IMG/VR virus record: IMGVR_UViG_2541047849_000003
Coordinates: 1-20,716 of that record
From: a virus
Lineage: Duplodnaviria > Heunggongvirae > Uroviricota > Caudoviricetes
Length of the DNA: 20,716 nucleotides
Reading direction: 5' to 3' (one strand)
Part shown: positions 1 to 20,716 of the stretch, piece after piece
Numbering within the stretch: the first letter of the stretch is position 1
Layout: each line of letters starts with the position of its first letter
Position numbers and translations under genes: made by a program
Notes under the pieces: generated by a model
Seen by the model: only the letters and a program-made list of their open reading frames with translations
Database searches by the model: none
What the model was told of the DNA's origin: nothing

Positions 1-1284
1 TTACTTCTTCGCCTCTGCAACCACTTTACTACCCACGCCGCGGTTATTGTATTCCCACATGCGGTTGTAGTTAGTGTCATTCAGATTGCGCTGTATTTCG
101 TCGTTATCATCTACGCTGCCGGTATTACCCGCAAACGGACGATTAGAGATCACCGCATCGGCCCACGGTTTAGCCGTGTTAAAACCTTCGTTGATGGCGC
201 TATCACGGATCACCACCTGACCGTTGGTATTGGCATCAACATCCAGCGAGCGGCCCAGTTGCGCCACACCATCACCGAAAGCATTGAAACGGCTGTTTAC
301 GGCGAGGAAACCGTAGTAAATGTTGGACAGCGTAGCCGGTGCAAACACATACGCTTCTTGCTGAGTACGTGAGTTCACCACGCGGAATTCGGTGTTATCG
401 AACACCACTGCGCCGCGACCAGAAACGATATCCACATCCCCTTCAATGTAGCTGTTGGTCACCAGCGTACGCGGCTGACGATTCGTTTCCAGACGGTTCT
501 GCACACCGCTGTTGGTGACAAAGAAGGTGTTCTGACGACCGAGAATGTTAACGTTGTTAATCTGTACCTGGTCACCATCAGTACGCAGTGCCACCGCCGG
601 ATGGTTACCTGCATCTACGCTATCGCCCAGCGTGTTTTCGATGGTCAGATTTTGCAGTTGCAGGCCATTGTTTTGTGACCAGAAGACCGCAGAGCAGAGA
701 ACACCGATACTGTCGCTGCGTTTGCTCTGGCAGCTATCGTACATATACCACGCTGGTTTACCTGGCATATATTTGCCGCGCGGGTTGACGTCGTGACGCC
801 AGTCGGCAGGGCTCATGCCACCATCAAGGGAAAGCCCAATCTTCACATCAATCGGTTTTTCACCTGTACCGTACAGAGTAATTCCACCCGGAGCGGCAGG
901 GACATATACCGTTCCCTGATACTCACCAGGCATCACGGCAATATACTGGCGCTTGTTGGTACGCTTGATAATTGCCGCATCTACCGCCGCCTGAATCGTG
1001 GTATGCGTTACACCTTGAGTGCCCGCCGGGCCGACAACAAATTCAGGTTGCGCAGGCAGGGTAATCGGGGAAGGATTCCACGCTGCAGCACCTGGTGTCA
1101 GGGATGCAAAATAGTGTTGAGCATCGAAATTCTGCGCTTCTTTTGCCGACAGAATCGGGCGAGAAGAGGTACCAGGCGCGGTTTGATCAGAAGGACGTTG
1201 ATCGGGCGGGGTTGAGCTACAGGCGGTCAGCGTCACGCCAAAAGCCAATGCCAGCGCCAGACGGGAAACTGAAAATGTGTTCAC
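1..1284 (-). CDS. ybhC: Host outer-membrane lipoprotein YbhC (pectinesterase-fold, putative acyl-CoA thioesterase)
   Basis: Complete 427-aa ORF with stop at 1-3. N-terminus MNTFSVSRLALALAFGVTLTAC has a signal peptide and LTAC lipobox. ybhC is the known gal-side neighbour of the lambda attB site. Confidence 0.85.
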   Translation of the reverse strand: MNTFSVSRLALALAFGVTLTACSSTPPDQRPSDQTAPGTSSRPILSAKEAQNFDAQHYFASLTPGAAAWNPSPITLPAQPEFVVGPAGTQGVTHTTIQAAVDAAIIKRTNKRQYIAVMPGEYQGTVYVPAAPGGITLYGTGEKPIDVKIGLSLDGGMSPADWRHDVNPRGKYMPGKPAWYMYDSCQSKRSDSIGVLCSAVFWSQNNGLQLQNLTIENTLGDSVDAGNHPAVALRTDGDQVQINNVNILGRQNTFFVTNSGVQNRLETNRQPRTLVTNSYIEGDVDIVSGRGAVVFDNTEFRVVNSRTQQEAYVFAPATLSNIYYGFLAVNSRFNAFGDGVAQLGRSLDVDANTNGQVVIRDSAINEGFNTAKPWADAVISNRPFAGNTGSVDDNDEIQRNLNDTNYNRMWEYNNRGVGSKVVAEAKK

Positions 1285-1330
1285 AGGTTGCTCCGGGCTA
1301 TGAAATAGAAAAATGAATCCGTTGAAGCCT

Positions 1331-1345
1331 GCTTTTTTATACTAA
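1331..1345. other. attL: Prophage attL core (lambda-type 15-bp common core GCTTTTTTATACTAA) with lambda P-prime arm to about 1420
   Basis: The core GCTTTTTTATACTAA is present, preceded by bacterial B-arm sequence (GTTGAAGCCT) and followed by P-prime arm sequence (GCATTATAAAAAAGCATTGCTTATCAATTTGTTGCAACGAACAGGTCACTATCAGTCAAAATAAAATCATT) carrying Int arm-type site motifs. Recognised from memory of lambda attP. Confidence 0.85.
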
Positions 1346-1418
1346 GTAGGCATTATAAAAAAGCATTGCTTATCAATTTGTTGCAACGAACAGGTCACTA
1401 TCAGTCAAAATAAAATCA

Positions 1419-2489
1419 TTATTTGATTTCAATTTTGTCCCACTCCCTGCCTCTGTCATCACGATACTGTGATGCCATGGTGTCCGACTTATGCCCGAGA
1501 AGATGTTGAGCAAACTTATCGCTTATCTGCTTCTCATAGAGTCTTGCAGACAAACTGCGCAACTCGTGAAAGGTAGGCGGATCCCCTTCGAAGGAAAGAC
1601 CTGATGCTTTTCGTGCGCGCATAAAATACCTTGATACTGTGCCGGATGAAAGCGGTTCACGACGAGTAGATGCAATTATGGTTTCTCCGCCAAGAATCTC
1701 TTTGCATTTATCAAGTGTTTCCTTCATTGATATTCCGAGAGCATCAACATGCAATGTTGTAGGGATGGCAATTTTTACGCCTGTTTTGCTTTGCTCGACG
1801 TAAAGATATCCATCTACGATATCAGACCACTTCATTTCGCATAAATCACCAACTCGCTGCCCGGTAACAACAGCCAGTTCCATTGCAAGTCTTAACCAAC
1901 ATGGTGATGATTCTGCTGCTTGATAAATTTTCAGGTATTCGTCAGCCGTAAGTCTTGATCTCCTTACCTCTGATTTTGCTGCGCGAGTGGCAGCGACAGG
2001 GTTTGTTGTTATATGGCCTTCAGCTATTGCCTCTCGGAATGCATCGCTCAGTGTTGATCTGATTAACTTGGCTGACGCAGCCTTGCCCTCGTCTATGTAT
2101 CCATTGAGCATTGCCGCAATTTCTTTTGTGGTGATGTCTTCAAGTGGAGCATCAGGCAGACCCCTCCTTATTGCTTTAATTTTGCTCATGTAATTTATGA
2201 GTGTCTTCTGCTTGATTCCTCTGCTGGCGAGGATTTTTTCGTAGCGATCAAGCCATGAATGTAACGTAACAGAATTATCACTGTTGATTCTCGCTGTCAG
2301 AGGCTTGTGTTTGTGTCCTGAAAATAACTCAATGTTGGCCTGTATAGCTTCAGTGATTGCTATCCTCCTGTCTCGGCCTAATCCAAACTCTTTACCCGTC
2401 CTTGGGTCCCTGTAGCAGTAATATCCATTGTTTCTTATATAAAGGTTAGGGGGTAAATCCCGGCGCTCATGACTTCGCCTTCTTCCCAT
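1419..2489 (-). CDS. int: Site-specific tyrosine integrase, lambda Int-like
   Basis: 356-aa ORF beginning MGRRRSHERRDLPPNLYIRNNGYYCYRDPRTGKEFGLGRDRR and ending ...HLLGHKSDTMASQYRDDRGREWDKIEIK, matching lambda Int as I recall it. Sits beside attL and overlaps xis as in lambda. Confidence 0.96.
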   Translation of the reverse strand: MGRRRSHERRDLPPNLYIRNNGYYCYRDPRTGKEFGLGRDRRIAITEAIQANIELFSGHKHKPLTARINSDNSVTLHSWLDRYEKILASRGIKQKTLINYMSKIKAIRRGLPDAPLEDITTKEIAAMLNGYIDEGKAASAKLIRSTLSDAFREAIAEGHITTNPVAATRAAKSEVRRSRLTADEYLKIYQAAESSPCWLRLAMELAVVTGQRVGDLCEMKWSDIVDGYLYVEQSKTGVKIAIPTTLHVDALGISMKETLDKCKEILGGETIIASTRREPLSSGTVSRYFMRARKASGLSFEGDPPTFHELRSLSARLYEKQISDKFAQHLLGHKSDTMASQYRDDRGREWDKIEIK

Positions 2490-2685
2490 TTCTGATCCTC
2501 TTCAAAAGGCTACCTGTTACTGGTCGATTTAAGTCAACCTTTACCGCTGATTCGTGGAACAGATACTCTCTTCCATCCTTAACCGGAGGAGGGAATATCC
2601 TGCATTCGCGCACCCATCGACGAACTGTTTCAAGGCTTCTTGGGCGTCGCTGGCGAGCGTTCCACTCCTGAAGTGTCAAGTACAT
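2467..2685 (-). CDS. xis: Excisionase, lambda Xis-like
   Basis: 72-aa ORF MYLTLQEWNARQRRPRSLETVRRWVRECRIFPPPVKDGREYLFHESAVKVDLNRPVTGSLLKRIRNGKKAKS. Its 3' end overlaps the int start by 23 nt, the lambda arrangement. Confidence 0.95.
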   Translation of the reverse strand: MYLTLQEWNARQRRPRSLETVRRWVRECRIFPPPVKDGREYLFHESAVKVDLNRPVTGSLLKRIRNGKKAKS

Positions 2686-2775
2686 CGCAAAGTCTCCGCA
2701 ATTACACGCAAGAAAAAACCGCCATCAGGCGGCTTGGTGTTCTTTCAGTTCTTCAATTCGAATATTGGTTACGTC

Positions 2776-3075
2776 TTATTCGATGCGCACTCCTGGTATT
2801 TCGCCTTTTGATATTGCGAAGTCATAAATTTGCGCAGCACTATACCCATCTCGCATCCATGAATCTAATGCGCGAATAGCCTCGCTACGCTTTTTATCTT
2901 CTCTCTCATTTTTGATATCAACGAGGACATCAACGCAATTAAGGCATATGTGGATTTTGTCCTTACATTCGATCATGGCGGCTTTACCATGATTTCCGCC
3001 ACACAGTGAGCATAAATCTTCAGGGTCTTGCTGGTATTTCTGTAACGTTAGAGGGTTTAATGTTGAACAGACCAT
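2776..3075 (-). CDS. Hypothetical small cysteine-rich protein (CxxC...CxxC, zinc-ribbon-like), early-left ea-region position
   Basis: ORF open to 3087. Three in-frame ATGs at the 5' end; the third (3073-3075) has GGAG 8 nt upstream. Same strand as int and xis. Contains CSLCGG and CLNC motifs. Confidence 0.5.
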   Translation of the reverse strand: MVCSTLNPLTLQKYQQDPEDLCSLCGGNHGKAAMIECKDKIHICLNCVDVLVDIKNEREDKKRSEAIRALDSWMRDGYSAAQIYDFAISKGEIPGVRIE

Positions 3076-3146
3076 AATCATCTCCATAAAACAAAATTCG
3101 CCGTAGCAAGTTCAGATAAAAGAAATCCCCGCGAGTGCGAGGATTG

Positions 3147-3323
3147 TTATTCAGTGCCGATATTTACCTTTATCGCGAACACCTTTACCGGTTTATCACC
3201 GAAGTGGGGATGTGTGATTGTCTTGATTTCATATCCGTTATACGGGACGTCAATTCTGCGACTTAAGTCTTCGCGCTTCGGATATCCCTTTGTGATAATC
3301 AGGCGGTCATACTCGCGGAACAT
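3147..3323 (-). CDS. Hypothetical 58-aa protein (MFREYDRLIITKGYPKREDLSRRIDVPYNGYEIKTITHPHFGDKPVKVFAIKVNIGTE)
   Basis: ATG-initiated ORF found by manual translation; it is below the length cutoff of the supplied track. Same orientation as int and xis. No convincing Shine-Dalgarno sequence. Confidence 0.25.
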   Translation of the reverse strand: MFREYDRLIITKGYPKREDLSRRIDVPYNGYEIKTITHPHFGDKPVKVFAIKVNIGTE

Positions 3324-3495
3324 AATTCGCTTATCGTAGAGAACAGAATTGGCATTATTCCAGCGCCAGAAAATGGATTATGGAAGGCAGCGCATAGAAA
3401 AGTTGGCAGTGATAGTACCCCATATCATATGACTCAAGATGAAAACCCACTCCGCGCTGCCATGATTGTCTTTCTCATGATGCAGGACGCCAATA

Positions 3496-3672
3496 ATGCT
3501 TAGCCCATCCCAATCCATTCAATACCAGAAAGAAAGCGTCGAGCGGGCTTTAACGTGCGCTAACTGCGGTCAGAAGCTGCATGTGCTGGAAGTTCACGTG
3601 TGCTCAGATTGCTGCGCAGAACTGATGAGCGATCCGAATAGCTCAATGTACGAGGAAGAAGACGATGAATGA
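3496..3672 (+). CDS. Hypothetical 58-aa cysteine-rich protein (CANCGQ...CSDCC), translationally coupled to the downstream Rha gene
   Basis: ATG at 3496; its stop TGA (3670-3672) overlaps the ATG of the next gene in an ATGAATGA arrangement. Putative metal-binding Cys cluster. Confidence 0.45.
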   Translation: MLSPSQSIQYQKESVERALTCANCGQKLHVLEVHVCSDCCAELMSDPNSSMYEEEDDE

Positions 3673-4282
3673 GTTAATAAATGGCAATGCCATCAAAATG
3701 ACAAGCATTGAAATCGCTGAGTTGGTTGGTAAGCGTCATGACAATGTGAAACGTACCATCGAAACGCTGGCTAAAAATGGTGTTATCCGGCTTCCTCAAA
3801 TTGAGGATTGTGTAAGAATCAATGGGTTAGGCTTAAATCAAAGTTTTTGTGTGTATGTATTCGAAGGCGAACAAGGAAAGCGAGACAGTATTGTCGTTGT
3901 AGCCCAGTTGTCGCCGGAATTCACCGCTCGTCTTGTTGACCGTTGGCGAGAGCTTGAAGAAACTGCGGTTAATATCCCCAAAACGCTACCAGAAGCGTTG
4001 CGCCTTGCTGCTGATCTTGCTGAGCAGAAAATGCAACTGGAAAACCAGCTCGCAATTGCCGCACCTAAAGTTGAGTTTGCCGATCGAGTTGGCGAGGCCA
4101 GCGGAATTTTGATTGGAAACTTTGCAAAGGTTGTCGGTATTGGTCCAAACAAACTGTTTGCGTGGATGCGTGATCACAAAATCCTTATTGCTTCAGGTTC
4201 CCGGCGAAATGTGCCAATGCAGGAATATATGGATCGCGGCTATTTCACAGTGAAAGAAACAGCGGTCAACCAGCGAAGATAG
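3665..4282 (+). CDS. Rha-family phage regulatory protein with KilA-C/ANT-type C-terminal domain, apparently 3'-truncated
   Basis: N-terminus has the Rha hallmark IAELVGKRHDNVKRTIETL. The C-terminal region (KLFAWMRDHKILIASGSRRNVPMQEYMDRGYFTVKE) resembles the KilA-C antirepressor domain but stops about 25-30 residues earlier than such domains normally do. AGGAAG ribosome-binding site upstream. Confidence 0.7.
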   Translation: MNELINGNAIKMTSIEIAELVGKRHDNVKRTIETLAKNGVIRLPQIEDCVRINGLGLNQSFCVYVFEGEQGKRDSIVVVAQLSPEFTARLVDRWRELEETAVNIPKTLPEALRLAADLAEQKMQLENQLAIAAPKVEFADRVGEASGILIGNFAKVVGIGPNKLFAWMRDHKILIASGSRRNVPMQEYMDRGYFTVKETAVNQRR

Positions 4283-4352
4283 CGCAGAGCATGGACTGGT
4301 AAAACACCTGCGCAAGACGATTAAAGAGAAAGACCGCGAGCTGAAAGAGCTG

Positions 4353-4955
4353 ATGCGTCAGTCTCAGAAACCCGTCGAGCAGCAGCCGGTAATCACTCAA
4401 CCACCGCGAATGCCAAAACTGGATGATGAGGACATCGGTTTCGATGAAGAAATCTATCAGCAACGCATGGCTAAGTGGGCAGAGGATAACGGAAAGTACC
4501 AGCAACAGGAGATGGCTCGCAAGCAGAAGGAGCAGGAGCTTCATGCTGCTTATCAAGAGCGATTATCCAAATATCAGCAACGTGTTAAGGCTCTCAAGGT
4601 TCCTGGCTATCAGGAAGCAGAACAGGCCGTACTCGAGGAAATCCCCATCGAGACACAAAACGCGATCCTGTTTGAGTCAGAGAAGCCGGAAATCGTTGTT
4701 CTGGCGCTCGGTCGCAACGCTGAACTGCGCAAGCAACTGGCAGAAGCTACCAACCCCGTAGCAATTGGTCGTCTGCTGGAACGTATCGAATCGAAGGCCA
4801 GAATCATGCCAAAAGCAAAAACCACGGCAGCCACAACCCCGACAGTTAAGGGGAGCAACGGCGCAGTAATCAATAACCTCGACAAACTGAAAGCCAAGGC
4901 GCTGGAAACTGGTGACTGGACGCCGTATTTCGCCGCTAAAAAGGCAAAAAAATAA
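4353..4955 (+). CDS. P22-like scaffolding protein, N-terminally truncated remnant (reading frame open from 4254)
   Basis: C-terminal region (LGRNAELRKQLAEATNPVAIGRLLERIESK...KLKAKALETGDW) resembles the coat-binding C-terminus of P22 gp8. Lies immediately upstream of the coat gene. Scaffold-like sequence continues in frame upstream of the first ATG back to 4254, with no start codon there. Confidence 0.6.
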   Translation: MRQSQKPVEQQPVITQPPRMPKLDDEDIGFDEEIYQQRMAKWAEDNGKYQQQEMARKQKEQELHAAYQERLSKYQQRVKALKVPGYQEAEQAVLEEIPIETQNAILFESEKPEIVVLALGRNAELRKQLAEATNPVAIGRLLERIESKARIMPKAKTTAATTPTVKGSNGAVINNLDKLKAKALETGDWTPYFAAKKAKK

Positions 4956-4973
4956 CCTATCGGAGCATTAAGC

Positions 4974-6227
4974 ATGGCTAACCAATTAGCAAAAGACCTT
5001 GAAATCATGTTCGAAAACTACGTTGAAGGCTTTGAGGCCGCCTGCGTAGTTTCCCGTAACGCTAAAAAATTCCGTCCCGGTGATACCGCAATGCAGCGAG
5101 CAGGTGATGTTCTGTATCGTCCGCAGCATTACCACATGAACATTGAAGAAGGCCTCGATCTCAGCGGCAAAACGCCTACAGCACTGGTTCAGCGCCTTGT
5201 TCCTTCTGTGTTCAAGGAGCCGAAAAACATTCTGTACACTCTGGATGCGCGTGAAATGCGTGACCCGGAACATAAAACTGAAGCTGGTCGCGCCGCAGGT
5301 ATGCGCCTTGCTGCACAGATTGACTCTGACCTGATTTCCATGGTCACGCAGCGTGCTACTAACGTGATCACAATGGCTGACTCAACAACTGGTTCACAGG
5401 GCCGTGATTTGTGGAACTGTGCGGCAGGTATTGATGCCACCATGACGGCGATTGGTGTACCTCAGGGTATCAACCGTCGCTCTTTCTGGAACCCCTTCAA
5501 CTACAAAGACCTTGCTGGCGAGCTTGGTCACCGTGCCTATGCTCAGGGCGCAACCCTGACAGCATACGAAAAAGCGCAGATCCCTCCGGTTGCGTCCTTC
5601 GATAGCTACAAGACCGATATTTCTGGTCGTGTTCCGAAGGGTACAGCAACTTCCATTACGCTGGCAGCAGCACCTGCGCACAAGGTTGAAGCGAAAGATG
5701 CTAACGATATGCCAGTGGATAACCGACAGGGGACCATTACGGTATCTGCATCTGGTTTGCAGGTTGGCGATGCGTTTACCATCGCAGGGGTGAATTCCGT
5801 ACACCAGATCACCAAAGATACCACCGGGCAGCCGCAGGTATTCCGCGTTCTGGCAGTTAGCGGAACGACAGTAACTATCTCCCCGAAAATTCTGCCGCCT
5901 GACAACGCGGATGTCGCCAGCCGTCCATATGCAAACGTTGATGCTAATGCGGCAAGTAGCGCAGCAATCACCATTCTCAACAAAAATGCCGCACCGGCTA
6001 ACCTGTTCTGGGCTGATGGTTCTGTTGAACTGATGTACGGCAAACTGGCGTTCCCGACTGGTCAGGGTCCACAGGTAATGACAGCAACCACCGAGCAGGG
6101 CGCTACGCTGATCATGTCTTACGCCTTCGACCACATCAAAGGCGTAACCACTGCGCGTTTCACCACTCTGTACGGTTGCTCTGTACTGGTTCCTGAATAT
6201 ACGGGCATCGTTATTGCCGGGCAGTAA
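4974..6227 (+). CDS. Major capsid (coat) protein, P22 gp5-like
   Basis: 417-aa ORF with GGAG ribosome-binding site. Overall architecture and the C-terminal FWADGSVEL motif resemble P22 coat protein. Followed by a strong terminator. Confidence 0.85.
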   Translation: MANQLAKDLEIMFENYVEGFEAACVVSRNAKKFRPGDTAMQRAGDVLYRPQHYHMNIEEGLDLSGKTPTALVQRLVPSVFKEPKNILYTLDAREMRDPEHKTEAGRAAGMRLAAQIDSDLISMVTQRATNVITMADSTTGSQGRDLWNCAAGIDATMTAIGVPQGINRRSFWNPFNYKDLAGELGHRAYAQGATLTAYEKAQIPPVASFDSYKTDISGRVPKGTATSITLAAAPAHKVEAKDANDMPVDNRQGTITVSASGLQVGDAFTIAGVNSVHQITKDTTGQPQVFRVLAVSGTTVTISPKILPPDNADVASRPYANVDANAASSAAITILNKNAAPANLFWADGSVELMYGKLAFPTGQGPQVMTATTEQGATLIMSYAFDHIKGVTTARFTTLYGCSVLVPEYTGIVIAGQ

Positions 6228-6234
6228 TTTAGGT

Positions 6235-6256
6235 GGGGCTTCGGCCCCATTTTTAT
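6235..6256 (+). terminator. Rho-independent terminator after the coat gene
   Basis: GGGGC-TTCG-GCCCC hairpin with a GNRA-like tetraloop, followed by ATTTTTATT. Confidence 0.6.
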
Positions 6257-6268
6257 TGGGAGAAGACA

Positions 6269-6457
6269 ATGGCACGAACAATGCTCTATAAGCCGGGCAA
6301 CATGATCACCTGTGGTCAGTTTGCTGTCGATTACATCATTGTTGATGACGAAGAAGTTAAATCTCACCTGAAAAAAGGCTGGGTAAAAACTCCTGAAGAA
6401 ACCGCAACGAAGCAAAAAGTGGCTAAGGCGGAAGAAGATGGCGAAAACGAAGGGTGA
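6269..6457 (+). CDS. Hypothetical small protein between coat and gp4-like genes
   Basis: ATG at 6269 preceded by GGGAGAAG. 62 aa; overlaps the next gene start by 20 nt. Confidence 0.45.
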   Translation: MARTMLYKPGNMITCGQFAVDYIIVDDEEVKSHLKKGWVKTPEETATKQKVAKAEEDGENEG

Positions 6458-6899
6458 TCTCGTTCTTAAGGCTTTACGAAAAGCCGGGCTGTATTCCAAT
6501 GCCACGTTGACAGATGCTGACCCTCAGGCAATTGAAGATGCCATTAATGACCTCGAAGACATGATGGCAGCATGGCAGGCTAAAGGTATCGAGCTTGGAT
6601 ATCAGTTTGCTGATACAGAAAACGGCATCATGCCGTTACCTGACGATGATTCAGGTATCCCTGCATGGGCAAATGATGGCGTCGCTTTGAAACTCGCTGT
6701 GCAAGTGTGCATGGATAACGTCATTCAGCCGTCAGACGCTCTCCTTACCGCTGCTGACAGTGCATATCAAACAATCTGTATCGCTTTAACCAAAATACCA
6801 CCACTTGAGCGACGAAATGACATGCCTCGCGGGGCGGGGTTAAAAAGCGCGTTTACGTGGAATCGGTTTTACATCGAGAAAGATGATCCGAGTACGTGA
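6438..6899 (+). CDS. Head completion / tail accessory protein, P22 gp4-like
   Basis: 153 aa. N-terminus KTKGDLV..ALRKAG...ATLTD and the LEDMMAAWQ motif resemble P22 gp4. Gene order after coat matches P22. Confidence 0.8.
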   Translation: MAKTKGDLVLKALRKAGLYSNATLTDADPQAIEDAINDLEDMMAAWQAKGIELGYQFADTENGIMPLPDDDSGIPAWANDGVALKLAVQVCMDNVIQPSDALLTAADSAYQTICIALTKIPPLERRNDMPRGAGLKSAFTWNRFYIEKDDPST

Positions 6900-6908
6900 G
6901 GTGAATAA

Positions 6909-8327
6909 ATGCCGATTCAGCAACTTCCGCTTATGAAAGGTGTCGGCAAAGACTTTCGAAACGCCGACTATATCGACTATCTGCCAGTGAATATGTTGGC
7001 TACACCCAAAGAAATCCTTAACAGCAGCGGATATCTTCGCTCATTCCCTGGCATTGCCAAACGTTCTGATGTGAACGGTGCATCTCGCGGCGTCGAGTAC
7101 AACATGGCGCAGAATGCTGTTTATCGCGTATGTGGTGGCAAGCTGTACAAAGGAGAAAGCGAGGTCGGTGATGTTGCCGGAAGTGGTCGCGTATCAATGG
7201 CGCATGGTCGAACATCTCAGGCGGTAGGCGTTAATGGTCAACTGGTAGAGTATCGCTATGATGGCACGGTTAAAACCGTCTCAAACTGGCCTGCAGACAG
7301 CGGATTCACTCAGTATGAGTTAGGTTCGGTTCGTGACATTACGCGCTTGCGCGGGCGTTATGCGTGGTCAAAAGACGGCACTGATTCATGGTTTATCACT
7401 GACCTTGGAGACGAATCACATCCTGACCGTTACAGCGCACAATATCGCGCAGAATCGCAGCCTGACGGCATCATCGGCATCGGAACATGGCGAGACTTCA
7501 TCGTATGCTTTGGTTCATCAACGATTGAATATTTCTCCCTGACTGGTGCAACCACCGTTGGTGCTGCTTTGTATGTCGCGCAGCCATCGCTGATGGTGCA
7601 AAAAGGCATCGCCGGAACTTACTGCAAAACGCCGTTTGCTGATTCCTATGCGTTCATCAGCAATCCGGCAACAGGTGCGCCGTCTGTGTACATCATCGGC
7701 TCCGGTCAGGTGTCACCAATCGCCAGCGCGAGCATTGAGAAAATACTACGCTCCTACACTGCTGATGAACTGGCTGATGGCGTAATGGAATCGTTGCGGT
7801 TTGATGCTCATGAGTTGCTGATTATCCACCTGCCGCGCCATGTTCTTGTTTACGACGCATCTTCAAGTGCCAATGGTCCGCAATGGTGTGTGCTGAAAAC
7901 AGGCCTGTATGACGATGTGTACCGCGCTATCGACTTCATTTACGAAGGCAATCAGATAACGTGCGGCGATAAGCTGGAATCTGTTACCGGGAAACTGCAG
8001 TTCGATATCAGCAGCCAGTACGACAAGCAACAGGAACACCTGCTGTTTACTCCACTGTTCAAAGCGGATAACGCCAGAGTTTTCGACCTTGAGGTTGAAT
8101 CGTCAACTGGCGTTGCGCAGTACGCCGACCGCCTGTTCCTCTCTGCAACCACTGACGGCATCAATTACGGACGTGAGCAGATGATTGAGCAGAATGAACC
8201 GTTCGTTTACGACAAACGCGTTTTGTGGAAGAAAGTAGGGCGCATCAGGAAAAACATTGGCTTCAAATTGCGCGTTATCACGAAGTCACCTGTCACTCTG
8301 TCTGGCGCTCAGATAAGGATTGAGTAA
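6909..8327 (+). CDS. Tail accessory protein, P22 gp10-like
   Basis: 472 aa, the same length as P22 gp10. N-terminus [49 protein letters not shown] matches my recollection of gp10. Confidence 0.85.
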
Positions 8328-9028
8328 TGGTTGATTCATCACTGAATGATCCTGTCGTGGTTCAGGCTACGCGCCTTGATGCTTCAATTTTGCCACGCAA
8401 TATATTCAGCCAGTCTTACCTGCTGTATGTCATAAATCAGGGTGCTGATGTTGGCGCAATTGCCGGGAAGGCAAATCAGGCTGGTCAGGGCGCTTACGAT
8501 GCTCAGGTAAAAAACGATGAACAGGACGTCGAACTGGCAGATCATGACGCAAGAATCACCGCAAACACAAAAGCGATAAATCTCCTTGAGGTCAGGTTAA
8601 CAACCGCCGAAGGGAAGATAGTCGTACTGCGTAGCGATGTTGATTACTTGCTGGATGAGGTTATCGCTATTCAGGCGCATCTGGTCACTGTTGACCAAAG
8701 ACTGGATGGCATAGAAAGCGATGTATCTGACATTAAGAGTGATTACGTATCGAAAACCGTAACCGAATCGCAGTCTCTTGCGTCACCGCTGGATGTAAAA
8801 ACATCATATTCAGTTGATGGAATTCAGGTAGTTGGAGCAAGGCAGACTGGATGGACTGCAGCCACAGGTACGCCACTTCTTGGCTCATTCAACGCAAACC
8901 AGTCATACACGGTCGGCACTACGTACACACAATCCGAAGTCGCGGCTCTCGCTACAGGTTTGCAGCAGGCGCGGCAGCGTATTCTGGCGCTTGAAACAGC
9001 ACTTAGATTACATGGGCTGATTGACTGA
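8327..9028 (+). CDS. Tail needle protein, P22 gp26-like
   Basis: 233 aa, the same length as P22 gp26. Shares the conserved N-terminus ([21 protein letters not shown]) and C-terminus ([32 protein letters not shown]). Start overlaps the upstream stop (TAATG). Confidence 0.85.
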
Positions 9029-9483
9029 TGATTACATTCAAACCAACGCGAAACATCGACCTGATAGAAGCAGTAGGAAATCACCCTGACATTATTGCCG
9101 GGAGCAACAACGGTGATGGATACGACTACAAACCTGAATGCCGTTACTTTGAGGTGAACGTGCACGGGCAGTTCGGCGGCATTGTTTACTATCAGGAGAT
9201 TCAGCCGCTTACATTCGATTGCCACGCCATGTACCTGCCAGAGGTTCGTGGATTCAGCAAGGAAATCGGACTGGAGTTCTGGCGATACATTCTGACTAAC
9301 ACCACTGTTCAGTGTGTCACATCGTTCGCTGCGCGCAAATTCCGCCACGGGCAGATGTACTGCGCAATGATTGGCCTTAAGCGTGTAGGAACCATCAAGA
9401 AATACTTCAAAGGCGTGGATGACGTGACGTTTTATAGCGCCACACGCGAAGAACTAATCGACTTCCTGAATCACGGGAGATAG
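9028..9483 (+). CDS. P22 gp14-like protein
   Basis: 151 aa. Position and N-terminus [21 protein letters not shown] are consistent with P22 gp14. Start overlaps the upstream stop (TGATG). Confidence 0.7.
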   Translation: MITFKPTRNIDLIEAVGNHPDIIAGSNNGDGYDYKPECRYFEVNVHGQFGGIVYYQEIQPLTFDCHAMYLPEVRGFSKEIGLEFWRYILTNTTVQCVTSFAARKFRHGQMYCAMIGLKRVGTIKKYFKGVDDVTFYSATREELIDFLNHGR

Positions 9484-9485
9484 CC

Positions 9486-10178
9486 ATGTTATATGCATTT
9501 AAGCTGGGCAGAAAACTGCGCGGCGAGGAACCTTATTGCCCTGAAAAGGGTGGGAAAGGTGGCAGTTCTGATAAAAGCGCAAAGTATGCAGCAGAAGCTC
9601 AGAAGTATGCCGCAGACCTGCAAAATCAGCAGTTCAACACCATCATGAACAACCTGAAGCCGTTTACTCCTCTGGCTGATAAGTATGTCGGTAGCCTAGA
9701 GAACTTATCGTCTCTGGAAGGGCAAGGTCAGGCGCTTAACCAGTATTACAACTCTCAGCAGTATAAAGACCTTGCAGATCAGGCTCGCTATCAGAGTCTG
9801 GCGGCAGCGGAAGCAACAGGTGGATTGGGTTCCACTGCAACCGGTAATCAGTTAGCAACAATCGCACCAACGCTTGGTCAGCAATGGCTATCTGGACAAA
9901 TGAACAATTACAACAACCTGGCAAATATCGGTCTTGGCGCTCTTCAGGGGCAGGCAAACGCCGGGCAAACATATGCCAACAACATGAGTCAGATTTCACA
10001 GCAAAGCGCGGCGCTGGCTGCGGCAAACGCCAACCGACCGTCAGCATTGCAGCAGGGGGTTAGTGGTGCTGCATCCGGTGCGCTTTTGGGTGGTGGCATA
10101 GCCAGTGCTCTCGAGCTATCAACTCCGTGGGGGGCTGCGATCGGTGGCGGTCTTGGTCTGCTTGGCTCGTTGTTTTAA
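9486..10178 (+). CDS. Ejection (internal virion) protein, P22 gp7-like
   Basis: 230 aa against 229 in P22 gp7. Gln/Asn/Gly-rich, low-complexity C-terminus. Gene order conserved. Confidence 0.7.
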   Translation: MLYAFKLGRKLRGEEPYCPEKGGKGGSSDKSAKYAAEAQKYAADLQNQQFNTIMNNLKPFTPLADKYVGSLENLSSLEGQGQALNQYYNSQQYKDLADQARYQSLAAAEATGGLGSTATGNQLATIAPTLGQQWLSGQMNNYNNLANIGLGALQGQANAGQTYANNMSQISQQSAALAAANANRPSALQQGVSGAASGALLGGGIASALELSTPWGAAIGGGLGLLGSLF

Positions 10179-10188
10179 GGGGTAATCA

Positions 10189-11553
10189 ATGGCTACGTGG
10201 CAACAGGGTATTAATTCTGGTGGTTTTCTGGCTGGCATCGGTACGCAAAACGAGAATGCACCAAAGGCAAGCGACATTAACGCAACGCTTGGTCTGATCC
10301 GCGAAAACAATGAGTTGGGTCGATCAGGTGCAAATAACGTTGGTCTGACAGGTCTTCGAGGTCTGGCTGGAGTTGCTGATATTTATAAGCAGCAGCAACA
10401 GCAGGAGCGTAAAGCGGCATTCCAGAAAGGTTATGCAGATGCTTATGCGTCCGGCGACAGGGAGCAGATGCGTAATCTTATTACAGCATTCCCTGAAGAG
10501 TTTGAGGAAGTCCGTAAAGGCATGGGGTATGTCGATGACGCCCAGCGGGATGACTTTGGCAATCTGGCGCTCAAGGCTCAGGTAGCTTCGTCGCTTGGTC
10601 CGGGCGCATTTGGCAGGTTCATGATGGATAACGAAAAGGAGATGCGTCGTTTAGGTATCCCTCCAGAAACTATTGCGGAAATGCAGGTTAATGACCCGCA
10701 GGGCTTCCAGCACTTCGCAGGTAATCTGGCACTGTTTTCTCTCGGCCATGAGAAGTACTTCGATATCAAAGATCGAATGGAGGGGCGTCGACTTGAAGGA
10801 GAAAGAAATCAGTTAACCGCTCGTGGTCAGGATATCACGATGCGCGGTCAGGATTTATCTGCTGCTACTGCTCGGAGAGGTCAGGATTTAGCGATGCAGA
10901 GAGCATCAATGAAAGGGGCTGTTGGTAATAATGAGCGCACAGTTCAACTAGCAGACGGAAGAACTGTAACCGTAGGCGGGAAGCTTCATGGTGCAGGGGC
11001 TAACGCGTTCTATGAAGGCATAGACAATGAGGGGAACATGGTTCGCGTTCCTGCTGGCTCTATTGCCGCTCCGGCCACGTCGGCAGCAAGCGCGCAGAAT
11101 TACGCAATGAAGAAAGATCTTGATGCAATTTCTGGTGCATCAATTGACGATCTTGGCTTCATGACTGGCATTACAGGCTCTTCAGGTTCTCCTGCTCTTG
11201 GTGCAGATATTCGTAGCCGTGCATCTGGTGGTGATCAGAGGAAACTATACAACGCTGCACAGCGAATCCAAGGAAAGATGCAGAATCAGGGCATTGCAGC
11301 AGCCAGAGACATGGGGGCATCCGGTATCAACACCGTTGCAGAAGCAAAGATGTATTTTCAAGGTATGCCACAGGTTGATTTCTCAAGCCCTGAAGCACTG
11401 CAACAATCAATGCGCGACATTCAGCAATATACCGACAATTACAACCAGCAATATAACGTTAATGTTGGTAAATCTCAGCGGCAGCAATCTCAACCTACAC
11501 AGGCATCACAGCCAGCAGCCAGCAGTAATTTTTCTTCACTATGGGGTGATTAA
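10189..11553 (+). CDS. Ejection protein, P22 gp20-like
   Basis: 454 aa against 471 in P22 gp20. AAGGGG ribosome-binding site. Gene order conserved. Confidence 0.7.
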
Positions 11554-13427
11554 TGGCTAAAGCATGGAAGGATGTTATCGCCTCTCCACAGTATCAGGCG
11601 TTAACTGAAGAACAGAAAGCACAGGCTCAAGCGCAATATTTTGATGAGGTTGTTGCCCCTAAGGCTGGTGACAAATGGGCTGAAGCAAGAGATCAGTTTT
11701 ATGCAGCATACCCTCCGCCTCAGCAGCAGAAAGAAGAACCATCATTGATGCAACAAGCTGGCGATTGGCTCACAGGTGGTCAAAGTGCCGGGCAAATTGC
11801 AGAACAGGCTGGTCGTGGTCTGGTAAACATACCATTTGACGTATTGCAGGGTGGCGCAAGTCTGATTAATGCTATCAGCCAGGGGCTTGGTGGCCCAAAG
11901 GTTTTGGATGATGTTTATCGCCCTGTCGATCGACCGACAGACCCCTACGCACAAGCCGGTGAAACAATTGGTGGGTATTTAGTTCCAGGAGTTGGAACGG
12001 CAGGAAGCATGGCTATTGGATCACTGGCAGAGGCCGCAAATCAGAAAGGCGATTTCGCACAAAATGCAGCTAAAAATGCCGGAGTTAACCTTGCCGCTCA
12101 AGGTGTTCTTTCCGCAGCAGCAAAGGGAATAGGGCGTGGAATAACGGCTATAAAAGGTGATATTGCGCCAGAAGTGGCGAAGAAAATTGCCACATCAGAA
12201 TCGATGGGCGTGACACCAATGACATCTGATGTTATCCCGCCGAAAAATGCTTTCACTCGCGGCCTTACTCAGGATGCCGAGGGGGCTTTGCTCGGGACGG
12301 GCTCAAAGCGAGCAGAGCAATATGCAACGCGTAGTAAGCTGGTAAGCAATTATTTTGACCGTTTTGGTGAGTACAACCCTGATGATGTGGTGAAATCTCT
12401 GACCACCACGTTAAGGGGACGGAAGGATACTGCTGGCGCTGTTATCAATGACGTCACCAATAAAATGGGTAATGCCGCAGTTGATACCACAAATACCATG
12501 AATGCTCTGAATACAGCGATCGCAAGACAGGAACGGCTTGGGACTTCAGCCAATCAAAGCCTGCTTACATCCTTGCGTAACCTACGTGAAGAATTAGCAA
12601 ACCCTGCAACTGATTTGGATGTTACGTTTGATCTCTTGCGTCAGCACAGAACAGCCTTTAGATCTAATGTTCAGGGAGATGCTATGGTCTTCCCCAACCA
12701 GGCAAAAGCAGCTACCAATATGGTAGAGAATGCAATGTCAAAAGACCTTCGTAACGCAGTTGCTAAAAACCTCGGTGCATCAGACGCAGCAAAATACCTT
12801 AAAGCAAATTCCGATTATGCAAACGTTTATAATAAGGTGCTTAATAAAAACATTGCTAACAAACTCAACAAGGCAAGCAGTGAAGCCAGTCCTGAACTTA
12901 TAAATACCGTTGTATTAAGCAGAAAACCATCTGACGTGAAACGAATCTGGAGCGCACTGGATGATAAAGGGAAAGATGCTATGCGTGCAGCTTACGTCAG
13001 CAAAATAGCGGAAAAGGCCGGTGACTCTCCAGCCAAGTTCATCACTGAAGTTAATAAGCTGAAATCTCAGTCAGGCGGTGAAATTTACAACACTATTTTT
13101 TCTGGAAAGCACATGAAAGAACTTGATGCTCTTAATGAAGTTCTACAGCAAACAGCAAGGTCAGACACCGCAAATGTAGTAACTCAGACGGGGCAATCGC
13201 AAGCCAACAGGATAAGGACGATTGGCGCAACTGCGACTCTTGGCGTATCAATGGGGCTTGAGGCTGGTTTCGGTGCAATGATGCGCTTGTATGAGTCCAA
13301 AGCAGCAAGGAATGCGCTCTTACGTCTGGCAAACACCAAAGCAGGAACGCCAGCCTATGAAAGAGCATTAAGTAACGCTGCAAATGCCATCAGACCGCTG
13401 CTTGCCACTGAGGCAACACAGCAGTGA
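11553..13427 (+). CDS. Ejection protein, P22 gp16-like
   Basis: 624 aa against 609 in P22 gp16. Start overlaps the gp20-like stop (TAATG). Gene order conserved. Confidence 0.7.
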
Positions 13428-13444
13428 CTAAATGCCATGGATGG

Positions 13445-13633
13445 CTATTTCCCTAGCACATGAAACAATGTTTGCTTTAATTCCACCCATACAATTATGA
13501 CCACTATAGACAGACAAAAGAAACTGAATGCATTGGCATCACGATCGAAACCTTCTCCGGCACTAAATCCGTAAAAGGTCATAAAAAATATAAAAATTGC
13601 GCACTTTGCAACGTTTACAAATTTTTTCTTCAC
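13445..13633 (-). CDS. Hypothetical small membrane protein (Lys-rich N-terminus, two hydrophobic segments)
   Basis: GTG start at 13631-13633 preceded by AAGGAGG with a 5-nt spacer. The supplied track extends the same frame to an ATG at 13708 without a ribosome-binding site. Hydrophobic stretches CAIFIFFMTFYGF and FSFFCLSIVVIIVWV. Confidence 0.4.
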   Translation of the reverse strand: MKKKFVNVAKCAIFIFFMTFYGFSAGEGFDRDANAFSFFCLSIVVIIVWVELKQTLFHVLGK

Positions 13634-13696
13634 ACCAACCTCCTTAGTTTTGAGCAGGATACCAGATGATAATGTGTAGTTGGAGTAGCGCGGTTG

Positions 13697-13787
13697 TAAT
13701 GCAAGCATTTTGTTTTGGTTTTATGCTTGCTTGTATGTGTGTACAGTGTATATAATGCAAGCATGTATCACAACAAGGTGCTTGCAT
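13697..13787 (+). promoter_or_regulatory. Promoter (-35 TTGCTT 13727-13732, -10 TATAAT 13751-13756) embedded in four copies of an operator-like motif ATGCAAGCA(T) in alternating orientation
   Basis: Forward copies at 13699-13708 and 13755-13764; reverse-complement copies at 13723-13730 and 13779-13787. A perfect TATAAT lies 18 bp after a TTG-containing -35. AAGGTG ribosome-binding site 8 nt before the ATG at 13789. Confidence 0.4.
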
Positions 13788-13788
13788 T

Positions 13789-14781
13789 ATGACTGAAAAG
13801 AAAAGTGGCGAAGGGAAAGCTAAGGGCGGTATCGCTCGCGCAAAGTCGCTGACTAAAGAGCAGCGTTCTGAAATAGCAAAGAAAGCAGCGGCTGCAAGAT
13901 GGAAGGATAAACCATTAATTGCTACGCATAAGGGATCGTTCCAGCATGAATTCGGGATTGATGTTGAGTGCTATGTGTTAAATGATGATAACAAAACTGC
14001 CGTTATTAGCCAGAGAGGCATGGGAGAAGCGATTGGTCTTGGCGAAGGTGGCAGCAGGTTGCCAAAGTTTATTCAGGGGAAAACTATTTCTCAGTATATC
14101 GGGCATGAATTAAGGGCAAAACTTGAAAATCCTCTTATTTTTCAATACAAACAGGCGGGCACGAACACTCCAGCTAATCCTGTAATACATGGCTACGATG
14201 TAACAATATTAATTGATTTATGTCGAGCAATCTCTAATGCTAAAGCCGAAGGTAAGTTGCTTTCCAGTCAGGAAGGGATTGCTAAGCAAGCCAGAATCAT
14301 TATTGATGCATCAGCCAAGGCGGGCATTCAGGGGCTTGTTTATGCTTTGGCAGGGTATGACAGAACAAAAGAAGAGGTAATTCAAGCATATAAGCGATAT
14401 GTTGCTGAAGAGGCTCGTGAGTATGAAAGAGAGTTCACCCCTGAACTTTATGAGCATTGGTATCGTCTGTATGGTATAGACAAACCAGTTAGAGGGCGAC
14501 CATGGGCGTTTAAATATCTTACGATAGATCACATTTATTACCCATTAGCCAGAAGTGAAGGAAAGGTATTTAATTTAGCAAAAACGTCAAAAGAAGAAAA
14601 AGGCAGCAAAAACGATAAAATACACCAGTTTTTATCAGAGGTTGGAGTTAAGGCTCTTAGAACCCAAATAGGTAAGGTTACTGGTATTGCAATGGTTTCT
14701 GATACTCGAGAAGAGTATGAGAAATACATAGATGAAAAGGTTATTGGACAAAGAACCATAGACTTAAAAGATAAAGAATAA
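13789..14781 (+). CDS. Hypothetical accessory protein, probably P63C-domain family (phage regulatory or antirepressor-associated domain of unknown function)
   Basis: 330 aa. Basic N-terminal tail GGIARAKSLTKEQRSEIAKKAAAARW, then ...ECYVLNDDNKTAVISQRGMGEAIGLGEGGSRLPKF..., which matches my memory of the conserved P63C core. AT-rich codon usage unlike the flanking structural genes. Own promoter upstream and terminator downstream. Confidence 0.6.
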   Translation: MTEKKSGEGKAKGGIARAKSLTKEQRSEIAKKAAAARWKDKPLIATHKGSFQHEFGIDVECYVLNDDNKTAVISQRGMGEAIGLGEGGSRLPKFIQGKTISQYIGHELRAKLENPLIFQYKQAGTNTPANPVIHGYDVTILIDLCRAISNAKAEGKLLSSQEGIAKQARIIIDASAKAGIQGLVYALAGYDRTKEEVIQAYKRYVAEEAREYEREFTPELYEHWYRLYGIDKPVRGRPWAFKYLTIDHIYYPLARSEGKVFNLAKTSKEEKGSKNDKIHQFLSEVGVKALRTQIGKVTGIAMVSDTREEYEKYIDEKVIGQRTIDLKDKE

Positions 14782-14787
14782 GAAAAT

Positions 14788-14809
14788 CCCACCGTCAGGT
14801 GGGTTTTTT
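14788..14809. terminator. Rho-independent terminator between convergent genes, probably bidirectional
   Basis: CCCACC-GTCA-GGTGGG hairpin followed by TTTTTT and preceded by an A-rich run. Lies between the plus-strand gene ending at 14781 and the minus-strand ORF ending at 14835. Confidence 0.65.
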
Positions 14810-15183
14810 ATAAGGAGTAATCATGATTTACCCATCAAACAACCCACCAGTTTGCCTGATTGGATGCCAGCCTTGCAGTTTTTATGGAATTAATTATGCC
14901 ATGCTCAAGAGCCTTGTTAGCATCCAAAATGGTCGAGTCTGCTATCAGGGATGCCCACCTAATATGGGTTCCGATGTCGATATTGAACGTCTCAACGAAG
15001 CGATCAAGATCGTTATCGAGGCATTTCCCGTACTCTCTCAATCTGGCATGGTCGGCGGCTGGGGAGGCAAAGCACCATAATAGAGGATGTAACAGGAATC
15101 TTGATAATGGGTTTGCGAAACGTTCTGAGCCAGCCAGGAAAACGATATTAGCTATGGATTCAACATTGCTTATGTTGTGAGTT

Positions 15184-15187
15184 CTAA
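15184..15187. repeat. IS5 target-site duplication CTAA, left copy (right copy at 16383-16386)
   Basis: Identical 4-bp CTAA immediately flanks both inverted-repeat ends of the IS element. IS5 is known to duplicate a YTAR tetramer. Confidence 0.8.
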
Positions 15188-16382
<1,195 letters not shown>

Positions 16383-16569
16383 CTAACGGTAACAGGGAGT
16401 GACTTAAGAAAGTTATACGCAGTAAAGCCAGCGGCAGTTTCCCCTCCCTGACTTGATATATGGATATTTAATTCAGTTGCGCCTTGAGATAATGCGGTGA
16501 GACAGTGGTTCTGAAGTTGCCCAACAGTGGCAGTGTTAACGGGGCATAAGAAATGAATTGTGTGCAGCA

Positions 16570-16818
16570 TTATTTTTCATCCTTACCATACATGGTCTTT
16601 AGCGTCTCAAGCAGCGCCTCTTTGAATTTGTCAGCTTCTTGCTGAGCAAATGACTCAACTGACTTTGGCGACCTATCTTCATCAATCGCGGCTTGCAAAA
16701 TCATGACGATCTCGGAGTTAACAGAGCGACCATTTTTTGATGCTCTGACAGCAAGAGCCTCGCGTAAAGATTCAGGGATTCTTACCGTAGTTGGAGAAAT
16801 TGACACACCCTTTGCCAT
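16570..16818 (-). CDS. mnt: Ribbon-helix-helix repressor, P22 Mnt-like
   Basis: 82 aa against 83 in P22 Mnt. Contains the RHH signature NGRSVNSEI. Transcribed divergently from the arc-like gene. AAAGGTG ribosome-binding site. Confidence 0.8.
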   Translation of the reverse strand: MAKGVSISPTTVRIPESLREALAVRASKNGRSVNSEIVMILQAAIDEDRSPKSVESFAQQEADKFKEALLETLKTMYGKDEK

Positions 16819-16932
16819 ATCACACCTTTGGTATTCAATTTGATATCAAAGTGTATGCAAAAAAATTTTGACTAGATATACTCACTTTGCTATCTTTTGT
16901 ATTCGAAAAGAGTTGTTTGTGTGGAGGGTAAC
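16819..16932. promoter_or_regulatory. Divergent mnt / arc-ant promoter-operator region with a 12-bp perfect palindrome TTTGATATCAAA (16839-16850) and a candidate rightward promoter (TTGACT 16867-16872, TATCTT 16890-16895)
   Basis: Intergenic region between divergently transcribed RHH repressor genes. The perfect palindrome is a plausible RHH-dimer operator. The -35/-10 pair has 17-bp spacing. Confidence 0.45.
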
Positions 16933-17085
16933 ATGGAGAAAGAAATAAGTAAGATTTTGGTAAGGATGCCGCAGTCGTTAAAGGATGCTATAGGTAGCAG
17001 GGCAAAGGAAGAGTGCAGGTCGTTTAACTCAGAGGTTATCAAGCGCCTGATAGACAGCTTGAAGAGAGAGGGGGTAATGGTATGA
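16933..17085 (+). CDS. arc: Ribbon-helix-helix repressor, P22 Arc-like
   Basis: 50 aa from the ATG at 16933 (GGAGG upstream); the supplied track extends the frame to 16897. The RMPQSLKDAIGSRAKEECRSFNSEVIKRL region matches the Arc/Mnt RHH fold pattern (P22 Arc: NLRWPREVLDLVRKVAEENGRSVNSEIYQRV). Confidence 0.75.
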   Translation: MEKEISKILVRMPQSLKDAIGSRAKEECRSFNSEVIKRLIDSLKREGVMV

Positions 17086-17285
17086 GTAAAGAATGTTGTT
17101 TCTGCGGCATTAGCGAATCAGACGCTGATCAAACATACATTTACTCTAAAGAAACAGGTCGGATGCTGTGTAGTGACTGCGTGTTGGACATCATAAGATA
17201 CAAGCATCTTGGATGTTCTGCCAGCATTAGCAATATAGGTGAAGTATATGAAGGGAAAGATATAACTGATAGAGCAGAAAGTTGA
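17082..17285 (+). CDS. Hypothetical Cys4 zinc-ribbon-like small protein inserted between arc and ant
   Basis: 67 aa with CCFCG and CSDC motifs. ATG overlaps the arc-like stop (ATGA). P22 has no ORF at this position, as far as I recall. Confidence 0.45.
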
Positions 17286-17347
17286 AGCCCCAACTGCGGG
17301 AACAGTCAGGGCTTCGGTTGTCAGTAAATCCGTGGAGAAAAACCAAC

Positions 17348-18250
17348 ATGAATAGTATAGCAATTTTAGAAGCAGTGAACACCTCTTACGTACCATTCAA
17401 CGGTCAGCAAATTATCACCGCCATGGCTGCCGGAGTTGCATATGTTGCGATGAAGCCAATCGTTGAAAACCTTGGAATGAGCTGGTCAACGCAGCAAACA
17501 AAACTCATGAAGCAGATTAGCAAATTCAACTGTGTTCATATGAACATGGTTGCCGCTGATGGGAAGCTTCGTAAGCTACTCTGCCTTCCTTTGAAGAAGT
17601 TAAATGGATGGCTGTTCAGCATCAACCCTGAGAAAGTTCGTGCTGACATCCGCGATAAACTGATTCAGTACCAGGAAGAATGCTTTACTGTGCTGCATGA
17701 CTACTGGACAAAGGGAAAGGCAGAAAATGCACGTAAGAAAACATCTGTTGATGACAGGACTCCGCTTCGTGATGCTGTAAATATGCTGGTCAGCAAAAAG
17801 CATCTAATGTACCCAGAAGCTTATGCAATGATTCATCAGCGTTTCAATGTGGAAAGTATTGAAGAGCTTGATGCGTCTCAGATACCGCAAGCCGTAGAGT
17901 ACATCCACAGGGTAGTGCTTGAAGGCGAATTCATCGGCAAACAAGAGAAGAAAACCAACGAGCTTTCTGCAAAAGAAGCAAACAGCCTTGTATGGCTATG
18001 GGATTATGCCAACCGCTCACAGGCATTATTCCGCGAACTGTATCCGGCGCTGAAACAAATTCAATCGAACTATTCCGGCAGATGTCATGACTGCGGTTAT
18101 GAGTTCTCCCGTATTATCGATATAGCGAGAGACGTTTTAATCAATCACTCACGAGATGTTGATATCAATGAGCCAGACGGACCAACGAATCTTTCCGCAT
18201 GGATGAGACTTAAGAATAAAGAATTACCTCCTTCAGTACATAACTACTGA
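17348..18250 (+). CDS. ant: Antirepressor, P22 Ant-like
   Basis: 300 aa from the ATG at 17348 (GGAG upstream); the supplied track's upstream start at 17282 is a TTG. Sits after mnt and arc and before the tailspike, as in P22 immI. N-terminus [21 protein letters not shown]. Confidence 0.8.
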
Positions 18251-18269
18251 CAGATAACCAACGCAACGA

Positions 18270-18292
18270 CCCAGCTTCGGCTGGGTTTTTTT
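18270..18292 (+). terminator. Rho-independent terminator after ant
   Basis: CCCAGC-TTCG-GCTGGG hairpin followed by TTTTTTT. Confidence 0.7.
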
Positions 18293-18349
18293 ATGCCCAA
18301 AATTCACCGTAGCTACGCTGCGGCGATTCCTTGTATCTGGAGTAATGAA

Positions 18350-20716
18350 ATGTCAGATATCACCGCAAATGTTGTGGTAAGCATGCCTTCGCAACTCTTC
18401 ACTATGGCTCGTTCTTTTAAAGCCGTAGCCAATGGCAAAATTTATATCGGTAAAATTGACACTGACCCGGTAAGTCCAGAAAACCAGATTCAGGTTTATG
18501 TAGAGAACGAAGACGGCTCTCATGTTCCTGTTTTGCAACCAATCATCATTAACGCTGCTGGATATCCGGTATATAACGGGCAGATTGCCAAATTCGTAAC
18601 TGTGCAAGGCCATTCTATGGCTGTATATGATGCACATGGCACTAAGCAGTTTTATTTTCCAAATGTATTAAAATACGATCCTGATCAACTTAGGGAAGAG
18701 ATTTTTTCTGACCGTATGCTGTTAATTACGCCACAGCATTATGGGGCGAAAGGTGACGGTGTTAACGATGATACGGTGGCATTTATTGCAGCAGCAAATG
18801 CTCTTGGAGATGGTGGAAAGTTATATATTCCAACTGGAACATATAATTTAATTGGACCAGTTAATATACCACCAGTGAATATGTGTGGCGATGGACAGGG
18901 TAAAACGGTTATTGTGTTTGATAATACCACATCACCAAAAGATGGATTTGTTTTCGCTGCACCAACTAAGCATGATGTTGAATTTGGTTTAAGTCACCTT
19001 ACAATTAAAAGCAAAGGCGGGAATGGCGCTAATGCCATATATACCCCAAGAGGTGTCGGGCTTAATCATCTAAGGCCAAAACCAACATTTAGATTTTTAT
19101 CTTTCTGTTCTGAGACTGCAAATATTGATTCTGATGAATTCGCACAGAAGTACGGTTGGGAATGGTCTTTTAACTGTGGTGATAGTTGGCAGTTCACAAT
19201 CGAACGCATTGATGCTGTTGGATGTTATCAGATAGCCAAAAGTTATAATGAACAGTTCCTTGATGGATTCATTCGCACCGCTCCAGAAGAAGGGATTTTA
19301 TCAATGCGTGTGAGTGATATCACAACGCATAATGTTGCAAATTTTTTTGAAATTAAGCAGAAGACATATTTTACATTGCTTAATATTGATGCCGCCAAGG
19401 CATTACGAGGCATTTACGACGCTGATGATCGTATATTTGAAACGAATCGTTATGCTTATGGTGAATGTATATGCACAAATGTTGGTATTAATGCCCAACT
19501 TGAACCAGTACGGCTGGATAACAGATTCCTGCTCATCATGAATGGTATGTTTATTCACCGCGCAGCAAAAGGTTACGATCATGGTCTGGAATGGGTTGGT
19601 CTTAAGCTTAGTCGTGCTCGCGTGTGTTCATTCCAGGGAATTGAGATCGGCACTGCCAGAGGGTATTCAGGGACTAAGAAAGGGATTGTTCTTGACGCCG
19701 GTGATGCAAATAACTTTACCAATGTAACTTTTGGTCTGCTTGATGTGTGCGCACAGATTGGCGATTCCAATTCACAGTATGGTGCCAACTTTGCAACATG
19801 CTTTAATAATGTGAGCATTAATGCTGACACCGTATTGTTATTCGATTTGCAGCTGTGCAGAAATTTCCATTGTGATGGATACGGAGCATCTTCTGCCTAC
19901 ACTCTTCAGCAATTCCATAGGAACAGTGATGACACAAGCAATACTTATACATTTAGTAATGTAGGTAAACACAATCTCTACACTGACAACTCGCTGCATC
20001 TACATAATTCTGCTTCGCTGGAGAACGGGAAGAATATACGTATTGATACACGAAACGGATTATCTGTTAGCACTCAAACAGATACTGGTTCCGCAGGAAA
20101 TAACTTCCTTATAATTCGTAGGACTGGTGTTGATATAGACAGTTTTGAGTTAAGGACTCGCAGTACAGCAGGTGCATATACATATATTAATACACCTGAA
20201 ACTCATTTTTCTGGCCTTATAAAACCAACTGTTGATAATGTTAACTCAAACGGAACATCAGCATTTCGATGGTCACAGGTATACGCTGGTACTGGCAGTA
20301 TCAACACGTCGAATGAAGAGCTGAAATTGCGTATTGAGGCTGACGAGAAAACAACAGAATCAGAGCGTCTTGCTGCGCTTGAAATAAAGGAAAATATCTG
20401 GAGGTTTAAATTTAAAGATGCAGTAAAGATCAAGAGTGATGGCGCTCGGATTCATTTCGGTGTTGGTGCACAAACTGTAGGTAATATTCTCAGAAAATAC
20501 GGTCTTGACCCTAATAACTATGCGTTCTGGTGTTATGATGAATGGGATGATATTTATGCTCCAGAGGTATTGATTAGGAGTGTTAAAAACAATGAAACAG
20601 GAGAGTGGTACGACGAGGAATATTACACAGGAAGGCAGGTTATTATTAAACCTGCTGGCTATCAGTATGGTATCAGATACGAGGAGCTTATGATGTTTAT
20701 TCTTATGTTTATTTAA
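18350..20716 (+). CDS. Tailspike protein: P22-type N-terminal head-binding domain, beta-helix depolymerase-like central domain, C-terminal intramolecular-chaperone-like domain
   Basis: 788 aa from the ATG at 18350 (GGAG upstream). N-terminal ~113 aa ([11 protein letters not shown]...[18 protein letters not shown]...[12 protein letters not shown]...NVLKYDPDQ) match the P22 gp9 head-binding domain. Central [19 protein letters not shown] is a pectate-lyase-type beta-helix motif. C-terminus (...[25 protein letters not shown]...) resembles peptidase S74-type chaperone domains. Stop TAA at 20714-20716. Confidence 0.85.

Follow-up and report, generated by a model that had tools for sequence, protein, structure and literature searches.

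The window analysed here, a stretch of 20,716 nucleotides from an IMG/VR virus record, begins in bacterial DNA. Positions 1-1330 match many E. coli genomes with 100% identity, including E. coli C, ATCC 8739 and B strains, where they are annotated as ybhC; the gene itself (1..1284, minus strand), whose product matches the Pfam family Pectinesterase on the source contig, represents the gal-side flank of att-lambda. The adjacent sequence GCTTTTTTATACTAA (1331..1345, plus strand) is the same as lambda 27724-27738, and the presence of E. coli ybhC to its left identifies it as the common core (B-O-P') of an attL at att-lambda. The following P' arm (1346..1418, plus strand) extends to the int 3' end. 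Window 1331-2776 and lambda 27724-29169 differ by 23 substitutions in an alignment of 1,446 nt (98.2% identity), and the whole P' arm together with the int 3' end equals lambda without mismatch from 1349 to 1658. An earlier note on this DNA had reported an A instead of a T next to the core at position 1347. The difference is real, but it is located at position 1348 (ACTAAGTAG versus ACTAAGTTG in lambda; T27741), and position 1347 is a T in both. The variant base lies outside the 15-bp common core and within the C' core-type Int-binding site (plus strand), and not in the overlap region.

The integrase (1419..2489, minus strand, 356 aa; Pfam Arm-DNA-bind_1 and Phage_integrase) shares 353 of its 356 residues with lambda Int (99.2% aa identity; H164P, A245T, I248V), retains all six catalytic residues (R212, K235, H308, R311, H333, Y342) and is 100% identical to the Int of phage JEP4. 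The excisionase Xis (2467..2685, minus strand, 72 aa; Pfam Exc, E = 3.9e-41) deviates from its lambda equivalent by the single change G59S (71/72 residues alike). The proposed lambda-like nature of attL core, P' arm, int and xis is confirmed. Normal expression of int and xis requires either cII at pI or N-antiterminated transcription from pL. Because the genes for cII and N are both deleted, int and xis are probably silent today.

Homology to lambda, JEP4 and the FORC_082 prophage ends at 2776, where the early-left accessory gene orf103 (2776..3087, minus strand; phrog_3680), whose function is unassigned, is located. It is followed by the remnant of an ea-region gene (3147-3323, minus strand; phrog_625) that abuts deletion junction 1 (3331..3334), at which the ea region is fused to the middle of ninX via the 4-bp microhomology TTAT. 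This junction was called from a three-way comparison of the window, phiv205-1 and the ninX region of strain LCP17S3_I1. Downstream are ninF (3496..3672, plus strand; Pfam NinF), whose product exhibits 95% aa identity to P22 NinF, and a roi-like Rha/KilAC antirepressor gene (3665..4282, plus strand; Pfam Phage_pRha and ANT). The latter is 93% identical to residues 1-202 of CUS-3 Roi and covers positions 1-80 of the 108-position Pfam profile; it lacks its 3' end and continues out of frame in scaffold sequence. The breakpoint is deletion junction 2 (4267..4269; 3-bp microhomology CAA), which fuses roi to the scaffold gene at about codon 69 and was called by comparing the window with the roi gene of LCP17S3_I1 and the scaffold gene of JEP4. 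Blastn maps complement the alignments at both junctions. No repressor/immC, N, cII, replication, Q, lysis, terminase or portal gene was found in the element.

The first ~68 codons of the scaffold gene are missing, and the remaining C-terminal 200 aa (4353..4955, plus strand; Pfam Phage-scaffold, profile positions 144-293 of 303) show 99.5% identity to residues ~98-297 of the CUS-3 scaffold. The adjacent coat protein gene (4974..6227, plus strand; Pfam P22_CoatProtein) is of the CUS-3 type, with identities of 95% to CUS-3, 99% to JEP4 and 29% to P22. Homologues of gp4, gp10, the tail needle gp26 and gp14 (6438..9483, plus strand; Pfam P22_Tail-4, Phage_stabilise for gp10 and DUF2824 for gp14; PHROG matches) precede the ejection proteins gp7, gp20 and gp16 (9486..13427, plus strand; Pfam P22_gp7, Inj_translocase for gp20; phrog_770 DNA transfer protein). 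The identity to the P22 equivalents ranges from 93% (gp10 and gp14 each) via 87% (gp7), 76% (gp16) and 62% (gp26 and gp20) to 39% (gp4), and none of the virion ORFs still present from coat to tailspike is truncated. The statement that every structural gene is P22-like accordingly holds only at family level and not for P22 itself (coat 29%, gp4 39%), and the module is incomplete. Judged by these similarities, the capsid genes are of the CUS-3 type and not of the P22 type.

A variable accessory-gene (moron) region occupies the position of P22 sieA (13445..15187); it contains orf87 on the minus strand, genes for a 330-aa P63C-domain protein and orf85, and the 3' portion of a ClpP-like gene. The region is bordered by an IS5 of 1,195 bp (15188..16382, minus strand; ends GGAAGGTGCGAA...) with a 326-aa transposase (DDE_Tnp_1 and DUF772). 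Its target duplication CTAA is present at 15184-15187 and 16383-16386, and the two flanks join directly, with a 4-bp overlap, in phiv205-1. The subsequent immI region (16570..18250), which contains the Pfam families of the Arc-type repressor and of Ant (P22_AR_N/C), comprises an mnt-like gene (16570-16818, minus strand), arc (16897-17085), orf67, the sar RNA (17280-17347, minus strand; Rfam, 95.6 bits) and ant (17282-18250; P22_AR_N/C). The tailspike gene (18350..20716, plus strand), for which an exact-protein match was obtained only with the start at 18350, encodes a P22 head-binding domain (Head_binding; 72% identity to P22), a pectate-lyase-like receptor domain whose best phage relative is 56% identical, and a C-terminal S74 chaperone. 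The earlier note had correctly assigned both the immI region and the head-binding domain to the P22 type.

The source of the window is a draft scaffold of 2.5 Mb (GCA_000459575.1, KE701198.1), in which attL and attR are embedded in the context ybhC to ybhB. The attR, whose presence beyond the window had been anticipated, is located 404 nt past the window end with a 15-bp core identical to that of attL, followed by B' (CTTGAGCG), ybhB and bioA, which corroborates the lambda attachment site as the location of the prophage. The 404 nt harbor no repressor, replication, lysis, terminase or portal gene. The prophage thus totals 19.8 kb, the left 19.4 kb of which are contained in the window. At attR, its P arm shows 96% identity to that of JEP4. 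Identity to lambda is ~72% across 419 nt (the 15-bp attR core and the 404 nt upstream of it) and noticeably higher in the last ~200 nt.

The A allele at 1348 is found in three of 1,881 complete E. coli genomes and in five IMG/VR contigs, compared with at least 120 contigs carrying the T allele. Its carriers include JEP4 (in attP), FORC_082 (in attL), 'numer 3' and 22KM0354. The identical Int protein is paired with the T allele at 51 loci and with the A allele at seven, and the A allele does not co-vary with Int residues. The T-to-A exchange represents a natural but rare variant of the C' core-type site; it accompanies this attP in a phage that forms plaques as well as in several prophages that have integrated, and is hence compatible with integration.

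We regard the element, with a probability of about 90%, as a defective remnant of a CUS-3/JEP4-type P22-like prophage with a lambda-type integrase, reduced to about half of its intact size. Direct observations are available for the sequence relationships, the two junctions, IS5 and the pair of att sites; we infer the following order of events. The ancestor would have been a CUS-3/JEP4-type member of the temperate P22-like podoviruses (Lederbergvirus), with attP, int and xis of lambda specificity. Int-mediated recombination of its attP with the E. coli attB between ybhC and ybhB would have generated attL (B-O-P') and attR (P-O-B'). About 20 kb were probably lost later by two illegitimate, microhomology-mediated deletions, the first ranging from the early-left accessory genes to mid-ninX and the second from mid-roi to about codon 69 of the scaffold gene, and IS5 would have been gained in the immI-proximal accessory region. 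The loss of repressor, N, cII, replication, Q/late promoter, lysis, terminase and portal predicts that induction, replication, DNA packaging and particle formation are impossible, and the absence of the terminase implies that of the pac site. An integration module "driving" a virion module, as the earlier note put it, is hence not an adequate description of a deletion remnant that lacks regulators, terminase and portal and carries an IS5.

The intact state of int, xis, attL and attR, the full-length genes for coat, gp4, gp10, gp26, gp14, gp7, gp20, gp16, ant and tailspike, and the existence of the same design in intact form in JEP4 and the 'numer 3' prophage would be expected if the element were an intact and functional temperate mosaic, with a lambda-type integration module at the service of a complete virion module of the P22 type. 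This reading is already refuted by the gene content and has next to no probability left: repressor, replication, Q, lysis, terminase and portal genes are missing, the scaffold gene is truncated, the distance between xis and coat is ~2.3 kb compared with ~23 kb in JEP4, and the whole element measures 19.8 kb versus 39-40 kb in intact relatives. It is also very improbable that the junctions are chimeric short-read joins, by which related prophages were collapsed in a draft genome. The draft status of the source, the frequent presence of several lambdoid prophages with shared segments in E. coli, the number of places that match the window in a genome (median 3, up to 43), and the finding that no complete RefSeq E. 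coli genome contains both junctions, or at least 80% of the window, would fit such an artefact. Against it stand the correct succession of att sites and host genes on a 2.5-Mb scaffold, the presence of the roi-scaffold fusion protein, which spans junction 2, on three separate contigs, and an independent Logan assembly that repeats the right half of the element with 0 mismatches in 4,359 nt, its contig being interrupted within IS5. Moreover, similarly multiply deleted P22-like prophages occur in finished genomes, namely in FORC_082 (at att-lambda) and PSJ-29 (at the intS site). The deleted form is heritable and no one-off product of assembly. A 38-mer across junction 2 has no match in IMG/VR or among the GTDB species representatives, and this absence, together with the result for complete genomes, indicates that the deleted form is restricted to a narrow lineage, so that few genomes bear on its stability.

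The recurrence of the remnant in several sequenced samples could alternatively reflect selection, either for a helper-dependent satellite or for a domesticated module that benefits the host, for example through the tailspike, the ejection proteins or the accessory genes. About 14 kb of virion ORFs are uninterrupted, and a superinfecting lambda-type phage could excise the element in trans, given the undamaged state of int, xis and the two att sites. However, the small terminase gene, which carries pac according to the P22 annotation, is missing, regulators are absent, Q and the pR' late promoter region are deleted, and no consensus promoter was found upstream of the plus-strand genes between 2600 and 5100. 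The proteins of the moron region have no match among the PADLOC defence models, the IS5 and the ragged mid-gene deletion ends resemble decay, and clonal inheritance would account for the recurrence, given that the contigs are nearly identical. The intactness of the remaining virion genes of the defective prophage probably reflects recent decay and not selection; recent decay by itself leaves some room for selection of a retained function, a scenario that we consider highly unlikely.

The combination of lambda-type integration and a P22-type virion, which had been highlighted as a mosaic architecture, is already known from isolated phages and annotated prophages and thus ordinary. Among the closest relatives is the isolated phage JEP4 (MT740315, Lederbergvirus), which is 99.93% identical to the window in the DNA of 1331-2776, has an attP with the same A allele and exhibits the same gene order; its head and neck proteins are 95-99% identical, with 99% for coat and gp10, 98% for gp4 and 97% for gp14. 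JEP4 is complete at 39.2 kb and possesses the genes for terminase, portal and full scaffold as well as immC, replication, nin, Q and lysis genes. It also differs in the gp26 C-terminus, gp20 (73%), gp16 (60%), the immI region, the receptor domain of the tailspike and the absence of IS5. An essentially full-length prophage of 39.8 kb resides at att-lambda between ybhC and ybhB of E. coli 'numer 3' (NZ_CP141863) and shares the Int accession WP_000533643.1 and the A allele in attL with the window, together with a full P22-family late operon. The decayed prophage of FORC_082 (NZ_CP026641) agrees in site, Int accession (WP_000533643.1) and attL allele, has P22-family late genes and deviates on its left side by one base in 2,776. 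Its deletions differ, since terminase, portal and scaffold are kept and the regions between erf and the replication genes and from roi to the small terminase gene are lost. The K1-specific P22-like phage CUS-3 (CP000711) resembles the window in the procapsid and neck genes, including gp4 (98.7%), gp10 and gp14 (98% each), gp26 and gp7 (96% each), but identity drops to 47-55% for gp20, gp16 and Ant, and its tailspike is an endosialidase. No match to the window Int was found in CUS-3, whose int is located beside attL and adjoins the tailspike, in an orientation unlike the int-xis-early layout of the window. Lambda (NC_001416) shares the int module and attB, and beyond xis the window is unrelated to its b region, head and tail genes. 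P22 (NC_002371) has the same order of coat-4-10-26-14-7-20-16, accessory region, mnt-arc-sar-ant and tailspike, with identities of 86% for Ant, 37.5% for Mnt and 35% for Arc. Its own int and xis, whose products do not match Int and Xis of the window, adjoin a different attP core, and the reported integration site of P22 is thrW (PMC2629481).

The locus is a cryptic, non-inducible prophage remnant that has mapped deletion junctions and carries an IS5, and in it an integration module of the lambda type is joined to virion genes of the P22 family. The left flank is formed by the E. coli gene ybhC (1-1284, minus strand), and many E. coli chromosomes (strain C, ATCC 8739 and B derivatives among them) match bases 1-1330 at 100% identity. 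The phage-host junction attL is marked by the 15-bp common core GCTTTTTTATACTAA at 1331-1345, which is identical to positions 27724-27738 of phage lambda (NC_001416). The window from 1331 to 2776 aligns without gaps to lambda 27724-29169 and shows 23 substitutions (98.2% identity); past position 2776 the lambda similarity stops sharply. This alignment bears out the proposal of the earlier note that the att core, the P' arm, int and xis are lambda-like, and a merely distant relationship of the int region is dismissed by the same value together with the 99.2% identity of the Int protein. Int (1419-2489, minus strand) differs from its lambda equivalent by H164P, A245T and I248V. All six catalytic residues (R212, K235, H308, R311, H333, Y342) are kept, and the Pfam domains Arm-DNA-bind_1 and Phage_integrase identify the protein as a heterobivalent tyrosine recombinase. 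Xis (2467-2685, minus strand; Pfam Exc, E = 3.9e-41) shares 71 of 72 residues with lambda Xis, and its gene overlaps the 5' end of int by 23 nt, the same overlap as in lambda.

Positions 1349-1658, including the whole P' arm, are 100% identical to lambda, so that every P' arm site (the arm-type Int sites and the IHF site) is unchanged. The single difference beside the core that the earlier note described is real, but it is located at 1348 and not at 1347, a one-base coordinate error. The stretch 1341-1350 reads ACTAAGTAGG; window and lambda agree in T at base 1347 and differ at base 1348, where the window has A and lambda T27741. We take this base to be position +9 of the C' core-type Int-binding site, outside the overlap and the 15-bp common core, assuming the 7-bp lambda overlap TTTATAC and the core-type consensus CAACTTNNT, which reportedly goes back to the work of Ross and Landy. 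On the bottom strand the substitution converts the lambda C' site CAACTTAGT into CTACTTAGT; the bacterial B site carries a natural T at the corresponding +9 position.

The A allele is rare. A 60-mer of the lambda-type core and P' arm was detected in 1,881 of 5,426 complete E. coli genomes (35%), and three of them match the window exactly, i.e. with A. Among the matches listed for IMG/VR, A occurs in five contigs versus T in at least 120. The allele is also found in attP of JEP4 (MT740315), a complete Lederbergvirus, and in at least four prophages integrated at attB, and it accompanies at least two Int protein variants. For a covariation test of C' allele and recombinase, Int was extracted from about 109 loci with core and P' arm. 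The most frequent natural variant, P164/T245/V248, which is also that of the window, accompanies T in 51 loci and A in seven; co-evolution of the C' allele with Int was accordingly rejected, and the pairing of one and the same protein with both alleles gives no sign of a compensatory Int change. Judged by its distribution, the A allele is compatible with integration, because a viable phage has it in attP and prophages properly inserted at attB, with a normal attR, have it too. The reference lambda Int (H164/A245/I248) was found in four of about 100 readable loci with the T allele, natural sequences having mostly P164 and V248. Two small facts thus emerge for the lambda att system, namely a rare natural C' allele that appears compatible with integration and the minority status of the laboratory lambda Int.

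The right junction attR was sought beyond the window end. Exact protein look-up of the tailspike (start 18350) and of the product of a roi-scaffold gene fusion at one of the deletion junctions retrieved the assembly GCA_000459575.1 with the 2.5-Mb scaffold KE701198.1. Here attR is located 404 nt past the window (...CGTTCAGCTTTTTTATACTAACTTGAGCG...) with the order P-O-B', and its core is the same as that of attL. Beyond it lie ybhB and bioA-bioD, so the insertion site is E. coli attB between ybhC and ybhB in the gal-bio interval. The position of attR therefore sets the length of the prophage, from attL core to attR core, at 19.8 kb, compared to 39.2 kb in JEP4 and 39.8 kb in the prophage of E. 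coli strain 'numer 3' (NZ_CP141863). The P arm is 96% identical to those of JEP4 and of the prophage in E. coli FORC_082 (NZ_CP026641); against lambda the identity is about 72% over the 419 nt compared and clearly higher in the last ~200 nt.

The interval between xis and the coat gene comprises only about 2.3 kb. Two internal deletions were recognized in it by mapping with blastn against phages JEP4 and phiv205-1 and the prophage of FORC_082 and by three-way alignment of the junctions. At junction 1 (3331-3334), where TTAT is common to both parents, an accessory gene of the early-left region (phrog_625; 3147-3323, minus strand), present only as a remnant, is fused to ninX at about nucleotide 185. 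At junction 2 (4267-4269), where CAA is common to both, a roi-like Rha/KilAC gene has lost its 3' end and is fused to the scaffold gene at about codon 69; an internal ATG past the junction opens a 200-aa C-terminal ORF. Between them, the two deletions account for the loss of the remaining early-left operon, immC, the replication genes, ninB, ninE and everything from ninG to Q, and on the late side for that of the promoter, the lysis genes, the portal gene and the genes for both terminase subunits. Consequently, the virion module lacks small terminase, large terminase, portal and a full-length scaffold. Measured against the gene lists of JEP4 and 'numer 3', the immC repressor, cro and operators, N, the replication genes, Q with the late promoter and the lysis cassette are all absent between attL and attR. 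A promoter scan of 2600-5100 revealed no obvious new promoter for the virion genes; it returned a single weak match, on the minus strand, and shuffled sequence gave more.

Downstream of the deletions, the neck and tail genes 4, 10, 26 and 14 and the ejection genes 7, 20 and 16 are all present in the P22 order. Pfam recognizes P22_CoatProtein, P22_Tail-4, Phage_stabilise (gp10), DUF2824 (gp14), P22_gp7 and Inj_translocase (gp20), followed by Arc-family repressors, P22_AR_N/C (Ant) and Head_binding (tailspike), and gp26 and gp16 are assigned by PHROGs as tail needle and DNA transfer protein, respectively. The labels "P22-like" and "immI-like" are right at the family level on account of these Pfam and PHROGs matches and an Rfam match. 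The claim that every structural gene is P22-like holds at this level and is overstated with respect to P22 (NC_002371) itself, whose identity to the window proteins ranges widely (coat 29%, gp4 39%, gp26 and gp20 62% each, gp16 76%, gp7 87%, gp10 and gp14 93% each, Ant 86%, tailspike N-terminal domain 72%). A direct comparison with P22 and CUS-3 (CP000711) was used to type the procapsid genes. The full-length coat protein (PF11651, E = 4e-76) is 95% identical to that of CUS-3, the scaffold C-terminus 99.5% and gp4 98.7%, and these values identify the capsid genes, by sequence, as CUS-3-type and not P22-type. The ejection proteins (10189-13427) are mosaic within the family: the identity of gp16 amounts to 95% with the 'numer 3' prophage, 60% with JEP4 and 76% with P22, and gp20 is 62-74% identical to all compared relatives save CUS-3 (47%). 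The products of genes 10, 14 and 7, which flank the mosaic ejection genes, are 96-99% identical to CUS-3.

The predicted immI-like region was confirmed by mnt, arc and ant, which encode Arc-family ribbon-helix-helix proteins and P22_AR_N/C, and by the sar antisense RNA (RF00262; 17280-17347, minus strand), which scores 95.6 bits in Rfam against a gathering score of 43. In P22, sar RNA is located at the arc/ant boundary. In the window, the match takes in the end of orf67 as well as the initial codons of the listed ant ORF (17282-18250). The likewise predicted P22-like head-binding domain of the tailspike is supported by PF09008 (E = 2.6e-65) and by 72% identity to residues 1-120 of P22 gp9. The true start of this protein is probably M20 (18350) rather than the first ATG at 18293; the exact look-up gave a match for the start at 18350 and none for 18293 or 18347. 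In the tailspike (18350-20716), the P22 head-binding domain is followed by a pectate-lyase-like receptor domain and, at the C-terminus, an S74 chaperone of the endosialidase type, and the best match of the receptor part among 50,697 phage records, phage PSK1, is only 56% identical.

A complete IS5 element of 1,195 bp is located at 15188-16382. It has terminal inverted repeats (ends GGAAGGTGCGAA...), encodes a 326-aa transposase (DDE_Tnp_1/DUF772) and is flanked on either side by the duplicated target CTAA. It disrupts a ClpP-like accessory gene in the immI-proximal region, which is whole, with an unbroken insertion site, in phiv205-1. The N-terminal 63 aa of this gene are listed as orf71 (16355-16570, minus strand) and are 100% identical to the phiv205-1 homologue. 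A 330-aa P63C-domain protein (13789-14781; phrog_2384) and its neighbours orf87 and orf85 occupy the place of sieA in P22, and the stretch 13687-14778 has no counterpart in JEP4, phiv205-1 or FORC_082. At the opposite end, homology with lambda, JEP4 and FORC_082 breaks sharply at 2776/2777, where the cysteine-rich orf103 (2776-3087, minus strand; phrog_3680) replaces the small post-xis ORF of lambda; a 99-aa homologue is present in the P22-like remnant of E. coli PSJ-29 (L130, 9068-9367). PADLOC returned no match for orf103, orf87, the P63C protein, orf85, orf67 or the roi fusion, and PHROGs assigns the accessory ORFs only to families of unknown function, so a defence or other known role was rejected for them.

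We propose that the ancestor integrated through Int-mediated recombination between attP and attB and would later have decayed by illegitimate recombination and transposition. The resulting prophage would be unable to be induced, to replicate, to package DNA and to lyse the cell, and an intact phage, as the unbroken series of neck, tail and ejection genes might suggest, is not favoured for a locus devoid of terminase, portal and lysis genes. Expression of int and xis in lambda requires cII at pI or N-antiterminated transcription from pL. Both routes are gone in the remnant, and int and xis are therefore probably silent; a superinfecting lambda-type phage that supplies Int and Xis in trans could still excise the prophage.

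The deleted form was found by exact-protein look-up alone, in GCA_000459575.1 and in Logan runs. None of the complete RefSeq E. coli genomes covers at least 80% of the window or of 2700-4600, and a 38-mer across junction 2 is absent from IMG/VR and the GTDB species representatives. This narrow distribution could point to an assembly artefact, which is not favoured either: the independent Logan assembly ERR4578576 contains the right part of the remnant with 0 mismatches over 4,359 nt (its contig breaks inside IS5), and the remnant is thus real and inherited within its lineage. The approximately 14 kb of intact virion ORFs might also suggest a selected or satellite-like element, but they most simply reflect recent decay. 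Two further readings are considered unlikely. The A allele at +9 may measurably alter Int binding at C', so that this attP lineage would differ in efficiency or in its balance between integration and excision. Alternatively, the remnant may have been kept for a host benefit conferred by one of the genes still present, be it the tailspike gene, an ejection gene or an accessory gene (P63C-domain protein, orf103).

Decay of this kind has parallels. The P22-like prophages in the finished genomes of PSJ-29 (L130, 9000-19700) and FORC_082 (L001) have many internal deletions with partial portal, coat and ejection genes, and multiply deleted P22-like remnants appear to be common in E. coli. Prophage finders that score structural genes would overcall the present locus, and its corrected annotation is a useful outcome. 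The earlier note had described a lambda integration module driving a P22 virion module at the lambda site. The mosaic and the site stand, whereas the implied function falls with the recognition of a deletion remnant and the novelty with the existence of JEP4 and its like.

Lambdoid phages are textbook mosaics, and the significance of the present case is small, as the same join is known in sequenced plaque-forming phages and annotated prophages. The early regions of P22-like phages are described as highly mosaic, with several integration specificities and exchanges that extend throughout the lambdoid phages (PMC2629481), and high mosaicism has been reported for Lederbergvirus (PMC11990801). JEP4, isolated from a plaque (PMC8425383), encodes an identical Int, differs from the window by one nucleotide over 1331-2776, carries A at the C' site of attP and has a coat protein and gp10 with 99% identity. 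The int region of Huey, a temperate Lederbergvirus with turbid plaques on E. coli K-12 (PMC11990801), is 98.6% identical at the nucleotide level. The 'numer 3' prophage represents a full-length equivalent at the ybhC-ybhB site; it shares the A allele, its Int is WP_000533643.1 and its P22-family late operon is complete. FORC_082 harbors a differently decayed copy at the same site that differs from the window on the left in one of 2,776 bases. The combination of a lambda-specificity int-att cassette with P22-family virion genes is an architecture already known from JEP4, Huey and annotated prophages.

Follow-up and report, generated by a model that had tools for sequence, protein, structure and literature searches.

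Reading the window (the whole 20,716-nucleotide stretch analysed here, which matches scaffold KE701198.1 of Escherichia coli KOEGE 7 (16a), assembly GCA_000459575.1, at 100% identity) from left to right, we see that it starts inside the host gene ybhC (1–1284, minus strand); this is followed by a core sequence, GCTTTTTTATACTAA at 1331–1345 (attL), that is identical to the att core of lambda and is the longest string common to the ybhC–int spacer and the DNA lying beyond the tailspike gene. A second copy of the same core, attR, sits ~404 bp past the end of the window (L025, 19568–19582), giving a core-to-core distance of 19,789 bp. The initial annotation had left room for terminase and portal genes just outside the window; host genes flank the element on both sides however, with ybhJ/ybhC to the left and, in the source contig, ybhB/bioA/bioB to the right, and this possibility is thus ruled out. 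With att cores at both ends, an integrase and an excisionase gene, and host ybhC and ybhB/bioA/bioB outside, the element is a prophage at the lambda attB site; it is the remnant of a P22-like prophage inserted in the classical position between ybhC and ybhB/bioA.

Inside attL, the tyrosine integrase gene (1419–2489, minus strand) encodes a full-length protein of 356 aa, carrying the Pfam Phage_integrase and Arm-DNA-bind_1 domains and of the same length as its counterpart in the intact prophage of strain 998, which occupies the same att site; the overlapping excisionase gene (2467–2685, minus strand; 72 aa, PF07825 Exc) is likewise full length. After these come the remains of an ASCH-domain gene (3147–3334, minus strand), of which the 3′ 188 of 285 nt are kept and the start codon and first 97 nt deleted (by comparison with the ASCH gene at 2943–3227 of L006), and then, directly abutting it, the 3′ half of a ninX gene (3331–3503, plus strand; 348–360 nt when whole), matching just positions 62–114 of the 114-position Pfam Phage_P22_NinX profile. 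An intact ninF (3496–3672, plus strand; 58 aa, PF05810) leads into a truncated Rha/KilAC antirepressor gene (3665–4282, plus strand; annotated ‘Roi’), here kilAC′, which in turn runs into the remains of a scaffold gene (4267–4955, plus strand).

From this point the late genes proceed in P22 fashion. Coat (417 aa), a 62-aa ORF, gp4, gp10, the gp26 needle, gp14 and the ejection proteins gp7, gp20 and gp16 occupy 4974–13427 (plus strand), all at intact length, identified through Pfam and at 93–99% DNA identity to relatives; from coat to the tailspike with its P22 head-binding domain, PF11651, PF11650, PF11134, PF11039, PF25688, PF16928, PF26808 and PF09008 follow one another in the order of a P22-type late operon. 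Each retained product has a length also found among intact relatives (L018–L024), many intact prophages encode a gp16 protein 100% identical to the one here, and no frameshift interrupts these ~9 kb. Further to the right, an IS5 copy of 1,195 bp (15188–16382, minus strand), bounded by a CTAA target duplication, splits a clpP-like accessory gene. Beyond it is an immI-type module (16570–18250), made up of a Mnt/Arc-like ribbon-helix-helix gene (16570–16818, minus strand), arc (16933–17085, plus strand), a 67-aa ORF and ant (17348–18250, plus strand). The last phage gene is that of the tailspike (18293–20716, plus strand), its stop codon coinciding with the last base of the window and ybhB and bioA following in the contig.

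The gene tables list no portal, terminase, lysis, Q, immC repressor/cro or replication gene between attL and attR, and the element thus falls short of a complete P22-like prophage. The initial annotation was correct in finding that lysis genes are missing, as are portal and the small and large terminase genes needed for packaging; all of these sit in intervals lost relative to intact relatives. Its statement that immunity is missing applies to the immC region, lost through a separate junction described below, but not to immI, whose mnt-like, arc and ant genes are kept.

Two genes at the left end of the late region depart from their relatives in length. The kilAC′ ORF encodes 205 aa and ends in ...TVKETAVNQRR; codons 1–202 are native through position 4270, the closing QRR-stop being read out of frame from scaffold DNA. 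Full-length KilAC proteins have 240 aa in L001, L005 and L007, and 240–242 aa among relatives overall; the gene has kept codons 1–202 of 240 and lost 38 C-terminal residues, the retained part matching the 240-aa protein of L007 at 200 of 202 residues. At the domain level, the Rha domain is complete (1–91/91, PF09669) and the match to the ANT domain (PF03374) breaks off after profile position 80 (1–80/108), versus 1–106/108 in a 240-aa relative; with ANT cut in this way, the protein is a truncated member of the Rha/KilAC family by descent rather than a complete one. That this ORF is cut short had been proposed from the window by itself, and the comparison bears it out. With the last quarter of the ANT/KilAC domain gone, the product is probably inactive, as judged from its domain content.

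The scaffold gene has suffered the opposite truncation. Its remnant covers residues 70–297 of 297 and has neither a start codon of its own nor a ribosome-binding site or promoter; the frame is open from 4254 (...STSEDSAEHGLVKHLRKTIKEKDRELKELMRQSQ...), as first noted in the initial annotation, yet holds no ATG, GTG or TTG until the ATG at 4353. This first in-frame start is scaffold codon 98 and yields an ORF of 200 aa, the 86 nt in front of it being scaffold codons 70–97, in frame and directly adjoining kilAC codon 202. The remnant is identical to the L002 scaffold at 228 of 229 positions (stop codon counted), and ~99.5% identical at the DNA level to the scaffold genes of E. coli P22-like phages. 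In all 80 of the closest IMG/VR loci (80/80; those 99–100% identical across the C-terminal 200 aa of the scaffold), upstream in-frame extension gives an ORF of 297 aa. An estimate of about 100 missing N-terminal residues, made without alignments, holds for the ORF (97 residues) but not for the sequence itself, where 69 are lost. In the same way, the likeness to P22 gp8 was right as to register but is weak as a match (PDB 8i1v, E = 7e-4, residues 138–276 aligning to gp8 133–276), the decisive matches being to scaffolds of E. coli P22-like phages. A P22-type scaffold gene of ~300 aa, with its own start and lying between portal and coat, is not what is found here; upstream of the remnant lies kilAC, not portal.

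One could ask whether anything has been deleted at all; that is, whether the 205 aa of the Rha protein and the 200 aa of a scaffold with its start at 4353 are the native lengths, or whether the join is an assembly chimera. GenBank annotates both ORFs as ordinary proteins (ERB08952.1 and ERB08953.1), and a variant of the 200-aa scaffold ORF with one substitution (P0018) is found on 14 contigs. Against this stand the start-less codons 70–97 lying in frame against kilAC codon 202, the 297-aa scaffolds of all 80 closest loci, the 240–242 aa of the KilAC relatives with the ANT domain cut at 80/108, and a junction that is identical in two independent assemblies; together these leave the reading with next to no probability, and the short scaffold and the full-length Rha ending at this point that the initial annotation named as grounds for abandoning its proposal are not seen in the relatives.

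To place the breakpoint, positions 3400–5100 of the window were compared by megablast with 5,426 complete E. coli genomes. Matches were found in 1,819 of these, all of which break at the same base, and none of the 5,426 spans the join (hereafter junction B): matches annotated as NinX, NinF or ‘phage antirepressor KilAC domain-containing protein’ stop at window position 4270, and those annotated as ‘scaffolding protein’ or ‘P22 major capsid protein’ start at 4267. The phage records behave identically, with all 414 that match starting at 4267 (phiv205-1, JEP4 and CUS-3 being the best) and none of the 414 spanning junction B. Aligned base by base, the kilAC parent reads ...GCGGTCAAC|ACAAAT and the scaffold parent ...TTCGCCAAC|CAGCGA, with the window reading GCGGTCAACCAGCGA; this three-way alignment places the crossover within a common CAAC at 4267–4270, where kilAC homology stops and scaffold homology (codon 70) starts. 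Whether the overlap extends to a fourth base is a matter of which kilAC allele the parent carried: L005 and L007 have CAAC and L001 has CAAT, so that with an L001-type parent the overlap would be CAA only. The proposal of a deletion junction joining a C-truncated Rha/KilAC gene to an N-truncated scaffold gene is thus confirmed by alignment, as is the suggestion that microhomology might be found there.

Two assemblies agree on junction B, the NCBI one (GCA_000459575.1) and an independent Logan assembly made from run ERR4578576; the contig in the latter, recorded in five samples, contains both of the junctions considered here and is identical (100%) to the window over 14,282 bp. This agreement across 14.3 kb rules out an assembly chimera. 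The exact 205-aa KilAC′ protein occurs on 2–3 contigs of record and, outside the Logan contig, is known only from KOEGE 7; exact junction strings (21–27-mers) gave no hit in JGI metagenome contigs, GTDB representative genomes or IMG/VR. Junction B is a real scar, though one restricted to a very small lineage.

What lies between the two broken genes in relatives can be read from intact prophages. In the strain 998 prophage (L005) the interval corresponding to junction B measures 9,324 bp, and in the L001/L002-type arrangement ~8.96 kb; in these relatives it contains the 3′ end of kilAC, DUF1364, rusA, ninH, Q, holin, endolysin, Rz and small accessory genes, followed by the small and large terminase genes, portal and scaffold codons 1–69. 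These sizes, like that given below for the second interval, are estimates taken from relatives, P22-like prophages being mosaic.

The second discontinuity, junction A, lies at 3331–3334, upstream of ninF. Leftward matches to the ASCH gene end at window position 3334 and those to ninX begin at 3328; the ASCH parent reads ...CGCTTAT|TCCAGT, the ninX parent ...CGATTAT|CGTAGAG and the window CGCTTATCGTAGAG, giving a perfect overlap of TTAT, or 6 of 7 bases if CGCTTAT is counted against CGATTAT. In strain 998 the corresponding interval is ~12.5–13 kb and contains the remainder of the early-left operon (ea genes, recT, kil, cIII), an N-like regulator, the cI-type LexA-family repressor, cro, cII, replication genes, ninB and ninE, as well as the 5′ half of ninX. 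Given the join of ASCH to ninX at 3331–3334, the immC region and replication genes were lost through a different junction from the one that removed the packaging genes. Between the two scars, an island of 937 bp (ninX′–ninF–kilAC′) retains its native order and orientation.

This arrangement does not agree with the single deletion of 20 kb or more that was initially proposed; junction B accounts for 9.0–9.3 kb and junction A, separately, for ~13 kb, with the island in between. The arithmetic of two scars fits: the distance between att cores is 39,722 bp in the strain 998 prophage and 19,789 bp here, the latter figure including 1,199 bp of IS5 and its target duplication. Across both scars, gene order is colinear with that of the intact strain 998 prophage.

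We believe these observations are best explained by microhomology-mediated illegitimate deletion within a P22-like prophage, of ~9 kb at the CAAC scar and, at a second (TTAT) scar, of ~13 kb; a reading to which we assign a probability of roughly 0.88. Both junctions carry the features of such deletions, with parents colinear on both sides, overlaps of 4 bp, and no long repeat, IS end or recombinase site. An overlap of at least 4 bp at a random join has a probability of 0.016 per junction. Deletion B would have fused kilAC codon 202 to scaffold codon 69/70 and dropped ~9 kb (distal nin genes, Q, lysis, terminases and portal); deletion A would have taken ~13 kb, comprising the early-left operon, the immC repressor, cro and cII, the replication genes and the proximal nin genes. 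As separate events, the two would have shrunk a ~39.7-kb prophage to the present 19.8-kb remnant, of which 1.2 kb is IS5. RecA-independent illegitimate recombination in E. coli proceeds by replication slippage or copy-choice, and by alternative end-joining that uses microhomology; the junction signature suggests that slipped-strand/copy-choice or alternative end-joining of this RecA-independent kind may have been at work here. An IS-mediated deletion is ruled out, as neither junction adjoins the end of an IS element and the only one present, IS5, is 11 kb away from junction B; IS5 is part of the decay of the remnant and was not involved in either junction.

Both scars could also have been made together, in one compound event of FoSTeS/MMBIR-like template switching with two forward jumps, the 0.94-kb island being copied between them. 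The two junctions do have the same signature (4-bp microhomology, native order and orientation), lie only 937 bp apart, and have nowhere been found singly, complete E. coli genomes, IMG/VR, JGI metagenomes and GTDB representatives yielding neither a genome nor a contig with one junction alone. Sampling of the lineage is tiny, however, so that missing intermediates say little, and independent single deletions are common enough in related prophages to make two hits unsurprising. In L021, a metagenome contig with the same ybhC site, an early-left gene is joined to gp20 at about nt 518, and in L017 (CP135488.1) a gp26 fragment adjoins a Q fragment and the abc2 region; both have lost overlapping regions through breakpoints other than those of KOEGE 7. 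We consider the compound event the less likely account, though one to be taken seriously.

Successive deletions within one prophage must also be set against recombination between elements, in which the nin island would stem from another lambdoid prophage in the same cell and junction B would record illegitimate recombination between two prophages or with an infecting phage. Lambdoid and P22-like phages are indeed highly mosaic, and the island matches best in L007 (97–99%), whereas the late region has its best matches (99.5%) in other genomes, H6 among them. NinF–KilAC nevertheless occupies the same position, upstream of Q, lysis and terminase, in the P22-like prophages L001 and L005; the L001 locus, which has ninX too, covers the region up to its own end at the large terminase, and L005, from the same att site, continues through portal and scaffold. 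Order and orientation are furthermore those of a single prophage with one attL and one attR, and an exchange between chromosomal prophages would be expected to delete or invert host DNA, whereas the flanks are normal. On balance an origin in two elements appears distinctly improbable. The remnant is not a phage satellite of the PICI-like kind either, since it has no replication/regulator module and its genes are 93–99% copies of P22-like genes in phage order.

Returning to deletion within a P22-like prophage, the consequences for the element would be severe. The nin island and late genes would be left without a promoter of their own by the loss of PL/PR, N, cI/cro, O/P-type replication, and Q with its late promoter, and are predicted to be silent; a consensus scan of 2600–5100 found no promoter-like site on the plus strand. 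In P22 the small-terminase gene holds the pac site. With lysis genes, terminases, portal and regulators all lost, induction, replication, lysis and packaging would not be possible; judged by gene content, which lacks everything needed for induction, the remnant is predicted to be non-inducible, as originally proposed, and to produce no virions. Both truncated products, KilAC′ and the scaffold fragment, are likewise predicted to be functionless. The late genes show no further decay, suggesting that the deletions may be recent.

An alternative view of these undamaged late genes is that the remnant has been kept because it is useful: coat and the internally initiated 200-aa scaffold fragment, transcribed from a fortuitous or read-through promoter, might form portal-less procapsid-like shells, or the ejection proteins, tailspike and immI genes might provide exclusion or surface modification. 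If true, this would explain why ~9 kb of late genes carry no frameshift. In a study concerned with N-terminal truncations of P22 gp8 in vitro and in vivo (bioRxiv 10.1101/2022.12.13.520362), a fragment comprising residues 141–303 is described as competent for procapsid-like assembly, and removal of the N-terminal 57 residues as already sufficient to block scaffold exit and DNA packaging. The 200-aa ORF (98–297) corresponds approximately to gp8 93–303, and so includes the equivalent of 141–303 along with the C-terminal coat-binding part. It differs from the gp8 truncations studied there in being a by-product of deletion with no promoter or ribosome-binding site, and in being a distant relative (E = 7e-4); without a portal, nothing infectious could form from it and coat. 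We regard retention for such a function as highly improbable.

In its gene content the element compares closely with intact P22-like (Lederbergvirus-type) E. coli phages such as the strain 998 prophage, phiv205-1, JEP4, CUS-3 and Sf101; the late set (scaffold, coat, gp4, gp10, gp26, gp14, gp7, gp20, gp16, immI and tailspike) and its order are common to all, at 93–99% DNA identity. With the strain 998 prophage it has in common the lambda-type int/xis genes and att core, as well as the nin layout of ninF followed by kilAC, the int region being ~98% and the late region ~95% identical. Relative to these intact relatives, the window lacks ~21–22 kb (early-left genes, N/cI/cro/cII, replication, ninB/E and the distal nin genes, Q, lysis, terminases, portal and scaffold codons 1–69) and has gained IS5. 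Judged by gene content it is a textbook defective prophage of the strain 998/phiv205-1/CUS-3 type, and the process ordinary prophage decay. The cryptic lambdoid prophages of E. coli K-12 (DLP12, Rac, Qin and e14) are att-bounded elements with internal deletions and IS insertions, in which some genes remain intact. The KOEGE 7 element is defective in the same manner, but is the remnant of a P22-like podovirus, belongs to a very small lineage, shows no further decay and looks much younger.

The specific scar has not been described before; the kind of event is well known. What the locus provides is a clean, base-resolved example of P22-like decay, in which the regulatory, replication, lysis and packaging core is lost through internal deletions at short microhomologies and the integrase and tail ends stay. 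Scars of this kind, surveyed systematically, could put a figure on the bias of deletions during prophage decay; a single case adds nothing new in kind, and its significance beyond correct annotation is slight. On that count, the entries named ‘DNA-binding protein Roi’ (ERB08952.1) and ‘phage scaffold protein’ (ERB08953.1) result from truncation and merit marking as pseudogenes, and the element is best scored as a defective prophage rather than an inducible one. A minor observation concerns the Pfam Phage-scaffold profile (PF09306), for which the scaffold remnant scores 24.1 bits against a cut-off of 25 and the full-length 297-aa protein gives no match; we take this to be a filter/bias effect rather than biology.

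At the left flank of the nin island (the surviving ninX'-ninF-kilAC' segment) we see a second deletion junction, separate from that at the scaffold gene and located at window positions 3331-3334 (context 3147-3503). Here an ASCH-domain gene on the minus strand and ninX on the plus strand, each truncated at its 5' end, meet head-to-head; the fusion point carries the microhomology TTAT. Some 13 kb is gone at this junction, comprising the early-left genes, immC, the replication genes and the proximal nin genes. The closest relative of the island, locus L007, differs from it at L007 4097-4812 in having an HNH endonuclease gene sitting inside ninF, generating a full ninF plus a partial duplicate; this insertion is absent from the window.

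Independent internal deletions, with other breakpoints, are found in two related P22-like prophages: L021 (8786-10001), which occupies the same ybhC site and in which an early-left gene is fused to gp20 at approximately nt 518, and L017 (CP135488.1; 14650-16000), where the abc2 region and a fragment of Q adjoin a gp26 fragment. The central core appears to have been lost repeatedly among related P22-like prophages. A 200-aa scaffold ORF opening at the same internal Met as that of the window, and differing from it by one residue (Q64 in place of H64), is on record for 14 contigs (variant P0018).

The prophage lies between ybhC and ybhB/bioA, with the exact 15-bp lambda att core present both at window 1331-1345 and at 19568-19582 of L025, a source-contig locus that runs past the window's end. 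Its virion genes are P22-like, yet its integrase and excisionase are of lambda type.

Between gp16 and the immI region, window 13445-14781 holds an 87-aa gene, on the minus strand and with no family match, together with a 330-aa P63C-domain gene; at this position the intact P22-like prophage of E. coli strain 998 instead carries a gene annotated as superinfection exclusion protein A (sieA). The two are possibly accessory or exclusion genes. Beyond them, a clpP-like accessory gene (minus strand; 178 aa in intact relatives) has been broken into two fragments, at approximately 14835-15187 and 16383-16570, by a 1,195-bp IS5 element (15188-16382) with inverted repeats GGAAGGTGCGAA... and a 4-bp target duplication, CTAA.

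Although the prophage is without immC, an immI-type module is kept (window 16570-18250). It comprises arc and ant, an ORF of 67 aa between these two, and a ribbon-helix-helix gene of Mnt/Arc-like type ahead of arc; the antirepressor encoded by ant has both P22_AR_N and P22_AR_C domains, and an intact antirepressor could in principle target co-resident prophages. The tailspike gene (18293-20716) encodes a protein that has the P22 head-binding domain, is pectate-lyase-like in a further domain and carries Peptidase_S74 (endosialidase chaperone) at its C terminus; it is distinct from the 981-aa endosialidase tailspikes of the close relatives L008 and L010.

Follow-up and report, generated by a model that had tools for sequence, protein, structure and literature searches.

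Four short near-palindromic sites at the predicted promoter of a P63C-like prophage gene are conserved with the gene's N-terminal region and may be its own operators

Around the start of a P63C-domain gene in a prophage of Escherichia coli lie four copies of a 10-bp motif, raising the question of what these sites do and what reads them. The stretch of DNA analyzed (20,716 nucleotides, hereafter the window) covers the late/immI part of this prophage, which is P22-like (Lederbergvirus). The sites and the expression signals among them are as follows.

13699-13708, plus strand: site 1, ATGCAAGCAT, exact, at about -64 to -55 from the predicted transcription start
13723-13732, minus strand: site 2, reading ATGCTTGCtT on the plus strand, one mismatch to the reverse complement, at about -40 to -31
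13727-13732, plus strand: predicted -35 hexamer TTGCTT, read from the sequence, inside site 2
13751-13756, plus strand: predicted -10 hexamer TATAAT, read from the sequence, its last two bases being the first two of site 3
13755-13764, plus strand: site 3, ATGCAAGCAT, exact, at about -8 to +2, covering the predicted transcription start
13775-13778, plus strand: ribosome-binding site AAGG, its final G being the first base of site 4
13778-13787, minus strand: site 4, reading gTGCTTGCAT on the plus strand, one mismatch, at about +16 to +25

The 10-mer ATGCAAGCAT is symmetric apart from its central AA/TT, and because it is otherwise palindromic, the orientation of a site is defined by the central two bases alone. 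An extended 11-mer, TAATGCAAGCA, has three copies in the window (at 13697, at 13753 and, reversed, at 13779-13789) and occurs nowhere else there. A perfect 12-bp inverted repeat (13752-13763 and 13779-13790) spans the ATG. The initial annotation had described four motif copies bracketing the promoter and start codon; their coordinates are confirmed, and four matches with at most one mismatch in 90 bp exceed anything in 300 dinucleotide-preserving shuffles of the window, which contain a maximum of 2 per any 100 bp. That annotation had seen no other copies in the window by eye. The total count is not enriched, either for the 8-mer (3 versus 1.9 expected, a number reached in 29 of 100 shuffles) or with two mismatches allowed (37 versus 37.7 expected), and the copies are nonetheless clustered, with the remaining matches at one mismatch or fewer limited to 14380 and 17198, both isolated. 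Whole-window counts are uninformative alone; the signal is carried by clustering and conservation.

The sites belong to a cassette whose parts and neighbors are arranged as follows.

ending at 13427: gp16-type DNA-transfer gene
13445-13633, minus strand: small membrane open reading frame (ORF)
13673-13904, plus strand: conserved 5' block, comprising the array and the first 38 codons, which appears to recombine as a unit onto different gene bodies
13789-14781, plus strand: P63C-domain gene, 330 amino acids, the proposed autoregulator
13825-13902, plus strand: basic N-terminal motif GGIARAKSLTKEQRSEIAKKAAAARW (codons 13 to 38), a candidate DNA-recognition element
14788-14803, both strands: bidirectional terminator-like hairpin that closes the cassette
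16570-16818: Mnt/Arc-like ribbon-helix-helix gene

Beyond the terminator, the gene order is an IS5 copy, the Mnt/Arc-like gene (approximately 2.8 kb from the array), an arc-like ORF, ant, and the tailspike gene. The cassette of P22-like E. coli prophages is flanked by the DNA-ejection genes on one side and the immI region on the other, a position used by exclusion genes of the sieA type. P22-like phages that otherwise resemble one another either have it or have something else in its place, and alternative cassettes occupy the same spot in phiv205-1 and E212. With a terminator, a predicted promoter, and presence/absence polymorphism at a fixed spot, it has the characteristics of a moron. Its left boundary, as defined against phages with other cassettes, is about 27 bp from the array, and no terminator-like site was found on the plus strand from the upstream gene up to the array. 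The 62-amino-acid version of the small membrane ORF, which begins with GTG, aligns with phrog_21338 end to end, and its start is most likely this GTG at 13633, preceded by GGAGG at 13644-13640. Site 1 does overlap an alternative ATG of this divergent ORF (13708-13706, minus strand), as had been pointed out, but the overlap is probably irrelevant given the GTG start.

In the window, the two promoter hexamers are separated by 18 bp, and transcription is predicted, from the position of the -10 hexamer, to start near 13763. A consensus promoter scan of the window missed this promoter because its -35 hexamer matches the consensus at only 3 of 6 positions, making a comparative alignment necessary. 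Site 4 occupies the gap from the ribosome-binding site to the ATG at 13789. Two details of the original description require adjustment: the copy said to abut TATAAT is indeed adjacent, but site 3 actually overlaps the hexamer by 2 bp, and the copy said to overlap the ATG ends, as a 10-mer, one base before it, with only the extended 11-mer touching the A. For this window, we rejected a mirror-image promoter reading leftward from site 3, as its -10 hexamer would be CATACA.

The array is found upstream of P63C-like homologues in 99 nonredundant loci (upstream regions less than 80% identical pairwise) that extend over several phyla and down to about 25% protein identity. Across these loci, the site core is 8 to 10 bp, (A)TGCAAGCA(T), with approximately 2 bits of information per position, and the flanks carry approximately 0 bits. 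The sites are oriented + - + - in 76 of the 99 loci and + - + + in 10. The start-to-start distance between sites 2 and 3 is 31 to 32 bp in 78 loci and is fixed because the -35 and -10 elements span it, whereas the outer distances vary, from 20 to 30 bp between sites 1 and 2 (mode, 23) and from 18 to 27 bp between sites 3 and 4 (mode, 24). These outer spacings are correlated (r = 0.71 across the 87 canonical loci), in part for phylogenetic reasons (r = 0.48, 0.51, and -0.26 within identity classes), and they agree within 1 bp in 74 of the 99 loci, consistent with a single type of protein assembly reading two equivalent pairs of operators. At 18 to 30 bp, the outer site-to-site spacing does not hold helical phase, which is unusual for rigid cooperative binding. 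The sites are also constant among close relatives: in the E. coli lineage, variation affects 2 of the 40 columns within sites, as opposed to 25 of the 83 columns outside them (Fisher exact test, P = 0.001), a pattern indicative of purifying selection.

The placement of the sites on the expression signals is conserved as well, so that the initial view of the repeats as a regulatory array on the -35 element, the -10 element, and the start codon holds across 99 diverged loci. Positions 5 to 10 of site 2 read TTGCAT in 54 loci and TTGCAA in 24, and the spacer to the -10 element is 17 to 18 bp in 78. The -10 element takes the form TAnnAT at a fixed position (T in 73, A in 79, A in 69, and T in 96 loci at positions 1, 2, 5, and 6, respectively), and its closing AT doubles as the first two bases of site 3. 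These loci thus have a core promoter of ordinary sigma-70 appearance. GG, corresponding to the ribosome-binding site, is enriched directly before site 4, and the ATG start codon reuses the terminal AT of site 4 in 54 of the 99 loci.

The array is linked exclusively to this gene family, and the association holds in both directions. Starting from the protein, a scan of viral contigs yielded 67 loci with homologues (32 to 100% identity), nearly all of which show GCAAGC..GCTTGC..GCAAGC..GCTTGC directly upstream, including high-G+C viral loci whose flanks do not align to the window. Starting from the DNA alone, a pattern requiring sites 2, 3, and 4, applied to one genome per species, matched at least 120 genomic places, against a rough chance expectation of about three under uniform base composition. 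The matches listed come from the Alpha-, Beta-, Gamma-, and Deltaproteobacteria, Acidobacteriota, Actinomycetes, Dehalococcoidia (Chloroflexota), and others, and 100 of the at least 120 places adjoin a member of the family. In 91 of the 120 places listed, there is a tblastn homologue of the window protein (24 to 67% identity, aligned from query residue ~15) that starts roughly 40 to 130 nt from the array; 9 further places have matches to the family profile, several of them cut by the ends of the loci. The remaining 20 or so of the 120 places listed have less well matched 10-mers or have tandem repeats, and they appear to be due to chance.

No other gene shares this association. When the ORFs of the 99 loci are clustered, the P63C family is the sole real family common within about 3 kb; the clusters that follow it in size consist of the same conserved DNA translated antisense or in alternative frames, and the first unrelated family, which is CI-like, is present in only 8 of the 99 loci. 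Moreover, in the complete 45.9-kb phage ON470589, which carries a homologue, the motif cluster occurs solely upstream of that homologue, indicating that no wider phage regulon uses the motif.

The product of the window gene passes the PF10546 (P63C) profile with 35.9 bits (cutoff, 26.1) over residues 202 to 289 and belongs to phrog_2384, a group of unknown function. The P63C domain is named after the C terminus of the Myxococcus phage Mx8 protein p63. There are 2,766 homologues at an E value of 1e-5 or lower, and the close relatives are named P63C domain-containing proteins by NCBI. Pfam, NCBIfam, and PADLOC returned nothing beyond P63C for the N-terminal 50 residues, residues 39 to 196, or the whole protein, with PADLOC giving no match for the gene product. 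Neither profile nor PDB sequence searches of the 330-residue protein detected a recognized DNA-binding domain, including helix-turn-helix (HTH) and ribbon-helix-helix domains; the PDB searches gave nothing significant, and the match of the N-terminal motif to the basic region of a bHLH protein was likewise nonsignificant (E = 1.3). In the literature, we found no paper naming a function for the P63C family or reporting the motif.

The best-conserved segment of the family is the basic N-terminal motif, which at residues 13 to 38 follows the pattern GG.ARA..L..E.R..IA.KAA.ARW and has a mean column identity of 0.69, compared to 0.37 to 0.61 elsewhere in the protein. AlphaFold predicts this motif as two helices (pLDDT, 70 to 80), and models of the whole protein (pLDDT, 72 to 74) consist of the two N-terminal helices, an alpha/beta domain (residues ~43 to 137), and a C-terminal half that is likewise helical. 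Site spacing is related to how long the linker from the N-terminal motif to the next domain is (Spearman coefficient, -0.48), an observation that probably reflects two subfamilies and that we do not use as evidence.

The sites follow the N-terminal ~95 residues and not the P63C domain. The proteins of three loci (L084, L117, and L135) resemble the family over these ~95 residues only and have another C-terminal body, and they keep all four sites. Conversely, a clade of three viral loci with a different N terminus and 58 to 76% identity over the rest of the protein has no sites. The joint loss of motif and sites in this clade counts as one event, and it could equally have arisen from a single recombination that swapped the 5' block in its entirety. 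Within E. coli, the 5' block is 94 to 99% identical in 66 of 5,426 complete genomes, and beyond it the gene body drops to 54% amino acid identity.

On balance, these features make it probable that the four sites are operators for a sequence-specific DNA-binding protein, most likely the downstream gene's own product acting in negative autoregulation. With no other family shared near the 99 loci and no other motif cluster in ON470589, the gene's own product is the simplest candidate for the regulator. Binding is probably done by the N-terminal ~95 residues, through the basic helical motif and possibly also the small alpha/beta domain next to it. In such a system, a sigma-70-type promoter (TTGCTT in site 2 and, after a gap of 18 bp, TATAAT running into site 3) would drive the gene, and the accumulating protein would fill sites 2 and 3, blanketing the -35 element, the -10 element, and the transcription start, as well as the flanking sites 1 and 4. 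Bound protein would exclude or trap RNA polymerase, resulting in low, self-limited expression, and the array together with the N-terminal codons would act as a portable regulatory module joined to variable C-terminal bodies. The initial annotation had offered autoregulation and control by Mnt or Arc side by side; the comparative evidence favors the former, by the P63C-like protein, and lends no support to Mnt or Arc. Its further suggestion that the gene is a tightly switched element is overstated, as the positions of the sites suggest self-limiting repression with steady low expression and no switch.

The gene product could instead bind the sites for another DNA transaction, such as positive autoregulation, recruitment of a sigma-like factor, or recombination and mobility of the cassette. 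In favor of such a reading, the 5' block is found on different gene bodies and in different phage backgrounds, between which it moves, and the array lies about 27 bp from the left boundary of the cassette, but a motif scan of the window found no second set of sites at the other end of the cassette to match it. Activation is at odds with the sites' locations over the -35 element, the -10 element with the +1 position, and the early transcribed region, which are positions of the repression type and not of the activation type, and with a core promoter that already appears sigma-70-like in the 99 loci. As for a sigma-like factor, such matches lie among matches to generic helical bundles, such as terpene synthases, with equal Z scores. 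We therefore regard transactions of this kind as unlikely.

A second alternative is that the sites act as nucleic acid hairpins, with sites 3 and 4 (or, nested, sites 1 and 4 and sites 2 and 3) folding in read-through transcripts, of which the phage late transcript is one example. Such folding would hide the ribosome-binding site and the ATG, and translation would proceed solely from transcripts of the gene's own promoter, which start inside site 3. The RNA of 13690-13800 does fold strongly (-52.4 kcal/mol; z = -8.6), as it must because the cores are inverted, and the perfect 12-bp inverted repeat lies over the ATG. Variable distances between sites 1 and 2 and between sites 3 and 4 resemble tolerated loop lengths, and the absence of a terminator-like site on the plus strand from the upstream gene to the array would permit read-through. 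However, the stems show no covariation: all four arms have the same primary sequence across phyla, which a purely structural role would not need. Pairing does not extend past the cores, since flanking positions match at 2.0 to 2.7 of 8, the same as in permuted controls, and extended hairpin or cruciform pairing outside the cores was rejected on these grounds. In the 10 loci of 99 in which sites 3 and 4 have the same orientation, the stem would contain A·A mismatches. Sites 1 and 2 are upstream of the conserved promoter, and read-through from further upstream cannot be constant in such varied contexts. Additionally, no Rfam family matches beyond miRNA-precursor noise (14 to 28 bits versus gathering scores of 56 to 249). 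Hairpin formation is thus a distinctly unlikely primary function, and the fold may have a secondary role in blocking the translation of read-through transcripts.

Very improbable is a regulator encoded elsewhere, be it Mnt or Arc of the neighboring immI region, another phage repressor, or a host factor: an Arc/Mnt-like gene followed by an arc-like ORF and ant does lie nearby, and the size of the sites suits the palindromic boxes of 8 to 10 bp that are typical of ribbon-helix-helix proteins, but the array occurs in at least 100 genomes from many phyla with no second gene family common nearby, and ON470589 lacks any other cluster that another phage regulator might use. For Mnt and Arc in particular, no ribbon-helix-helix gene is common within about 3 kb of the 99 loci, the region from 16570 to 17285 holds a single isolated one-mismatch match (17198), and P22-like relatives that keep mnt, arc, and ant but have other cassettes do not have the motif. 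A host factor is unlikely to have been conserved from E. coli to the Acidobacteriota and Chloroflexota while reading an invariant 10-mer at one gene only.

As negatively autoregulated operators, the four sites would join a familiar kind of system. Like the operators of lambda CI/Cro at OR and of P22 Arc/Mnt at Pant/Pmnt, they are several copies of a short symmetric site over the -35 element, the -10 element, and the transcription start of the gene concerned, and as in autoregulated phage repressor arrays, the arrangement is conserved along with the gene. The array differs from those of phage repressors in consisting of four 10-bp sites, each of abutting half-sites of 4 to 5 bp, with 2-fold symmetry around the promoter, and in having outer spacings of 18 to 30 bp that are variable yet matched. 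The protein, at 330 amino acids, has no recognized HTH or ribbon-helix-helix domain, and the target is a single accessory gene instead of a lysis-lysogeny switch. Moreover, classical operators diverge quickly, whereas the sequence of these sites is invariant over phyla.

The cassette shares with prophage morons its own predicted promoter, a gene, a terminator (14788-14803), and presence or replacement among P22-like phages. In contrast to morons, which are usually described as constitutive or host regulated, it has a private operator set with deep conservation, and the regulatory 5' block and the gene body are exchanged independently of each other. Among P63C domain proteins, the sites do not go with the domain for which the family is named: proteins with other C-terminal bodies keep the sites, and P63C-bearing relatives with another N terminus have none. 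The fold-back inhibition of the IS10 transposase offers a parallel: in read-through transcripts, an inverted repeat can mask the start codon, and the native promoter starts within that repeat. Here, unlike in IS10, there are four invariant copies, two of them upstream of the promoter, and no covariation; invariance of this sort points to recognition of sequence rather than of structure. Autoregulated operators and moron cassettes are thus known kinds of system, and it is the element itself, its invariance, and its likely protein partner that appear undescribed.

A broader and more tentative proposal, which we consider possible and less likely than not to hold in full, is that the ~26-residue N-terminal motif, alone or with the alpha/beta domain, constitutes an unrecognized DNA-binding module for ATGCAAGCAT, and that this module and the four-site operator together form a portable self-limiting unit that phages of many phyla have fused to rapidly diversifying effector bodies at superinfection-exclusion or defense hotspots. 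If the N-terminal motif does read the site, a new small DNA-binding module would be added to the known repertoire.

The family has thousands of prophage members in many phyla, and its cis element remains constant to the letter while the protein drifts to 25% identity. This provides an experimental handle in the form of a 10-bp site, a promoter, and a candidate module of ~95 residues, and the array serves as a simple DNA signature for locating such cassettes in genomes. In the P22-like prophages of E. coli, the body is swapped at a locus of exclusion genes and the regulatory block is retained, hinting at a dose-sensitive function under diversifying pressure.

On its sequence, the P63C-domain gene is a mosaic of two segments, positions 13673-13904 versus 13905-14781. 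The first, which carries the array and the first 38 codons, is present in 66 complete E. coli genomes with 94 to 99% identity, whereas the gene body of the window is matched in only 3 genomes and shares 54% amino acid identity with other alleles. This pattern suggests recombination near codon 39 together with diversification of the gene body.

The features flanking the cassette (the array, the P63C-domain gene and its terminator-like hairpin) are as follows.

13631-13672: block of ~42 bp (caccaacctccttagttttgagcaggataccagatgata) in which the small membrane gene, read leftward, has its start and ribosome-binding site
14823-15080: 85-aa ORF, phrog_7758 (unknown function), with the terminator of the cassette on one side and the IS5 copy on the other
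15185-16385: IS5-type insertion sequence, separating the cassette from the Mnt-like gene
15185-15203 and 16367-16385: IS5 terminal inverted repeats
15334-16314, minus strand: IS5 transposase ORF
16355-16570: 71-aa ORF, what is left of a ClpP-like "head maturation protease" gene

Hundreds of E. coli prophages have conserved the block at 13631-13672, as have phages whose leftward genes differ greatly and whose rightward cassettes differ; the block appears to be a separate junction or regulatory segment. The ClpP-like gene is intact (537 bp) in phage phiv205-1, where it adjoins the Mnt-like gene. Farther right, a single-mismatch copy of the site (ATACAAGCAT) occurs at 17198-17207, within the arc-like ORF that precedes ant; this copy is isolated and represents no more than chance predicts.

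Among 99 representative loci (upstream regions less than 80% identical to each other), the spacings between sites 1 and 2 and between sites 3 and 4 differ from locus to locus but agree within each locus, such that the array is two-fold symmetric. Spacings are shorter (21 to 22 bp versus ~24 bp) in the subfamily with longer linkers after the N-motif, the basic N-terminal segment of the protein (residues 13-38, GG.ARA..L..E.R..IA.KAA.ARW).

In three genomes that are not related to one another (loci L084, L110 and L124), transposase-like ORFs that start MNRLPIEKRAQIIG directly adjoin the array on its far side. Separately, the basic N-motif (GGKARAKKLSKKKRSQIATKAAKARW) recurs in L084 at the C terminus of an unrelated ORF (L084:1516-1800).

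The most distant viral homologue, with 32% identity, is encoded on IMG/VR contig IMGVR_UViG_3300035364_000010 (locus L070). The ATGCAAGCAT sites are absent at L070:2300-2520, where a different repeated motif (ACGTACAT / CGTACAT) surrounds a promoter of similar layout, and the N-motif of this homologue ends in AAKK in place of ARW. Judged from these sequences, the L070 homologue and its repeats may constitute a specificity variant.

Follow-up and report, generated by a model that had tools for sequence, protein, structure and literature searches.

In phage P22, the gene pair arc and ant (arc 1041-1202, ant 1271-2173; L004) is separated by a 68-nt spacer that is free of open reading frames. The window analyzed here (the whole stretch of 20,716 nucleotides) contains a P22-like prophage remnant of Escherichia coli in which a reading frame of 67 codons, hereafter ORF67, lies between the same two genes. 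The original prediction had described such an extra reading frame with CCFCG and CSDC motifs, which is found with both motifs, and had stated that P22 carries no gene at this position, as the layout of the P22 locus bears out. The locus raises the question of whether ORF67 is a gene, how it came to occupy a position that is empty in P22, and what its product might do. The best explanation as a whole, to which a probability of roughly 0.4 is assigned, is that ORF67 would be an accessory gene within a cassette slot, encoding a ClpX-like protein with four cysteines that would serve as a decoy.

Organization of the immI operon in the window

The following features were identified within the locus:

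16570-16818, minus strand: mnt-like repressor gene (82 aa), divergent from the arc operon (Pfam Arc, 41.8 bits; FitA-like RHH, 34.4 bits)
16868-16896, plus strand: putative Pant-like sigma-70 promoter, TTGACT-17-TATCTT with an upstream TG (consensus scan)
16933-17085, plus strand: arc (50 aa, ATG at 16933; Pfam Arc, 46.1 bits, E 4.4e-12)
17082-17285, plus strand: ORF67 (67 aa, MSKECCFCG...CSDC; ATG at 17082, TGA at 17283-17285; identified by phrog_7150, the copy in phage CUS-3, syntenic homologues, and AF2 topology)
17280-17347, minus strand: sar antisense RNA (Rfam RF00262, 95.6 bits with a gathering score of 43, E 9.9e-20, full length 1-68)
17284-17315, no single strand: conserved hairpin GAAGCCCC...GGGCTTC (invariant in the alignments, inside the Rfam sar match)
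17348-18250, plus strand: ant antirepressor gene (300 aa; Pfam P22_AR_N, 153.6 bits, and P22_AR_C, 96.5 bits; phrog_245 "anti-repressor Ant," E 5.5e-94)
18268-18287, plus strand: intrinsic terminator-like hairpin after ant (consensus scan)

The P22-type immI module is complete, with divergent mnt and arc genes, a Pant-like promoter, sar, and ant in the order and orientation of P22. The promoter-like site at 16868-16896 is the only one on the plus strand 5' of arc in the consensus scan, a kind of match that does not by itself imply function. An identical 153-nt arc gene is annotated by PGAP as "Arc family DNA-binding protein" in E. coli 10035776-3, and the mnt homologues of the Salmonella loci carry a precomputed Pfam match to Repressor_Mnt. 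The terminator-like hairpin at 18268-18287, which is followed by a P22-type tailspike gene, is the probable end of the Pant operon. A ClpP-family gene (178 aa) lies downstream of mnt and is split by an IS5 element in the window copy.

Both ends of ORF67 are interlocked with the elements of this module. The start codon overlaps the stop codon of arc (ATGA at 17082-17085), an arrangement that bears out the earlier claim of translational coupling to arc. The stop codon lies 2 nt into the sar terminator hairpin, within the conserved junction sequence. This hairpin (RNA fold z = −2.78) is the sar terminator on the minus strand and a leader hairpin of the ant mRNA on the plus strand; the sar RNA itself is complementary to the ribosome-binding region of ant and covers the final two codons of ORF67. 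Similarity between P22 and the window begins only at about position 17278, just 5' of the ORF67 stop codon.

Conservation of ORF67

A reading frame of 67 codons is not rare by chance, and ORF67 is rated above chance because of its conservation. The protein matches phrog_7150, a phage family without a functional label, over its full length (residues 1-67 on profile positions 1-67 of 67; E 3.4e-50, 169 bits). Its exact sequence is found on at least 1000 contigs, always under the name "hypothetical protein." The DNA is present in 373 out of 5426 complete E. coli genomes, with 61 of the 374 matching records at 99% identity or more and 313 in the 95-99% band. Nearly all sampled rows of this lower band represent one allele that is 96.7% identical, and other sampled records of the band include O157:H7 strains. 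The two copies of the 96.7% allele that were examined (E. coli 10671 and an O145 strain) carry a +1 frameshift in the first CxxC motif, and in both of them the mnt-arc-ORF-ant cassette sits amid lambdoid tail genes; in E. coli 10671 arc is broken as well. One synonymous change and three single amino acid variants distinguish ORF67 alleles at the DNA level, and variants with a C5Y replacement exist; both observations speak for weak constraint. PGAP does not annotate ORF67 in the E. coli genomes that were inspected.

Two more distant homologues occupy the same position and share the same 4-nt overlap with arc, a 68-aa protein in P22-like prophages of Salmonella (ORF68; P0014 and P0019, indexed in 536 collection blocks) and a 63-aa protein in an E. 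coli lineage (ORF63; L039). The three proteins are 34-41% identical (pairwise BLASTP E 4e-13 to 8e-15) and residues C5, C6, F7, C8, G9, S22, K23, T25, C30, C33, and I37 are invariant. Within the 41-residue core the nucleotide identity is only 45-54% and the differences are concentrated at third codon positions. The start overlap, as ATGA or GTGA, is preserved across divergent arc alleles in every lineage. ORF68 (Salmonella) and ORF63 (E. coli and Shigella) are the true family of ORF67, with the slot, the coupling to arc, and a MxxxCCFCG...SKxT...C..C...I core in common, whereas their tails and host ranges differ from those of ORF67.

The original prediction had left room for a chance reading frame, absent from relatives and devoid of codon-level conservation; what was found are syntenic homologues that keep the four cysteines and vary most at third positions. 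Judged from these sequence comparisons, the deep homologues are the decisive evidence for coding, and ORF67 is taken to be a genuine exchangeable accessory gene and not a chance reading frame. At shallow depth no sign of purifying selection was seen, as two ORF68 alleles gave a dN/dS of about 1.2 on 17 changes (2.5 synonymous and 14.5 nonsynonymous), a value that is uninformative because the changes are too few.

Searches beyond these lineages returned little. A tblastn search with ORF68 gave no match among GenBank phages. An exhaustive HMMER search of 1.84 billion representatives yielded mostly false positives, long proteins with Ig or TPR repeats that match in many stretches, and P0014 as the sole true remote homologue.

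Gene content between arc and sar

The arc-ant region was compared across P22-like phages with the sar terminator as anchor. At least 120 IMG/VR loci were fetched and 108 of them could be classified. The slot contents are given below as contigs among the matches listed; IMG/VR is redundant and the counts are sample proportions, not frequencies.

P22 arrangement (arc ending at the terminator or 6 nt before it): 54 contigs
Cargo, total: 48 contigs
ORF67, intact: 15 contigs
ORF67, frameshifted: 4 contigs
57-aa ORF: 8 contigs and 3 deletion derivatives
73-aa ORF: 6 contigs
89-aa ORF (membrane helix and coiled coil): 5 contigs
80-aa ORF: 2 contigs
ORF74: 2 contigs
ORF60: 2 contigs
ORF63: 1 contig
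Unclear slot content: 6 contigs

This position is a recurrent cassette slot, reaching from the 3' end of arc (...AAGAGAGAGGGGG..(A/G)TGA) to the sar terminator, which is either empty or filled by a small reading frame of one of at least nine kinds. The hairpin at 17284-17315 forms its downstream edge. The original prediction had regarded ORF67 as inserted; it is indeed an extra gene relative to P22, but the site is a recurrent slot with many alternative cargo genes. Five of the cargo types are fingers of the CxxC...CxxC type, including one that Pfam recognizes as a genuine ClpX C4 zinc finger.

The exchange of cargo is most evident where the surrounding module is constant. The window, phiv205-1, and EC.P3 have near-identical DNA in two stretches, one running from mnt into the final codons of arc and the other beginning at the sar terminator, and the reading frames in between are unrelated (67, 57, and 89 aa, respectively). 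The mnt, arc, and ClpP-like proteins of L064 and L039 are also those of the window, with slot reading frames of 60 and 63 aa, so that one arc/mnt backbone carries five different cargo genes (window, L064, and L039 compared as protein; phiv205-1 and EC.P3 as DNA). Every cargo reading frame starts at the (A/G)TGA overlap with arc, and for most of them the stop lies in the conserved ...AAAGTTGA at the 3' end of sar. Both boundaries therefore act as recombination joints, with the regulatory geometry kept intact. Because unrelated cargo genes occupy the same slot, the slot itself does not require a ClpX-like function.

Similarity of ORF67 to the ClpX N-terminal domain

Four cysteines of ORF67 form two pairs (C5-x2-C8 and C30-x2-C33), the second of which lies at the start of a predicted helix, as in the ClpX-type C4 motif. 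The AF2 prediction consists of a zinc knuckle, a beta-hairpin (19-21/28-30), and a helix (31-39) that begins at the second CxxC. The description of the protein as a zinc-ribbon-like Cys4 protein was right with respect to a four-cysteine finger, but the predicted fold is a treble clef, and the family that comes closest is the zinc-binding domain at the N-terminus of ClpX and not the classical zinc ribbon. In this model, residues 1-40 would be a C4 treble-clef finger of the ClpX N-domain type that presumably binds zinc. Residues 41-67, the most variable part of the protein, form an acidic tail that was predicted at low confidence and is probably disordered.

The ClpX N-terminal zinc-binding domain (PF06689 zf-C4_ClpX; PROSITE PS51902 ClpX-type ZB) shares with ORF67 the CxxCG...CxxC(V/I) motif and the predicted knuckle-hairpin-helix arrangement. 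Unlike ClpX, ORF67 is a stand-alone protein without an AAA+ ATPase, the spacer between the cysteine pairs is three residues longer (21 residues, compared with 18 in E. coli ClpX), and a 27-residue acidic tail takes the place of the ClpX linker.

A comparison of a profile of ORF67, ORF68, and ORF63 with a profile of the ClpX N-domain by hhalign gave a probability of 86.5% (E 4.6e-6), in an alignment that matches both CxxC pairs and contains a 3-residue gap; this is a single comparison of very shallow alignments, for which the ClpX N-termini of Bacillus subtilis and Mycobacterium tuberculosis were entered by hand and that of E. coli was checked against Pfam (77.7 bits). One PHROG family, phrog_5259, is matched in the same register by ORF67 (6.7e-5), ORF63 (1.3e-3), ORF68 (1.4e-2), ORF60 (1e-7), and the E. 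coli ClpX N-domain (5.5e-7). Together, the profile comparison and the common PHROG family lend moderate strength to a sequence link between ORF67 and the ClpX N-domain, and the balance leans somewhat towards ClpX-type homology.

ORF60 (P0020, e.g., WP_032246860), found in prophages of Enterobacteriaceae, exceeds the Pfam cut-off for zf-C4_ClpX (43 bits vs. 27), shares 49% identity with the ClpX N-domain of E. coli, and is named "ClpX C4-type zinc finger protein" by NCBI. It resembles ORF67 in its slot, its arc/mnt/ClpP-like backbone (L064), its size, and its start overlap; ORF60 passes Pfam, whereas the pairwise match between the two proteins reaches only E 1e-3. A word-indexed protein search with ORF60 returned its own cluster only. 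The same Pfam family is the only or best match, below threshold, of ORF68 (10-13 bits), ORF63 (12 bits), and ORF74 (18.9 bits). UniRef labels ORF68 as "ClpX-type ZB domain-containing protein," and ORF67 only as "hypothetical protein."

Other searches count against this link. Pfam gave no ClpX match at E ≤ 1 for ORF67 itself, which stays below the 27-bit gathering threshold. With the family HMM run against 10,558 reading frames, ORF60 was the top protein from outside the family (E 0.06) and the ClpX N-domains were at noise level (E 2-8). Sequence searches of the PDB with the ORF67 protein and with the family profile returned no ClpX, only matches at chance level to the RING fingers of RNF4 and RNF31, and fold searches were uninformative.

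Expression and proposed function

In P22, Pant is repressed by Mnt in lysogens and fires briefly after infection until it is shut off by Arc, and arc and ant are also transcribed by read-through from the late promoter Plate (PMC12111858; PMC2629481). Between the Pant-like promoter (16868-16896) and the terminator-like hairpin at 18268-18287, the consensus scan detected neither a promoter-like nor a terminator-like site. Because the interior of the operon contains no such site, co-transcription of arc, ORF67, and ant is likely, in line with the earlier suggestion that ORF67 is co-expressed with Arc from the ant promoter. ORF67 resembles a moron in that it is present in some and absent from other closely related phages at one position. 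A promoter and terminator of its own flanking the gene were not found in the consensus scan, and ORF67 is operon-embedded cargo and not a classical moron. Given the behavior of Pant and the coupling to arc, ORF67 is therefore expected to be expressed on infection and late, not in the stable lysogen. We infer that this timing fits a service to the infecting phage and not the protection of a lysogen.

The following course of events is proposed. ORF67 would be translated by coupling to arc, so that its synthesis would coincide with that of Arc and Ant in the brief Pant burst after infection; it would be made again by read-through of the late operon and would stay silent in the stable, Mnt-repressed lysogen. 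The N-domain of ClpX dimerizes on its own, recognizes the adaptors SspB and RssB and substrates such as MuA and FtsZ, and is dispensable for ssrA tags (PMC5415555). As a free N-domain-like module without an ATPase, ORF67 may bind partners of this domain, that is, adaptor tails and N-domain-dependent substrates. It might thereby transiently divert or block N-domain-dependent ClpXP proteolysis while Ant is deployed, favoring the incoming phage. A decoy is proposed because a free N-domain-like module without an ATPase would most simply be a competitor for ClpX partners; taken by itself this mechanism is tentative and the odds are against it.

Phages are known to modulate ATP-dependent proteases of the host, as do T4 PinA and T7 Gp4.5, which act on Lon, and lambda RexB, which acts on ClpP-dependent degradation. 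These are small early phage proteins that interfere with host proteolysis, the role proposed here for ORF67. They differ from ORF67 in being unrelated in sequence and in not mimicking a domain of the protease, and the comparison is one of proposed role.

A broader and still less probable version would regard ORF60, ORF63, ORF67, ORF68, and ORF74 as an allelic series of free ClpX N-domain mimics that are deployed with the antirepressor against N-domain- or adaptor-dependent ClpXP. Such a series might, for example, block the degradation of antitoxins, replication initiators, or repressor fragments and diversify under an arms race, though this too is unlikely. If the mimic series were real, it would constitute a hitherto undescribed class of phage domain-mimic inhibitors of a host AAA+ protease. 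A true ClpX N-domain mimic would be a natural tool and would reveal a new phage strategy, in which one branch of ClpXP substrate selection is switched off at the moment of antirepressor release. This would bear on induction warfare between prophages, abortive infection by toxin-antitoxin systems, and the control of lysis and lysogeny.

Alternative explanations

The original prediction had considered an anti-defense role as well as that of an additional regulator. A host-takeover or anti-defense factor with a target outside ClpX has a real, if minority, chance of being the correct explanation. The Cys4 finger would then be a mere scaffold, and the tail or the surface of the finger would bind another protein of the host or of a rival prophage in the early Pant burst. 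The slot behaves like a hot spot for small, fast-changing, unrelated accessory genes, the tail is the most variable part of the protein, the expression expected on infection and not in the lysogen is that of anti-defense genes, and the assignment of ORF67 itself to ClpX is below threshold. Neither PADLOC, which covers defense and not anti-defense, nor NCBIfam has a model that matches ORF67. Also against this explanation, the same type of finger recurs in five cargo types, one of them a near-canonical ClpX N-domain, which speaks for a function that resides in the finger.

It is distinctly less probable that ORF67 is an additional regulator of immI that binds Ant, Arc, Mnt, or the duplex of ant mRNA and sar and thereby tunes antirepressor output. 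Its place in the operon, its coupling to arc, and its end inside the sar-complementary hairpin would suit such a role, and small nucleic-acid-binding zinc fingers are known from phages, as in Mu Com, which binds the mom mRNA, and P2 Ogr. However, neither Pfam nor PHROGs indicates similarity to the Com or Ogr families, and an identity of this type was dropped because no family search pointed to it. ORF67 also co-occurs with three different N-terminal types of Ant. The explanation is weakened because P22 and half of the sar-bearing contigs listed work without a gene at this position and because unrelated cargo replaces ORF67 on the same arc/mnt/sar backbone.

Slightly more improbable still is that the ORF67 product is made but has no function, or that the gene is cargo in decay, carried along between recombination-prone boundaries. 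The dN/dS of about 1 at shallow depth, the C5Y variants, the silence of PGAP, and the frameshift in the examined copies of the O157/O145-type allele, which dominates the 95-99% band, would all agree with decay. Yet three lineages that have diverged to about 50% nucleotide identity retain the Cys4 core and about ten further positions, the start overlap with arc is kept in all of them, and the frameshifted copies reside in prophages that are decaying overall, as the broken arc of E. coli 10671 illustrates.

Finally, a role of ORF67 as partner or specificity factor of the phage ClpP-like protease encoded just downstream of mnt in many relatives (window, L005, L008-L012, L014, L039, L064, phiv205-1, and EC.P3), suggested by the proximity of a ClpX-type finger to a ClpP-type protease, is very improbable and was rejected, as the co-occurrence is not specific (16 loci with and 19 without ClpP for finger cargo, 9 with and 11 without for other cargo), ORF67 occurs without the protease in CUS-3 and in the O157/O145-type copies, and it has neither an AAA+ module nor an IGF-type ClpP-docking loop.

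The accessory ClpX-like gene with a proposed decoy function is retained as the best explanation for ORF67.

Relation to previous descriptions of the region

The wider immI region has been described as a hyper-variable "ant moron" comprising mnt, Pant, arc, sar, and ant, with "ten types in sixteen genomes" (Villafane et al. 2008, PMC2629481); the inner cargo slot between arc and sar is not part of that description. The same study took CUS-3 to be devoid of arc. In CUS-3, an arc-like reading frame (L002 2378-2584) directly precedes ORF67, and a fused version of the CUS-3-type arc and ORF67 in Logan (P0001) carries a precomputed Pfam Arc match, so the published view of CUS-3 needs correction. The ORF67 protein of CUS-3 is identical to that of the window and is encoded, unannotated, inside a feature named "bsq2; boundary sequence."

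ORF67 is already on record under the label of a hypothetical protein and within a PHROG of unlabelled function, and the surrounding region is a known variable moron. Literature searches on phage-borne ClpX-type fingers and on genes lying between arc and ant gave nothing specific and no experimental work on the function of ORF67. In the literature searched, there appears to be no description of ORF67 as a finger of the ClpX type that is divergent and stands alone, of the defined slot for cassettes, or of its series of ClpX-like fingers. Whatever the function of ORF67, the classic P22 immI operon has a defined slot for at least nine exchangeable small genes, and such genes are missed by annotation pipelines, as is ORF67 by PGAP in the genomes inspected.

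Long stop-free runs of 43-92 aa are also present on the antisense strand across all the cargo types, which have no sequence in common; these runs were treated as a by-product.

The arc-ORF67 Pair in CUS-3 and in Lambdoid Prophages

Phage CUS-3 apparently lacks arc according to published work (PMC2629481). Contrary to this statement, an arc-like ORF is located just before ORF67 (the 67-amino-acid Cys4 finger gene) in CUS-3 (CP000711, positions 2378-2784 of comparison locus L002), both ORFs being unannotated and placed inside a feature described as "bsq2; boundary sequence". The whole mnt-arc-ORF67-ant cassette was also identified within lambdoid prophages of the E. coli 10671 and O145 chromosomes (positions 2500-4200 of loci L006 and L007, respectively), preceded by tail genes that include the gene for minor tail protein L and followed by a C40 peptidase gene. 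ORF67 is frameshifted in these lambdoid-prophage copies. In E. coli 10671 the arc gene of the cassette is truncated and nleL is found downstream.

Alternative Cargo and the Antisense Strand

Small exchangeable ORFs (cargo) other than ORF67 occupy the slot between arc and the sar terminator in further comparison loci:

L001, 3023-3196: 57-amino-acid ORF
L003, 3023-3292: 89-amino-acid ORF with a membrane helix and a coiled coil
L040, L053 and others: further cargo, including ORFs of 73 and 80 amino acids

The FlbD-like Pfam matches of the 73- and 80-amino-acid ORFs are weak and below threshold (E = 0.025 and 1.7e-4, respectively). Stop-free runs of 43-92 amino acids cross the slot on the antisense strand in all cargo types, which have no sequence in common, and the longest corresponds in the window to the following ORF:

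17118-17396, minus strand: 92-amino-acid antisense ORF running across ORF67 and sar into the 5' end of ant

The antisense ORF and the stop-free runs are taken to be a by-product of coding on the sense strand.

ClpX-Type Fingers and Other Small Cysteine Proteins

A tblastn search with ORF60 (the 60-amino-acid ClpX C4-type finger that is an alternative cargo of the slot) identified ClpX-finger-like stretches in unrelated phages: P88 (KP063541, 10372-10512, annotated as "carboxylate-amine ligase"), PhiR44_2, Bacillus phage G (gp258), and Staphylococcus phages. Stand-alone ClpX-type fingers may be widespread and uncharacterized in phages. Two further small cysteine proteins are encoded in the window:

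2776-3087, minus strand: second ClpX-finger-like small protein, 103 amino acids (phrog_3680, E = 5e-67)
3496-3672, plus strand: small Cys4 ORF, 58 amino acids (CANCG...CSDCC, acidic C-terminus)

The 103-amino-acid protein carries the motif ...CSLCGG...ICLNCVDVLVD... and its gene adjoins xis; phrog_3680 is also matched by ORF60 (E = 1e-3) and by the N-domain of E. coli ClpX (E = 0.03). The 58-amino-acid ORF lies directly 5' of the Rha/KilAC gene and overlaps it.

The Region Following mnt

In many P22-like prophages the end of mnt is overlapped by the gene for a 178-amino-acid ClpP-family protein (intact copies in L005, 1975-2511; L039, 7627-8163; L064, 1113-1649). The copy located 3' of mnt in the window is split by IS5, and this part of the window contains the following features:

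13789-14781, plus strand: P63C-domain ORF, 330 amino acids (Pfam match of 35.9 bits; phrog_2384)
~14835-16570, minus strand: whole ClpP-like gene, including IS5
15188-16382: IS5 element, terminal inverted repeats GGAAGGTGCGAATAAG / CTTGTTCGCACCTTCC
15334-16314, minus strand: IS5 transposase ORF
16355-16570, minus strand: 5' part of the ClpP-like gene, the remainder resuming below 15187 on the same strand

The NCBIfam match of the ClpP-like protein to a ClpP-related head maturation protease is only weak (48 bits vs a cut-off of 120). P22-like phages are not known to rely on a prohead protease. Among the sampled loci, the ClpP-like gene is more common where the slot contains cargo (25/45 vs 9/57 loci) and shows no specificity for finger cargo. 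The P63C-domain ORF is located in the ant moron, the variable P22-type immI region, with a gene 16 homologue on one side and the ClpP-like gene on the other.

The Left End of the Prophage

The prophage appears to be defective: the early region, terminase, and portal genes are absent from window positions 1-6900, which contain, in addition to the host gene ybhC (named by its match in related genomes), the following genes:

1419-2489, minus strand: lambda-type integrase
2467-2685, minus strand: predicted xis, identified by eye
3665-4282: Rha/KilAC antirepressor-like gene
4353-4955: 5'-truncated scaffolding gene (phrog_648 positions 85-285)

The scaffolding gene, without its first ~84 codons, directly follows the Rha/KilAC antirepressor-like gene and is itself followed by the coat gene.

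Follow-up and report, generated by a model that had tools for sequence, protein, structure and literature searches.

A P22-like prophage tailspike assembled from exchangeable modules, with a predicted self-cleaving chaperone and a probable group 2 capsule receptor

Introduction

It is known that the tailspikes of phages P22 (gp9), Sf6 (gp14), and HK620 are O-antigen endoglycosidases without a cleaved C-terminal chaperone domain. The K1-specific P22-like prophage CUS-3 harbors an endosialidase tailspike (siaK1, CP000711) composed of a P22-type head-binding domain, a central sialidase of family GH58, and a C-terminal chaperone. Homologous chaperones have been solved for the K1F endosialidase (3gw6), the L-shaped fibre pb1 of phage T5 (4uw8), and the fibre of Klebsiella phage Kp7 (7y5s); the mature parts joined to them differ, being a sialidase, a "bullet" lectin domain, and a fibre, respectively. 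In T5 pb1, roles have been described for the scissile Ser, for a Lys, and for an upstream Asp and Arg acting as a "folding sensor" (PMC4690869).

The tailspike gene analyzed here lies in a stretch of 20,716 nucleotides (hereafter, the window) of the IMG/VR virus record IMGVR_UViG_2541047849_000003. Its product shows the same overall design as the CUS-3 tailspike, except that the central body is an unrelated beta-helix of the pectate-lyase fold and that the T7-like swap partner is PSK1 rather than K1F. The design is already known from CUS-3/K1F, of which this spike is a new example following the same logic, and, since an architecture of anchor, depolymerase, and self-cleaving chaperone is textbook knowledge, the understanding of tailspikes is not changed by it. 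Its practical value lies in a cleanly bounded receptor-binding cassette, whose junctions are mapped to the residue, and in a specific and testable receptor prediction, i.e., one rare group 2 capsule locus; it also offers a natural example of one cassette that is mounted on three different phage chassis and contains a further swap within itself. Considered as a whole, it is rather probable that the gene encodes a modular P22-like homotrimeric tailspike with a self-cleaving chaperone, directed at a rare group 2 capsule and embedded in a prophage remnant.

Structure of the tailspike gene

The gene consists of three exchangeable parts: a P22-type virion anchor, a beta-helix, and a (putatively) self-removing folding domain. 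Its features are listed below, with coordinates referring to the window.

18268..18294, + strand: intrinsic terminator (GACCCAGCTTCGGCTGGGTT, then a T-run), with the antirepressor gene 5' and the tailspike gene 3' of it
18339..18342, + strand: Shine-Dalgarno sequence GGAG, 8 nt ahead of ATG 18350, read from the sequence
18350..20716, + strand: complete tailspike ORF (788 aa, precursor of 87.8 kDa), from ATG 18350 to TAA 20714-20716
18350..18688, + strand: P22/Sf6-type head-binding domain (virion anchor), residues 1-113 (Pfam PF09008, PDB, Foldseek)
18689..18736, + strand: linker between two mosaic junctions, residues 114-129, delimited by the ends of DNA homology (to phages, gene nt 338-342; to the epsilon15-type spike, gene nt ~389)
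18737..19969, + strand: right-handed parallel beta-helix, putative receptor-binding and presumed depolymerase body, residues 130-~540
18743..18775, + strand: pectate-lyase-type cap motif of 11 residues (132-142), inside the Pfam Pect-lyase_RHGA_epim match
19349..20188, + strand: internal cassette, residues 334-613, for which AH21A060 and AVS0578 carry a substitute with 57% identity
19970..20188, + strand: small all-beta domain 3' of the helix, residues ~541-613 (AF2 secondary structure, pLDDT 75-80)
20189..20308, + strand: stalk 5' of the cleavage site, residues 614-653, with D629 and R640 in it; presumed to fold as an interdigitated triple beta-helix (weak End_tail_spike match, 4uw8 alignment)
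20306..20326, + strand: predicted autoproteolytic site T653-S654 with Lys659 (INT-SNEELK, the hyphen marking the cut), from the alignment to 4uw8 and 3gw6
20309..20713, + strand: C-terminal intramolecular chaperone domain, residues 654-788, 16.0 kDa, predicted to be released

NCBI lists an identical protein, WP_021547416.1 ("phage tailspike protein"), and the public genomes with this spike amount to about 300 cluster members. A longer ORF, opening at 18293, was discarded as the real tailspike gene, since this start falls within the T-run of the terminator preceding the gene (one terminator site was found, vs 0.2 expected in shuffled sequences).

Virion anchor and linker

A preliminary description of this DNA had likened the first ~113 residues to P22 gp9, and the likeness was fully borne out: residues 1-113 match the Pfam family Head_binding (PF09008) from end to end (E 2.5e-65; 218 bits, cut-off 24), share 74% identity with P22 gp9 and 88% with Sf6 gp14, and retrieve the head-binding domains of P22 and Sf6 from the PDB (7sg7, 8tvr, and 1lkt). 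The CUS-3 head-binding domain is near-identical to that of the window spike through DPDQLR. The end of the P22-like similarity had been placed just after NVLKYDPDQ (residues 105-113, nt 18662-18688), and indeed the phage megablast matches stop at gene nt 314-342; past residue ~120, the spikes of P22, Sf6, and HK620 have no detectable similarity to this one. Collinear alignment with a known P22-like tailspike, the finding that would have spoken against a chimeric protein, was not observed, the anchor alone matching such spikes in the phage collection. Around the linker, the AF2 confidence is low (pLDDT <50 at residues 108-124). A match to PHROG 8280, whose name suggested colanic acid, spans residues 1-193 only, i.e., the anchor plus the cap.

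A change to AT-rich codon usage had also been described at about 18690. Neither the GC and GC3 contents by segment nor a change-point scan revealed a significant change point there (GC 0.410 and GC3 0.363 in residues 1-113, GC 0.400 and GC3 0.317 in the remainder; Fisher p = 0.33), because the whole spike gene, anchor included, is equally AT-rich with respect to the virion genes (GC 0.47-0.53).

Beta-helix body

The pectate-lyase-type motif reported in the body was located at residues 132-142, within a Pect-lyase_RHGA_epim match covering residues 130-204 (38.3 bits, Pfam cut-off 27). The body combines a right-handed parallel beta-helix with an N-terminal cap motif, as expected of depolymerases of the pectate-lyase fold. 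No catalytic residues could be assigned to the helix, its structural neighbours being all <=16% identical and spanning lyases, hydrolases, and epimerases. Conserved acidic residues are D347, D357, D360, E364, E372, D410, and D449.

Two other assignments were considered and rejected. Membership of family GH28, suggested by RefSeq names, was accompanied by no Glyco_hydro_28 match at E <= 1 and by none of the four GH28 motifs (NTD, G/QDD, GHG, and RIK). Nor is the protein an endosialidase (GH58), the body being a beta-helix; End_tail_spike matches it weakly (20 bits vs a cut-off of 25) and only with the last 40 positions of the profile, corresponding to the stalk.

C-terminal chaperone domain

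The chaperone-like character attributed to the C-terminus was recovered independently of Pfam, the last 135 residues matching solved intramolecular chaperone domains both in sequence (phmmer vs PDB: 7y5s, E 2e-20; T5 pb1 4uw8, E 1e-14; endoNF 3gw6, E 1.5e-10) and in fold (Foldseek vs 3gw6 and 4uw8, probability 1.0, E ~1e-7). The CUS-3 chaperone is 31% identical to it (E 3e-14) and shares the Ser-x4-Lys site. Profile searches for both beta-helix families and Peptidase_S74 had been proposed: the former gave a match, whereas the latter reached 19.5 bits, under the curated cut-off of 22, so that the chaperone assignment is based on the matches to PDB entries, in sequence as well as in fold, together with the conserved catalytic residues. 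Homologues with the same cassette exceed the Peptidase_S74 cut-off (PSK1, 42.8 bits; P0019, 58.3 bits).

Concerning the catalytic residues, D629, R640, T653, S654, and K659 align with D1239, R1250, T1263, S1264, and K1269 of T5 pb1, and in 4uw8 and 3gw6 the counterpart of S654 is the mutated Ser and that of K659 the Lys. The window spike, in which cleavage is predicted, has in common with 3gw6, 4uw8, and 7y5s the scissile Thr-Ser pair, a Lys at the fifth position after this Ser, and an Asp and an Arg ahead of it. Among the homologues, the Ser and the Lys are each conserved in 26/27 sequences and the Thr in 27/29. The predicted mature spike would comprise residues 1-653 (71.8 kDa).

It might be argued that the C-terminal domain is never cut off and serves the mature spike permanently, in trimerization or sugar binding, in keeping with the Pfam score under the cut-off and with the Asn following the scissile Ser, where 18/27 homologues have Asp. 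However, Asn occupies this position in 9/27 homologues too, none of the five proposed catalytic residues of T5 pb1 is missing, and both sequence and fold match domains whose self-cleavage has been demonstrated experimentally; permanent retention is therefore very unlikely, and release of the domain is the preferred reading.

Exchange of modules between phage types

The preliminary description had deduced that the receptor-binding module had been exchanged at the domain linker. This exchange is now directly observed, since all three modules are found and the body plus chaperone occur behind other N-termini. Elsewhere among E. coli prophages, this pair of body and chaperone recurs at 96-98% nt identity behind an epsilon15-type N-terminus; the homology begins at residue 130 (gene nt ~389) and runs to the stop codon, with at least 99% nt identity over gene nt 1000-2367. 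The mismatches between the two versions are concentrated in the proximal part of the body (31/409 at nt 392-800 vs 12/1567 at nt 801-2367; Fisher p 3e-13). In these epsilon15-like (Uetakevirus-type) spikes, which RefSeq names "glycosyl hydrolase family 28-related protein" (e.g., WP_370144331.1 in NRZ14408), the P22 anchor is replaced by ~200 aa (MTVSTEVDHNEYTGNGVTTSFPYTF...) without a Pfam match, and the gene belongs to a separate prophage adjoining yfgI, where genes for holin and endolysin follow the spike.

A third chassis is represented by Escherichia phage PSK1 (PP541512), a lytic T7-like phage with a spike of the gp17-position type, in which a T7 tail-fibre adaptor and Tail_spike_N take the place of the P22 anchor and are followed by the body and chaperone at 56% aa identity (residues 131-788). 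PSK1 was the only body homologue among 50,697 phage records, and a literature search found no paper on it. More distant homologues carry N-termini of the P2, TSP1, or Mtd type, or short N-terminal peptides. An exchange nested within the body can be seen in AH21A060 and AVS0578, where the flanks of the swapped internal cassette are ~97-100% identical to the window spike.

Host receptor

A composite query joining the spike body to 400 nt of the O7 wzy gene was used to look for the O7 antigen, and this wzy gene was found in only 2/12 carrier strains (NRZ14408 and Br_112). The O loci are O7 in NRZ14408 and Br_112, O6 in AR_0085, and of the rmlBDAC-wzx-glf type in EC17CM13, a diversity that led to the rejection of the O-antigen as a single-serogroup receptor. 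A literature search on the serotypes of the host strains gave nothing usable.

The association with a capsule locus, tested only after O7 had failed and in a collection whose phylogenetic structure is not known, concerns kps region 2 of NRZ14408. This region is present in 22/5,426 genomes and in 11/14 carrier assemblies (Fisher p 9e-26) or, once duplicates are removed, in 9/12 carrier strains (Fisher p 2e-21); all the strains with the P22-type version of the spike (8/8) carry this rare group 2 capsule locus. The flanks available for the source contig, KE701198.1, do not reach the kps locus, and the association rests on the other carriers. Since the prophages with a P22-type spike occupy at least four chromosomal sites, a single inherited lysogeny does not explain it. 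Three carriers of the epsilon15 type do not have this capsule locus, namely AR_0085, which has a K1 (neu) locus, EC17CM13, and Br_112, whose spike gene is broken by an IS4 element. Given that the O loci differ, that one capsule locus is common to all the P22-type carriers, and that several insertion sites are involved, the receptor is probably a rare E. coli group 2 (kps) capsule rather than an O-antigen.

According to a competing explanation, the spike would be an ordinary O-antigen-specific endoglycosidase, as in P22, Sf6, and HK620, and the capsule association a by-product of host lineage. The characterized P22-like and epsilon15-like spikes are in fact mostly O-antigen-directed (PMC10408124), the three carriers without the capsule locus fit this explanation as well, and the acetyltransferase neighbouring the spike (see below) would also suit O-antigen seroconversion. 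On the other hand, bodies at least 99% identical over the distal 1.37 kb are found in hosts with the O7, the O6, and the third O locus, and the carriers share no common O type, whereas one rare K locus recurs in 9/12 strains, so that an O-antigen-specific spike appears unlikely.

Returning to the capsule as the probable receptor, kps region 2 encodes a 1169-aa protein containing a Bcs3-like ribosyltransferase/phosphatase module; the match to Hib Bcs3 covers the ribosyltransferase/HAD part only, and the N-terminal 420 aa have no match in PDB or Pfam. This module is a pointer to a ribose-containing K antigen, not to an O-antigen. In 5/6 related prophages, a hexapeptide O-acetyltransferase gene lies 3' of the spike, as also happens downstream of the CUS-3 spike gene, but on the opposite strand, unlike in CUS-3; no heptanucleotide repeats of the neuO type (phase variation) were found in it, and the gene is absent from the source genome of the window. 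The spike, together with the adjacent O-acetyltransferase present in most relatives, might form a CUS-3-like cassette for a Kdo/ribose-type group 2 K antigen, a tentative reading whose likelihood we place slightly below even.

The same K locus is also found in ST131 O25b strains. For a similar ST131 locus, which may be the same one, a recent study of homologues of KrkA (WP_001336789) tentatively proposes K19 or K97 (PMC12887879); HAI7522068.1, cited for the ST131 KrkA homologue, is not among the 15 cluster members listed. If the capsule is indeed the receptor, the spike would become its first depolymerase with a defined sequence, common to P22-like, epsilon15-like, and, more distantly, T7-like phages, and it might be used to type or decapsulate E. 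coli of a K type, found in ST131 too, for which no depolymerase is known. In that case, K-antigen targeting could explain why prophage spikes are common across O-serogroups, as speculated earlier (PMC10408124).

Proposed mechanism

The following model may be proposed, in which trimerization, self-cleavage, enzymatic activity, and receptor identity are all putative. The protein would be the homotrimeric spike of a P22-like (Lederbergvirus-type) podovirus, docking onto the gp4/gp10 tail hub through residues 1-113. Residues 130-613, i.e., the beta-helix and the small distal domain, would bind the host surface polysaccharide and most likely cleave it, whereas residues 614-653, which have an AF2 pLDDT <50 when modelled as a monomer, would form a trimeric stalk. 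The intramolecular chaperone (residues 654-788) would nucleate the folding of the trimer; once folding is completed, Ser654 and Lys659 might cut the T653-S654 bond, yielding the mature subunit. Recombination in the linker carries the body and the chaperone together from one phage type to another, unrelated one, and the sub-cassette within the helix (residues 334-613) is exchanged as well.

The prophage remnant

The window covers most of a prophage remnant inserted at the lambda attachment site (attB-lambda), with ~19.8 kb between the att cores, located at 1331-1345 and about 430 nt beyond the end of the window. The P22-type virion genes coat, gp4, gp10, gp26, gp14, gp7, gp20, and gp16 lie upstream of the spike, and mnt/arc/ant (the immI region) directly 5' of it; the spike is the last gene of the P22-type virion module, followed by ybhB and the attR core. 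This gene order agrees with those of phage_14408_1 and CUS-3, where the spike gene has the same position after ant.

In the ~19.8-kb remnant, the scaffold gene is truncated and an IS5 element has inserted, the genes for portal, terminase, lysis, replication, and immunity are absent from it, and it is unable to make virions unaided. These features suggest that, in this genome, the spike gene might be a functionless relic, that is, an ORF that looks intact but plays no part in infection today, left behind in a decaying prophage, and the chances of this are about even. Such a reading bears on the present use of the gene and not on what the spike protein is; moreover, a helper P22-like phage could recombine with the spike or use it, and the ORF is full length, its product differing at only 10 residues from that of phage_14408_1, which is apparently complete.

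The tailspike gene and the surrounding prophage remnant

Features of the window
1-1284, minus strand: ybhC, at the window start
1331-1345: lambda att core GCTTTTTTATACTAA, which recurs downstream of the window
1419-2489, minus strand: lambda-type integrase
3665-4282: Rha/KilAC antirepressor gene, with a nin-region gene of phage_14408_1 (a P22-like prophage of Escherichia coli NRZ14408) as its counterpart
4353-4955: C-terminal two-thirds of the scaffold gene (only profile positions 144-293 of 303)
13789-14781: P63C-domain protein (330 aa), between gp16 and the immI region
15188-16382: complete IS5 (1195 bp, GC 0.55), with a 326-aa transposase on the minus strand
18268-18287 plus T-run: intrinsic terminator of the antirepressor gene ant, just upstream of the tailspike gene
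18350-20716, plus strand: tailspike gene, one intact ORF (788 codons), with the final three nucleotides of the window as its stop codon

A mechanical ORF list prolonged the tailspike gene upstream to the ATG at 18293; this start was rejected, as it is located in the T-run of the terminator that closes ant. The ATG at 18350 is preceded, 8 nt before it, by GGAG and opens a protein starting with MSDITANVV, as in P22 gp9. The coordinates of the preliminary description (18350-20716) are exact. An identical protein is already held by NCBI (WP_021547416.1, "phage tailspike protein").

The prophage lies between ybhC and ybhB, at the attachment site used by lambda, running from 1331 to about 430 nt past the window. 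In the source contig (KE701198.1), the window is followed by 508 nt with the second att core (8368-8875 of the continuation L017), and then by ybhB and the bio operon; hence, the element is a remnant of about 19.8 kb, lacking genes for portal, terminase, lysis, replication and immunity. The junction of the truncated scaffold gene with the Rha/KilAC gene marks a large internal deletion. The scaffold gene is followed by coat, gp4, gp10, gp26, gp14, gp7, gp20, gp16, IS5, arc/mnt, ant and the tailspike gene, IS5 being inserted within immI, upstream of mnt/arc, and flanked by the duplicated target CTAA (15184-15187, 16383-16386). Despite this remnant state, the tailspike ORF is intact, differing from the phage_14408_1 copy by 10 residues. 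In strain 2018-10-1CC, a P63C-domain homologue is located directly upstream of the tailspike gene, where ant would be.

Domain organization of the tailspike

Residues 1-113, previously described as P22 gp9-like, match the whole Pfam Head_binding profile (E 2.5e-65) and share 74% identity with P22 gp9, 88% with Sf6 gp14 and 89% with HK620. The pectate-lyase-type 11-residue motif pointed out in the body was likewise recovered, at residues 132-142, inside an above-cut-off match (residues 130-204) to the pectate-lyase-like cap profile PF12708. The AlphaFold2 model, built with 30 homologues as input (mean pLDDT 80), shows a long parallel beta-helix spanning residues 130 to ~540 (pLDDT mostly >90), a small beta domain up to residue 613 and a mixed alpha/beta domain at the C-terminal end. 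Residues 622-654 are modelled poorly, which is the expected behaviour of a stretch able to fold only within an interdigitated trimer.

The last ~130 residues had been likened to endosialidase-type chaperones. The Pfam Peptidase_S74 score (19.5 bits) falls below the cut-off of 22 and is inconclusive if taken alone; the comparison with solved structures is decisive, with matches to 7y5s (E 2e-20), T5 pb1 (4uw8, E 1e-14) and the K1F endosialidase chaperone domain (3gw6, E 1.5e-10), also supported by Foldseek. The likeness thus stands, even though the profile check does not reach its threshold. Residues D1239, R1250, T1263, S1264 and K1269 of T5 pb1, whose roles are described in PMC4690869, all have counterparts here, namely D629, R640, T653, S654 and K659; S654 aligns to the Ser-to-Ala position of uncleavable crystallisation mutants, and K659 to the catalytic Lys. 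Among the aligned homologues, the Ser and the Lys are each kept in 26/27 sequences and the Thr in 27/29. Cleavage is predicted between T653 and S654, which would yield a 71.8-kDa mature chain and a freed 16.0-kDa chaperone.

The closest precedent is the tailspike of CUS-3, which has the same anchor, chaperone logic (31% identity in this domain) and genomic position. CUS-3 and K1F stand in the same kind of module-exchange relationship (PMC5380687), and the protein analysed here is a further example of this well-known modular type.

Exchange of the receptor-binding module

The search of 5,426 complete E. coli genomes retrieved full-length copies behind a P22-type anchor in nine assemblies, seven at 96-98% identity plus the variants of AH21A060 and AVS0578. 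Six records (five strains) contain only gene nt 389-2367, embedded in an 860-aa protein of an epsilon15-like prophage adjoining yfgI. Strain NRZ14408 harbors both types, in two different prophages (one epsilon15-like, one P22-like) sharing this receptor-binding body, and the body is also present in two or three copies in GF4, TUM9803 and 2018-10-1CC.

Related tailspike genes in other genomes
L002, 11397-13979: epsilon15-type gene of NRZ14408
L001, 16467-18833: P22-type gene of NRZ14408
L003, 3001-5367: variant gene of AH21A060, of the same length, also found in AVS0578

The exchange of the receptor module at the domain linker, as originally proposed, is directly visible in the carrier genomes. 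The base-by-base comparison places the epsilon15-type junction at residue 130 (HYGAKGDG), and similarity to other P22-like tailspikes stops at nt 314-342, directly past DPDQ, in agreement with the reported stop after NVLKYDPDQ; a 16-residue linker thus lies between two recombination joints. The mosaic is nested: mismatches with the epsilon15-type copy number 31/409 at nt 392-800 and 12/1567 afterwards (p 3e-13). In AH21A060 and AVS0578, residues 334-613 alone have been exchanged for a version with 57% amino acid identity, the flanks being ~97-100% identical. Among 50,697 phage records, a single homologue of the helix was found, in the T7-like phage PSK1, whose tailspike is 56% identical to residues 131-788 and carries a T7 tail-fibre adaptor in front. 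Remoter members of the cassette have N-termini of P2, TSP1 or Mtd type, or a peptide of just 26-41 residues in that position.

The preliminary observation and its interpretation hold, except for the compositional argument, according to which codon usage becomes markedly AT-rich from ~18690. No break exists at the linker in either GC (0.410 before vs 0.400 after) or GC3 (0.363 vs 0.317, Fisher p 0.33), and the best point of a change-point scan of the gene gains only 1.8 log-likelihood; the entire gene, anchor included, is AT-rich relative to the virion genes upstream (GC 0.47-0.53).

An O-acetyltransferase gene beside the tailspike in relatives

This gene is absent from the source genome of the window and from 2018-10-1CC. 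Of six related P22-like prophages, five encode, 20 nt downstream of the tailspike gene and on the opposite strand, a hexapeptide-repeat (CatB-like) O-acetyltransferase. No neuO-type heptanucleotide repeats were found in it, and its position is the same as that of neuO in CUS-3.

Positions of the O-acetyltransferase gene
L001 (NRZ14408), 18853-19509
L003 (AH21A060), 5387-6043
L013, 6387-6992
L015, 6372-7028
L016, 6339-6995

Receptor prediction

This analysis chiefly adds a concrete receptor prediction that can be tested, the precisely mapped exchange junctions being the second result. Assuming that a prophage tailspike fits the surface of the host once infected, features shared by the carriers were sought. 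The O-antigen was rejected as the shared receptor, since the O loci differ (O7 in NRZ14408, O6 in AR_0085, rml/glf-type in EC17CM13) and a composite query (tailspike body plus O7 wzy) found O7 in only 2/12 carrier strains.

NRZ14408 possesses a kps locus for a group 2 capsule. The serotype-specific part of this locus, region 2 (L010, 18613-23230), consists of two genes with no annotation beyond "hypothetical proteins". The product of the first is a protein of 1169 aa, which contains a Bcs3-like ribosyltransferase/HAD module (PDB 8a0c, E 4e-28) and whose N-terminal 420 aa have no match in PDB or Pfam; that of the second is an alpha/beta-hydrolase/TPR-like protein of 329 aa. This region 2 is present in only 22 of the 5,426 genomes, ST131 O25b strains among them, and these 22 include 11 of the 14 carrier assemblies, among them all the P22-type strains (8/8) and both internal-variant strains (2/2); the association is highly significant (Fisher p 9e-26; 2e-21 with duplicate strains collapsed). 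The capsule-associated prophages are integrated at four or more sites (ybhC/ybhB, torT, dacD and one other) and also differ in the immI genes adjoining the tailspike gene; hence, the association does not derive from one inherited lysogeny. We therefore predict that the receptor is this rare group 2 capsule and not the O-antigen. Three carriers, all epsilon15-type, lack the locus (one has a K1 locus, another an IS4-disrupted tailspike gene); capsule switching following lysogeny could account for them, but because of them the capsule is a likely rather than a proven receptor.

In work on the K13 polymerase KrkA, an ST131 homologue was described, for which K19 or K97 was suggested (PMC12887879); the region 2 protein of NRZ14408 may be this homologue, both occurring in ST131.

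In Br_112_kylling, a host without the capsule locus, an IS4-family element splits the epsilon15-type tailspike gene (NZ_CP182371.1, 2182767-2185372). The AH21A060 and AVS0578 hosts keep the same rare capsule locus despite the internal swap in their tailspikes.
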